Shown: positions 1 to 64,000 of the stretch, piece after piece
How the letters are laid out: the number at the start of each line of letters is the position of its first letter
Position numbering within the stretch: the first letter of the stretch is position 1
Source: Squalus acanthias
Lineage: Eukaryota
Reading direction: 5' to 3'
Assembly (NCBI GenBank): GCA_030390025.1
Contig: CM059432.1
Coordinates: 95,110,001 to 95,174,000 of the forward strand
Length of the DNA stretch: 64,000 bases
The notes under the pieces: generated by a model
The model's database searches: none
Seen by the model: the letters and a program-made list of their open reading frames with translations, nothing else
What the model was told of the DNA's origin: nothing
Made by a program: the position numbers and the translations under genes

Positions 1-312
1 GTGAAAATTCAAAAGATATAAGTGACCTCATTGGGCACCAGAAGTGATACTTGATTTTGACAATCAGACTGCCTTCTCTTTCTAGCTATGACACTAGTTT
101 TATAATACTGAGATGGGCATTTGTAAATAGTGCTAATGCCACAAATGCTATTTGCCCAAGGGTAAATAGTGTTTGTACCGTTGAAATCCAAGGGAAGATT
201 AAGGCATGTTATTTTCTAATTTATCGTATAATGCATTTAAGTTCTGATAATGATCAGTCCCTCACTTTAAGTAAATAAATAACTGCAGTTAATACAGTTT
301 AATCAACAAGGC

Positions 313-548
313 CAAAAATAAAAACAGAAAATGCTGGAAATACTCAGCAGGTCAGGCAGCATCTGTGGAGAGAGAAACAGAGTTAACATTTCAGGTCGAT
401 GACCCTTCGTCAGTTCTGATGAAGGGTCATCGACCTGAAACGTTAACTCTGTTTCTCTCTCCACAGATGCTGCCTGACCTGCTGAGTATTTCCAGCATTT
501 TCTGTTTTTATTTCAGATTTCTAGCATCTGCAGTATTTTGCTTTTGCA
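313..548. mobile_element. Penelope-like (PLE) pLTR remnant, family P1, inverted-repeat form
   Basis: 98-bp arms at 316-413 and 416-513, then a 35-nt unpaired tail (514-548). Flanked by the 14-bp direct repeat TTAATCAACAAGGC (299-312, 549-562). Hammerhead core at the centre. Confidence 0.8.
412..448 (+). ncRNA. Minimal type I hammerhead ribozyme motif (PLE-type)
   Basis: AGUU-CUGAUGA-A-GGGUC(AUC)GACCU-GAAA-CG-UU-AACU. Both conserved core boxes present, helix II hairpin, palindromic ACGU in place of helix III, helix I AGUU/AACU. Confidence 0.75.
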
Positions 549-681
549 TTAATCAACAAGGCAATAGTTTGAATGAATTGATTAATAACACAATGGTCTA
601 TTAGATGGATTCAATACTAGTAGATGTTTGAGTGAAGTTTTCATTTTTTTTCTCGTTCTAAGCATCTTCCTTTAAGTTTTA

Positions 682-794
682 CAATAGCAAAATACGGCAG
701 ATGCTGGAATCTGAAATAAAAACAGAAAATGCTGGAAATACTCAGCAGGTCAGGCAGCATCTGTGGAGAGAGAAACAGAGTTAACCTTTCAGGT
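682..794 (-). mobile_element. PLE family P1 3' fragment
   Basis: Reverse complement of about 433-546 including the tail; truncated inside the ribozyme. Confidence 0.75.
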
Positions 795-1520
795 TCAAGT
801 TTTCCTGGGCCAAGCACCAATCTATAGCCAACAAGGGATCTGGTCACAATTAGTAATGTGAGCACACATCTGGGTTACATGATGCCTTGCTGTTAAATAT
901 GGCTGATACTAGGAACCTCCTGCTTATGAGGAATTGAATGCCATGTCCTATCAATCCATTCAAAATTGATAACTGTTGTTGATAATCTCCTGGTTTGTAC
1001 ACCACCTGATGTGGCACCAAGCTGTACAAACCAGGAAGGCCCCAGATTTTATTCCTAGTGTGTGCTGGGTTAGCTGATCTCAGCTGCGGTGGCAGTTGGA
1101 GGTTCTTTCTTCTTTAATTGCCGAAGAAAAATAAAGAGCTAAGGCCTATATTGCAGGGCATCACTAAGGTTGAAAAGAATAAAAGAGAAGATGAGGTAAA
1201 TCAGGAAATAGTGATTAAATGATACCAAGCAAAGCCTAAAGATTGTCAGAGGTATGGAAATCTGACAGAGGTAAGAAGTTCTGCAGAGTTGAGGCCCTGA
1301 GCAAGAATGAGCTGGAGTCTGTGCGATGAATCTTGACACAAGATGTGCAGAGGAAGAAGAGTGTGTAAGGCAATTCCTTTGGAACTTAAAAGGAACAAAA
1401 GGGGAAAATTCAGAGGAGCACCGATTATAGTAATATTGATAAAATACAGAAAAAAATATTTTTTTAAGTTGGAGAGAGCTAGCTAACACATAACCAGCTT
1501 CTTCTTGTATAAAGCATTTG

Positions 1521-1624
1521 ACGATGCACTGCAGTGTCAGCCTAGATTATCTAATCAAGTCTCTGGAGCTGGGCTTGAACACATGACCTCCTGGTTCAGA
1601 GGTGAGAGTGCTACTACTGAGCTA
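1521..1624 (-). mobile_element. tRNA-derived SINE 5' fragment (Deu-SINE family)
   Basis: Reverse complement resembles the head of 31887-32310 (GCTCAGTAGTAGCACTCTCACCTCTGA...GTTCAAGCCC). Confidence 0.55.
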
Positions 1625-4460
1625 TCTTCTATTGAAAGTCAATTGGCCTCAGCGTCCCCAACTAAGGAAGGGCAAATAACAACAGAATTCCCACTCCTGA
1701 CTGTGCCACTGCAGGATCAGGATTGGCTGTGATGCTTCCATGTTTGATTAACCTGCATGCACTATCAAGGCTTACACATGAAGAATGACCACATGGATGA
1801 GGCATGCAGAGGGTGGCATCCATGGGATTGTACGCCAAATTGAGCCGCTGCTCCCCAAGAGAAGGGGATTAAAATTGGTGGAAAAATAAAATTAATAGAA
1901 CAGACAGGAGAAAATGATTTACTAAAATAATTTAACTGAGACCATTTACTAATGCCTCTAGTATTAAGTGCATGACTAAGTAGGCTGCACTATGGATTAG
2001 GGGACTTTGAACTGATTAAAACACTGATGAGCCCTATGGATGAAGAGGTCACTCGGTCACACAACTTCATTGGAATAGTCTAAGAAGCCTGGCATGCTAA
2101 ATTTTTATTCTAAAGTTTAAAATAAAGCTCCCTCATCATTTGGTAATTTTAATTGGGTCTTCTAATAAAAGAGGTGAAGTTCCAACATACTTTTTGTTTG
2201 CAATTTAATAGTGATATCAGAACTTTGCACAGCAGCAAGCTGTAAGCAGTAAGCATCACAAGGTCACACACGTGCATGTTCAGTGACGACTTTCCGTGCT
2301 TGTTATCTACAATGTAACAAGTACCAAGGTCACTCTGTTCGTTAGCAGTTGATCCAGCTAAGAGGTGAAATTTCATGGAGATTGTGGTCTCTGTCAAAGA
2401 CACAACAGTAATTTTCAAAATGAGACACAGTGAGTGAGTCTGTAAACAAAAAAAGTATTAAAAAAACATTTTTTATGTTAAAGATCAGAAGTTAGATGTG
2501 TTGGTGCAATCTGAATCCAGTTCCAATAAAGATGATTCCATAGTTCTAAACTATTGGCACTAATGAGCTGGAGTGAGTTCTGAACATGAGAAGCAGAAAA
2601 CTAGGATGAATGTTGTGATAGATTAAATGATTAATAATTTACCAGAACTGGTTAGTAACCTGGAAGCAGCTTAACACATGGCTTCTATTAATCACTGTAT
2701 AATTCCACTTTATATTGTAATTAAAGCTAAGGCCAAAAATAACAATATCTCTGTGTGAAACTTGGAAAGCAAATGAATGGGATGAGCTCCAGGGAGAATC
2801 AAATGAGAAGTAGAATTTAAAGAAAATAAAGCAGCAGAAAAAAAGAACAAAAGTATAACCCTATGAGACTGAAAAACAGAGTCGACCAAGACCATGGCAG
2901 CTGAATAAAGAGATTAAAAATAACTTAAAGACCAAGCAGAGATATTTAAAATGGAACAAAACATTGTGAGGACTAGCAGTCATGCAAATACCACTTGAGG
3001 GTAAATAAAAGAATAATTAGAAGAGGGATTGTGAATAGCAGCAAGAGGTATCCAAAGTGTTTTTTTTCTATGTTCATAGATGGAAGATAACGGGCCAGGT
3101 ATATACTTTAAGGGATAGTTTGGGCAGAACTAATATGGAGGATCAAAAAATGGCAGAGGTGTTAAATTAATTTTTTGCATCAGTCTTCATAAATGGAAAC
3201 TGTGGACAAATTTCTACCATTTTAGTTCAAGAATCTGTAATGTGTTTAAACACAGTAAAATACTTGTTCTGAAGATGATACACCTTCTAATGTATTATAA
3301 GATTATCTTTTCCCTTTCAAGGAAGAATTTTAATATAACATGAATCAAAAGATCAGAATTATGGGGCATTTAAACATATTTAATTAATAATAAGTTAATA
3401 ATTTCAAATTAGCTAATGATCAACAGGAAACACAAAATTCCCAACCGAATAATTGAGCAATAAGGATGAATAACGATTGAGATTCTTTAGCCTGATCATA
3501 AATCAGTCACCTCTGTGAGATAATCAGTTGTCAATCTCAGTGAAGCGACGTCCATAATCCCTCTGCTAGTTAACCCTTGGAATGCCACTGATGATATGTC
3601 TGCTCAGTAAAAATCACAGCAAAAGTTGATCTGATGCAATCATGTCAATTGTTGCACTTCTGGGCCTCAATTGCTGAAGAAGCTCTTTTTGAGCCAGTTG
3701 TTTAACCAATGAAAAACTCATTTTTACAACACCGGTCCCAACTCTAAACATAAGAACATAAGAAATAGGAGCAGGAGTAGGCCATTTGGCCCCTCGAGCC
3801 TGCTCCATCATTCAATAAGATCATGGCTGATCTTCTACCTCATCTCCACTTTCCTGCACTATCCCCATATCCCTTGATTCCCTTAATATCCAAAAATCTA
3901 TCGATCTCTGTCTTGAATATACTCAACGACTGAGCCTCCACAGCCCTCTGGGGTAGAGAATTCCAAAGATTCACCACCCTCTGAGTGAAGAAATTTCTCC
4001 TCATCTCAGTCCTAAATGGCCGACCCCTTATTCTGAGACTGTGACTCCTGGTTCTAGACTCCCCAGCCAGGAGAAACATCCTCCCTGCATCTACCCTGTC
4101 AAGCCCTGTAAGAATTTTGTATGTTTCAATGAGATCACCTCTCATTCTTCTAAACTCCAGAGAATATAGGTCTAGTCTACTTAATCTCTCCTCAGAGGAC
4201 AATCCCCCCAACCCAGGAATCAGTCTGGTGAACCTTCGTTGAACTCCCTCAATGGCAAGTATATCCGTCCTTAGGTAAGACCAAAACTGTACACAATACT
4301 CCAGGTGTGGTCTCACCAGGGCCCAATATAATTGCAGTAAGACGTCTTTACTCTTATACTCAAATCCTCTTGTAATAAAGGCCAACATACCATTTGCTTT
4401 CTTAATTGTTTGCTGTACCTGCATGTTAACTTTCAGTGATTCGTGTACAAGGACACCCAT

Positions 4461-4955
4461 GTCATAGTCATAGTCATGGTCATAGAGTCATAACGGCACA
4501 GAAGGAGGACATTCGGACCATCGAGTCCACGCCGGCTCACTGCAGAGCAATCCAGTCAGTCCCACTCCCCCACTCTATCCCCGTAGCCCTGCAAGTTTAT
4601 TTCCCTCAAGTGACTATCCAGTTTCCCCTTGAAAACATTGAGGGCTGGATTTTGATACGAGGCGGGTTGGGGTCGTGTCATCCGCATTTCGTGTTATCCA
4701 CCCGCCTGCAATTGGATGTGGGAGATTGATGCGATTTTCACTTAATTGGGCAATTGAGTTCCAGCATGTGGGAACACATGAACCAATGAGTGGTTTCAGT
4801 CTGAAAGTCGCCTCTGATGATGTCATCATTGCAGGTCAGAGACTGCCTGGTCTCAGAGATTGCCTGGCCCTTGCTGTGAGAGGACCTGGATGCAAAATGA
4901 GCAGCATCTCAGAGAGAGAAGAGAGAGAGAGAGAAGAGAGAAGAGAGAAGAGAGA

Positions 4956-4986
<31 letters not shown>

Positions 4987-5845
4987 TTTTTTTTGCAACC
5001 AAGTCCTCCCAGGCAGTCTCTGAAGACATTCAATGCAGCAGCATCAGAGGCGACTTTCAGACCTAATACTACTACTACCTTCATCACATCTCCGTTGTAA
5101 TAGTGGACTTGCAGCTGACAGTCAGCTATCCACTTGTGCTCCCGCCAGGTTTCACTGGCGTGTTTCACATCAGGCGTACTTCACGTCGGAAAAGGGTTAA
5201 ACTAGTTAAAATGTTTCAAAATGGCATTACAGAGCCAATTTAGGGCTTGTTAAGGGCTTTAATGGCCTCTCCCGCCTCTTGGAGGCAGGACGGAGTCGAG
5301 AACCCTGCGACCGATTTTGTCAAAATTGCGTGGAGGCGGAATGGAGTCGGGATGGGGTCGGGACCCCCGAATCTGCAACTTTAACCCCCCACACGCCTCC
5401 AAACCCGACTCCATGGGTCATTGAAAATCCAGCCCTGAGTGTTTCCGCTTCCACCACTTCCGTTGGCAGCGAGTTCCAGGTCCTCACCACCCGCTGCGTA
5501 AAAAGGTTTTTCCTCACATCCCCCCGGTATCTCTTGCCCAAAACCTTAAATCTGTGTCCCCTAGTCCTTGTACCATCAACTAGTGGGAACAGCCTATCTC
5601 TGTCTAGCCTATCCAATCCCTTCATAATCTTGAACACCTCTATCAAATCACCCCTCAACCTCCTTTGCTCTAATGAAAACAAATCCAGCTTCTCCAACCT
5701 GTCCTTGTAGCTAAGATCTCCCATCCCCGGAATCATTCTGGCAAATGTCCTCTGCACCCTCTCAAGGGCCTTCACATCCTTCCTAAAGTGTGGTGACCAG
5801 AACTGGATGCAATACTCCAGTTGTGGCCTAACCAGCGCTTTATAA
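4461..5845 (-). mobile_element. Second CR1 3' fragment nested in the first
   Basis: (GTCATA)n tail; RT C-terminus YKALVRPQLEY...WNSLP (ORF 5320-5874); ATGTC duplicated at 4459-4463 and 5846-5850. Confidence 0.85.
4642..5435. mobile_element. Harbinger-type MITE (family E) with internal (GA)n
   Basis: TIR GGGCTGGATTTT/AAAATCCAGCCC; 3-bp TSD TGA/TGA; near-identical inverted copy at 25069-25836. Confidence 0.85.
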
Positions 5846-6842
5846 ATGTCCCTCTGAACACCAACATTTCCCAATCACTCACCATTTAAACAATACTCTG
5901 CTTTTCTATTTTCCTACCAAAGTGGATAACTTCACATTTCTCCACATTATATTCCATTTGCCATGTTCTTGCCCACTCACTTAGCCTGTCTATATCCCCT
6001 TGAAGCCTCTTTGCATCCTCCTCACAACTTACATTCCCACCTAGCTTTGCATCATCAATATATTACATTTGGTCCCCTCATCCAAATCATTGATATAGAT
6101 TGTGAATAGCTGAGGCCCAAGCACTGATCCTTGTGGTACCCCACTACAACCTGCCAACCCGAAAATGACCCGTTAATTCCGACTCTCTGTTTTCTGTCCG
6201 CCAACCAATCCTCAATCCATGCTAGTATATTACCTCCAATCCCATAAGCCCTAATTTTGTTAATAACCTCTTGTGTGGCACCTAATTGAATGCCTTCTGA
6301 AAATCCAAATACACCACATCCACTGGTTCCCCCTGATCTATTCTGCTAGTTACAACCTCAAAAAACTCTAACAGATCCGTCAAACATAATTTCCCTTTCA
6401 TAAATCCGTGTTGACTTTGCCCAATCCTATTATTATTTTCTAAGTGCCCTGTTACCACGTCCTTAATAATAGATTCTAGCATTTTCCCTACTACTGATGT
6501 CAGGCTAACTGGTCTGTAGTTCCCCGTTTTCTCTCTCCCTCCTTTCTTAAATAGTGGGGTTACATTTGCTACCTTCCAATCCGCGGGAACTGTTCTAGAA
6601 TCAATCGAATTTTGGAAGATGACAACCAATGCATCCATTATCTCCATAGCCACCTCTTTCAAAACCCTAGGATGTAGGCCATCAGATCTAGGGGATTTAT
6701 CAGCTTTCAGTCCCATTAATTTCTCCAGTACTATTTTTTTACTAATACTAATTTCTTTTAGTTCCTCGTTCTTGCTAGACCCTTGGTTCTCCATTATTTC
6801 CAGGAGGTTTTTTGCGTCTGCTTCCGTGAAGACAGACACAAA

Positions 6843-7667
6843 GGCCGGAATTTTGCCAGTGCTCAGGGGGCGAGTTTCGAGGCGGGACATCTGGCAAAAT
6901 CGCAAAGATTGACAGCGGGTCGGAAACCCGCTGTCAACCCACCTCCAATCAATCTTCTCAAGTGTCGGGTCCCCGATTTGTGCATGGACCCAACACCTAA
7001 CAGCGGGAAGAGGATTTTAGCCACTTAACTGCTTGTTAACAGGTTGTTAACAGGCAGTTAAGAGGCTTTTTGCAATTTTGACCGTTCTACTGTGGGCTTC
7101 CCGACGTCCGGACGCCAGGTAAGTGTGGTGTGCTGTGGGTCTACTGTAATGTTTCTGCATTGATGACAGCTGCAGGAGTGGTGTGAAGGATCCAATGGTG
7201 CACTGGTGAGTTTCAGAGGTAAGATAATGTTGGGAAAATCATTTTTAATGCATTTACACTTTTCTGTAGGTAACAAATTTTGATTTTTATGTGTACTCCC
7301 ACCTCATTGGGCGAACCTCTCTCACCAGTGACAGATCGCTTCTGTAACCTCACCTGCAGCTGCCATCTGTTTCAGCCTAAGGAGGGAGTCACTGGAGAGC
7401 CTGGGTGCAAAAGCTCACCTTTGTACAGTGATTGTCAGTGTTTGCAGCACCTCAATGCTGTCAAACACTGAGAAATCAGCTGTCAAAGAAAAATGTGCAT
7501 GGCCCCTTTAAGAAAACCAGCAGATGAAGCATCATCAACTGACGTCAGGGCGGGCTTAACAAGGCCAATTGACGCAAAATCGCGTTTGTGCATCTGATGT
7601 CATTGGGGGCGGGATTGGAAGGCAGCTGTCCCACACCCAAGCCGCCTCGTACCGAAAAATCGAGCCC
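6843..7667. mobile_element. Harbinger-type MITE (family D)
   Basis: Imperfect TIRs GGCCGGAATTTT/AAAATCGAGCCC; TSD AAA/AAT; splits CR1 ORF2; shares internal motifs with 19839 and 53801. Confidence 0.75.
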
Positions 7668-10093
7668 AATGTATTTGTTTAATTTCTCAACCATTTCCTT
7701 ATTCCCCATTTAATTTCTCCTGTCTCGGCCTGTAAGGGACCCACATTTACTTTCAGTAATCTTTTGCTTTTTACATACCTATAGAAGCTTTTACAATCTG
7801 TTTTTATGTCTCTCGCTAGTTTACTCTCATATTCTATTTTCCCTTTCTTTATCAATTTCTTGGTCCTCCTTTGCTGAATTCTAAAATCCTCCCAATCCTC
7901 AGGCTTACGGCTCTTTTTGGCAACATTATAAGCCTCTTCCTTTGATCTAATACTATCTTTAACTTCTCTTGTTAGCCACGGTTGGTTCACTTTTCCTGTG
8001 GGGTTTTTGTGCCTTAAAGGAATGTATATTTGTTGTAAATTATATATTAATTCTTTAAATGCTAGCCATTGTTGCCTACCGTCATACCTTTTAATGTAGT
8101 TTCCTAATCTACCATAGCCAACTCGCCCCTCATACCAACATAGTTTGCTTTATTTATATTTAAGACCCTAGTTTCGGATTTAACGAAATCACCTTCAAAC
8201 TTAATATAAAATTCTATCATATTATGGTCACTCTTCCCTAAGGGCCCCTTTACTACAAGGTTATTAATTAACCCTTTCTCATTGCACAATACTAGATCTA
8301 AAATAACCTGTTTCCTAGTTGGTTCCTCAACATACTGATCTCGAAAACTATCTTGTGTACATTCCATGAATTTGTCCTCCACACTATTACTGCAAATTTG
8401 GTTTGCCCAGTCTATATGTAGATTAAAGTCCCCCACGATTACTGTATTACCCTTGTTACATGCACCTCTAATTTCCTGATTTATATTCTGCCCTACATTA
8501 CTGCTGTTTGGGGGCCTATAAACAACTCTCACCAATGTTTTCTGCACCTTGCTGTTTCTTATCTCCACCCAAACTGATTCTACTTCTTGATTTTTGGAGC
8601 TAAGATCCTTTCTCTCTGTCTTTATCCCATCCTTTATTATCAGGGCTACCCCTCCTCCTTTTCCATTTTGCCTATCTCTTCTAAAAGTTAAGTATCCTGG
8701 AATATTTAGTTCCCAACCTTGGTCACTTTGCAACCACGTCTCCATAATGGCTATTAGATCAAACCTATTCATTTCTATCTCCGCTATGAATTCATCTATT
8801 TTGTTGCGAATGCTTTGCGCATTCAGATATAGTGCCTTTAGCTATGACTTTTTTATATTTTTCCCTGATGTCACCTTAGTCACTGATGCCCTATTACCCT
8901 CTGTCCTTTCCTGACCCACTCTGCTTATTTTCACCCAAAACTCAGCTTCGCTCTAGAGCCTTGACATTTCTCTTGCTACTTTTAAATTTACTCTTTCCTG
9001 AATCCTCCCACCCTCTCTTCATTAGTTTAAAGCCCTGTCAACTGCCCTAGTTATTTGATTTGCCAGGACACTGGTTCCAGCTCAGTTTAAGTGGAGCCCG
9101 TCCCAACGGAACAGCTCCCTCTTTCCCCAGTACTGGTGCCAGTGCCCCATGAAGCAAAACCCCTGCCTCCCACACCACTCTTTGAGCCACGCATTTAACC
9201 TTCTCATCTGCTTATCCCTAAAGTGGACAGTGGAGCTCCTCTGATGGCTTAATTGGTAAAGGCAGAGTGGAGCTCAACCACACAGATCAGAAGGTCTTAA
9301 GTTCCTAGGCTGTTGGATGATTTGACCTAGGTTGATGGTAGGGATATGACAATTGACCTCAGTAACCTTCCAACTGCTAGTCATTATCCAGTGACCCCTG
9401 CTGGAAAATGCACGTGTATGAACATTGGATAAGCATGACTCAAAATCAAATCTGTGATGAATGTCTAATGCATTGGAAGATTCATTTTTAGTTTAATCGT
9501 TAGACTGTCAACAGATTCAGGAGAAACTCCTGTTTCCCTGGGTGACCAGTTAAGCTTGTTTACAACTCACACAATGTGATATTGAAAAGAACATGGATAT
9601 ACTGCAATAATATTACTCCAATATCAAGAGCAGCTTCATCACTCCAATATCAACCTACAATTGATTCCATTTTGGAATTGGGAACAATTTAAGAAATATT
9701 GGGCTTTCATTGGCTGAAAACTGGATTTAAAGACATTTTTAAGCCAATTGAAAGCCCAGATATGCACATTAATATGGCTTCAGTGACCAGGTTAAACTTA
9801 GAAGAGGGCTGCGCAATGGCCCAGAAACCAAATAACTTCCAGAACAGTAAACTTGTCCATGGTGAAGGGTTGGGTATTTATCTTTATTACATTGAGTTAA
9901 TATTACAGTAACAACACTATTCCTGGTTAGCATTACTACTATCAATTAGGGTTTTTCACAGTGTGTGCAATTCCCTTGACCTGCCAACATTCTAAGGATT
10001 AAAAGCTTTTTTAAAATCCAATAATATTGTTAATAATGTGTGGTAAAGGCCTGCACTCTTACAAAGATTAGAACTGGCACAATTTAATAAAAT

Positions 10094-10830
10094 AGCTAAG
10101 ATTTTGCAGTCAGCGGCGAAAGGACGACACTCACCACTGACCTCGAAAAAAGCTGTCCACAAAGATTTAGCGGACTCTAGAGCGTCGATTTCCACTATTC
10201 CGACGTCACTTTGAATTTGGCACCATTTATAGGGGATCTGTGCCGTCCAGCAACAGGGCAGCTGATCAGCCAATCAGATTGAAGAATTCTCACAGACAGC
10301 AAAGCAGGAAGTGAAAAGCATGGAATATAATTCACATTTTAATCATTGTACCGAAAGCAAAATAAAGATTGGGACATACACATGGGATTAAGGGAGAAGC
10401 TGAAATTAATAAACAAACTTTGAAAAAATTATGCAATTTTTATATGTTCTTTTGAGGGAATGAGACTCCACATTTGTAAAATTAAGTTTTCAGGGCCGGA
10501 GAGGTTGTTCAACAGTAATTATGACTTAGTACACCGCTAAAAACTCAGTTACTCCTGCTTGAATAAGGCTTAACAATTTCATAGGTTTTTACAGTGAGAA
10601 TAGTGTGTAAAAAGTTGAAGTTCATGTCAAATCAGTGATTCTGTGTTGATTGCATCTGTGAAGATGGCACCAGTGCGCCCTATGGAGGAGCAGGGTATCA
10701 CTGACAGCAAATTCTAGATTTCTGCATTTAACTGCGCATGTGAGGACGCCAGAAGTTGCTGTCAGTTTTACAGAGTAATGACCGCGAACGCCAACAGTTT
10801 CACCATCATTACAACCACAAATTCTGGGCC
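10094..10830. mobile_element. Harbinger-type MITE (family A)
   Basis: Ends AGCTAAGATTTTGC / CAAATTCTGGGCC; TSD AAT/AGT; homologous to the copies at 24861 and 29337. Confidence 0.7.
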
Positions 10831-10977
10831 AGTACTTATTGATGTTAATAATGAACATTTCAGCATGTTTTGTGTTGCAGTAAAGGAGCAGATTACGCAA
10901 CTTAGGTCTGGCAGTCACTCTTGCTTTAATATACACGAAGTTCCTATTCCAACACAAATTGTACAAGAGCCTTCATT

Positions 10978-12640
10978 GCTATAGGAACATAGAAACTGCT
11001 GGACGAAAAGAGACCAAAGTCCATCTAGTTTGCCTTCTACCATCCTGGTAGTTGCATGATAAAACAATAATTGAGTTATTGACTGATCATAGCAATCAAT
11101 CTCTATCAATTAGTCTACAACCGACCCAGACATGACACAAGGAAAACCCCAGTGGTGGAGAGCTTTGGGAACCATAGGTCCAAAATCACCTGTTCCTTCC
11201 AAGCATGCTGCACTTACCACATGTCATGTCTCAAATTACTCATATACTGTATCCCAAAATGTTATTTTCTGAAAAAAATATATCTAATTTGCATTTGAAT
11301 GAATCAATACTAGTTGCTTCCACCATTTCCCTAGAGAGCCTGTTCCATAGATTGACCACTCACTCACTGACATAATGGGGGGAATTTTAACTCCCAAAAA
11401 TGGGTGGGTTTGGGTCGGGTGGGAAGTAAAAATGTAAAAATCTCAAACCCGAACCCAACCTGCCTCAAACCCGCACACTTCTGGTTTTAACGGAGATGGG
11501 ACTGGGGGCGGGCAACCAACCTGTTCTCAGGAGGCAGCTCCCTCAGTTAAATATTTTGATGAGGCTGCGTGCACCAGATATTTTCTGTTCCAGCTTTAAC
11601 GCTGGCCGGTCAGGTTTCCCGGGCTTCAGGAAACCCGGCAACTAAAGGGAGGTGAGGACTGCTGCATGGAACAGGTAAGTGTTTTTCCAGCACTGCTTGT
11701 CAGCCAGGAGGAGCAGGAGTGCTTCCCCTGGTCCCCTAAGCAAACCTGTAAACCTCCCCAGCGACGGATCCCCTCCACGATCCAATGCCGACCCGATGTC
11801 CTCCATGGCTCACGATCTGCTCCCGCTCCCTCCATGTCCTCCTAGGCTCCCCATGCTCTCCACGGGCCCCTGCAATCTTCTCCCCTGATCTCTCCTGACC
11901 CCTGCAATCTTCTCCCCTCCTCCCCAATCTCTCTGGCCCCTTCCACGATCTTCTCCCCTCCTCCCCTGATCTCTCAGGCCCCCCAATCAATGTCTCTCCC
12001 GACTCCCGATTTCTCCAGCCCCCATCGATGACCCCCCCGACACCCGATCTCTCCAGCTCCCCATCAATATCCCCCCACCCCCACCTCCTAATTCTCCCTC
12101 CCTCCTCTTCCTCCCCGTCTGCGGCCTGGTGCCGCAGGCCTACCCGCCCGACAGCCAGCCAGCCTCTCAATTTGTCTGGCTGTGGCCAGGAAACAGAGTC
12201 CAAAAATGGTAATCAGGTCCTACCATTAAATTTGGCAGGACCGAAGGGAAACCTGTTCTTCCGGGTTTCCCAACCACAAAACTGTCCCCCCCCCCCTCGC
12301 CTCCCCTATAATATTGGGGCCAATGACTCCGTAGATAAGTTTTAAATTTATGCCCCTTCCAGCGCAGGCCTTGTCCTCTGGTTCTTCTGTTCTGGACAAG
12401 GTGAAACAACTTGTAATGGTCTACATTATCTAATCCCTTTAGAATCCAAGAAACAGCAATCATATCACCTCTCAACCTTCTCTTTTCCATTGAGAACATG
12501 CCCAATTTACATAATTACTCATAATCCAATCTCTCCATCTCCTGAATCATTCTGGATGCTCTCTTCTATATCCTTTTAATAATTGCAATATCCTTTTAGA
12601 ACTGTGCACAGTATTTTCAGTGTGGTCGCACCAATGATTT
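10978..12640 (-). mobile_element. Older CR1 3' fragment split by a MITE
   Basis: ORF 12167-12505 (MEKRRLRGDMI..RTRG); CATAGAAA-type tail near 10980. Confidence 0.7.
11377..12321. mobile_element. Harbinger-type MITE (family B) with C-rich core
   Basis: Ends GGGGGGAATTTT / AATATTGGGGCC; perfect TSD AAT/AAT; related copy at 29617. Confidence 0.75.
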
Positions 12641-13039
12641 ATAAAGTGGCCGGATCACCTCACTATTTCAACTCACTATTGACCTTCAGCCCATTTGCTG
12701 CTGAAACCCTCATCTATGCTTTTGTTACTTCCAGACTCGACTACTCTAATGTCAATGTCGCATCTAGGACCTCGTGAATATTGTGCCCAATGACGTATCC
12801 CCCTCATAAACCACATGTCATTATAAAAAAATGAAAACTGAAAAACTGAGCATAACTCAGCTGAGATGTGGCACTGAGAGATGAGTGACCTGCAACTTCT
12901 GAAAAGACCTAAATCAACTTAAAAAAGTTACTAACATATTTTTTGCGATGCAGTAAAAAGTAATTAACAGTTTTGCGTATACACTTTTCCCACAATACAC
13001 AAAATGAATTTCTCAAGACGTAAGTGAGAAATGGTGACA

Positions 13040-13226
13040 GAGGGCTGGAGAGGAGAACTTGCGGTCCCCCCTGGATAAAGTGGAGAGGAGACGTGAGTGG
13101 CTGCTGGGGACTGAGAGGGCGAGGGATCCCCGCAAAATGAGCATGGTGTCGAGGAGGGAGGTGGCAGAGACCCTCACCGCAACCTCCATGGTCCCACCAT
13201 CAGGGGACCAATGCAGGAAGAAATAT
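13040..13226 (+). pseudogene. Myb/SANT-like DNA-binding domain fragment (Harbinger ORF2/NAIF1-like)
   Basis: LDKVERRREWLLG...REVAETLTATS...SGDQCRKKY fits the Harbinger Myb-like pattern, with conserved Trp positions degenerate. Isolated GC-rich patch in AT-rich DNA. Confidence 0.6.
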
Positions 13227-13441
13227 CAGTTTACTTTATGAATGTGGAAGTCCTAAGAACTAATGAGTAATGACATAACAAATAAGTGAGGAAGATCTTC
13301 CCTGTGAGTAGAATAAACTGGGCATTCCTCTGATTCCCAGGTGCGGGATACATGTGTTTGCAATAATTAATGTGCATTTAGGTTTTGGTTTTTTTGTTTC
13401 ACATGGATTTTTAAACGTATCTCTTCTTTATCTGTTCCTAG

Positions 13442-13461
13442 ATGGGTCTGATGATTTGCTT
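13442..13461 (+). other. Candidate micro-exon (20 nt)
   Basis: Polypyrimidine tract + TAG acceptor and GTAAGT donor, in non-repeat DNA. Confidence 0.3.
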
Positions 13462-14329
13462 GTAAGTACATCTTTTAGGGATGTAATACTAAATGCATTG
13501 GGTCTTCTTGGTGCCAAGTATTACTACTTTGACAAGTGCGTTATAGACCATGTGAATATTTAGCTCTGTCACTCCATACACAGACAAAATATTGCAAAAT
13601 GCAGCCAAATTTACCCTCGACAATTATACAATCAGAAATGTCACTATTTCCACATCAGTTCTTACAACAGGCCTTAACATATTGTTGCATCATTGCAAAG
13701 CACCAGAACATGGCAGATTTACAGCAGTAATTGGAGAAGGACAAATTATTCCGGTCATGATATTAGGATAATTTTTAATATCATACTGGAGAGTGATAGC
13801 TGCTTATCTCACTCAATTTAGCTTAGTTCTGGCTGCATAACTAACATTTTTATTTTCAAGTTACATGTTATTGTACAAGGAAGGTACAACTGTGCAATTC
13901 ACAAGGTCTCTCCTCCCACTCACTTCATTAGGAAACAGAATGTTCCAAGGTTTTAAATTAACACTGGTTCACTAGACAGGGACCAGTACATTTGGCAGGA
14001 GACCAGCAAGAGTGGGAATGTGATTGGCCTGATGGACCAACAAAAATACTCCGACACACATATGTTCTTTTGTGCAAAACAAGTTGCCTATACAAGATTT
14101 TAACACGCTATCTCCAATACCTGTCTACGTATTAAGTTTGGTAAATCGAATGTTCTACTATGTTGATGGACCGGTTGTTTTTGTTGTAAACCACTGATTT
14201 TTGTCAGCTGTTTTTGGTTTGAAGGCAGTTTTACCTTTAGGGAATGTTGTCGAAGGCAGACATTTCGTTCTCTCGCTGTCAACAAACCTCCCAAATATAA
14301 ATGACCTGACTTCTGGAGCTCTGATAGTA

Positions 14330-15070
14330 TCATAAGAACATAAGAACATAAGACGTAGGAGCAGGAATAGGTCATTTGACCCCTCGAGCCAGCTCCACCA
14401 TTCAATTAGATCATGGCTGATCTGATCTTGGCCTCAACTCCACTTCCCTGCCCACTCCCCATAGCCCTTGACTCCCTTACCTTTCAAAAATCTGTCTATC
14501 TCCACCTTAAATATATTCAATGACCCAGCCTCCACAGCTCTCTGGGGAAGAGAATTCCAAAGATTCACGACCCTCTGAGAGAAGAAATTCCTCCTCATTT
14601 CCGATTTAAAAGGGTGCCCCCTTATTCTGAAATTATGCCCCCTAGTTCTAGATTCCCCCACGAGGGAAAACATCCTCTCTGCATCTACCCTGTCAAGCCC
14701 CTTCAGAATCTTATATGTTTCAGTAAGATCCCCTCTCATTCTTCTAAACTCCAATGAGTATAGGCCCAACCTGCTCAACCTTTCTTCATAAGACAACCCC
14801 TTCATCTCCGGAATCAACCTCGTGAACCTTCTCTGAACTGCCTCCAATGCAAGTATATCCTTCCTTAAATAAGGAGACCAAAACTGTATGCAGTACTTCA
14901 GGTGTGGTCTCACCAACGCCCTGTACAGTTGTAACAGGACTTCCCTACTTTTATACTCCATTCCCTTTGCAATAAAGGCCAACAATCCATTTGCCTTCCT
15001 AATTACTTGCTGTACCTGCATGCTAACATTTTGTGATTCATGTACAAGGACCCCCAGATCCCTCTGTAGC
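14330..15070 (-). mobile_element. CR1 LINE 3' fragment
   Basis: ORF 14434-15021 is the RT C-terminus; (CATAAGAA)n tail. Confidence 0.9.
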
Positions 15071-15299
15071 TCAGCATAGACATAGAATGTTTGGGGTTTT
15101 GCAATATGATGTCAGTTTAGATGTCTCCTTTTCTAGCCAGCTAAATGGGTCTCTATCTTACAAATATGCCTCTAAGAGACTTTCAGAAAGAATGGGCAGC
15201 AAATTGTAGACAGTGGCACGTGGAGGTTGCAGGTCTCTATATGAGTGTCCCTCTTTGGGGATCCGATTAATAAGGTAAAAGTGCCATTACTATCTCATG

Positions 15300-16985
15300 A
15301 CTCAGTCATCCTTATTTCACACCATAGTGTTCCAATGGCATCTTAAGCACCCGATCCTAGATGGACTCCCATCTTCAATTATTCATTCTTATACTAGTCA
15401 TCCACTGCCAGACATTGCTTGACAAACTTCAAACTATGCCATTGCTTTCTTCTCTGACCTATTAATCTGCAGTCATCCTGGAGAGGAAGATCAACCCCAA
15501 ATTTCTAGTTTTCCACCACAAGCCATCTCCTTTAACCTTCCTCCCTTACAACCTCCATCCTTTACCTCCTCTGCTCCCTCACACCCCCAAACCTCATCCT
15601 CATCCCAACTCAGCTCCCTCTCCTTTACACTCTGCATCTCATCAAATGCATCTCCTTTCTGAAAACCACAACCTGCTCCCTTGATCCCTCTAATGACCTA
15701 GATTCTGACTACCCAACTTCACCCTCTTGTCCCCTTCTTGTTAATGGTATCACCCTCTTGTTACCCTTTAGCATCGTCCCCACCCATTTTAAAACTACCC
15801 TCAGCACCCCCAATTCTAAAAGAGCCCATCCCAACCCCTCTATTTTTCAAACTACAACCCTTTTTCCGACCTACCCTATCTCTTCAAGTTGCTTGAACAT
15901 ATAATTTCCAACCAAATACATACTTACCTACCTTGTGATTCTTTTTTTTAGTCCCTACAATCTGATTTTGAACCCCAGCGTCAAAGTCCAACTGTGACCA
16001 CAGATTCTTGTTCATCCTCCTTAACCTCTCTGCTACCTTTGACACTGTTAACCACTCCATTTATATCCTCCTATGCTAGTATGAACACCATTAATGTGCT
16101 CTCGGGCTACATCTTTGGCCCCTTCCTGTTCATCATTTACATGCTGACCCTTGACAGCATCTTTCCCAAGCATGGACTCAGCTTCCACAGGTAGGTGATA
16201 ACATAAAATCTACCTCTCTATTGACTCCAAGGCTGTCATTATAGTTTACAACTGCCTGTATAACATTAGTCCCGATAAGATGAAACTTCCTCAACCTAAA
16301 CAATGGCAAAGCCAAGGCCACCCTCTTCATCTCCCATCGGCATATACATATCTTTGGATCTGACTTCATCAACCTCTCAGACTGCTCTCTCAGGCTAGTT
16401 ATGATGGTGCATAACCTTGCCATCCTGTCTACCCAAGCTAAGCTTTTTACTCCACATCAGACCCATTGCTAAGACCAGCTTTTTCCATTCCAGAACATTA
16501 TTAATTTATGCCCCTGCTTCTCCTCCACTTGTGCCAAACCCTAATCCTCACATTCATCACTTTGAGTGTCAATTTCCCAAATGCTCTCCTCACATGCCTC
16601 CCTGCTTCCACCTTTCACAACTCCATGACTTGTGTCATCTCCTGCACATAGTCATCAAACCCTGTTCTTGCCTAACGCTACTGGTTATCATCTTCAAGAT
16701 CTTCATCCTCATTTTCAGCTTTCCCCATTGCCTTGCTCCACCCAATTTGAGTGATTTCCTCCAGCTATATGTCTCTGTCAAAATCCTCTACTCTTCTGAT
16801 TCCAGACTACTGCTTGTTCACTGCTCCCTCTGCCTTACCATGGGAGGTCTATCCTTCAGCTACGATACCCATGGTCTCTGGAACTCACTTCAAAAATGAC
16901 TTTGTCATACTACTTCCCTCACTGCCTTCAAAAACCTCTGAAAAAACTATTGTCTTCAATTGTACCTTTGGCTCCCCTCACCTTC
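15300..16985 (+). mobile_element. Highly degenerate L2-clade LINE
   Basis: LLNLSATFDTVNH (L2 LDLSAAFDTVDH) near 16015; GPFLFIIYM; WNSL near the 3' end; pyrimidine-rich sense strand. Confidence 0.65.
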
Positions 16986-17550
16986 CTGTCACAAGTCAAG
17001 AATCATGATTAGATCATTTATCTATTTGAATACTTTGAAAGCTGAAATGCTCAGAGTGAATTAACATTAAGAAAACCTGCACTCCTTTCAAAGAAGCATT
17101 TAGTATATGGCAATGATATCTGAGGATCTTATATAAGTGAATAATTTAAAGGTTCATATTCTAAAATATTTACTTGCTGAGCAATTTTCTTTTTGTGCTT
17201 TGGTGTCAATCTATGTTTAGCTTTCTAAGCTTTAGAACCATTTTTTAAAATATAGTTATTTCTTCAACAGAGCTGAATTCAAATGTCAGTACATTAGCAT
17301 TCATAGCAAGTATTTGGTGTACGATTTACACACAGAAGGCAATAAAAGGTGAGCCGCATTGATAACTGAAGATAAATTTGCTTCTTGGGTGATCATCCCA
17401 TTTTACAGGCAGGGTAGGTCACGAAGGTGAAGTGGAAAGCTTATTATCTATGGCATTTTAATGATAAATACACTTTTAATAGAGATTAAGATAAAGTGGT
17501 AATATATTTATGTACTATCATTTCTCATTTTGTCATTTTATACCTGCCAG

Positions 17551-17602
17551 AGAGAAACTTGCTGTACCTGCAGCTATTTTGACAGTAAATATCAAAAGAA
17601 TT
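17551..17602 (+). other. Candidate exon (52 nt)
   Basis: T-rich tract + CCAG acceptor, GTGAGT donor; phase-compatible with the 13442 and 18954 candidates. Confidence 0.3.
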
Positions 17603-17810
17603 GTGAGTGTGTAGTTCAGCCCTACAAATATCTCATGAGTGACAAAGCCTACATTAGAAAGTAACTACAGTATATCATGATTTCCTCCATTATGTTTTTC
17701 TATGTAAGTTCACGTTAAATGATAACGGAAAATTGGATTCTTTCATTTGGGATATAGGTGATGCTGGTGAGGCTGCATTTATTGCCCATCCCTAGTCACT
17801 CTGAAAGGTG

Positions 17811-18120
17811 AGAAGTCGCACAACACCAGGTTATAGTCCAACAGATTTATTTAAAATTACAAGCTTTCGGAGCTGTCGCCCCTTCCTCAGGTAAAGTTAC
17901 AATGAGTGAATCTACAATATTTCACAGTATATAAACACAGAAACTGCAGAGAAACAATCTTTCAGGGAAGGTGTCCTTACATCAAAGACACACCAAGAGC
18001 ACAGCCAAGACAATGAGATGTGTCACAGGGGGTCCAACGTGTCAAATCCTGCTGTCTGCAGTTTTTTTTTGGTGTTTTTTTTTGTGTTTGTTTTTTTTGT
18101 GTTTTTTTTAATAAAAACTG
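17811..18120 (-). mobile_element. PLE family P2 pLTR fragment
   Basis: Homologous to 50001-50312; GAAAGGTG duplicated at 17803-17810 and 18121-18128. Confidence 0.8.
17858..17893 (-). ncRNA. Minimal hammerhead ribozyme motif
   Basis: UAC-CUGAGGA-A-GGGGC(GACA)GCUCC-GAAA-GC-UU-GUA. Confidence 0.72.
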
Positions 18121-18953
18121 GAAAGGTGGTGATGATCTTCTTGAACTGCTACAGTGCTTAGGTTGATGGTGCTTAATTGTAGCAATTGTTTGTATATCTA
18201 AGTGGCTTGCCAGGCCACTTCAAATGGCATTAAGATTCAATCATGTAGTCACATGTAGGCCAGACTAGGTAGAGGTCTAGCCTAGATTAAGCACCTTGGG
18301 ACATTTTACTACGTTAAATGTGCTACATTAATGCGAGCTGTTGTTGTTGAGGTGGCAAGTTTCTTTTCCTGAGGCCATTAGTGAACCAATTGGGTTTTTA
18401 CAACAAACTGCAACCTTCATGGTCATTTTTTTCTGTGCCAACCCACAAATGTCCAGATTTATTGACTGCAGTTTTATAACATGGATTTGAACTCAGAACC
18501 TCGAAGTTGCTCGTACCATAACCACTACATCGGTATACTTCATTTCTTTAGCTCCTCACTCTTGCCCCAAGATGATAGAATGGTCTAAGTCACTTCCTGT
18601 TCCTTTCTTCATAATGATAAATAAATTAAACAAAACAAAAAAAAGTAAAAACATGTATTTTCCAGTTATACTATTAGATAAGTATTAGGAATAAAGTTGC
18701 TGTCACTCTTTATTTCTTTGGTTTAATGAATATTTCATCTGTTATTAACATTAGTAAATCTACACCTAAAATATAGTTTTGAAACCAAAAACAAAATGCT
18801 GACTTTTTGGAGTTTGAAAGGATTAAGGATTACTCTGGTTAATGAGTCCTTTCTCCCTCCTTCCTTTCTTGTTCCTCTGGGATCGGTATAATAATTTATT
18901 CCCCACACTCTGGGCTGGAATGCTGTATGTGCTTTCTTATCTCTACATTTCAG

Positions 18954-18985
18954 GCTTCATTTGCGATGGTACTACTCATTTACGG
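18954..18985 (+). other. Candidate exon (32 nt)
   Basis: TTTCTTATCTCTACATTTCAG acceptor; CGG|GTAAGA donor. Confidence 0.35.
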
Positions 18986-19104
18986 GTAAGAATTCTTCTT
19001 TGGAAGTGTTGATAAGATGTTAGCAGAAAAATTGTCTTTTGGTAAATCAAAATAACTGCTCTCCAAATGCCTATTTGTTGCTGGGAAAGTGGGAAACTTA
19101 GTAG

Positions 19105-19370
19105 AAAGAATGGCGTTTACATAGCACATTATTATATCTGTCAGAAACATCTCAAAGCGCATCACATACAATGAGTGACTTTTTGAAGTACAGTAACTAT
19201 TGTTATATGGGCAAACATGGTGGCCATTATGTGCAAAGCAAGATCCCACAAAAAACAATTAGATGAATACATAATTAATCAATTTTTGGTAGTGCTGGTT
19301 GAGGTTACAAGATTGACCAGGACAAGCGGAGAGTTCCCTGATTTTCTTCAAATAATGCCATAGGATTTTT
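19105..19370 (-). mobile_element. Degenerate Deu-domain SINE
   Basis: Reverse complement is similar to the 3' two-thirds of 31887-32310. Confidence 0.6.
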
Positions 19371-19723
19371 TTTTTTTAAATTCTTTTTATTTACCTCCTA
19401 CAATTTTAGTTTTCATCAAGGTGCGGGATATCAGTGCTGGGGAATGGTATTTCTCCCATTTCAAGCAACCACTGTCAGCATCAAGCACTCCCGTGTCAGG
19501 TATAGCACAGTCAGATGCAGGATAATTAGCTCACTCTTCTCGGCCCCCAAGACATGCTTCAGTCCCAACCTCAGAAGAGCATCTGCACTGTATAATATTT
19601 CCCCACACCAGCCATCCTCTGGCTTTCTGAGTAAGATTGTCAATTTGACCAAATTAGAGATCATTTTGAATGTAAATCCATGCCCATTAGGAACTAAATT
19701 GAGATAGGGTCTCATTTTAATCT

Positions 19724-20760
19724 GGAAATACTTAGCAGGTCAGGCAACAGCAGTGGCGAGAGAAACAGAGTTAACGTTTCAGGTCTATGACCCTTTGGCA
19801 GACCCATTTCTGACGAAGGGTCATCGACCTGAAACACTGGGGGGAATTTTTCCAGCCCTGGGGAGGCGGGTATGGAGGCGGGACTGCCGGGAAAATGGCA
19901 GAAACTGGGAGCGGGTACCGACCCCGCTCCCAACCCGCCTCCGTGCCAACTTCCCGGGAGGCGGGTCCCCGACTTGCGCAGGGACCCGTCTCCTCAAGGC
20001 GGGAAGGGGATTAGAGCCAATTAACTGCCTGTTAACAGGTAGGGGCTTATCCCCATTTTACCCCTGCAAGTGTGGGCTTCCCGACGGCTGCGAACCTCGC
20101 CAGGGTCAGCGAGGCGAGCAGTGGGTCTGCGGGGGTAAGAGGGATCGAAAAGTCCGCTGTAGAGACGAGTGATGGGTGCAAGTGTGGAGAGGTAAGTATG
20201 AGAGGTGAGTGTAAAGTGTTGGAAAAAGTTTCCTTACCTTTGCTTCTTCCTGCAGGCTTCAACCCTTGGGGATCCGGAGGTGTCTCATCTCAACGGCAGA
20301 GATGACAGAATGACTGCTGCATTCTCAGATGCTTTCTGCTGAGGAGAGAGGTTTTGGTGAGCCTTCAGTACAGGGGCTCACCTTAGAAAAGAGATTGTCA
20401 GTGTTTGACAGCTTCTCAAAGCTGTCGAACTCTGACAATTCATCTGTCAAAAAATTTTCGACAGATGAAATGTCACACGCTGACGTCCTCTGTCACCGGC
20501 TTTCCCTTAATTGGCTGGCAAGCCCGCAGGGCGGGCTTAACAAGGTCAATCAAGGGAAAGTAGCATGGGTTGGCCAGACGTTGCTGGGGGCGGGACTGAA
20601 ACCCGACAACCAGCAGTCCCGCCCTCAATGCGCCCCCATTGACAAAATCCAGCTCATTAACTCTGTTTCTCTCTCCACAGATGCTGCCTGACCTGCTGAG
20701 TATTTCCAGCATTTTCTGTTTTTATTTCAGATTTCCAGCATCCACAGTATTTTGCTTTTG
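19724..20760. mobile_element. PLE family P1 inverted-repeat remnant interrupted by a MITE
   Basis: Same arms and tail as 313-548; GTCTCATTTTAATCT duplicated at 19709-19723 and 20760-20774; CTGACGA...GAAA core at 19810-19834. Confidence 0.8.
19839..20655. mobile_element. Harbinger-type MITE (family D)
   Basis: Ends GGGGGGAATTTT / AAAATCCAGCTC; TSD ACT/ATT. Confidence 0.78.
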
Positions 20761-21558
20761 TCTCATTTTAATCTCTCATCTGAACAACAGTACATCTGAC
20801 AATGCAGCACTCCCTCAGTACTGCATTGAAGTGTAGGCCAGACTTGTTTGTGCAATGGATCTTCACTTTAAAATTAATAGTGGGATAACTCTCTAGAGAG
20901 CAATAATACAATAAATGTTGGCATAGGACCCATACAGAATCATAAAGATCCTTCACCAATTCAGGATATTTTGCATAAATGCACAACACTGTGGCGCTGA
21001 AGAACAAATCTTCATCCTTTGCAATAATCACTTGCTAGAAATTGCTGCTGATTTACCTCGTTTCTTTTCCTGTCAGCATCTCTCTCTTCCCTGTGCATTT
21101 AATATTTGTGTCCTGGAAGCTGGAACTTTTTTAAATGATTTAGAATCCTAGATGAAGGGCCAAGGCTCATGTGTATGACATTGCCAAGGTTGAAAAGAGA
21201 AGAGAATAAAAAATAAATCAAGAAGTGGTGGTTAAGTGATGCCAACCTTGAGTTTTAAAAGCCCATAGATTACAGGAGGAAGGAAAGAGTAAGGGATAGA
21301 ATGAAAATTTTCTCTTCTAAGGAGGACTGAAAAACAGCTGGTCAGCGGTAATATCATTATAATAGGTAAGCATGGGTGGTATAACGGAATATTCTAGCAG
21401 ACAAAAGATGAGCTGCATAGAGGCCCCATTTTGGATTCTTGTGGCCAGGTCTGAAGCTCATTATGAGGTGAACAGTGATTGAATTGCACTTGACCTTCAT
21501 CCACTCTCTTTCTTCTCTTGGCTTTCTTTCTTCTGTCTTTTTTTCTCTATCCTTTTAG

Positions 21559-21674
21559 AACTACACAGTTAGGAAAATTAGGTAGAAGTGTTGTCAAACT
21601 AATTGTACAGGACTGCAGGAATGATCCTTGTCTATTGTGCAGTGGAACTGTACAATTTTAGGCTATGCATTTGA
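21559..21674 (+). other. Candidate exon (116 nt; stops in all three frames if used whole)
   Basis: Very long pyrimidine tract + TAG acceptor; GTAAGT donor immediately before a LINE poly(T). Confidence 0.3.
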
Positions 21675-21679
21675 GTAAG

Positions 21680-24450
21680 TTTTTTTTATTCGTTCATGGG
21701 ATGTGGGCATCGCTGGCAAGGCCAGCATTTATTGCCCATCCCTAACTGCCCTTGAGAAGGTGGTGGTGAGCCGCCTTCTTGAACCGCTGCAGTCCGTGTG
21801 GTGAAGATACTCCCATAGTGCTGTTAAGGAGGGAGTTCCAGGATTTTGACCCAGCAACGATGATATATTTCCAAGTCAGGATGGTGTGTGACTTGGACCG
21901 GAACTTGGAGGTGGTGATGTTCCCATGCGCCTGCTGCCCTTGTCCTTCTAGGTGGAAGAGGTCGCGGGTTTGGGAAGTGCTGTCGAAGAAGCCTTGGTGA
22001 GTTGCTGCAGTGCATCTTGTAGATGGTACACACTGCAGCCACGGTGAGCCAGTGGTGAAGGAAGTGAATGTTTAAGGTGGTGGATGGGGTGCCAATCATG
22101 AGGGCTGCATTGCCCTGGATGGTATCGAGCTTCTTGGGTGTTGTTGGAGCTGCACTCATCCAGGCAAGTGGAGAGTATTCCATCACACTCCTGACTTGTG
22201 CCTTGTAGATGGTGGCAAGGCTTTGGGGAGTCAGGAGGTGAATCACTCTCTGCAGAATAACCAGCCTCTGGCCTGCTCTTGTAGCCACAGTATTTATGTG
22301 GCTGGTCCAGTTAAATTTCTGTGCAATGGTGACCCCAAGGATGTTGATGGTGGGGGATTCGGCGATGGTAATGCCGTTGAATATCAAGGGGTGGTGGTTA
22401 GACTCTCTCTTGTTGGAGATAGTCATTGCCTGGCACTTGTGTGGCGCGAATGTTACTTGCCACTTATCAGCGCAAGCCTGAATGTCGTTCAGGTCTTGCT
22501 GCATGCGGGCATGGACTGCTTCATTATCTGAGGAGTTGTGAATGGAACTTAACACTGTAAAATCTTCAGCAAACATCCCCACTTCTGATCTTATGATGGA
22601 GGGAAGGTCATTGATGAAGCAGCTGAAGATGGTTGGGCCTAGGACACTGCCCTGATGAACTTCTGCAGCGATGTCCTGGGGCTGAGATGATTTGCCTCCA
22701 AGAAACACAGCCATCTTCCTTTGTGCTAGGTATGACTCCAGTGGAGCGTTTTCCCCCTGATTCCCATTGACTTCAATTTTACTAGGGCTCCTTGATGCCA
22801 CACTCCGTCAAATGCTGCCTTGATGTCAAGGGGCAGTCACTCTCACCTCACCTCTGGAATTCAGCTTTTTTTTCCAAGTTTGGACCAAGGCTGTAATGAG
22901 GTCTGGAGCTGAGTGGTCCCAGCGGAACCCAAACTGAGCATCGGTGAGCTGGCTATTGGTGAGTAAGTGCCGCTTGATAGCACTGTCAACGACACCTTCC
23001 ATGACTTTGCTGATGATTGAGAGTAGACTGATGGGGCGGTAATTGGCCGGATTGGATTTGTCTTGCTTTTTTTGGACAGGGCATACCTGGACAATTTTCC
23101 ACATTGTCGGGTAGATGTCAGTGTTGAATCTGTACTGGGACAACTTAGATAGAGGTGCGGCCAGTTCTGGAGCACATGTCTTCAGCACGACAGCTGGAAT
23201 GTTGTCAGGGCCCATAACCTTTGCTGTATCCAGTGCGCTCAGCCATTTCTTGATTTCATGTGGAGTGAATCGAATTGGCTGAAGACTGGCTTCTGTGATT
23301 GTGGGGACCTCAGGAGGAGGCTGAGAAAGGTCATCCACTCAGCACTTCTGGCTGAAGAAAGTTGCAAATGCTTCAACCTTGTCTTTTGCGCTCACGTGCT
23401 GGGCTCTACCATCATTGAGGATGGGGATAGTCACGGAGCCTCCTCCTCCCGTTAGTTGTTTTATTGTCTACCACCATTCACAACTGGATGTAGCACAACT
23501 GCAGAACTTTGATCTGATCCGTTGATTGTGGGATCGCTTAGCCCTGTCTATAGCATGCTGCTTCTGCTGTTTAGCATGCATGTAGTCCTGTGTTGTAGCT
23601 TCACCAGGTTGGCACCTCATTTTTAGGTATGTCTGGTGCTGCTCCTGGCATGCTCTTCTACACTCTTCATTGAACCAGGGTTGGTCCCCTGGCTTGATGG
23701 TAATGGTAGAGTGAGGGATATGCCGGGCCATGAGGTACAGATTGTGGTGGAATACAATTCTGCTGCTGCTGATGGCCCACAGCGCCTCATGCATGCCCAG
23801 CTTTGAGCTGCTATATCTGTTCTGAATCTATCCCATTTAGCATGGTGGTAGTGTCACACAACACGATGGAGGGTGTCTTCAGTGGGGAGATGGGGCATAG
23901 TCTCCACAAGGACTGTGCGATGGTCACTTCTACCATACTGTCATGGACAGATGCCTCTGCGATAGATAGATTTGTGAGGATGAGGTCAAGTAGCTTTTTC
24001 CCTTGTGTTAGTTCTCTCACCACCTGCTGCAGGCCCCGTCTGGCAGATATGTCCTTTAGGACTCAGTCAGCTCAGTCAGTAGTGGTGCTACTGAGCCACT
24101 CTTGGTGATGGACATTGAAGTCCCCTACCCAGAGTATGTTCTGTGCCCTTGCTAACCTCAGTGCTTCTTCCAAGTGGTGTTCAACATGGAAGAGCACTGA
24201 TTCATCAGCTGAGGGAGGGCGGTAGGTGGTAATCAGCAGATTTCCTTGCCCATGTTTGACCCGATGCCATGAGACTTCATAGCGTCTGAAGTCAATGTTG
24301 AGGACTCCCAGGGCCACTCCCTCCTGACTGTGTACCACTGTGCCATCACCTCTGATGGGTCTTTCCTGCCGGTGGGACAGGACATACCCAGGGATAGTAA
24401 TGGAGGGATCTGAGGTGTTGGCTGAAAGGTATGATTCTGTGAGTATGACT
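21680..24450 (-). mobile_element. CR1-group LINE (tRNA-headed family), 5'-truncated, frameshifted EN-RT
   Basis: TYRPPS/VGDFNVHH (24072-24338), NYRPISLL/QFGFR (22826-23338), QGSVLGP/FAED (21824-22801); poly(A) end. Confidence 0.88.
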
Positions 24451-24860
24451 GAGGGAGTTTTCCCTTTGTGATGAGTTATCTTGTGCTCTCTGTGAGTGAG
24501 ATTGCTAATACAGTATCAATTTGTACAGAATTATGGGGACTTTTATTTTACTGCAAGCTTGCACCTATTAGGAACTGGACTGAGATTGTTCAAACTCACT
24601 ACGTGTAGAGAGGAGAGAGTTTCAACCTATCAATTTGTGCTGGATTCTAACCAAGGTCACAGAGGTGAAATATCTGTGAGCTAATCTCCTTCCTGCCCTG
24701 TGCCAAAATGGAACTAAATTGGGAGTGGTTGAGGTAGACAATAGAGGAATAACTTTCTGAGTTTGCGCATCTGGTAGGGAGCCTCGCTGACTGGGAGTGC
24801 ATATTGGAAATTCAATAAATGACTGGAAAACCAAGCACAACACATAACCAAATTTATAAT

Positions 24861-25516
24861 GGCCCAGATTTTGCGGTCAGTGGTGAACGTTCATTACACT
24901 TCCAGTTGCTCACCGACTTTCTGTGAGCTTTTGCACTGTGACTTGGCATTTATTAGTGTCAAAACAGCGCAGCGCCTTCTACAGGGGATCTGAGACCTGT
25001 GTGAACAGGGAAAGCAACGGTGTGTCTCCTCAACCAATCAGATTGAAGAATCCTCACTGAGACACACAGGGCTGTATTTTCAATGACCCGTGGGGTCGGG
25101 TTTGGAGGCGTGTGGGGGGTTAAAATTTCAGATTCGCGGGTCCCGACCCCATCCCGACTCCAACCCGCCTCCACGCAATTTTGACAAAATCGGTCGCGGG
25201 GTTCCCGACTCCGTCCCGCCTCCAAGAGGCAGGAGAGGCCATTAAAGCCCTTAACAAGCCCTAAATTGGCTCTGTAATGCCATTTTGAAACGTTTTAGCT
25301 AGTTTAACCCTTTTCCGACGTGAAGTACGCCTGATGTGAAACACGCCAGTGAAACCTGGCGGGAGCACAGTGGATAGCTGACTATCAGCTGCAGGTCCAC
25401 TATTACAACGGAGATGTGATGAAGGTAGTAGTAGTATTAGGTCTGAAAGTTGCCTCTGATGCTGCTGCATTGAATGTCTTCAGAGACTGCCTGGGAGGAC
25501 TTGGTTGCAAAAAAAT

Positions 25517-25554
<38 letters not shown>

Positions 25555-26381
25555 GTCTCTCTCTCTCTCTCTCTCTCTGCATCCAGGTCCACTCACAGCA
25601 AAAGCCAGGCAATCTCTGAGACCAGGCAGTCAGTCTCTGACCTGCAATGATGACATCATCAGAGGCGACTTTCAGACTGAAACCACTAATTGACTCATGG
25701 GTTCCCACATGCTGGAACTCAATTGCCCAATTAAGTGAAAATTGCATCATTCATCCACATTAATCTGGAGTCGGGGGGGGCAACACGAAATGCGGGTAAC
25801 ACGACCCCAACCCAACCCCAAGACAAAATCCAGCCCGCAGAGTCTAAACCAGGAAGTGCAAGTTGCAATTCAATGTAAAATCATGTACAGAAAGCAAAAT
25901 AAAGAGAGGGAAAGATAAATGGGATTAAGAGAGAGAGAGAGATAAAAGAGACAGAAAGATAAAGTAAAATTAAAAAAAATGTTTTTTTAAATCTCCAACA
26001 AAATTAAAATCTGAAGGAATGAGACTCCACACTTTTAAAAGTAAATTTTCAGTGCTAGAGAGGTTGTTTGGCAGTAATTAAGACTTTTCACGCTGTTAGA
26101 AATTCACTTACTCTTGAATGGACCAAGTCCTAACTTTTTCTCGCGTGTTTAGTGCATATCTAGTGGGTAAGTACCACAAATGCACGCCGTTCCATGTATT
26201 TGAATGCTGAGTCTGAGGTGTAGCGAAGCTTCTGGAGAAGCAGGGAATCTCGGATAGCAACTTCCTAGTTTCCACGTTGAACTGCGCATGTGCGGACGCC
26301 GGAAGTTAATGTCCGATTTACTCCTTAATAATGGCGAGCACTGATAACATCACCATTATTTGTACCAGAAAAAATGTGTGC
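24861..26381. mobile_element. Harbinger-type MITE (family A) hosting a family E MITE
   Basis: Left end GGCCCAGATTTTGC preceded by AAT; colinear with 10094-10830; right end degraded. Confidence 0.7.
25069..25836. mobile_element. Harbinger-type MITE (family E), inverted relative to 4642-5435
   Basis: TIR GGGCTGTATTTT/AAAATCCAGCCC; TSD ACA/GCA (CpG-type difference); internal (CT)n. Confidence 0.85.
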
Positions 26382-29336
26382 ATCCAGTGGGCGAGACTCC
26401 CTGCCAGGAGCACAAAGTCAGAAAATCATCCCTTATATTTAAAAAGTTGTTCCTTTTCCACATTCGCCTGGAGTATTATTTTTTTTTTAAGTTTAAGCTG
26501 CAGCGGAATCTGTGACTTAGATCATCCCACCCTCCTGGATGAAAGAAGGCCTGGCAGTGAGTGATAACAGTGGTGATCTAGCTGGAGGAAAGCAATGGGA
26601 AAATAAGCACTCCAATCTGGAGCTTTGAAAAAATCCTTTGAAGTACATTCTCTTTATGAATGGTGTTTGGCGGCATTTTTTAAACTTGCACGCAAACATG
26701 TGATGTCATAATGTATATTGCACTAAAATATGTCAGCGCTTCACCTGCACCAGATGTCATTATAATAGAAATGCGTCATGGCTCTTCTACCTTTACTCTC
26801 ATACAAAAGATATGCCAGGTAACCAATTGTTGATGTCTTTTTACCCAATTTGGGGAAACGCTAATTTTGTTTTACGCATTTTTAGCCCTTGCAGGTCCTT
26901 CCACTGAGGCAAAGGTCAAAAGGGGTGTGACAGGCTATCTCCTCCCAGGCCACAGCTGATGCCACTCCTAGCCATCCACTTGGACAGTGTTATCTAATAG
27001 AAATTTCTGTCTAGCCACAAGTGTGGCTACAGTTACACTGTTTTAGACACATGCACTAATTTTAGTAAAAAAACACCTTACATACACTCACACAATGCAG
27101 GCCAATGTACTTCACGTGTCTATTTACTTAACAAACATCTACCACCATTCAGTAACCAAGGAAATAAAGCACTCACAACGATCAAAAATCCACTCGCAAA
27201 CTCTGCTTTTCGTCTAACCATTTTATCAATAAACAAGCAAAAAGTTTAAAGTAGACATGCATACACCTTGCAAATACGAGTATTGAGATCACATGCCTAA
27301 CGATGCTGTCTATTACTCCTTTTTTTAATTTACTTATCAAAAATGCAGTTAGTCACATTGGATTCCCAATTATCCACATATGACTAGTGGCTAACGTATT
27401 GGACAACACTGCACGAGGAGATACCCAACAGCAGCACACTGAGCACTATGGGTCTGATTTTTTAACCCCCTCATGGGCATGAAAGTCAGCTGAAATCACC
27501 TCTGCTCTGTGGCACTGCATCAGAATGCTCCAGTGCACAGCGCAACCAGCTAAATAGTTTTCCCTAAAGACATGCACCTAGAAAGAAAAATGTTTTAGTC
27601 CTCAGCAGAGGCAGCAGTATAGGGGTTAAAAGAATCAGTACCTTAATTGGTCTCAGAAAATATTGGTTCGACAGTGGCATCAACCAGTGAAAGTGAAAGT
27701 ATCACCAACAGTTCCCACATAACTCTAATACTTGCACCTTTCTAACATTCTTTCCTGACAACCACCTCCTTTAATGTGATCCAGACATTTACCAGAAAAT
27801 GCATGTTGACCCCGCCAGTGCTTAAAGCAAGAATGCCCAGCTCAGTGAAGTGAGATAGGTTACAGATCTGCCTTTAGTACTGTTAGAATTCAGACTCATT
27901 GCTTCATGACAGCTTTAGGAACAGATTTGCCTTTGTTGTTTTAGTGACATTTTTAATTAGTTCAAACTCTTTACAAAAACACAAACCAGATTAATGACTG
28001 TTATAAATAACAGCCACTATATGCTTCTTGCACCTGCAGAAAATCAAGCTCATTGTTATATTTTCCTATTTCTAATGATACCGCGTTAAGCAATAAAATG
28101 CTTTATTATCTTCTGTAGGCACAATTTTCCAACTGACATCTGTCTGAGCCTTCACAGATTTTAAATATTTTCTCCAGTAGCAATTACATCATAGTCTAAC
28201 AATCATTACATTACATATACACCTAACATGCAGATTTAATCTATTGAGGACATTTTGAAAAACTTATAACAAGATGTTCGGCTTCACTCAGCCTGGAAGC
28301 CTTTCATTGTTTTATAGCAGAGCTGCTCGTGTGACTCAACAGTGTCACAAAGACAATGGAACATGAAAGGAAATGTTTTAATAAAGACAGCACAACAAAC
28401 ACACCTATCGATAATCTGACAGCAATAATGAGCTCAACGGTATGCGTTCTTGCATATTTTATTAAAATAGGTTCTCTTTAAGTACTTATTTCTCCCTGTT
28501 CCCAAAAGGCATTAACATCATAAAGCTCCTATACTATTTGTGATGTTAGTTATTGCCTAAGTGGCAGGGATAAATGAAGAACTGAATGTCTTACTTGAAG
28601 TGTTCCAGATTGTTCCAATTTCAGTTTATTTGCTAAGTATCCAAATGACACTTCAATATATTCTTGTTAATAAAATGATGGACCCATATACAAAGGAACA
28701 AAACATCCCTGTACCAACAAACTGCAACTACACACTGGAAAGCACAAAATAATTGCAGACAACATCGCAAATATAAATCATTCTCAAAACTTACAAGGCA
28801 AAACAGTTTACATTAGTAGCAAAGTCTCAATTGGAATGAATGAATCGCCCCTACATTGTAAAGGTAAGTACAAAATGGAGCTTCAAGCAGCATTACCTAT
28901 TGTAACTGACACCAGCAGTATTTCAGTCCCAAAAAGCTGCAGGCGAAAATCGATTGGGCCTCTTCAGAAACTGATGCTCCAAACCATGTGTTAGTCAAAT
29001 AAATAGGAAAGCAATGTTTATTTGACTGATGCGTAATTTAAAAAATCTCTTACAAAAAGTCCCACTGGATTTTCATCTGCACCTTTTTTTGTGACTTGCT
29101 GCTGGTGTCGGCTACAATGCGAGAAATACTTAAAACTTCACTCAGTACTTATCACATCGATGTAGTGGAGCGGAGTTTATGGTCATTCATTCATTCCAAC
29201 TCAGACATGTTTGTTTACCTCTTTTGTTAAAATGTATTCTATAAGATATTGTACATGTAGATTTTGTGTGAATTAAACCCGTGCACCGACCAGGATGACC
29301 TGAGAAAGTGCAGCATGATACCAGGCAAGGGGCAAT

Positions 29337-29616
29337 GGCCCAGATTTTGCGGTCAGGAGCGAACATAGAAACATAGGAGCACGAGTAGGCCATTCGGCCC
29401 TTCGAGCCTGCTCCGCCATTCAATATGATCAACGACGCTCACTGTTCATTATACTTGCAGCTGCCCACAGTCTTTTCGTGGGCTTTTGAGCAGCAACTTA
29501 GGGTGATCGGGCGTCTGAAACAGCGTGGCACCCTCAACAGGGGATCTGTGTGAATAAGGCATGCAACAGCTGTCTCCCCAACCAATCAGATTGAAGAATC
29601 CTCACTGAGACATGCA
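29337..29616. mobile_element. Family A MITE left part, with a short CR1-tail insertion (about 29362-29430)
   Basis: GGCCCAGATTTTGC preceded by AAT; colinear with 24861-25068. Confidence 0.7.
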
Positions 29617-30319
29617 GGGCTGAATCTTAACTCCCACAAACGGGTGGGTTGGGGTTGTGCCAGAGATTAATATTCATAAAATCTGAAACAGGAACCCAAC
29701 CCGCCTTGAACCCAGCCACTTCTGGTTTTAATGGAGGCGCGACAAGGAGCTGAGGCTGCCTGCCTTCATTTTAACAGTAATTCTATTTTTAATTCATGTC
29801 AGCCGGGTTTCCCAGGCCTCGGGAACACGGCAGGTGAAAAGAGGCAAGAAGGGCTGAATCCATGAGGTAAGTACCTTTACAGCACTGCTTGTGGCCCAGG
29901 AGGAGCAGAAGTGTTTCCTCCTGGCCCAACCAGCTACCCAGTAAACCCCACCCCCCACCCCACAACCCCGGCCGCGATCTGTCTGATCCCCCAACCACCA
30001 TCGGGCCCCCCCGACCACCATCGGACCACGCCCCCTGATCACGGGACGACCCCCTCCCCGAAATCGCACCCCTACCGCGATCGCCCCCCCCCCCACCCCG
30101 TGATTAGACCTACCCGTGGTTGGACCCCCCCCCCCCCGCGACCAGGACCCCTCATACAATTGGCACCCCTCTGCCATTGGGACCCCCTTGTGATTGGACC
30201 ACTCCCGCGATTGGGTCCCCCCACAATAGGGAGCCCCCCCACCCATGATCGGGACACCCTCCCCACGATCTCCGAAACCGACCTTGTCAGCCGGCTCCAT
30301 GGTGTCAAATTTCACGGCC
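29617..30319. mobile_element. Family B MITE inserted in a family A MITE; right end uncertain
   Basis: GGGCTGAATCTTAACTCCC start matches 11377; C-rich core; possible right TIR AAATTTCACGGCC. Confidence 0.65.
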
Positions 30320-30593
30320 AGAATGTTAGTGCACAGAAGCAGGCCATTTGGCCCATCAAGTCTGCGCCAGTCTTTTTCTGTACATAAGCCACCTTGTCTA
30401 TTCCTATCCTCCTGCTCGGTCCCAATGCCCTCTAATCTAGAACTATGGCAGTTCACAGCACAGAAGGAGGCCATTCATTGTGCCTGTGCCTGCTAGAGTG
30501 ATCCAAAACTAATCCCACTGCCTCGCTTTCTCCACATAGTCTTGTATCCTCATCTGCTTCAAATATTTATCCAAATTTCCTTTAAAACTCCTA

Positions 30594-31487
30594 GGGGTAG
30601 AAATTAGGTCGCGCCCCATTTGGGGCGCAAATATCGTCTGGACGCAAATATTAGCGCCTGGCGCTAATTATCGGCACTGACTGGAAACTTCACTTTTACC
30701 GCCCCGGGAGGTGAGTGGAGCGCTAAAGCAGGCGCTGCACACCTGTCTTAAGGCGCAAAGGCCAAGGAGTGAGGCGCTACCTCAGAGCGCTGGCGAAGCT
30801 CATGTAATGTCAGTCAGCAATGGAACACACACACAATGGCACGGTCCAGTTCTTAAAGGGGATGGTTAATCTTGCTTTCCATCCACATCCTGTTCATTGC
30901 AGCCTTGAATCTCGGCCTGGAGAGACTTGCACATCAAATGTGCTGGAAAGAACAATGGAGAGTACCAGGCAAAGAGCTCAGAGTGCAGCTCCCACAGTCT
31001 CTGCTAAATCGATACAAGGAATGGCAAATCAAAATGAACCTGCAAAGTGCTGCTCAGTACCCAAAACTCCTTCCCACAACGTTGAATCTCTCCAGAAGTC
31101 TCTCCCTCTCTCTCTCAGAATGCGTAGTTCAAAAATGCCACCAACAATAAAAGACAGGAAGAGGCCCCCTTTAAATAGCGCCCCCCCCCAGCCCCACAGC
31201 GATTGATAGCGTTCCAGTCTTCTGGTCGTTGGATGCACCAGGCGGTAAGGCAGGGGGCGCCACTCAATTTCCACTCCGGGGCGCCACAAGGGCGTTGCAC
31301 CATGGAATGACGTCACAATCTGCGCGCGCAGGTGGTCGCAGCGGTAAGTTTTAGCGCCGCCGCACAATCTCTAGTTAAGTTCCCGAGCGGCGCAAACATC
31401 GCTGCGCCTGGGAGTTAGCGGCTTTGCGCCCCATTAGCGCCCTCTTAAGGCGCTAACGGGAGACGCAACCAACTGAATTTTTACCCT
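30594..31487 (-). mobile_element. Harbinger-derived MITE (family F)
   Basis: TIR GGGGTAGAAATT/AATTTTTACCCT; TSD CTA/CTA; right end is the reverse complement of the 33151 terminus; many AGCGCC/GGCGCT subterminal motifs. Confidence 0.82.
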
Positions 31488-31886
31488 CTAGCATTTATTC
31501 TCACTCTTTTAATAATTTTAAATTAATGATCCCTTGTCATTGACTCCCAACTAAAGGAAATAATCTTTCCCCATTCCATCAAGCTCTGCACAATTTTTAA
31601 AAAATCTATGTTAAATCTCCTCTCAGCCATCTCTGCTCCAGTGGAAACAGTTCTAGTATCTCAAGTCTGTCTTCATAACTATAGTTTCCCATCCCTGGCA
31701 GCATTTTGGCAAATCAATGCTGTAAGCTCTCTATGGGTTAATCTTGACTTTTGATGATAGTGGAAAACTGGCGATATCAGACTGGCTGCATGTTATACAC
31801 ATCACCCAATTTTCATTCCCATTGACATCAATGAAATTCATTTTTAACACTTAGTTCTATCAATTCTTTCATATTCTCCTCTAGTG

Positions 31887-32310
31887 GTTGTCAGTTTTGG
31901 CTCAGTGGTAGCATTCTTGCCTCTGAGTCAAGCCCAGCTCAGGAGATTTATGCACGTAGTCTAGGCTGTCACTTCAGTGCCTTACTGAGGGAGTGCTGCA
32001 CCATCAGAGGTGCTGGTTTTCAGATGAGCTGTTAAACTCTCTGCCCTCTCGGGTGATGTAAAAAAATCCCATGTCAATATTTGAAGTTCACCTGCTGCCT
32101 TGGCCAGGATTTGTCCCTCAACCAACATCGATAAAACAGATTGTCTGGTCATTTATCTCAAAGTTATCTGTGGAACCTTACTGTGTGCAAATTGGCTGCA
32201 GCACTTCTCTACATTACAACAGTCACTAAACTTGAAAAGTACTTCATTTGCTGTGAAGCGCTTTGGGATGTCCTGAGGTTGTGAAAGATGCTATATAAAT
32301 GCAAGTTCTT
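31887..32310 (+). mobile_element. Near full-length Deu-domain SINE (SacSINE1/AmnSINE1-like)
   Basis: tRNA-like head TGGCTCAGTGG; central CTGAGGGAGTGCTGCA...TGTGTGCAAATTGGCTGC; 3' tail GCTATATAAATGCAAG. Confidence 0.72.
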
Positions 32311-32619
32311 GCTTTAGTACTTCCATGTTCTCACTCCCACCATTGTTTGTAAGAAACAATGCAAGGTATTTATTTGATACCGCAACATGCCTCCACACTC
32401 CATAATTAGACTCCCTCCTTCATCCCTGAGTGGTCCTACACTCTCTTTAATTATTCATTTACTTTTTAATATGTTTATATTACTACTTTATATTATCTGC
32501 TAGACTTTTCATATTTTCTTTTAACCTTTCTAACCTTTTCCATTTCCCTACTACACATTTTATATTCCTCATGATCATCTTTAGTATTATTAGCCCAGCT
32601 TTATCACATGCAACAACAA

Positions 32620-32910
32620 CTTCCATTTATACAGCATCCCCAAAACTCAGTGAAGGGTGATACAGAATACCAAGCTTGTGAACAGTCTTCAGTCTGAGAC
32701 AGTGACAAGGAAGGAAATGGAATCAGTAGCAAGGGAATGAAGTTTGTGATAGGGGTGGAAGATGATGGATTTGGCCTTCCCAACAGTGAGGTGGTGGAAG
32801 CTATGTCTCATCCAGAACTGGGTGTTGGACAAAAAGTCTGATAGCGCAAAGATTATTGAGGGATTGCGAAAAGTGATGAGTGGGTAGAGTTGGGTGTTGT
32901 AGGCAGTCAT
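32620..32910 (-). mobile_element. Degenerate L2 RT fragment
   Basis: TAYNTQLY (YADDTQLY-like)...WMRHSFHHLTVGKAK in ORF 32689-32910. Confidence 0.55.
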
Positions 32911-33150
32911 ATTGAACTTTCAACTCCTTTCCTATTGAACAGCAATACCAGCATGGCAGGTTGTCCGATTCCACTGCATTACAGGATTCTCCAAATAACA
33001 GGGGGTCCTTGCTGGCACTGATATGGCCCCTTGGAACAATGAAATGCTTACATAAAAAAAAAGGGTTCTACTCCGCCACTGCGCAGCTGATTAGTGACTG
33101 TCAACACTGTATCATGCAAGTCAATGTGTGCTTCCTAGGCAGGATACACA

Positions 33151-34455
33151 GGGGGAAAAATTCAGTTGGTTAGCGCCTCCAGTTATCGCCTGGCAGGAGC
33201 ACTAACCGGGCGCTGATGCAGTAGCGCCGGGGCCGCACGCCAAATCCGGCCCCCCCGTAGTGCCGTCGCTACAAGTTACTGCCGGGGACCTCAACGCCAG
33301 GCAGATCGTGACGTCAGTGAGCGACGCTCACTGGGCGCCCGCTCTGCAAAATTCATTGTCGCTCCCTGCCTTAGCACCTCGCTCCGACAGCGACAGGGAG
33401 AAGAGGCATCAAGCAGGTGGATGCCGGCTCCAGGGGTGGTATTTAAAGGCATCCTCAGTAATGAATCGTCGCTGTCAGGTTAGTGCTGTTTCACTGCTTC
33501 CTTGTCAGTTTGACATTGTGCAACAGTTTAATTCAGTCATTTAAAGGTTATTTAGTATCAGGAGTGTTGTGGCTACTAACAAATGTAACATTTATTCACA
33601 CAACATATCAAAGTGCTACACTTGGTTATATTAATGGGGGCTGTACTGGCAGTCGATCTCGCCCTCCAGGATCTACGGCAGAGGGAGCGGAGGCAGCGAG
33701 AAAGACTGGAACATGTGGCCAGAAGGAAGAGAAGGGCCATGAGGGCTCTCAACAGGAGGACTTACGCTCCGAGGGCATTTCGAGAGCACTTCTCCTACCT
33801 CCAATTAAGCAAGGAGCAGTGTATTAGAAGGCTCTGCTTCACCAAGGAGATGGTCACAGAAATCTGCCACCTCCTGCAACCAGACCTCAAGCCTCAGATC
33901 AGGGCGACCATGGCTCTCTCAGTGGCAGTCAAGGTCACCGTCGCTCTCAATTTCTTTGCCAGCGGATCATTCTCATCGGCAACAGGAGACATAGCTAACA
34001 TCTTGCAGTTCGCCGTCCATCGCTGCATCCGGGAGCTCACAGAGGCTCTGTACAGTAGGAGAAGGGACTACATTTCCTTCCCCATCACCAGAGAGAAGCA
34101 GGACGAACGTGCATGTGGCTTTGCCAGGATAGTGGGATTCCCCATGGTGCAGGGCGCCATTGACTGCACCCACGTGGCTTTGCGGGCACCGCATAACAAT
34201 CCTGAGATCTTCCGTAATCTCAAAGTCTACCACTCACTTATTGTGCAGTTGGTGTGCGACCACTGACAGCGAATCCTCAATGTCAATGCCCGCTATCCTG
34301 GCAGCAGCCACGATGCCTTCATCCTGCGCCAGCACTCTTCCAGCCACCACATCATGCTCACAGCTGGCTGGTCGGAGACAAGGACTATCCGTCTTTACCT
34401 GGCTCATGACTTCCCTCTGCAAACCCAACACTCCTGCCCAGCACTCATATAATGA
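33151..34455 (+). mobile_element. PIF/Harbinger DNA transposon, left part
   Basis: Left TIR GGGGGAAAAATTCAGTTG; TATTTAAAGG upstream of the transposase; no right end found. Confidence 0.85.
33634..34455 (+). pseudogene. Harbinger DDE transposase (HARBI1-like), disrupted
   Basis: VTVALNFFASGS, GFPMVQGAIDCTHV, in-frame TGA at 34264-34266, then ARYPGSSHDAFIL; frameshifted WLVGDKDY; truncated. Confidence 0.9.
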
Positions 34456-34504
34456 TTAAGAATATTGAGGATTAACAGGCGGGTAAGCCTACTTTTGAAA
34501 ATCA

Positions 34505-35488
34505 TCATAGAAACATAGATACATAGAAGATAGGAGCAGGAGTAGGCCATTCGGCCCCTCGAGCCTGCTCCACCATTTATTGAGATCATGGCTGATCATC
34601 CAAATTCAGTACCCTGTCCCTGCTTTCTCCCCATATCCCTCGACCCCTTTAGCCTTAAGAAATATATCTATCTCCTTCTTGAATATATTTAATGAATTGG
34701 CGTCAACTGCCTTCTGTGGTAGAGAATTCCACAGGTTCACCACTCTCTGGGTGAAGAAATTCCTCCTCATCTCAGTCCTAAATGGCTTACCCCTTATCCT
34801 TAGACTGTGACCTCTGGTTCTGGACTCCCCCACCATCGGGAACATCCTTCCTGCATCTAGTCTGTCTAGTCCTGTTAGAATTTTATAAGTTTCAATGAGA
34901 TCCCCTCTCATTTTTCTAAACTCTAGCGAATATAAGCCTAATCAAACCAATCTCTCTTCATACGTCATTCCTGCCATCCCAGGTATCAGTCTGGTAAATC
35001 TTCGCTGCACTCCCTCCATGGCAAGAACATCCTTCCTCAGATAAGGCGACCAAAACTGCACACAATACTCAAGGTGTGGTCTCACCAAGGCCTTGTACAA
35101 CTGCAGCAAGACATCCTTGCTCCTGTACTCGAATCCTCTTGCTATGAAGGCCAACATACCATTTGCCTTCTTAACCGCCTGCTGCACCTGCATGCTTACC
35201 TTCAGCGACTGGTGCACAAGGACTCCCAGATCTCGTTGCACTTCCCCTTTTCCCAATCTATTGCCGTTCAGATAATAATCTGTCTTCCTGTTTTTGCCAC
35301 CAAAGTGGATAACCTCGCATTTATCCACATTATACTGCATCTGCCATGCATCTGCCCAATCACCCAACCTGTCCAAATCATACTGGAGTTTCTCTGCATC
35401 CTCCTCACAGCACACACGCCCACCCAGCTTTGTGTTGTCTGCAAACTTGGAGATATTACATCTAGTTCCCTCGTCTAGATCATTAATA
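34505..35488 (-). mobile_element. CR1 LINE 3' fragment
   Basis: ORFs 34942-35415 and 34606-34911; FADD region near 35440; CATAGAAA tail. Confidence 0.9.
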
Positions 35489-35979
35489 AATTCATGTTAA
35501 CCTTCCTGCCCAAAGTGCATGCCTCCTGATATGATCTGAACCTGCCTAAAGTTCTAGGTTCAGGTCATCGTTGTAGGCCCAATGCTCTCCAGGCATATGG
35601 CCACCCTTTGGCAGGATGGGAAAGGCTTTTGGCTTTGGGGCCTTCTGGGTGCTGTCCAAACACAGCAGCCAAAAGTAATTCAACGCTGAGGATTCAATAC
35701 AATATGAGGAAAAAAGGCCACTTACCACTTACCTTTTTAGGCCTCTTTCTGATCCTCCGAACAGAGAACGGGTGCCAGGCACAGAGCCTACAGCTAACTT
35801 CTTCTGGTGCCCTTGCACTTGGGTGCCCCACCAACATGCTTGCAGCAAAATGAGATGAAAGGCCTGTTAGTGCCCTCTCACTTCATAGATTCATAGAATA
35901 GATTCATAGAAAGTTACAGCACGGAAGGAGGCCATTTCGGCCCATCATGTCCGCGCCGGCCAACAAAGAGCTATCCAGC

Positions 35980-38868
35980 CTAATCCCACTTCCCAGCTCT
36001 TGGTCCGTAGCCCTGCAGGTTAGAGCATCCCAAGTGCACATCCAAGTACTTTTTAAATGTGGTTAGGGTTCCTGCCTCTACCACCCTTTCAGGCAGTGAG
36101 TTCCAGACCCCCACAACCCTCTGGGTGAAGAAATTTCCCCTCAAATCCCCTCTAAACCTTCCACAAATTATTTTAAATCTGTGCCCCCTGGTTTTTGACC
36201 CCTCTGCTAAGGGAAATAGGTCCTTTCTATCCACTTTATCTATGCCCCATATAATTTTATACACCTCAATAAGGTCTCCCCTCAGCCTCCACTGTTCCAA
36301 GGAAAACAGACCCAGCCTATCCAGTCTTTCCTCATAGCTAAGATTCTCTACTCCCGGCAACATCCTTGTAAATCTCCTCTATACCCTCTCTCGTGCAATC
36401 ACATCTTTCCTGTAATGTGGTGACCAGAACTGCACGCAGTACTCTAGCTGAGGCCAAACTAGTGTTTTATACAGTTGAAGCATAACCCCCCCTGCTCTTG
36501 TATTCTATGCCACGGCTAATAAAGGCAAGCATTCCGTATGCCTTCTTAACCACCTTATCTACCCGGCCTGCTACCTTCAGGGATCTGTGGACATGCACTC
36601 CAAGGTCCCTTTGTTCCTCTACACTACTCAGTGTCCTACCATTTAATGTGTATTCCCTTTCCTTGTTAGCCCTCCCCAAATGCATTACCTCACACTTCTC
36701 TGGATTGAATTCCATTTGCCACTGTTCTGCCCACCTGACCAATTTATTGATATCTTCCTGCAGTCTACAGCTTCCTTCTTCAGTATCAACCACACAGCCG
36801 ATTTTAGTATCATCTGCAAACTTCTTAATCATACCCGCTATATTCAAGTCTAGATCATTGATATATACCACAAAAAGCAAGGGACCTAGTACTGAGCCCT
36901 GTGGAACCCCACTGGAAACAGACTTCCAGTTACAAAAACACCCATCAACCATTACCCTCTGCTTCCTGTCTCCGAGCCAGTTTTGAATCCAACTTGACAC
37001 TTTGCCCTGGATCCTATGGGCTTTTAACTTTGTGACCAGTCTGCCATGTGGAACCTTATCAAAAGCCTTGCTAAAGTCCATATACACTACATCAATCACA
37101 CTACCCTCATCTACCCTCCTTGTTACCTCCTCAAAAAATTCAATCAAGTTTGTCAGACACGACCTTCCCTTAACAAATCCATGCTGACTATCCTTGATTA
37201 ATCCGTGTCTTTCTAAATGAAGATTTATCCTGTCCTTCAGAATTCTTTCCAATAATTTTCCCACCACCGAGGTTAGGCTGACTGGCTTGTAATTACTCGG
37301 TCTATCCTTTTCTCCCTTTTTAAACAAGGGTACCACATTAGCAGTCCTCCAGTCCTTTGGCACCACACCTGAAGCCAGAGAGGATTGAAAAATGATGGTC
37401 AGGGCCTCTGCTATTTCCTCTTTTGCTTCGCTTAGCAGCCCGGGATACATTTCATCCGGGTCAGGGGATTTATCCAGTTTTAAAGCTGCTAAACCCCTTA
37501 ATACTTCCTCTCTCACTATGTTTATTTCACCTAATATTTCACACTCCTCCCCCCTGATAACAATGTCCGCTTCGCCCCTCTCTTTTGTGAAAACAGATGC
37601 AAAGTATTCATTAAGAACCCTACCGACGTCTCCCACCTCCACACACAGATTACCCTCATGATCTCTAATAGGCCCTACCCTTTCTTTAGTTATCCTCTTA
37701 CTCTTAATATATTTATAAAACATCTTTGGGTTTTCCTTGATTTTACTTGCCAAGAATTTTTCATGCTTTCTCTTTGCTTTCCTAATATCCTTTTTAATTG
37801 CACCCCTGCACTTTCTGTACTCCTCTAAAGATTCTGGAGTATTTAGCCCTTGGTATCTGTCATACGCCTCCCTTTTTTTCTTTATCCTACCCTGTATGTC
37901 CCTAGACATCCAGGGGGCTCTGGATTTGTTAGTCCCACCTTTTTTCTTTAAGGGCACATATTTGGTCTGAACCCTCCGGATCTCCTCCTTGAATGCCTCC
38001 CACTGCTCTGATACTGATTTACCTTCAAGTAGCTGTTTCCAGTCCACTATGGCTAAATCCCCTCTGAGCTTAGCAAAATTTGCTTTTCCCCAATTTAGAA
38101 TTTTTATTCCTGGTCTATCCTTGTTCTTTTTCATAACTACCTTAAATCTAACAGAATTATGGTCACTAGCACCAAAATGCTCCCCACTGATACGCCTTCT
38201 ACCTGCCCAGCTTAATTCCCTAAAACTAAGTCCAGAACCGCCCCCTCCCTTGTTGGGCTTGCTACATACTGGCTAAAAAAGTTCTCCTTGATGCATTTTA
38301 GGAATTCCGTACCCTCTATACCCTTCACACTAATTTTATCCCCGTTAATATTGGGGTAGTTGAAATCCCCTACTATTACTGCCCTATAGTTTTTGCACTT
38401 CTCAGAAATTTGTCTACATATTTGTTCTTCTATCTTCCTCTCACTGTTTGGGGGTCTGTAGTACACTCCCAGCAGTGTGATCGCCCCTTTTTTGTTTTTC
38501 AATTCGACCCATATGGCCTCGTTTGATGATCCCTCCAACATATCATCCCTCCTCACAGCTGTAATAGTTTCTTTAATCAATACCGCGACCCCCCCCCCCT
38601 TTTTACCTCCCTCTCTATCCCGTCTGAAAATCCTGTAACCAGGAATGTTGAGCTGCCATACCTGCTCCTCTTTCAGCCACGTCTCTGTAATAGCTATAAT
38701 ATCATAGTCCCAAGTATGTACCTGTGCCCTCAACTCATCTGCCTTGTTCGCTATAATCCTTGCATTGAAGTATATACCATTTAGTACAGGCAAACTTCCT
38801 TGTTGACTACTATCTAGCCCTTGATTCCTCTGTCCTTCCAATTTACTTTCTACATTTTTGTTTTCCAA
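35980..38868 (-). pseudogene. CR1 ORF2, APE endonuclease-reverse transcriptase, two frameshifts
   Basis: Pieces 38212-38868 (ITETWL, YYRPP, GDFN), 36467-38134 ([23 protein letters not shown]) and 35980-36363. Confidence 0.9.
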
Positions 38869-38927
38869 TTCCAGTTTTTCTTCCCTCCCTATTGACTCTA
38901 TACTTAGGTTCTCATCCCCCTGCCAAG

Positions 38928-39878
38928 CTAGTTTAAACCCTCCCCAACAGCACTAGCAAACCCTCCTGCGAAGATATTGGTCCCGTTCCTGTTGAGGTGC
39001 AACCCGTCTGGCTTGTAGAGGTCCCACCTCCCCCAGAAACGGTTCCAATTCCTCAGGAATCTAAAGCCCTCCCTCCTAAACCACCTCTCCAGCCATGCAT
39101 TCATCTGTTCTATGCTCCTATTTCTGTACTCACTAGCACGTGGCACTGGTAGTAATCTGCAGATTACTACCTTTGAGGTCCTGCTTTTTAACCTCTTTCC
39201 TAGCTCCCTAAACTCTGCCTGCAGGACCTCATCCCTCTTCCTACCTATGTCGTTGGTACCGATATGGACCACGACCTCTGGCTGTTCACCCTCCCCCCTC
39301 AGAATGCCCTGCAGCCATTCAGTGACATCCTTGACCCTGGAACCAGGGAGGCAACATACCATCCTGGAGTCACGTCTACGGCCGCAGAAACATCTATCTG
39401 CTCCCCTAACTATCGAATCCCATACCACTATTGCTCTCCCTCTTCTCTTCCCCCCCGCCTGTGCAGCTGAGCCTTCCATGGGGCTGTGGACTTGGCTCTG
39501 GCTGCACTCCCCAGAGGAACCATCGCCCTCACCAGTACTCAGCACCGAATACTGGTTGGTGAGCAAGATGGGCTCAGGGGACTCCTGCACTACCTGCCTG
39601 GTCCTCCTCTTCTGTCTGACGGTCACCCATTCCCTCTCTGCCTGCAAACTCTTAAGCTGCGGGGTGACCACCTCCCGAAACGTGCTATCCACGTAGGTCT
39701 CAGCCTTGCAGATGCACAGCAGTGACTGCAGCTGCCGCTCAAGCTCCGTAACCCGGTGCTCGAGCTGCTGTAGCTGGTGACACTTCCTGCATATGTGGTC
39801 GTCTAGACCACGGGAGGTGTCCAGGACTTCCCACATGGCAAAGGATGTGCATTCCACGGGTGTGAGCTGCCCTGCCAT
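38928..39878 (-). CDS. CR1 ORF1: zinc finger/leucine zipper plus SGNH esterase domain
   Basis: Open 316-aa frame from MAGQLTPVEC; CxxF...CxxC; coiled coil; WDS (for GDS), HIGTND, DGLH. Confidence 0.85.
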   Translation of the reverse strand: MAGQLTPVECTSFAMWEVLDTSRGLDDHICRKCHQLQQLEHRVTELERQLQSLLCICKAETYVDSTFREVVTPQLKSLQAEREWVTVRQKRRTRQVVQESPEPILLTNQYSVLSTGEGDGSSGECSQSQVHSPMEGSAAQAGGKRRGRAIVVWDSIVRGADRCFCGRRRDSRMVCCLPGSRVKDVTEWLQGILRGEGEQPEVVVHIGTNDIGRKRDEVLQAEFRELGKRLKSRTSKVVICRLLPVPRASEYRNRSIEQMNAWLERWFRREGFRFLRNWNRFWGRWDLYKPDGLHLNRNGTNIFAGGFASAVGEGLN

Positions 39879-40108
39879 ACCTCTAATTAACAGACTATTT
39901 ACTAACCTAGCTGGAATAAACTTAAAAACTTTAAGAAAGCCAAGTAAAAACACTTACCAGATACTCACCAATCAGCTCCCTCTTTTTGAACGTTTAGTTT
40001 TTAATCCTGGCTCTTAATTTAAACCAATGCCCAAGAGAAAGAGAGAAATACTGACCAACCAATCACTTCCCTGCTTTTCTGTGATGTCACTCCTTGTTTT
40101 TGTTGTCA

Positions 40109-40581
40109 GGGCCGCTGCCTCCGCTCTCGGGCCTCGCTCTGCCGCGCTCTTTATATCCTCAGGCTCTGCTCTCGCTCCCTCTCAGGTCCGCTGCCTCCGC
40201 TCTCGGGCCTCGCTCTGCCGCGCTCTTTATATCCTCAGGCTCCGCTCTCGCTCCCTCTCAGGTCCGCTGCCTCCGCTCTCGGGCCTCGCTCTGCCGCGCT
40301 CTTTATATCCTCAGGCTCCGCTCTCGCTCCCTCTCAGGTCCGCTGCCTCCGCTCTCGGGCCTCGCTCTGCCGCGCTCTTTATATCCTCAGGCTCCGCTCT
40401 CGCTCCCTCTCAGGTCCGCTGCCTCCGCTCTCGGGCCTCGCTCTGCCGCGCTCTTTATATCCTCAGGCTTTGCTCTCGCTCCCTCTTAGGTCCGCTGCCT
40501 CCGCTCTCGGGCCTCGCTCTGCCGCGCTCTTTATATCCTTAGGCTCCCCTCTCGCTCCCTCTCATTTCCGCTGCCTCCGCT
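40109..40581 (-). repeat. 76-bp tandem monomers (about 6.2 copies) forming the CR1 5' end
   Basis: Units start at 40109, 40185, 40261, 40337, 40413, 40489 and 40565 (partial); CpG-rich; GATATAAAG on the minus strand in each full unit. Confidence 0.92.
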
Positions 40582-42515
40582 GATTTCATTTGTAAGGCTT
40601 TCTTGTGCCCGCTGCACCCTGACCCCCACTTTACCATACAACATCCCTCAGTAACATAAATGTGGTGGAAAGCATTCTCCAGGAGCATTGGAGAGGAATA
40701 TCAAGGCCTAAATGCCTACCATGCATTGGGACACTGCAGCATGGCACAAATCCAGCAGCAACTTCGAGCTGAAATTGTTGTCACATGGAAATTTTAAAGA
40801 GGTTTGAGACAACAAATCCTCCTAAGACAACCTAGCTGCATAATGCTTGTTCATTTACTGTACTATTCACCTCTTGTCATTTCTGAAACTGCGGAATTTC
40901 CAGGCTTTATTCTTTTCAACCTTGGCGAGGTCCTACACTATGGTCCTTGGCCTTTCACCTTGATATTTCATTAAAAAAAAACATTTTAAGAACAGGAAAA
41001 GGTCATTAGGCTCAGAGGTTTTCCTTTTTGACAGACCAACTCCATTTGCCTCCTTTCTCAGCATAGCACTAAATCCTTTCTCTCTAAAATCCCATCCAAC
41101 TGTCTTTTGAATCCATTTGTAATACTCACTTCAATGGCCTTGTGTGAATGAAAAGCTTTCCCCATTTTCATCCAACACAGGAAAAGAAGCACCTTAAATG
41201 CTGAAATTAGCCCATCCTGATAGAAACAAAGGTGAACACCCACCTATCCCTCCATCTGCGATTCAGTGAAGCTACTTGTTGGCATTTATGGTTGCATTTC
41301 TTGCGGACACTGGATCAATCTACCAGAGAGTAGAAAACAGTATTGGCAGGATACCGACAGAGGTTGAGGGAAAATTTGGACAATGCGGCCTATCATGTTG
41401 CCTCACTGCCAAAACCTAGATTTCCCTCTTCCCCGCCCAGCTGAGACCAACACTGCCCATTCCTTCCCCACCTACCACATGAAAGTGGTGGTGGGAGCAT
41501 GGGGTACAGGGCCCAAATCCCCTGCGTATTTACCCTGAGTCCATCCCACCTACCACTGTTTCCTGGGTCTACCATTTGTTAGGTGGCTGTAGGCCTCAGA
41601 AAGCGACAGTAAGGTCGGGGAACGGAGAGCTAGTGCTTTGTAGAAGCCTTCTCTCCCTCCAATTTGAGTCCAGCACCTACCTGTTTCTGCCACTTTAAGG
41701 TCCCTCGCCATCTATACTGGTGTTGCAGCAGCGTCCCCATCGGGATTCTCCAGTCCACAATTGGATTCAGAACTCTACAGAATGAGCTATCAGAAGCAGA
41801 TTTTTCTCTGTCTCAAGATTCCTCACTAGATAGTGAAAGGGAAGCTGCTCTTGTATGTAGTACCACTAGAAGACACTCCTGGGCAAATGACTTGTTAGTT
41901 TATCAAGGGCACCGAGGGCTCAAAAACTCAATGCAAAGTGGTGAAATTTGACAATGATACCAATCCAGGAGGGGCAGTAGAATCAGTGGAAGCAGCGTAG
42001 AAATTATAGAATGGGTTGGATAAAATCTGTAAATGGAAAAACAGTGGCAGATGAAATTTAATGCAGAAAACTGTAAAGTGCTACACATAGGAAGGAAAAA
42101 TAGACAGCATGTGTACTTCATCACGGTGTTAAAATAGTTAAGGATGATGCTGAAAAAGACCTTGGAGTCTTAGTGGATTTAATGCCAAACATGTCCAACT
42201 AATGCAGAGCAGCAATTAACAAAGCCAATAAGAAGTTGAGCTACATAATAAAACAATAGAATATATGAATAGAATATATGAATAGAATACAGTTCTGATC
42301 ACTGGAAGCAGTGCAGAGAAAAGCTACTAGCATAATGCGCAGTGTCAGGAGTCTGAGTTAAGAGGAAAGACTGGAGAAACTTGGGTTTTTCAACATAGAA
42401 TGGAGACATCTGAGAGGTGATCTTATAGAGGGTATGTAACATTATTAAGGGTATAAAGTTAACCTGGAATATTACTTTAAATTAAACAGCAGAAGTAGAA
42501 TTAGAAGTAGAATTT

Positions 42516-43154
42516 CATTGCAAGAGGATTTGAGTACAGGAGCAAGGATGTCTTACTACAGTTATACAGGGCCTTGGTGAGACCACACCAGGAGTACTGT
42601 GTGCAGTTTTGGTCTCCTTACCTAAGAAAGGATATACTTGCCATAGAGGGAGTGCAGCGAAGGTTCACCAGACTGATTCCTGGGATGGCAGGACTGTCAC
42701 ATGAGGACAGATTGGGTCGACTAGGCCTGTATTCACTAGAGTTTAGAAGAATGAGAGAGGATCTCATTGAAACGTATAAAATTCTGACAGGGCTAGACAG
42801 ACTGGATGCAGGGAGGATGTTTCCCCTGGCTGGGGGATCTAGAATGAGGGGTCACAGTCTCAGGATACGGGGTAGGACATTTAGGACTGAGATGAGGAGA
42901 AATTTCTTCACTCAGAGGGTGGTGAACCTGTGGAATTCTCTACCACAGAAGGCTGTGGAGGCCAAGTCACTGAATATATTTAAGAAGGAGATAGATAGAT
43001 TTCTAGACACAAAAGGCATCAAGGGGTATGGGGAGAGAGCGGGAATATGGTATTGAGATAGAGGATCAGCCATGATCATATTGAAGGGTGGAGCAGGCTT
43101 AAAGGGCCGAATGGCCTACTCCTGCTCCTATTTTTCTATGTTTCTATGTTTCTA
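42516..43154 (+). mobile_element. CR1 LINE 3' fragment
   Basis: ORF 42574-43056; (TTTCTATG)n tail. Confidence 0.9.
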
Positions 43155-43219
43155 GAGGACACAGGTTTAAACTATTAAAAGGCAGTTTTAGGCTATCAGG
43201 AAATTCTTCTTCACACAAT

Positions 43220-43371
43220 GTTGTAGATCTTGACTTTTTGTGATAGTGTAAAACGGGTGATAGCGAGTCGGCATTGACCTCAATGGACATAAAAATCATG
43301 AGAGATGTAAAATGGGCTGCCGATTTATTATGATGCGTTTTACACTATCACACACAGTCAGGATCTACCCC
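43220..43371. mobile_element. Short hairpin MITE (family C, Harbinger-type)
   Basis: Long TIRs GTAGATCTTGAC...GATAGTGTAAAACG / CGTTTTACACTATC...GTCAGGATCTACCCC; TSD AAT/AAT. Confidence 0.78.
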
Positions 43372-43570
43372 AATGAGTGATCAATGTGTGGAATAAACTT
43401 CCAGATAGAGTAGTGGAGACAAAATTCCTGGAGTCATTTAAGAAACAATTGAATGCTACAATGGGTGGGGTGGGGAGTTAGGCTCTCTCTGGATGGATGA
43501 ACTAAGATAAAATGAATGACCTTCCTCATCTGTAATTATGCACTTGTAACAACAGATTTTTTGACACAAG

Positions 43571-43782
43571 GGGCTGGATTTTTCTCATCTGTGGATTTAC
43601 TGCCAGAAGTGCACTAGAACTGTCCTTAAACCTGCCAGTATTGTACTGCTGTGAATCGGCCCAATTTCCCTCAGTGCGCATTCATTATACATTCATGGTG
43701 AGTTTTAGGTGCTGCCTCGGGGGATGGGGCAGTGGGGGATGGGGCAGTGGGGGATGGCGGGTGGGGGAGGAAAATCCATTGC
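43571..43782. mobile_element. Short degenerate Harbinger-type MITE
   Basis: GGGCTGGATTTT start and AAAATCCA end; internal 15-bp G-rich duplication. Confidence 0.5.
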
Positions 43783-43846
43783 TACTGTAGCAGCTGAAAC
43801 AGTCAAAGCAGCCCTTTTGTGTCTGTAAAAATGTGGCTTGTTGCAG

Positions 43847-43978
43847 TGCCTGAGGCTGGTAGTTCTTCAGGGCATCAAGCCCACAAATTTAAAGACTCTT
43901 CAGATGGAGTGTTACAATCTGTAAAACAGCAAAGTAGGAAAAATTCCAGGCCTGACTGTAAATGCCATCACTTTGTTG
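43847..43978 (+). other. Candidate coding exon (132 nt, phase 1-1)
   Basis: TTGTTGCAG acceptor; TTG|GTAAGA donor; open frame VPEAGSSSGHQAHKFKDSSDGVLQSVKQQSRKNSRPDCKCHHFVG; product not recognised. Confidence 0.3.
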
Positions 43979-44586
43979 GTAAGATAGTAATATCATTTTT
44001 TTTGTACCATATATTAGAGATAAATAAATGAGTTATTTATTTTAACATGTTGTTGATATAATTTGTAGTAGGAATGTTGGGCAACTGATTGGCATCTTTA
44101 TTCTACTTGTGGAGATCACACGTGTCTTTGTCATCCATACGTTACACAGTATTCTCACTGAGGAGGTAAACATACTGACACAATTATTCATTGAGTGCCC
44201 TTTAACATAAACCTTTTTCAACCGCAATTTGAATACTGGAGGACATTAATTTTAATATTAATTTACCCAACAAGAGCTGTTCTTAAAAACATCTAAACAA
44301 TTACCCAATATATCTTTTAAAGTTTTTAAAAAACTATAAATATCTTGCTGAATTAAATAAAACTTTAGGTTCAGAGTTGTATAAAAATAGTATCTTATCT
44401 ATTCTAAACAAAGGGTTATTTATGAAATTGTTCAAACTACAAAGGTTACTTTCTACCTGCCTTTACAGCTTAATTATCCACCACCTTCAAACATTGCAAG
44501 TTAATAGCCCTCTGACAATACCATGCATAAGCTTCACAGTTTTATGATTTGATCTGTTTGAACACAATTTCTCAGAAACACATTTG

Positions 44587-47500
44587 GAACATAGGAACAT
44601 AGTAACAGGAGTAGGCCATTTAGCCCCTCGAGCCTGTTCCGCCATTCAATGAGAACATGTTGATCGGTGACCTAACGGTAGCATAGTGGTTATGTTACTG
44701 GACTAATAATCCAGAGGCCTGGACTAATAATCCAGAGACATGAGTTCAAATCCCACAACAGGCAGCTGGGAAATTTAAATTCAGTTAATTAAATAAATCT
44801 GGAATAAAAAGCTAGTATCATTAATGGTAACCGTGAAACTATCGGATTGTCGTAAAAACCCATCTGGTTCACTAATGCCCTTTGAGGGAAGGAAATCTGT
44901 GATCCTTACCTGGTCTGGCCTATATGTGACTCCAGACCCACAACAATGTGGTTGACTCTTAACTGCCCTCTGAAATGGCCTAGCAAGCCACTCAGGTGTA
45001 AAAATACTGCTACGAATAAGAATAAAACCGGACGGACCACCCAGCATCGACCTCGGCACCGGCACACCCAGCCCAGTCGACTCAGCAAAGTCCTCCTCAC
45101 CAACATCTAGGGACTTGTGCCAAAATTGGGAGAGCTGTCCCACAGACTAGTCAAGCAACAGCCTGACATAACCATATTCACAGAATCATACCTTTCAGCC
45201 AATGTCCCAGACTCTTCCATCACCATCCCTGGGTATGTCCTGTCCCATATTAAACAGCTAACGGGAGGAGGAGGCTCCATGAATATCCCCATCCTCAATG
45301 ATAGTGGAGCCCAGCACGTGAATGCAAAAGACAAAGCTGAAGCGTTTGCAACCATCTTCAGCCAGACGTGCCGAGTGGATGATCCATATCGGCCTCCTCC
45401 TGAAGTCCCCGCCAGTCTTCAGTCAATTCACTTCACTCCACGTGATATCAAGAAACGGCTGAGTGCACTGGATACAGCAAAGGCTGTGGGCCCCGACAAC
45501 ATCCTGGCTGTCGTGCTTCAGAACTAGCCGCGTCTCTAGCCAAGCTGTTCCAGTACAGCTACAACACTGGCATCTATCCGAAAATGTTGAAAATTGCCCA
45601 GGTATGTCCTGGCTACAAAAACAAGGACAAAGCCAATTACTGCCCATCAGTCTACTCTCAATCATCAGGAAGGTGTCGTCAACATTGCTATCAAGCTGCA
45701 CTTACTCACTGATGCCCAGTTTGGGTTCCACCAGGACCACTCGTCTCCAGACCTCATTACAGCCTTGGTCCAAACATGGACAACAGAGGTGAGGTGAGAG
45801 TGGCTGCCCTTGACATCAAGGCAGCATTTGACCGAGTGTGGCATCAAGGAGCCCTGGTAAAACTGAAGTCAATGGGAATCGGGGGAAAACTCTCCACTGG
45901 CTAGAGTCATACCTAGCACAAAGGAAGATGGTTGTGGTGGTTGGAGGTCAATCCTCAGGGCAGTGTCCTAGGCCCAACCATCTTCTTCAATGACCTTCCC
46001 TCCATCATAAGGTCAGAAGTGGGGATGATCGCTGATGACTGCACATTGTTCAGTGCCATTTGCAACTCCTCAGATAATGAAGCAATCCATGCCCACATGC
46101 AACAAGATCTGGACGACATTCAGGCTTGGGCTGATAAGTGGCAGGTCACACAAGTGACAGGCAATGACTATCTGCAAAAAGCGAGCGTTTAACCACCGCC
46201 CCTTAACATTCAATGGCATTACCATTGCTGAATCAATATCCTAGGGGCCACCATTGACCAGAAACTTAACTGGACCAGCCACATAAATACTGTGGCAACA
46301 AGAGCAGGTCAGAGGCTAGGTATTCTGCAGCGAGTGTCTCACAACCTGACTCCCCAAAGCCTTTCCACCATCTACAAGGCACAAGTCAGGAGTGTGATGG
46401 AATACTCTCCACTTGCCTGGATGAGTGCAACTCCAACAACACTCAAGAAGCTTGACACCATCCAGGACAAAGCAGCCCGCTTGATTGGCACCACATTCAC
46501 TCACTCCACTACCGCTGTACCGTGGCTGCAGTGTGTACCATCTACAAGGTGCATTGTAGCAACTCATCAAGACTTCTTCGGCAGCACCCCCAAAACCTGC
46601 AACCTCTACCACCTAGAAGGACAATGGCAGAAGGTGCATGGGAACACCACCCCCTCCAAGTCACACACCATCCTGACTTGGAAGTATATCGCCATTCCTT
46701 CATCGTCGCTGGGTCAAAATCCTGGAACTCCCTCCCTAACAGCACTGTGGGAGTACCTTCACCACTCGGACTGCAGCGGTTCAAGAAGGCGGCTCACCAC
46801 CACCTTCTCAAGGGCAACTAGGTTTGGGCAATAAATGCTGGCTTTGCCAGCGACACCCACATCCCATGAATGAATAAAATAATACTCCATATACCCACCT
46901 TTGCCCCATATCCCTTAATACATTTGGTTAACAAAAATCTATCAATCTCAGATTTAAAATTAACAATTGTTCTAGCATCAATTGCCGTTTGTGGAAGAGT
47001 GTTCCAAACTTCTACCACCCTTTGTGTGTAGAAGTGTTTCCTAATTTCACTCCTGAAAAGTCTGGCTCTAATTTTTAGACCCTGTTCTAGACTCCCCAAC
47101 CAGCTGAAATAGTTTCTCTGTATCGACCCTATCTGTTCCCTTTAATATCTTGAAAACTTAAATCAAATCACCCCTTAACCGTCTAAATTCTAGGGAATAC
47201 AACGCTAATTTGTGTAATCTCTCCTCGTAATTTAACCCTTAGCATCCAGGTATCATTCTTGTTAACCTGTGCTACACTCTCTCCAAGGTCAATATATCCT
47301 TCCTAAGGTGTGGTGCCCAGAACTGCTCACAATACTCCAGGTGTGGTCTAACCAGGGCTTTGTATAGCTGCAGCATAACTTCTACCCCCTTGTATTCTAG
47401 TCCTCTAGATATAAAGGCCAGCATTCCATTACCCTTTTTGATTATTTTCTGTACCTGTTCATGACAGTTTAATGATCTATGTACCTGGATCCCAAGTCTC

Positions 47501-47695
47501 TTTGGACCTCCACTGTTTTTAGCTTTTCACCATTTAGAATGTACCTTGCTCTATCCTTTTTGGTCCAAATTGGATGACCTCACATTGGCCTACATTGAAA
47601 TCCATTTGCCACAGTTTTGCCCATTCACTTAATCTATCCATATCCCTTTGTAATGTTATGCTTTCATCTACAATGCCTACAATGCCACCTATCTG
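44587..47695 (-). mobile_element. CR1 3' fragment split by the 44677-46883 insertion
   Basis: Tail and 3' UTR at 44587-44676 continue at 46884 (GACCTAAC|TCCATATACCC); FYTQRVVEVWNTLP. Confidence 0.8.
44677..46883 (+). mobile_element. tRNA-headed, internally deleted CR1-group LINE
   Basis: A-box TAGCATAGTGG, B-box GAGTTCAAATC; EN start LVPKLGELSHRL...FTESYL; QGSVLGP, IADD; same family as 21680-24450. Confidence 0.8.
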
Positions 47696-48044
47696 GTTGG
47701 TAGGAAGTTAATTTTATATTTCGCAAGATTTAATTCCAGAAAATACCAAAACTATTTGTGCAAGATCCTTGGCTAACAGAACTTGTTAAATTTGAGTTTT
47801 CACTCTTGTCAGTTAATTGTCTGCCTTCACGCCACTGGTGTGAATTGTTGATATTCTGCAACCATTTCACCTACAACAACATTTGTACATCAATGGGAAT
47901 AGCCACATATAACTCACGTGAGACCTGACTGTACACCTGTTAATATAGGCCTGCTATTCTGGAGCACCCAGAGGAGCTGATTTATTTCATGTAATTTAAA
48001 AAAAAATCTTTAATTACATCAAACATGTTAGTTTAAAATTCAGC

Positions 48045-48600
48045 TGAATTTATTTCTAGAGGGATAGAATTGAAAAGTAGTGAATTTATGCTAAACTTGT
48101 ATCGAACCTTAGTTAGACCACACTTGGAGTACTGTATACAGTTCTGGTCATCCTATTATAAAAAAGATATAGAGGCACTGGAGATGGTGCAAAAAATGTT
48201 TACAAGGATGATACCAGAACTGCGAGATTATACCTATCAGGAAAGAATGAACAGGCCAGGTGCCTTTTCTCTTGAAAGAGAAGGCTGAGGGGTGATCTAA
48301 TAGAGGTCTTTAAAATCATGAAAGGTTTTGATAAAGTAGACAGAGTCTTTCCACTTGTGGGGAAGAGCAAAACTAAAGGCCATCAATATAAGATAGTCAC
48401 CAAGAAATCAAATAGGGAATTCAGAAGAAACTTCTTTACCCAGAGAGTGATGAGAATATAGAACTCGCTACCACAGGGAGTGATTGAGGCGAATAGCATT
48501 TAAGAGGAGGCTAGATAAGCATATGAGGGAGAAGGGAATAGAGGGTTATGCTGGTTGGGCTGAATGGCCTGTTTCTGCGCTGTATATTCTATGTAATTCT
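48045..48600 (+). mobile_element. CR1 LINE 3' fragment
   Basis: LYRTLVRPHLEYC (ORF 48070-48288); ATTCTATG tail. Confidence 0.85.
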
Positions 48601-48949
48601 ACTTTGATTACAATATATATTTAACATATTACCCCTGTAGTACTGGGGCTGGTGACTGAAGATTAATCTGAGTATCATTCAATGTACATTGGGCTACATG
48701 CTGTAATTGGTAGGAGACAGATGCCTGAATAAAGCAAGAGGTGACACCTTACTCTGGTACAAAACCTGCTGGAGAAATTGCACTCTAAACATTAGTGGAC
48801 ACAATTCTTACAATGTTGCATGCAATTCTAAACAATGTCCATCGGATATACATGACTATAACCATTAGCCATCCAATGTAACTACAAAATCATTATCTAT
48901 CTAAAAAAAGATCAATTGTCTCTTCTTGGTCCAATGCTTGCTGATGTTG

Positions 48950-49210
48950 TTAACTGGTCCCTTTCCTCAGTTGCTGTTCCCCAGGGCCTTTAAAACTGCT
49001 GTCATCACTCCCTTCGTTAAATAGCCTATTCTCAACCCCTCTATGCTCACCAGCTTCCTCCCCATACCAACCTCCCATTTTTCTCTCAGGGCCTTGAACT
49101 TGCCATTGCAACACTGCACCCCATCCATTCCACCATTTCCTGTCTGAATCCATTCAGTTTAGCTTCTGCCCTACCCACAGCACCAGAAATGCTCTTGTCA
49201 AAGTCACTTA
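48950..49210 (+). mobile_element. Degenerate L2 fragment
   Basis: FKTAVITP-like and ALVKVT remnants. Confidence 0.5.
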
Positions 49211-50048
49211 AGTGTAGTAATTTGCAGTAAACACCTAAACCATAACTACCTGACATACATTTTTGAAAGAAGCATAGATCCTGACGTTGGCAAAAAAATT
49301 TTTATTTTTGTTATTGATTCAAGTCTCTGCATTATTTAAAGACTGCTGCAACACAGCAAATACAATCAATGATATTAGCTTCAAAAGTATAAAGAAGTTG
49401 TTTCCTTTACCACATACAATAGTTTTTTCCATGTTCTGCATCAAGTGATAACAGAGTTGTGGAAATGGTTTTCATATTACAGTGATCATAAAATACATTA
49501 TGGCTTATTACTCTCACTATATCCATTTGACAATATTTTGGCTGCCATTCATTTGGCATTTCTTTTCAAAGTTGAGCAAATTCACAAAACCTCTGTAAAT
49601 TTGGTAAACACATGTTGCTGGAAATCCCATAACTACACATATGTGACTAGAAGTTGCTGTTACTGCGTTAACGGATGAAAGCTTAACACCTTCTTATGAC
49701 ATTCCTCTGACCACTATTTTAACACAATTAACCTACTTATTTTAAATGGGTTAAAACATATGCTAAAATAACAGACAGAGGAATGTCACGTTAAATATTC
49801 ATTTGCTGATATTACAACAGTAATTTCTAGGCGATGTGTGTTCAGAGTTCAGATGCTGTTCATCTAGAAAATAATGTGCAGTGTATCTAAAGAAAGTAAT
49901 CTGAGAAAAACATGTTTTGAATGGGTTGTGGATTACATATTTGCTTTAAAAATGTTCTACATGTGTCCCCCTTGGCAGAAGCCTGGCTATCTTTAATTAT
50001 GAGAAGTCGCACAACACCAGGTTATAGTCCAACAGATTTATTTAAAAT

Positions 50049-50086
50049 TACAAGCTTTCGGAGCTATCCTGCCCCTTCTTCAGGTA
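50049..50086 (-). ncRNA. Minimal hammerhead ribozyme motif (inverted arm copy)
   Basis: Exact reverse complement of 50773-50810. Confidence 0.72.
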
Positions 50087-50413
50087 GAGTTACTGTGAGA
50101 CAATCTACCAGAATTCACAGAATATAAACACAGAGAAAATGCAGAGATTCAATCTTTCCCTACATCAAAGACACACTAAGAGCACAGCCAAGACAATGAG
50201 ATGTGTCCCAGGGGGTCCAACGTGTCAAAACACCTGCTGGCTGCATATCCTCTCCATTTGGGTTTGTTTCTTGTGTTTGTTTCTTGTGTTTGTTTTTTTA
50301 AAAAGCTGGAAAGACCGGCAACGATGTCAAGTCATGTTCTGTAGCGTGACATGAACCCGATATCCCGATTGAGGCCGTCCTCATGAGTGCGGAACTTGGC
50401 TATCAGTTTCTGC

Positions 50414-50527
50414 CTTCGGGATACACGACAACGCAAAATCATCGAGCAGAAACTGATAGCCAAGTTCCGCACTCATGAGGACGGCCTCAATCGGGATATC
50501 GGGTTCATGTCACGCTACAGAACGTGA
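50414..50527 (+). pseudogene. Penelope GIY-YIG endonuclease C-terminus
   Basis: Manual translation LRDTRQRKIIEQKLIAKFRTHEDGLNRDIGFMSRYRT*, matching the E...I...T...GLN.D motif. Too short for the ORF track. Confidence 0.82.
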
Positions 50528-50772
50528 CTTGACATCGTTGCCGGTCTTTCCAGCTTTTTAAAAAAACAAACACAAGAAACAAACACAAGAAACAAACCCA
50601 AATGGAGAGGATATGCAGCCAGCAGGTGTTTTGACATGTTGGACCCCCTGGGACACATCTCATTGTCTTGGCTGTGCTCTTAGTGTGTCTTTGATGTAGG
50701 GAAAGATTGAATCTCTGCATTTTCTCTGTGTTTATATTCTGTGAATTCTGGAAGATTGTCTCACAGTAACTC

Positions 50773-50810
50773 TACCTGAAGAAGGGGCAGGATAGCTCCG
50801 AAAGCTTGTA
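50773..50810 (+). ncRNA. Minimal hammerhead ribozyme motif
   Basis: UAC-CUGAAGA-A-GGGGC(AGGAUA)GCUCC-GAAA-GC-UU-GUA. Confidence 0.75.
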
Positions 50811-51964
50811 ATTTTAAATAAATCTGTTGGACTATAACCTGGTGTTGTGCGACTTCTCATTTTTGTCCACCCCAGTCCAACGCCGGCATCTCCATATCTT
50901 TAATTAGTGGACTCTTGTGAGAGTTGGCATAGCTGAGATTGCCTCTTTGTGATCAAACAGGTGATTCTGAGCTGGTTTGAGCATGTGAGAGAATGAATGA
51001 TTGATTATATATAAATAACATTGCTAGATAATGAAGGTAGACGTTAGAATATGTTCACGCATAGACTATGCATATAGCTGGAAAATAAGTGGAGCTGATA
51101 GTTGCAAGATATGCTGCATAAATGAAATGAAATGCTGTAAAAACCAGGAATCTTCTAGCCCGTGTCCCATTTTGACCATTTTTTGTACTGGCGAACTGGG
51201 AGTTTTGCATTGCATAAAAGAATCTAAACTTTCCAACTTTTTTTATAAATCCTTCTTCATTTCTAACTGACACTGAATCACTGGATCAATCTGAAACATC
51301 GACCAGAAAAAGGACATTTTCCTGCAAGTAAAGTGCACCTGGACTACAGGAAATCTTTCTATTTACAGTTTACCTTTGTTTTAATTAGCATTTCAAAAGG
51401 GGCACAACTCTATTAACATAGTATAATGGTCCATTCATACTGCAGATTTTGTTTTGATTTGATGCAAAAATCAGCACAGAATCTGGAAAATAGCTGCAAG
51501 ATAACTAATGATTTCAGGGGGATTTGGTTTAACAAAAGTGGTATGAGATAGTCCCGCAGCACTTTGAGGCCACTGCGCCAGCATAATTGCAACCAGTATG
51601 AAGCAAACTTAAAAAAATTCAAACTTTATTTTTAAACTTTGCAATGTTAGTCATCCGTTGATTGGTCAGCTCATCGGTAATGTTAAAAGTTTTACTGGTA
51701 TTTAGGTGTTTATGAGTACCTAGGTCCAAGTATAAAAATTCAGAGCTTCTATTTGCATAGTGGTGTGGAGCCAATAGTGTTACTCAATGCTGACAGCTTG
51801 CATGGGTCTTGAGCAGATACCATTATAAAGTCACTCGTTGCAGTATAATTGGGGCATAAATATCAATGGGTTTCCCCTTAATAGAATCCCCCTCCCTGCG
51901 TACTGGACTGCATGAAGTAATGTGAATTTAATGTATTACACTGCATTTTTAACCACACAGACAA

Positions 51965-52270
51965 TTCCAAACCTGTGACCTCTACCAGCTAGAAGGACAA
52001 GAGCAGCAGGTGTATGGGAATGCCATCAGCTCCAAGTTCCCCTCCAAGTCACACACCATCCCGACTTGGCCATACATCGCCGTTCCTTCATCGTCACTGG
52101 GTCAAAATCCTGGAACTCCCTACCTAACAGCGCTGTGGGAGCACCTTCACCACATGGACTGCAGCCATTCAAGAAGAAGGCTCACCATCACCTTCTAGGC
52201 AACTAGGGATGAGCAATAAAGGCTGGCCTTGCTAGCGACGCCCATATCAAGAGAATGAATAATAAACAAA
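51965..52270 (+). mobile_element. 3' end of the tRNA-headed LINE family
   Basis: Matches about 46590-46880. Confidence 0.8.
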
Positions 52271-53655
52271 AATCTCAAATGTCTTCTTCCTACTAACTTC
52301 AAGTGGTGAAGTTTCCTTAGATTCCAACCCTGGCAGGGCAGGCACATCAGTAATACTTTGCAACCCAGTATTCTGGATAATATATACCACTTGGGATTCT
52401 TCTGACCAGGAAACCTGTCCTCAATGAAGTTAGCAGCCAAGCAAGAAGGTAGGGAAAAAATAAAAGCTGGAATTAATTACAATGTAACTGCATACAATTC
52501 AGAACAAGTTTGTGTTCAGGAGAATAAAAAAAAATCAGATCAAGCATCTTTTTTAAAAGTTAAAAAGTTATCATAAATGAAATATTTAAGCATCAATTTA
52601 TGTAGATAAATAATGAAAATTTAAATGAATAAATTGTGAACCTAACAGTTTCTCCTAGTTACACAGTGAGGGAAATGTTTTGACTCATCTTCTTTCAGTA
52701 TAACTAAGTCTTCTTCCCCTTTATTGTTCTCTGTAAAATCAGCGTTGTGCTTAATCTTTTCTATTAATGTATATGGTATAAAATGGGCCTAAAATTTTCT
52801 CCTCAAAAGGATTCTAACTATTGCCTACTGGAAATGGAAATGACTATCACATTATATCTGACTATTAGAATAAAAGTTTAATATATTTGCAGTGTGACAG
52901 AGTTTCCTGTTTTTGTTGTAATTTTAAAATTTCTAAAATTTAAACAGAAGATGTTTTAAAGGCTTTTCCCAGAAGGACAGTGTTGTCCGAATTGGCGTGT
53001 TCAACATGATTTTTTTTAAATGGGCTGCGTCATAGACCTTGACATGTTATCTCCTGAAGGCAAAATACCCGGTGTTACAAAATTCAGTTAATATGTTGCT
53101 TCTGCAGTTGCAGTCTTGGAGTGTTTTGTATCAAATTAGTCCTCAATTCCTTGCATACTTGAGCAAAAAATCTGCACTTGTGTTTCAATATCTCAAGGCT
53201 GAGAATGGCCATGCGAACATAATGAGCACATTATTAGGAGAGCAATGTTCTTTGTGGACCTTGTAAATTTTAAATGATATGATGTTTCACAAGATAAGAC
53301 ACAAACATTTTGCAAATGCAAGTAAAAAGCAGGTACCAGTAAAAATATTATTCAATGATCCCTGATTATAAAATCCATTGACGTTGTAATTTCCCAATTT
53401 TAATCATTTAATCTAGTCTCATAACTTACAAATGATAAATTTTCATGCTAATTATTCAGCATACATTAGATTAAAGGAGTTATGAATACAGCCCCACTAA
53501 GGCCATTTTAAATGAAGGAATTAATGGATTGCTTACTCTTATTATCCAGCAGCAGCACCTATTTTCAGGAAATGTATAAACCATGATCTTTAACTCAAAG
53601 TACAGATTACTGCTGGCTATACGTAGTACATAATCATATCGATATAGGATTAATT

Positions 53656-54735
53656 CCTATAACTCCTGCCCTCCACCCTATCACAGACCTTTCCCTTTTG
53701 ATCTTTTCCTACCCCCTTTTTCCTGGCTCTGCACTTGCTTAAAAGTTCTTCAACTCTAACATCTTCCAGTTCTGATCAAAGGTCATCAACCTGAAACATA
53801 GGGCTGGATTTTCCAAGCCCCGAGGAGGCGGGCATGGAGGCGGGACAGCCGGTAAACTCGGAGAAAGTGGGGGCGGATGGCAAAGCCGCCCCCATCCCGC
53901 CTCCGTGCCCTTTTGCCAGGAGGCGGGAAGATGTGCAGCTTCGAGTCCCGTCTCCTGGAGGCGGAAAAGGCATTTAATCCTCTTAACTGCCTGTTAACAG
54001 CTAGTTAACAGGCAGAAAAAAGGATTAGTGCCATTTTACCTTCACAGGTGAAGGCTTCCCAACCTTGGAGAACCCTGCCGGGTTGGAGGAGACGTGGAGG
54101 AGGTCTGTGGTGGTCGGAGGCACCTGGAAGTAAGGTGTAGAGGTGAGTGATGGGTGCAAGTGTGGAGTGGTAAGTATGCAAGGTGAGTGATAAGTTTTAA
54201 AAAGTGTTCACTTACCTTGTTTTCTTCCTACAGCCTTTAGCCGCGGTGGATCGGGAGAGCCGACATCCTGCTTGTCAATTTCACAGAATGACTGTTGGAA
54301 CCTCCGTTCCAACAACCATGTGAAATTTACAAATTTGAAAGGTTTGATGAGTCCTGAACACAAGGACTCATCAAACTAAAGAGAATGTCAGTGTTTGACA
54401 GCTTCACAGAGCTGTCAAACGCTGACATTTCTTCTTTCAAGAAGTCTTGACAGATAGCACGTCTGATGTTGACGTGTTCTGTCAGTGACTTCCTCCCTAA
54501 TTGGCCTGCTGAGCCCGCAGGGCGGGCTTAACAAGCTCAATCAGGGGAAAATTCCTCTGGTTGGTCAGGTGAGGATGGAGGTGGGACATTGACACGCCTC
54601 CAACTCACCTCCATTCACAAAATCCAGCCCATTAACTCTGTTTCTCTCTCCACATATGCTGCCTGATCTACTGAGTGTTTCCAGCATTTTCTGTTTTTAC
54701 TTCAGATTTCCTGCATCTGCAGTATTTTGCTTTTG
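53656..54735 (+). mobile_element. PLE family P1 pLTR (longer, single orientation) interrupted by a MITE
   Basis: Pyrimidine-rich upstream part; degenerate core CTGATCA...GAAA at 53772-53796; resumes at 54631 with the P1 arm and tail. Confidence 0.75.
53801..54630. mobile_element. Harbinger-type MITE (family D)
   Basis: Perfect 12-bp TIR GGGCTGGATTTT/AAAATCCAGCCC; TSD ATA/ATT. Confidence 0.85.
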
Positions 54736-54904
54736 ATTACTTAATCATGCTGTGTGTTATTAGTAATGTACATGTTAATACATTCATTTTGCCTGTGTTT
54801 TATTTTCCTTCATAAAAAGTGCATATACTTTATAAAGTCTCTGTACAGTTTGTCACATGGTAGTTACAGAGGTATACGTTGATGCAACAGGGTAGTTGCC
54901 ATGT

Positions 54905-57600
54905 TTTGCTCACATTGGGAACAGCATGCAGTTTGAGGGGTCAGGATGATTTAATGACAGTCCATAAGGTTTGACTGAATAAGAAAGGTTCAAGGACCTT
55001 GTAAGTACCATAGTGGGCCTTGCCCTTTGTGGAGTACTGGTTGGGGGTTGGGGGGCGGGGGGGAGGGTAGCAGGTGTGGGGGGGGGGGGGATGTTGTTAT
55101 TAGTTTGCAATCCTTCTTTGACAGATGGCCTGAGCCTATCTGCGAGGACCCTAGTTCATGTGGGTTTCCAGGAATAGGTTAAAGATTGATTGCTATTTTC
55201 TGAGTTCCACATGTAGTACATACATGCCCCTTTTTGACTGCCATGTATCGCCTAGATGGTTCATCCACATATTTGCTGTAGGGAAGGTATTGCTCTGCGG
55301 TAATGGGATGATGCATCATCTTGCAGCTAGCAATGACAGTGATTAGTCTGTGTGTTGTGAGGGTGGGGGATCTCACTCCTCAGTGAGTATGCCCAGCAAT
55401 CATCTGCAGAGGCTTGTCGTACTCTTTGCGGCCTTCTGGATTGTTGCTCATAAATGTTGAATGGGGGAGGGGTAAGTGACGACAGGACCAGCACGTGTGC
55501 ACTAGTGTACACCTCTGGCTGCAGCCCTCCAGTAATTAACCCCAGGGAGGGATGGAATTTGTGTGGGGTGAGGTACACTTGATATGTTATCTTGGTCCCG
55601 TACATTCTGCTCCAGGTGATGGTTATGAGGATCTGCGTCCGTACTTCTTCCTATTCTTTCCCTGTTATCTGGCAGCCAAGGTATCACTCCCAGGAAACTT
55701 TCAGGCTTATGTGTTGTCTTTTAATCTGGATGCAATCATGGTAGAAAACGAGGGATTATATTGAGGAGGGGAAGTACAGTTCCAGGGAGTTTGGCTCATA
55801 TTGGAGTTATTCAAGTATGGTTAGGTGTGGGCAGAATTTTTTAATTTGGAGGTGGAGGAATAGGTCATGCTGGATGAAGTGGAATTTGCCTGCCTTCTGT
55901 CTACCTGTTGTTGCAAGACACAATCTGGCCTCTGTCAACGAGTTGACCTAGTCTGGTTTTGCAGATGATAGGGAGGGTGCCCATCTCCTCAAGGTGTGAA
56001 AGAGTTTCAGTTGGACAGGTGTCAGTTCTGGGAGCAGGGCCGTGAAAGTATCTGCTGGGTAGTCATTGGGTCCTGGCACTTTCATAGATTGGAGGTTTTC
56101 TACTAGCACTTGGATCTCCATGGCTGAGATTGGATAGCCCAATGTTTGTGCAACAAACATGTGTCTGTGCTTCTGCCTGGGTGAGGTGTGAAAGGGGGAG
56201 GTTGGTAAGATAGTGGAATGTTTTCTGTGGTAAGATCTGAGACTCTGAGGTGTATTGTGTGGTAAAAGAAACTGCAAGTTCTTTGTTGATTTTCCTGTGA
56301 TCAGAGGTTAGCTCACCATCTGCTTTCCTAACTGATGTGACATTCTGTTCTTTACCTACTGTTGCAGAGTGTAAGATAGCAGTTTTCCTGATTTGTTCCC
56401 CTGCTCATAGTATTTAACCTTGTTGTCTCGAAGGAGCTTTTCTGCTCCAATTGATAACAGATTATTCAGTTTATCTCTGTTCTGTATCAGGGCTCGTTCC
56501 TTGCTCTATGATCAGTGCCGGCTTTAGGTCCAAGTACTGGGGATGGGGCATCAAGGGTGACTAGTAAATGGTCAGAGATGACTGTGGGCCCAATCTGTTA
56601 ACTTGAGGTAGGTGCGTTGGCTTCAGAATCTAATGGGTAGATCTTGACTTTGTGAGATAGTGTAAAACTGGTGATAGCGAGTCGGCAGCCCGTTTTACAT
56701 CTCTCCGGATTTTGATTTCCGTTATAAAATTGGGAAAGATGTAAAATGGGCTAACAACTTACCGTCGCTCGTTTTACATTATCGTAAAGTCAGAAGCTAC
56801 CCCAAGTAGTTGATTCTAGAGTATGTTTTATGTGCGTTTGAGCAGAAGGTTAATCCCCTCACTGAGGGTACTTGGTTTCCCAGATATCTATCAGGACAAG
56901 GTTGTTACATTGCTCACAGATTATTCTGGCAGTTTGCCCTAAGTCTGCTGGGAGCTTGTCCAGCTGTGAATGGAGGGCACAGCTGAAGTCTTCTCACAAT
57001 CTCCATGTGGGGAACAAGTGAGAGAAATTCGAAAGTGGGGAATGTGGGAGGAATCCTCGTTTGGGGCATAGATAGTGAACAGCTCTCCCACTACCTGACC
57101 CATTACTAGGATAGAGTAGGATGGACAACTCCAGGCACTTGTTAATCAATATGTCCAGCCTTCTAGTCCTGCATGAATAGGTGGCTTCCATTGCTTGTCT
57201 TATGCAGCTCCTAGTGAGGTTGACATACTCTGAGCTAGTGAGGTGGGTCTCCTCCAGAAACTACCTCTCTGCCACCTCTTTCATGAGTTTAATCAGGATT
57301 TTCTTCTATTTGCTTGGCTGATTCAGGCCCTAAATATTTAAGGATATAATTTTGATTTCAGCCAAGGGGTAGGGCTGCTGTGTTCTGAACACAGTGGCCC
57401 GGAACTGCCCAGAGCTGTGGCTGGCGGTGAATGCTGTCTGCAGGTAGAGGGGTTGTTCCTGTTGGTTGCAGGAGCAGTCTCCCCCAGTGGGGACCCCAGG
57501 TATTAAGGTAGCCCCTTTCCTCCTCACTCTGTTGTGATACCATATGGAAGTGTTTTCCTTGAGGTTTATCACCGTGTTAATATGTACAACGATGTATATT
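54905..57600 (-). mobile_element. Degenerate L1/Tx1-clade LINE ORF2
   Basis: KIISLNI*GLN (EN start, near 57340), LEETH, ISDH, KVPGPNDY and SADD in colinear order. Confidence 0.68.
56634..56803. mobile_element. Short hairpin MITE (family C)
   Basis: Homologous to 43220-43371; GGGTAGATCTTGAC...GTCAGAAGCTACCCC. A degraded third copy lies near 31735-31850. Confidence 0.72.
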
Positions 57601-58030
57601 CCTTTTCCTTGGTACCATGTTTAATGTAGGTTCCCATTCCCCCTCCTATTCCTACCATCCATTCAAGATTCACTTCCTTCAAGGACCCGGGTCTCTAGCA
57701 CACAAGGCTCCATTGAACCTGTTATTGTTCTTAGACTTCGGATGATGGAGTGATCTCATCAGCCATGGTTGAAGTGGGCAACCCCTGGTCTCCAAGAAAT
57801 CACCTTCACACATTGTTCTGGCTAAACAATGCAGTTAATTTTATTTGTCGGAGATCATATCCAAATCCTTTCCATGGAAAAAAAATTGAAAATTCTGAAA
57901 CGTAACAAAGAAACAGAAGACATAAATTCAAATTAGTGAAAAATAGTTTTAAAGTAGGAATATTGAAGTGAATTTCTTTCCTCAAAGAGTGATAAATGTT
58001 CAAAGTAGGGCAATAAGGATTAAACATTAG

Positions 58031-59831
58031 GACCTAGAAATTAGATTGCATAGTACCCGTTGTTTGGGTGCTATGGGTCCTGTTTTGAGTTGAAAATGGG
58101 GTCCGAGCAGTGCACGCACAAGTCTGGTGCGGGCCACGCCGGATGCCAACTTGGTGAGGCTGGTAGCGTTGGTGCTGGAAGTGAGCGCCAGAAGTATGTA
58201 GAGTAGGTGCTGCCATTTTCATCTTCAACGCTGGAAGTAACGCCCTGTGTTAACTTCACACAGCTGAACCTGCATTCTGCAGCTGCAAGGACCCCCACCA
58301 GAGATATTTAAAGGGATCATCAACCACTCACAGGTCAGTTGCTGATTAATTTCTATTGGCTCTGTGTAAGTTTGTGGAAGTGTTTGCAGCTTTCTAGAGT
58401 TGTTTAAAGTTGGTGAGGTGACAGGGAGTGGTGCTGCAAGTGGAGAAGGCCTTGCTTCTGACTTCAAGGGTTCTGGTCAGACCACTTGCTCCCAGTCATG
58501 GGTGCTCTAGTTGTCATCCCTCTTGGCCTGCAGCATGACAGGGAGATGGAGCCAAGGCAGCAAAGAAGGGGACAAGCTGCTTACAGAGGGAGGAGGTGGA
58601 GGGGGAGAAGGGCTTTCAGCAGGAGGCCTTACCCACCTACAGTCTTCCGAGAGCAATTCTCTTACTTCAGCCTGAGCCAGGAGCAGTGTGTGAGGCGTCT
58701 GCATTTTACAAAGGAGGTGTTCACAGAACTCTGCCACCTCTTGCAACCAGACCTGCAGCCTCACACCAGGGCAAGGACAGCGCTGCCAGTGGCTGTGAAG
58801 GTGACCGTGGCCCTGAATTTCTTTGCGTAGGGATCCTTCCAGGCTGGAGCAGGTGACATCTGTAACATCTCCCATTTCGCCATCCACTGCTGCATAAGAG
58901 AGGTGACAGACGCTCTTTATGCCAGGAGAGGGACTTCATAGGCTTCTCTCTGACCAGAGAGAAGCAGGCGGAGTGTGCATGTGGCTTTGCCAGGATAGCG
59001 GGCTTCCCCATGGTGCAGGGCACCATCGACTGCACGCACATAGCTTTGCGGGCAAGGTATCTAAATGCTGAGATGTACCGCAACCGTAAAGGTTACCACT
59101 CATTGAATGTGCAGTTGGTGTACGACCATACTTAGCACATCATGATGGTGAATGCCCGGTATCCTGGCAGCAGTCATGATGCTTTTATTCTGCCCCAGTC
59201 CGCTGCTCCCACAGTCTTTGAGTCACCAAGACAAACCAGAGGCTGGCTACTGGGTGACAAGGACTATCTGCTGACCACTTGGCTCATGACCCCACTCCTT
59301 AACCCAACCACACGTGGACGGCATGTGTATGATGAAAGTCATGCTGCTACATGGAATTTGATAGAGCAGACCATTGGCGTTCTTAAACAACACTTCCACT
59401 GCCTGGACCGCTCTGGAGTAGTCTTGCAGTGCTCACCAGAATGTGTCTCAAGATTCGTCATGGTCTGCTGCATGCTCCACAACCTGGCCATCATGAGGGC
59501 CCAGCCCTTGCCACCAGGAATATGGCGACCAGCTGAGAAGTAGGAGGAAGCGGGAGAGGAGGAGGAGGAAAAGGAGAAGGAGAAAGAGGAGGATGTGGAA
59601 GAGAGAAGCAACCCAGACAGCCCCTTTCTGCCTGGGCTGTCCGTGATTGACTCATCCAACTGTTGTATGAGTGAACACAACCCCAATTTCCCAATCAACA
59701 ATAGTCCCACACCTTACCTTCCCTCTTACTTTCCCACATTACAACAGTGACTACACTCCAAAAGTACTTGTGGGTTGCTAGCGCTTTGCGATCCCTGCGC
59801 TTGTTTTCAGGAGCTAATGAATTTCTAGGCC
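58031..59831 (+). mobile_element. PIF/Harbinger transposon with both ends, transposase only
   Basis: TIR GACCTAGAAATT/AATTTCTAGGCC; TSD TAG/TAG. Confidence 0.9.
58498..59543 (+). pseudogene. Harbinger DDE transposase (HARBI1-like), disrupted
   Basis: VTVALNFFA* (stop 58828-58830), frameshift, IDCTH, YPGSSHDAFIL, LLGDKDY, IEQTIGVLK, CCMLHN; acidic tract follows. Confidence 0.9.
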
Positions 59832-59987
59832 TAGGGATATTCAACAAAAAGTTGGATGCTATAATGGGAGAGTTAGAGTACTGGAGGGATGAGCTTCCAT
59901 GGGTTAAATAATTTTTTTTCTCCTCTTTGACTTTTCTGTTCAGTAAATTTTGTTTTTCTGTAATTTCTGCTTGGTAATGTTTATGAA

Positions 59988-60783
59988 AGAAAGAAAGACT
60001 TGCATTTATATAGCGCCTTTCATAGAAACATAAACATAGAAACTAGGAGCAGGAGTAGGCTATTCGGCCCGTCAAGCCTGCTCCACCATTCAATACGATC
60101 ATGGCTGATCATCCAAATCCAGTACCCTGTCCCTGCTTTCTCACACAGAATCCCCACATCGAGCCTGCACCTATCCCACCCTATCCCCGTAACCCCACGT
60201 ATTTAATTCCCCCTAACATATCCCATCCTATCCCCATAACCCCACATATTTAATCCCCCCCTAACACTAAGGGTCAATTTATCATAGCCAAATCAACCTA
60301 ACCCGCACATTTTTGGACTGTGGGAGGAAACCGGAGCACCCGGAGGAAACCCACGCAGACAATGTGCAAACTCCACACAGACAGTTACCCGAGGTCAGAT
60401 TCGAACCCGGGTCCCTGGCGCTGTGAAGCACCAGTGCTAACCACTATGCCACCGTGTTGCCCGTGTTTCACGACCACCGGATGTCTCAAAGCGCTTTACA
60501 GTCAATGAAGTACTTTTGGAGTGTAGTCACTGTTGTAATGTAGGAAACGCGGCAGCCAATTTGCGCACAGCAAGCTCCCACAAACAGCAATGTGATAATG
60601 ACCAGATAATCTGTTTTTTGTTATGTTGATTGAGGGATAAATATTGGCCAGGACACCGGGGATAACTCCCTTGCTCTTCTTCAAAATAGTGCCATGGGAT
60701 CTTTTACGTCCACCTGAGAGAGCAGATGGGGCCTTGATTTAACCTTGGTTTAACGTCTCATCCGAAAGTCGGCACCTCCGACG
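59988..60783 (-). mobile_element. Deu-domain SINE interrupted by an HE1-type SINE
   Basis: TTGCATTTATATAGCGCCTTTCA|...|CGACCACCGGATGTCTCAAAGCGC; TTTCA duplicated around the insertion. Confidence 0.75.
60021..60462 (-). mobile_element. HE1-type V-SINE with CR1-derived 3' tail
   Basis: tRNA head (TGGCATAGTGG, GGTTCGAATC); V-domain TGTGGGAGGAAACCGGAGCACCCGGAGGAAACCCACGCA; tail closely matches 34505-34630. Confidence 0.8.
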
Positions 60784-60839
60784 TATGGGTTAAGTATCTC
60801 ATTTTCTGGCTGTTTAATACTTAACTTTGATTATGAATT

Positions 60840-61420
60840 GATTGCCAAAATTGCTCACTTCCCCAGAATCATCCTGGAATGTAAAGATAACCCATGGCTT
60901 CTTTTCTCCACTACAAACTATCTCTTTAAACCCCTCTCCCTTGCCCCCTCCACCGTCACCTCCGACAACAGGTGCGAGGAGCTCATGGACTTCTTTGTCA
61001 CTAAGATTGACATCATCCATTCAGCTGCCTCTGCTGCTTCCCTCCCTTCCCCTTGCCCATCCAGCTAAGCTTCCCCAAAAGTTCCCCTTGCCCTGGCCCT
61101 GAAATCCTTGAATGTGTTGTTGGGTCCCAAATGCGTGCCAATCGTTGTCGCAACAGCATGTTTGAACCTTTCCAATCAGATTTCCGCCTCTGCCACAGCA
61201 CTGAAATGACCTTAATCAAAGTCACAAGTCTGTCACTCTGACCATGTTGCACTATCGCTCCTCATCCTTCTCAGCCTGACATGGTTGACCACACCATACT
61301 CCTCCAATGCTTCTCCTCCGTTGTCCAGCTGAGTGGCCCTAGCCTGGTTCCACTCTTACCTATCCAATCATACCCAGAGAATCTCCTGCAATGGCTTACC
61401 TCTGGAGTCTCCCAGTGATA
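60840..61420 (+). mobile_element. Degenerate, internally deleted L2 fragment
   Basis: FEPFQSDFRLCHSTEMTLIKVT (QSGFR..HSTETAL-like). Confidence 0.65.
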
Positions 61421-61439
61421 ATTAACCACTGGTAGTAAG

Positions 61440-61785
61440 TTTAGATGGCTTCTGTTACAATTTGCAGCATGTCTGTATGTACTATCCTCAGAATGCACCA
61501 GGCTTACTTTGACAGCAGTTCCAAGCCCTGTGACCTCTACCACTAAGAAAGACAAGAGCAGAAATATCCACGTTCCTCACCTCATCACACACCATCCAGA
61601 CTTGTAGGTACATCACCTTTCCTTCATCATTGCTAGATTAAAATCCTGGAAATCCCTACCATAACATTATCATGGGAGCACCATCACCTTGAGGAATGCA
61701 GGGATTCCAGGAAAAGATTCATCGCCACCTTCTCAGGCCAACTAAGGATTGGCAATAAATGCGGCCTTGCCAGCATTGCCCACAC
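61440..61785 (+). mobile_element. Degenerate 3' end of the tRNA-headed LINE family
   Basis: AAAATCCTGGAA...GGCAATAAATGCGGCCTTGCCAGC. Confidence 0.65.
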
Positions 61786-62932
61786 TGGGGCCGCTGATTT
61801 GCTATCGGCCATTTTTCGCAAAGTGATAAAAGTTAAAATTACTCCCATTGTTTTACTTCTATGCTACTGGCATCTATTAGGCATCTAAAAATGAAATTTC
61901 TTGCATAATCAATATTCTAAATTCTAAAAAATATTAGGCAGGCAAGCACTGTATTGATTAGGACAGCGGTCTGGTTTATTATGCTTCACTTAATTCATCT
62001 CTGGCAACAACAGATGAAATAGTAGTTTTGTGCCCTGCCTGTCCACCTTCGGAGACTGAAGACAATGGACTGGAATTCGCTGAGACGGCTATACTGGCGA
62101 TGAATGCCATAATTAATACCGTTGTACACCTCCAGTGGGGAACTGACGCCAAAATTTGCTGGAGAAGTGATTAGAATATGCTGCAGCAACTATAGCAGCG
62201 AATCGGAAGTAGCGCGAGTTGCGCGACCAATGACAAAAGTAAAAACCCATATGGTGCAAAAGTCTTAGGAAATTATGGAGCGGCGTAAGTAATGGCTGAA
62301 GTTACTTAAGCCATAATTTTCTATTATGTGTCGTAAATCAGGTCTGGTGACGTAGCTGCGCCATACAATAACACAAATCTCCAGCAATGGCCATTTACCA
62401 TTAAAAAAAATTGTATTTGATAAATATACAGGTGCTGTATGAATTAACGTGATATTGAACTTTCCAAGGCTCTTGAGATGACCATTGCATTCTCACTATT
62501 TCTGAAAAACAGTAATGAAATTACACCAGGCTTCTTAGTAAGGTTCGCGATTAATTTATGACTTGGGACTTGCAATATTGTGCTTTGTTCTTATCCTTCC
62601 ACAGCTTTTGTGAGGGACAGTGGCTGCAGTTTGATTTCTTTGCTGATTAATCCTATTCCAGATCCCAGAACTCGAGCACAAAACAACTACAACACAGTAA
62701 TGTGTATCTCTAGATACATGTAAAAAAGAAAACTTTTTTGAATTCTTGATAGGATGTTACCAATAGATGAGAATGTTATAGCTGGGAGACTCAAAAAGGA
62801 CACAATAAATGTCATTAATTATCTTAGACTATCTTGTATTGTCTCACTGAAGCGAGGGCAAAAAATGTGTTAATAATCCCAGTGCAGATGTTTGGATATT
62901 TACCATTTTTTGCAATAAATATAGTAACCATT

Positions 62933-63050
62933 TTTGCCTATATAACGGTTCTTACATTACAACAGTGACTACACTTCAAAAGTAATTCATTGACTATAAA
63001 GCGCTTTAGGACGTCCTGAGGTCGTGAAAGGTGCTATATAAATGTTTGTT
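62933..63050 (+). mobile_element. Deu-SINE 3' fragment
   Basis: TACATTACAACAGTGACTACACTTCAAAAG...GCTATATAAATG. Confidence 0.7.
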
Positions 63051-63143
63051 CTTTCTTTCATTCTTTCTCTCTTTCTCTTTCTCTCTCTTTTTTTCTCTCT
63101 TTCTGTCTCTCTCTTTCTCTTTTTCTTTCTCTCTTTCCTTCTT
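63045..63143. repeat. CT-rich simple repeat expanded from the SINE tail
   Basis: Imperfect (TCTT/CT)n. Confidence 0.8.
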
Positions 63144-63553
63144 CAGTATATATTTACTATATTAATTAACTGAACAATAAATGTTATAAAGATATGACAG
63201 ATATACATCATATAAAATTAAATTCAAATGTTCAAGGTTACATATTTCTAAGTTGTTATTTTGCATTGCTTCTAAACCTCTGTATATTACACTGATGGTG
63301 CTTTATTTAGTGACATTCTTATTGTTCTTACTGACTTACAAATTCAATGCTTAGTTACTTGCACTGATTTACAGATTTATAACACTCAAGATCCTGAGCA
63401 GGTCAAAATGCTAGTGATAATTTTTCTGAACTGGTAGATTGGGTGTTTGTGTGCACACAAGCTGTTCTTCCATAGAGTACAAAGATTCGCAGCTGCTGAG
63501 AAAGATAAACAAATCTATTATGGCAAGGAAAATGTCACATTGTTTTCTTACAG

Positions 63554-63607
63554 GGCAAACCTGTGGTACCCAAGCCAGAGAATGTATCTGTAACACTTCT
63601 AGAAAAG
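63554..63607 (+). other. Candidate exon (54 nt, symmetric)
   Basis: TTGTTTTCTTACAG acceptor; AAG|GTGAAG donor; reads GKPVVPKPENVSVTLLEK or QTCGTQARECICNTSRK. Confidence 0.3.
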
Positions 63608-64000
63608 GTGAAGGAAATCACTGTCAGAATGGAGAACTCAACGAGATATACTTTTGAAACTAAAATAGTTCTTTCAATTCTCACAAGTCCATTTTTACTT
63701 TTTTGCAAGTTGGCCATTCATTTCTTCTCTGTCATGTTTCCCCAGAGGTCCCTGCTTTCTCCTCCTGTCTTTGGGCAGGGAGTTAAATGAGGTAGTTCTG
63801 TTACCTGCTTGCATTCTATTAATGTCCTAGTGTCTCCCTAATTGTGTCCAGGTGAATAGTTATTCCAGTTATGGTGTTGCTGATTGCCCACTTCAGGCAC
63901 AGTGCCCATTGAGGATACCTAATGTTGATTAATGAAGTCAGTACTCTCTCTCCTATGTAAACTCAGTGTTAATGAATAGAAACTCCGTAAGCTTACATTT

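Follow-up and report, generated by a model that had tools for sequence, protein, structure and literature searches.

The window analysed here, a 64-kb stretch of spiny dogfish DNA (Squalus acanthias, GCA_030390025.1 CM059432.1:95110001-95174000), contains two non-autonomous Harbinger-type elements, each lying within a copy (host 1 and host 2) of a repeat referred to as P1, and an intact P1 copy that serves as the empty-site reference. A related element lies in a CR1 repeat.

299..562, unstranded: intact inverted P1 copy, the empty-site reference
416..444, plus strand: minimal-hammerhead-like core of the intact P1 copy, a putative ribozyme recognized from its sequence by the descriptor in the accessible text of PMC4209133
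6843..7667, plus strand: related element in a CR1 ORF2 hot spot, duplication AAA/AAT
19709..19723, plus strand: host 1 direct repeat, left copy, 15 bp
19722..19802, minus strand: host 1 inverted sister arm, triplet still GTT
19810..19835, plus strand: host 1 hammerhead-like core through GAAAC
19836..19838, plus strand: left target duplication of element 1, ACT, one mismatch to ATT
19839..20655, plus strand: Harbinger-type non-autonomous element 1, 817 bp
20656..20658, plus strand: right target duplication of element 1, ATT
20659..20759, plus strand: host 1 3' part of the P1 arm, 97% identical to the intact copy
20760..20774, plus strand: host 1 direct repeat, right copy, 15 bp, exact match to the left copy
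53659..53797, plus strand: host 2 long single arm (3' untranslated part of a Penelope-like element, PLE, and core)
53798..53800, plus strand: left target duplication of element 2, ATA, one mismatch to ATT
53801..54630, plus strand: Harbinger-type non-autonomous element 2, 830 bp, terminal inverted repeat (TIR) GGGCTGGATTTT at both ends
54631..54633, plus strand: right target duplication of element 2, ATT
54634..54735, plus strand: host 2 3' part of the P1 arm, 93% identical to the intact copy

Each element sits in a P1 copy, with CTGAAAC on one side and AACTCTG on the other, at the positions given in the initial annotation, and the triplet of the intact copy is confirmed as GTT. In that copy, which is bounded by 14-bp direct repeats (299-312 and 549-562), the core consists of CTGATGA (416-422), stem II, GAAAC, and GTT (442-444). 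The two hosts, 90.5% alike, do differ in form, as had been noted: host 1 is inverted and has an exact 15-bp repeat, and for host 2, a long single arm whose core reads CTGATCA at 53772-53778, a flanking direct repeat longer than 8 bp was not found. The ATT triplet ascribed to both hosts is seen in the right copy of the duplication, but the left copies read ACT and ATA, so that ATT is presumed there. The elements were described as different, and only 566 of 800 aligned bases are identical (70.8%), yet they are related, colinear, and equally oriented. The coincidence of two such insertions in one 64-kb window is expected in approximately 4-50 windows genome-wide.

The inserted elements are Harbinger-type, because L175, a 1,759-bp element with the same TIR and inserted at the same P1 triplet, encodes a DDE_Tnp_4 fragment (E 5e-14); a weaker fragment is present in L171. 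Terminal inverted repeats are present: element 2 has GGGCTGGATTTT at each end, and element 1 has variant ends. The 3-bp target duplication is exact in 44 of 59 paired elements, pre-selected at no more than one duplication mismatch, and has one mismatch in each of the window's two elements. The extended 15-bp target preference, with information confined to positions -6 to +6, was seen again in a second set. For the Myb-like second protein, candidate frames in L181 and L176 had no Pfam match, and an intact partner was not found. Many intact transposase frames exist in the genome (150 were scored of 63,886 candidates); comparison of the 12 best transposase loci with the window elements gave no match, and the autonomous partner was not identified among them. 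The earlier statement that AAT is the commonest Harbinger duplication in the window is not secure, as the three other paired elements of the window have TGA/TGA, AAA/AAT, and ACA/GCA; outside the window, the 44 exact duplications are led by ATA/TAT (16 cases), with five cases of AAT/ATT.

P1 forms the terminal region at the 3' end of a Penelope-like element of the EN+ type, an assignment based on the adjoining frames with reverse transcriptase (RT) and GIY-YIG domains and on the Atlas neighbours of these frames, which combine RT, HTH_animal, and GIY-YIG at 0.96-0.97. A single open reading frame with RT and, at its C terminus, GIY-YIG lies beside P1, the frames ending about 290 bases upstream of it in L204 and L206. 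The Pfam matches to these frames, RVT_1 (E 0.0045) and GIY-YIG (E 0.009), are both below the cut-offs, and L204 had no match. None of five stretches inspected for a direct pLTR pair contained two same-strand P1 copies around one PLE frame. Truncated P1 copies of inverted form are frequent, accounting for 18 of 63 empty arms.

The P1 motif has the sequence features of a minimal type I hammerhead, with CUGANGA and GAAA boxes, the extra base after position 9, the palindromic 15.2-16.2 segment, and an NUH triplet. The first box reads CTGACGA or CTGATGA in 73 of 95 parsed arms, for which boxes were required in advance with one mismatch allowed; stem II is conserved across the arms and its loop is variable. 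The G10.1-C11.1 pair is absent, the commonest P1 stems closing with G-U or A-U beside GAAA. No hammerhead was detected by an Rfam search of the window, and none was formed in monomer folds (408-452, z -0.6), the ribozyme being putative. An Rfam match to mir-14 in the window was rejected as a chance match to the inverted repeat.

The pile-up of Harbinger-type ends at the P1 triplet is real, genome-wide, and beyond chance, because the 3.7-Gb genome contains 688 exact left junctions at this triplet, as compared to 0 matches to the reversed-pattern control. Empty exact P1 sites number 50,489. When 0-30 bases were allowed between the P1 anchor and the TIR and the offsets were counted by hand, 88 of the first 100 of 545 listed junctions lay at the triplet, one was ambiguous, and 11 fell at three nearby offsets (6, 4, and 1 cases); gaps of 11-30 bases, which cover the hammerhead core, held none of these 100. 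A scan of the adjoining 30 bases yielded 14 matches, of which about 11 represent the same triplet within deleted or rearranged hosts, and both scans covered the P1 arm up to its last approximately 50 bases. The positions thus form a sharp peak and not an even spread. An element family specific to one host repeat was considered and rejected, as P1 holds only 2/100 and 1/100 of the Harbinger ends in two listings.

The most likely cause of the peak, missed by the initial annotation, is a 15-base flank preference which the elements show everywhere, with hotter sites in CR1. Genome-wide, the preferred target is the 15-base palindrome ARASWC-WWW-GWSTYT. At non-P1 sites, the elements favour A at -4, a pyrimidine at -1, and an A/T-rich 3-bp duplication, mirrored on the other side. 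The matrix was built from 42 independent non-P1 sites (85 loci and the window gave 59 elements with both ends, 57 of them outside P1), and has A at 0.88 in position -4 and C at 0.73 in position -1. The pattern is repeated by 30 ends of the window elements' own families (A 0.87, C 0.77), a few of these loci overlapping the 42-site set. Moreover, 21 of the 57 non-P1 elements recur in six other repeat sites. A 15-bp insertion preference is reported for vertebrate Harbingers in the accessible text of PMC2836001, and the Harbinger3_DR target as quoted in PMC3016246, AAACACCWGGTCTTT, scores 8.9 bits on the shark non-P1 matrix.

For the CR1 ORF2 site, 1,167 matches to the filled pattern and 2,894 to the empty one were counted. 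The per-copy occupancy, corrected by the right flank (exact in 17 of 26 cases for P1 and in 4 of 4 resolved cases for CR1, where 5-6 of 10 had no resolved right end), is approximately 0.9% for P1 and 14-29% for CR1, both figures being rough: the empty pattern for CR1 is narrow, and the P1 value is lowered because hosts that are filled seem to be of greater age than a typical empty copy. By this rough measure, the CR1 site is approximately 15-35 times more occupied per copy. Its use fits the matrix score much better than the use of P1 does. The element at 6843..7667 is an in-window case of a stronger target than P1.

The P1-triplet insertions are independent and number in the hundreds in the genome. 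By their ends, the 51 unique complete composites can be sorted into 14 element groups, 235-3,425 bp long and with both orientations represented (10/10, 11/5, and 2/2 within groups); the groups were formed by single linkage of ends at 82%, which merges the families of the window's two elements, and a separate comparison splits these two into distinct families. Among the 43 of 51 composites with hosts colinear with the intact copy, the median identity is 90% for the hosts and 57% for the element ends, and host and element identities are uncorrelated (Mantel r 0.045, p 0.23). Likewise, no correlation was observed in the first host-distance test (median 79%, blurred by truncated hosts). The initial annotation favoured independent insertion into a hot spot, which these data bear out, and offered as an alternative the descent of both from a single old PLE::MITE composite that was retrotransposed as one piece. 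A common origin would agree with the relatedness and equal orientation of the window's two elements, and one pair, L008 and L009, does share an insertion, though by a segmental duplication, the flanks being 98.7% alike across 1.5 kb (the pair was retained in the counts). However, the window elements are 71% alike inside hosts 90.5% alike, and each has closer relatives at non-P1 sites: the nearest sampled relatives of element 1 (86-89% identical) are found at both P1 and non-P1 sites, the latter at 88%, and the nearest sampled relative of element 2 (L265, 92.8%, or 93%) is at a non-P1 site. Together with the number, size range, and orientations of the groups and the Mantel test, this refutes the composite ancestor for the bulk of the insertions, and we regard it as an exceedingly improbable account of the pile-up. 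Selection fares no better: if insertion here occurred at an ordinary rate and ribozyme-disabling insertions were retained, the coincidence of the site with the putative cleavage triplet, as delimited by the PMC4209133 descriptor, would be accounted for, but insertions into the core would disable the ribozyme too, yet none was seen there among the listed junctions, and no fewer than 50,000 copies are still empty. We give this explanation almost no credence.

The initial annotation also suggested that CpG decay makes the hot spot; in the strict form of this suggestion, only ATT alleles would be good targets. By hand count, the first 100 of 688 listed filled junctions include 49 GTT, 34 ATT, and 17 other triplets, as compared to 90 GTT, nine ATT, and one TTT in the first 100 of 50,489 listed empty sites, so that ATT is indeed enriched in filled hosts. 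The left/right triplets of the 51 complete composites are GTT/GTT in 23 cases, ATT/ATT in 11, GTT/ATT in seven, ATT/GTT in one, and other in nine. A rough estimate from the discordant pairs is 15% decay per copy after insertion and less than one double decay, against the 11 ATT/ATT pairs observed; on this basis, approximately 13 of 49 targets (27%) were ATT before insertion, whereas 8% of empty copies are ATT today. Of the four ATT-type hosts that are inverted, three retain G in the sister arm, and therefore the G-to-A change postdates the landing of P1. On the other hand, most insertions used GTT (by estimate, about seven in ten used the intact triplet): 23 of the 51 composites have G on both sides, and eight more have G on one side and A on the other, which back-mutation cannot explain. 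The GTT/GTT majority refutes the strict form of the suggestion, which is left with very little likelihood, and the weak form, enhancement of the site by decay, is kept in the explanation that we prefer. ATT is favoured over GTT at least about fourfold; the matrix predicts eightfold.

The state of the target CpG was also compared with that of a control CpG. In the first 100 of 439 filled hosts listed, the target is CG in 51, CA in 35, TG in 12, and TA in two (hand count), and the control is CG in 70, CA in 11, and TG in 19. In empty hosts genome-wide, the target CpG has 4,109 CA and 3,545 TG, that is, the two strands decay nearly evenly. The CA excess at the filled target is significant (p 0.001 and 0.005, the latter by Fisher's test), and a part of the skew may reflect T being disfavoured at -1. 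Skewed decay in empty arms, suggested by 36 incidental arms (CA in seven, TG in two), was rejected given the nearly even genome counts.

The matrix alone does not rank the observed site first. Within P1, the additive scores are 6.7 bits at position 450, 5.1 at 444, and 4.2 at the GTT site, 442, which is third, whereas these positions were used four, 0-1, and 88 times, respectively, in the first 100 of 545 listed junctions. By a rough estimate, the use of GTT sites exceeds that of the average base about 1,000-fold, compared to about 20-fold predicted by the matrix. Positions 450 and 444 fail the requirement for a purine at +1, and 442 passes; this four-base core rule was chosen after the fact, eight other P1 positions also pass it, and only the rule and the matrix combined rank 442 first. 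The likeliest cause of the misfit is the matrix itself, small (42 sites) and mixed in families. Alternatively, the site might have an extra draw beyond the 15-base preference, such as the palindrome shape at the CpG, methylation, or a shared chromatin compartment. Both the roughly 50-fold under-prediction of GTT use by a matrix that ranks the site third and the occurrence of G after C(-1) in only 1 of 89 non-P1 half-sites, when most P1 insertions used GTT, speak for this; yet, apart from the limits of the matrix, 442 passes at the four strongest positions where its higher-scoring neighbours fail, P1 is per copy far colder than the CR1 site, and hosts of the inverted, hairpin-capable form show no enrichment (12 of 51 among filled versus 18 of 63 among empty ones, p 0.67), and we consider an extra draw unlikely. 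Cruciform targeting was rejected on the latter counts. It is similarly doubtful that the transposases read a feature outside the flanking consensus, for example the palindrome with its methylated CpG or the shape of that palindrome, and that methylation-driven decay of silenced PLE copies upgrades targets several-fold, host silencing of one transposon thus steering another's insertions onto the ribozyme.

We therefore hold, with good confidence, that many related Harbinger-type elements were inserted independently at the GTT triplet, likely because its flanks match the 15-base palindromic preference of the transposase. This makes the site an ordinary hot spot, and an attack on the ribozyme is improbable. 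Together with a second protein, the transposase would read the flanks, six bases on each side, and about 1% of P1 copies would be filled because the site is a middling one present in at least 50,000 copies. Methyl-CpG decay would convert the disfavoured first base G into the favoured A and raise the use approximately 4-10 times. The overlap with the putative cleavage triplet would be accidental. The core stays to the left of an insertion, and the 3' strand of helix I ends up about 800 bases away, so that the insertion would part this strand from the core and likely end any self-cleavage; destruction of the putative ribozyme, as stated in the initial annotation, is plausible. The window hosts are likely inactive anyway, since the triplet is altered in both and a core base is changed in host 2. 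Replacement of helix I by the element end was considered and rejected: the element end can pair with the 5' strand, and in register it gives -9.0 versus the native -6.5 kcal/mol, but the predicted minimum-energy fold (-18.3) is shifted and inactive, with the core buried.

These observations indicate that insertions at the same base of repeat copies, even at a functional-looking base, need neither targeting nor a common ancestor, and such repeat-site insertions are homoplasic markers. The hundreds of insertions at one site existing in G and A forms offer a natural comparison of alleles for studying how Harbingers choose targets. If the excess over the matrix holds, it would suggest that structure or methylation contributes to site choice.

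Our literature search, with subscription papers and Repbase mostly outside its scope, turned up no paper describing Harbinger elements inserted at the hammerhead of a PLE. As described in the accessible text of PMC4209133, the minimal hammerheads of metazoan PLEs share with P1 the CUGANGA core, the extra base after position 9, the palindromic 15.2-16.2 segment, a short helix I, and the presence of many copies, derived from truncated PLEs, that are single or on opposite strands. They differ in the conserved G-C at 10.1-11.1, where P1 has G-U or A-U, and in helix II, which is 5 bp long in P1, where ribozyme activity is putative. The supplements of that paper may already describe a fish or shark ribozyme family that matches P1. 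According to the available text of PMC2836001, the Tourist MITEs of the mPing/PIF type are likewise non-autonomous, moved by PIF/Harbinger proteins, and have an extended insertion preference, but the preference of the plant elements is 9 bp, versus 15 here, and their length is 100-500 bp, below the 817-830 bp of the window elements. The closest parallel is zebrafish Harbinger3_DR and Harbinger3N_DR (Sinzelle et al. 2008, as cited in PMC3016246 and PMC2836001), with a 3-bp duplication inside a 15-bp quasi-palindrome as here, and with flanks, AAACAC and GTCTTT, that fit our matrix at all 12 flank positions. The zebrafish target differs in its centre (CWG versus WWW), the TIR here is GGGCTGGATTTT, unlike that of Harbinger3_DR, and the preference here, read from genomic copies and not from an assay, is looser. 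Thus the 15-base target habit of Harbingers, which mostly explains a hot spot in an abundant repeat, is already known, and the new details are the effect of the G/A allele and the unexplained excess over the matrix.

At the codons for NKYFVS in CR1 ORF2, genome-wide pattern counts in the Squalus acanthias assembly gave 1,167 sites filled by Harbinger-type elements versus 2,894 empty ones. Perhaps 14-29% of matching CR1 ORF2 copies are occupied, a rough estimate that is corrected for right flanks and uses a narrow pattern for empty sites; for one site, this may be near saturation. Among 57 sites outside P1 (the 3' terminal repeat arm of the Penelope-like element) whose Harbinger-type elements have both ends paired, three further landing sites recur: an 8-base tail repeat (6/57), a second CR1-like site (4/57), and one site in a further, unnamed repeat (3/57).

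Filled sites (L, loci elsewhere in the assembly)
CR1 ORF2 NKYFVS, examples: L244-L247, L252; window 6843-7667
8-base tail repeat: L040, L055, L077, L208, L233, L235
Second CR1-like site: L038, L051, L058, L073
Unnamed repeat: L074, L230; window 4642-5435

Internal inverted repeats and splice-site-like motifs are conserved at equivalent places in the MITEs.

Equivalent MITE-internal segments, window
20394-20475 and 54379-54433
7019-7067 and 53965-54036

The window also contains an inverted repeat at 49999-50860 (415 bases, 99% complementary, 32-base spacer). At L206:231-5319, two near-full Penelope-like ORFs lie in opposite orientation with a P1 arm at the end of each; this pair is a long version of the inverted P1 structure.

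The P1 triplet (GTT/ATT) is also filled by 1.7-3.4 kb elements (L171, L174, L175, L177, L178, and L181), two of which carry transposase fragments. Harbinger transposase frames of 384-392 codons, found in L191-L202 and the genome-wide candidate list, are in many cases open and mutually 97-100% alike. Such near-identical open frames suggest a recently active family, and one that does not appear to be the partner of the window MITEs.

Follow-up and report, generated by a model that had tools for sequence, protein, structure and literature searches.

Two Harbinger-type MITEs begin at the same base of separate copies of a third repeat family in Squalus acanthias, a coincidence probably guided by a palindromic target motif

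The window analysed here, a stretch of 64,000 nucleotides of Squalus acanthias DNA (contig CM059432.1 of GCA_030390025.1), is repeat-rich, vertebrate-type DNA, with LINE tails and palindromic repeats of shark-like appearance, in which we delimited three copies of a repeat termed family A (positions are those of the window, with strand). The first copy, A1, is split: its left part (24861–25068, +) ends in the left copy of a duplicated triplet (25066–25068), whilst its right part (25840–26382, +) can be aligned with A3 from 25840 to the end of A3 and has a degenerate right terminus at which the duplication belonging to A1 itself is unrecognisable. Only the left half of the second copy, A2, is present (29337–29616, +); it opens with the same terminal repeat as A1 (at 29337 and 24861, respectively), is 79% identical to the left half of A1, and contains a 70-bp 3′ tail piece of a LINE (29361–29431, −), similar to six further tail copies in the window, which we take to be of CR1 type. 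The third copy, A3 (10094–10830, +), was absent from the account given in the original prediction; it is complete, diverged (73%) and empty, with triplets AAT and AGT at its ends and approximately 10 nt of the target site missing.

Immediately upstream of the target, all three copies of family A share an identical, partly palindromic 18-nt block that contains CCAAT (25034–25051 in A1, +). Over the last 47 nt ahead of the junction A1 and A2 agree at 44 positions (94%), compared to 75% farther upstream, and they have in common a 34-nt exact run that ends 4 nt ahead of the triplet. A 24-nt pattern derived from family A had no match in metagenome contigs. An 18-nt pattern gave 78 hits in metagenome contigs and nine in viral contigs; none of these 87 was convincingly A-like beyond the pattern itself, and they are ascribed to chance.

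Interrupting A1 is a copy of a second family, E1 (25069–25836, +), a 768-bp miniature inverted-repeat transposable element (MITE) with 12-bp terminal repeats that match at 11 of 12 positions and an internal (CT)n tract. The duplicated triplet recurs to its right as GCA (25837–25839, +), agreeing with the left copy (ACA) at two of three bases, and E1 is a complete nested insertion in A1. Another copy, E2 (4642–5435, −), lies at an unrelated site with a perfect 3-bp duplication and flanks that fit the target motif described below; E1 and E2 are 95.8% identical over the first 450 nt and 88.8% over the last 255.

At A2, a MITE of a third family, B1 (29617–30319, +), can be aligned up to 29952 with a second, complete copy, B2 (11377–12321, +; triplets AAT/AAT, at a non-A site with motif-fitting flanks), to which it is 73.5% identical, and then continues through a C-rich stretch to a 12-mer that weakly resembles a terminus and ends at 30319. 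These last 12 nt are the best terminus-like string within 29950–30600, yet they score only 7.4, against 7.1–18.6 in the 24 training termini (0.08% of positions equal this value), and the score of the B1/B2 right-end alignment was reached by 13 of 200 shuffles. Directly beyond lies a CR1-type tail (30320–30368, −), cut flush at the triplet AGA to form a second motif-type junction that differs from the left triplet of B1 (GCA), the two triplets lying in different hosts. Both junctions fit the motif, with half-site scores of 4.1–5.6 and 4.1–4.8 (maximum 5.5–7.0). No right half of A2 was found downstream of B1 in the window, where the next-best match was a purine tract, and a hidden right half was rejected. 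Because B1 lacks a second junction in A, its insertion is unproven by duplication, and the absence of a right half of A2, together with the different right triplet, makes a later deletion or fusion likely.

The two left junctions were compared through the 14-mer CCTCACTGAGACAY, which, in a scan of the full 64 kb with up to two mismatches, was found at 25052 and 29600 and at no other position. At both sites it is followed by three further bases, ACA ahead of E1 and GCA ahead of B1, and then by a GGGCTG-type terminus, at 25069 for E and 29617 for B, placing the left ends of E1 and B1 on the identical column of their hosts. The original claim that E and B share their starting base in separate A copies was thus confirmed at the left ends. 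As nesting, the claim stands in full for E, which is complete in A1 with A resuming at 25840, whereas B is joined to A2 by its left end only. If insertion were uniform, a coincidence at one base would have a chance of approximately 0.0013; the coincidence observed exceeds this expectation, yet is expected under a target motif.

By their sequence features, B and E look like PIF/Harbinger-type MITEs. The elements are 700–950 bp long and have no transposase gene; their terminal inverted repeats start with G or A and match at 11/12 positions in E1 and 13/14 in E2, with counts by eye of 9/12 in A1, 8/12 in A3 and 7/12 in B2. A 3-bp duplication is exact in E2 and B2 (3/3 bases each) and partial in E1 and A3 (2/3 each), and is not seen at B1, where GCA and AGA lie in different hosts, or at A1, whose right end has decayed. 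Open reading frames of at least 80 aa beginning with ATG (one over A1/E1 and two over A2/B1) cross (CT)n or C-rich tracts; none is transposase-like by eye, and a coding function was rejected for all of them.

Two broken relics of Harbinger-type transposases were also detected in the window (33619–34455, +, and 58483–59335, +), neither tied to A, B or E. They are 72% identical over 67 aa and both carry a GAIDCTH-type motif, which we take as the label of a Harbinger transposase. One piece, from the second relic, gave a weak match to DDE_Tnp_4 (E = 1.9e-4; 21.6 bits, under the cut-off of 24.8), and the other had no match in Pfam or PDB. The ends of the relics are class-like but not alignable with A, B or E past the terminus.

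An extended palindromic target preference was found around the triplet, consisting of an A four bases ahead of it and a pyrimidine directly ahead, mirrored on the other side. The motif was trained within this window on ten elements not inserted in A (seven complete, three by the left end only), a small, hand-delimited set of 17 half-sites in which A stands at −4 in 17/17 and a pyrimidine at −1 in 16/17. The motif was already known when the left end at 58031 was set, and comparison of terminal repeats led to a one-base shift of two boundaries, the earlier counts being 15/17 and 14/17. In a wider set of 15 elements, which adds the ends of A itself and two more elements, each of the two positions agrees in 22/25; among the misfits are A1 and A2, each at its left end, and the element at 9701 on one side. 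The site at 53801 was counted jointly with that at 19839 in the narrower set and separately in the wider one. Candidates near 1039, 18614, 27450, 28824, 31729, 49635, 52786, 53494 and 55829, the ends of which could not be fixed, lie outside these counts. Within the window the motif also borders elements that inserted into non-repeat DNA, CR1 pieces and a Penelope-like repeat. The Penelope-like repeat (250–900) had no hammerhead match in Rfam, where only sub-threshold families, mostly of hairpin type, were returned.

When the motif was applied to A1 emptied of its insertion, the site used by E and B ranked first of approximately 740 positions under all matrix settings (3 + 6 + 2), including the wider set (first of 741 and first of 737), and it remained first with the E and B copies left out of training. 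Across the window, between 0 and 7 of approximately 64,000 positions score as high. By the minimal four-base rule on its own, 19 of 740 positions in A would qualify. If insertion is driven by the matrix, the modelled chance that two hits coincide rises from 0.0013 under uniformity to 0.10–0.85, values that are rough model output rather than counts. The proposal of sequence-directed nesting is therefore supported, the site being first in A under a motif drawn from other elements. The accompanying idea that family A acts as a landing pad found no such support: the motif also flanks insertions outside A, and the motif-less A3 is empty. Scoring 2.2–4.2 in the matrix, compared to 8.1–11.9 for A1, A3 keeps the 18-nt block without the target motif and is uninserted, which indicates, from this one copy, that the motif and not family A is the attractor.

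Whether B and E are one lineage bears on the independence of the two insertions. Their interiors could not be aligned, as shuffled sequences scored as high in 55 of 60 cases for E1 against B1 and in 12 of 60 for E1 against B2. Over the first 130 nt, E and B scored above single-base shuffles in three of four pairs (0/200 each) and weakly in the fourth (8/200). The original description of the two as unrelated is thus upheld for the interiors but not for this left portion. Treating B and E as one family was rejected on the unrelated interiors; alignment, the check proposed for a single lineage, points instead to distinct families of one clade. The insertions of E and B are likely to be independent: E1 and E2 are 95.8% alike, against 79% for the hosts A1 and A2, so that E1 most probably inserted well after its host had diverged from A2. 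This late arrival disfavours a composite ancestor and agrees with the original preference for independent insertions, E1 being far younger than the A1/A2 split.

We consider it probable, with good confidence, that two probably independent PIF/Harbinger-type cut-and-paste insertions chose the best match to the palindromic motif in A for its sequence alone; E and B would coincide at one base because that base is A's best match to the palindromic flank. A special role for family A, in which a feature beyond the short motif (the CCAAT block, a bound protein or DNA structure) attracts related transposases, would account for two of three A copies in the window being struck, both at the same base, and for the identity of the 18-nt block in three copies and the 34-nt run common to A1 and A2. 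It is nevertheless decidedly unlikely, given that the motif alone puts the site first and flanks insertions in non-A DNA, and that A3 has the block but neither motif nor insertion. The likeness of A1 and A2 in the last 47 nt (44/47) is left unexplained by the motif; it is what a shared recent tract would produce, and with the related left ends of B and E it speaks for a single ancestral insertion in an A founder that was copied as a composite, after which the inserted element of one copy diverged or gave way to another. Against such a history, E1 matches E2 from end to end, including both termini, at about 89–96% although E2 lies at an unrelated site, B1 resembles B2 and not E, and the E and B interiors cannot be aligned; that an entire element was exchanged by way of a terminal match of 12 nt would be implausible, and we regard the composite as highly improbable.

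Adjacent deletion is a mechanism of other cut-and-paste elements, and at A2 it would mean that B sat originally in the downstream CR1 tail until a transposase linked the left end of B to the A2 target and the intervening DNA was deleted. The mismatched triplets GCA and AGA, the fit of both B1 junctions to the motif and the joint absence of the A2 right half and the end of the CR1 tail are all in keeping with this. However, the right terminus of B1 is weak (7.4), the origin of this end from B is unsupported by the shuffles (13/200), and a plain deletion between two elements yields the same picture, leaving the scenario very unlikely. It would alter the history of the locus and leave the choice of target unchanged. 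That the coincidence arose by chance, or that A2 carries an assembly join, is extremely unlikely: there are only two events and the A2/B1 locus is known from the assembly alone, but uniform insertion would give a chance of about 0.0013, and at the top-ranked site each junction directly abuts a terminal repeat.

Under the favoured reading of motif-guided insertion, Harbinger-type transposases supplied in trans would read the palindromic flank around a free triplet, of which family A appears to carry a near-ideal copy. B would have struck A2 early and E would have struck A1 late, and CpG decay of one ancestral site could have given rise to the ACA/GCA and C/T differences. A later deletion, or a fusion made by transposase, may then have joined the left part of B to the junction with the CR1 tail and removed the right half of A2.

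The arrangement resembles that of zebrafish Harbinger3_DR and Harbinger3N_DR, in which, according to the available text of the two sources, a 3-bp duplication lies inside a palindromic target of about 15 bp (PMC3016246, PMC2836001). The former gives a palindromic 15-bp consensus for Harbinger3_DR (PMC3016246) and the latter puts the extended PIF/Harbinger target at 9 bp for plants and 15 bp for vertebrates (PMC2836001). The termini here likewise begin with GG(G), and the Harbinger3_DR flanks, as given there, agree at 10/12 positions with those of E2 and of the element at 6843, at 8/12 with the A site, and at 5–6/12 with other sites. Taken alone, these flanks fit at least 8/12 at 10 of 745 positions in A, three of them better than the E/B site. 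Unlike Harbinger3_DR as described in these sources, the central triplet is free (ACA/GCA, TGA, AAT, CTA) rather than CWG, the shared core is shorter and no transposase is linked to the MITEs.

The duplications also set these elements beside the PHIS groups NuwaI, NuwaII and Pangu, which are defined by their triplets (Han et al. 2015, PMC4482050, here from the available text); in common with those groups they have 3-bp duplications other than TWA and termini starting with GG or GGG. Triplets at complete elements in the window are ACA/GCA, TGA, AAT, AAA/AAT, ACT/ATT, CTA and AAT/AAG. Neither the TWA duplication of strict PIF/Harbinger elements, as given by Han et al. (2015), nor the CWG duplication of NuwaI occurs among the complete elements delimited. 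The ANT duplication of Pangu is seen for B2, A3 and the elements at 19839 and 43220, and not for E. Of the NuwaII target, C/TNA/G, E2 has the C and then TCA, but is followed by A, whilst in E1 an RCA centre lies between C and G. In contrast to any single PHIS group as set out in PMC4482050, the window thus combines Pangu-like B2 and A3 with a partly NuwaII-like E2 and RCA at E1; no group fits every element, and the supplements of that paper may contain closer families.

Nested MITEs have been described in plants. In the available text of PMC5172404, independent insertions are reported to have placed more than 10% of rice MITEs in multimers, and certain families are targeted by many others; Jiang and Wessler (2001), as cited there, described nested Tourist and Stowaway MITEs in rice and maize, with Ditto targeted by many families. 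The present case is similar in placing a MITE within a MITE by independent insertion, and differs from the nests summarised in that source, where insertion at a shared base goes unmentioned, in that the host is of vertebrate type and a motif explains the site. Amongst cartilaginous fishes, no Harbinger was found in the elephant shark, and other species were recommended for study (PMC9179366, available text). A literature search on Harbinger targets or nesting in sharks and other cartilaginous fishes, on MITE nesting in general and on adjacent deletion, covering sources other than subscription papers and Repbase, returned nothing on these families.

The target preference is of a known kind and opens no new mechanism. 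It is unlikely that family A, as a mobile Harbinger MITE, keeps a near-perfect target for the transposases of its own clade within its most conserved block. As a carrier of targets, A would spread landing sites genome-wide, take up more than its share of insertions from sister families and give rise to deletions made by transposase, perhaps including the loss of the right half of A2. The locus would acquire greater importance only if A copies were struck beyond what the motif predicts. As it stands, it offers a clean, small example of a strict target motif leading different DNA transposons to one and the same base in a dispersed repeat. Since same-site insertion can be driven by the motif, it is not readable as shared ancestry for Harbinger-type elements in this genome; such insertions are markers prone to homoplasy and readily mislead repeat annotation.

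A palindromic Penelope-like repeat carries two related MITEs (19839-20655 and 53801-54630, 74% alike), each in a different copy but at the same triplet. The repeat flanks around them are 85-92% alike, and four empty copies of this insertion site lie near 395, 434, 793 and 19783. The site agrees with the motif seen at the A site, the base at which families E and B begin in two copies of the host MITE family A (a palindromic flank with an A four bases before the triplet and a pyrimidine just before it, mirrored opposite). The original prediction counted the A site as a second same-nucleotide insertion within the window, and this pair is probably the first case that it implied. Four pieces of the Penelope-like repeat form nested near-perfect inverted repeats at 316-794; the repeat has what we take to be a hammerhead-like look, and no Rfam match to a hammerhead was found in it.

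A small palindromic MITE (43220-43371), bounded by a perfect AAT duplication, has target flanks that closely resemble the A site. Two decayed Harbinger-type elements, both with broken transposase frames, were also present (33151-34455 and 58031-59335), the left part of the former being common to the MITE at 30594-31487. Elsewhere, 49999-50860 holds an inverted repeat of 415 nt, 99% complementary, with arms 32 nt apart.

B1, the family B element whose left end lies at the A site, meets a CR1-type tail on its right side (30307-30325). This junction is also of the motif type, but the right triplet of B1 is unlike its left; a deletion between two Harbinger junctions is a possible origin. Directly after the decayed right end of A1, the family A copy from 24861, a short stretch (26383-26440) closes with a terminus-like string, perhaps the end of an additional element.

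Exact blocks persist between 73%-diverged copies of family A, the right half of the family included: an 18-nt CCAAT block (25034-25051, 29582-29599 and 10270-10287) and further runs of 16, 16 and 13 nt. Some resemble what we presume to be CCAAT, ETS and NRF1 promoter motifs, and these blocks may perhaps represent a promoter remnant of the parent element.
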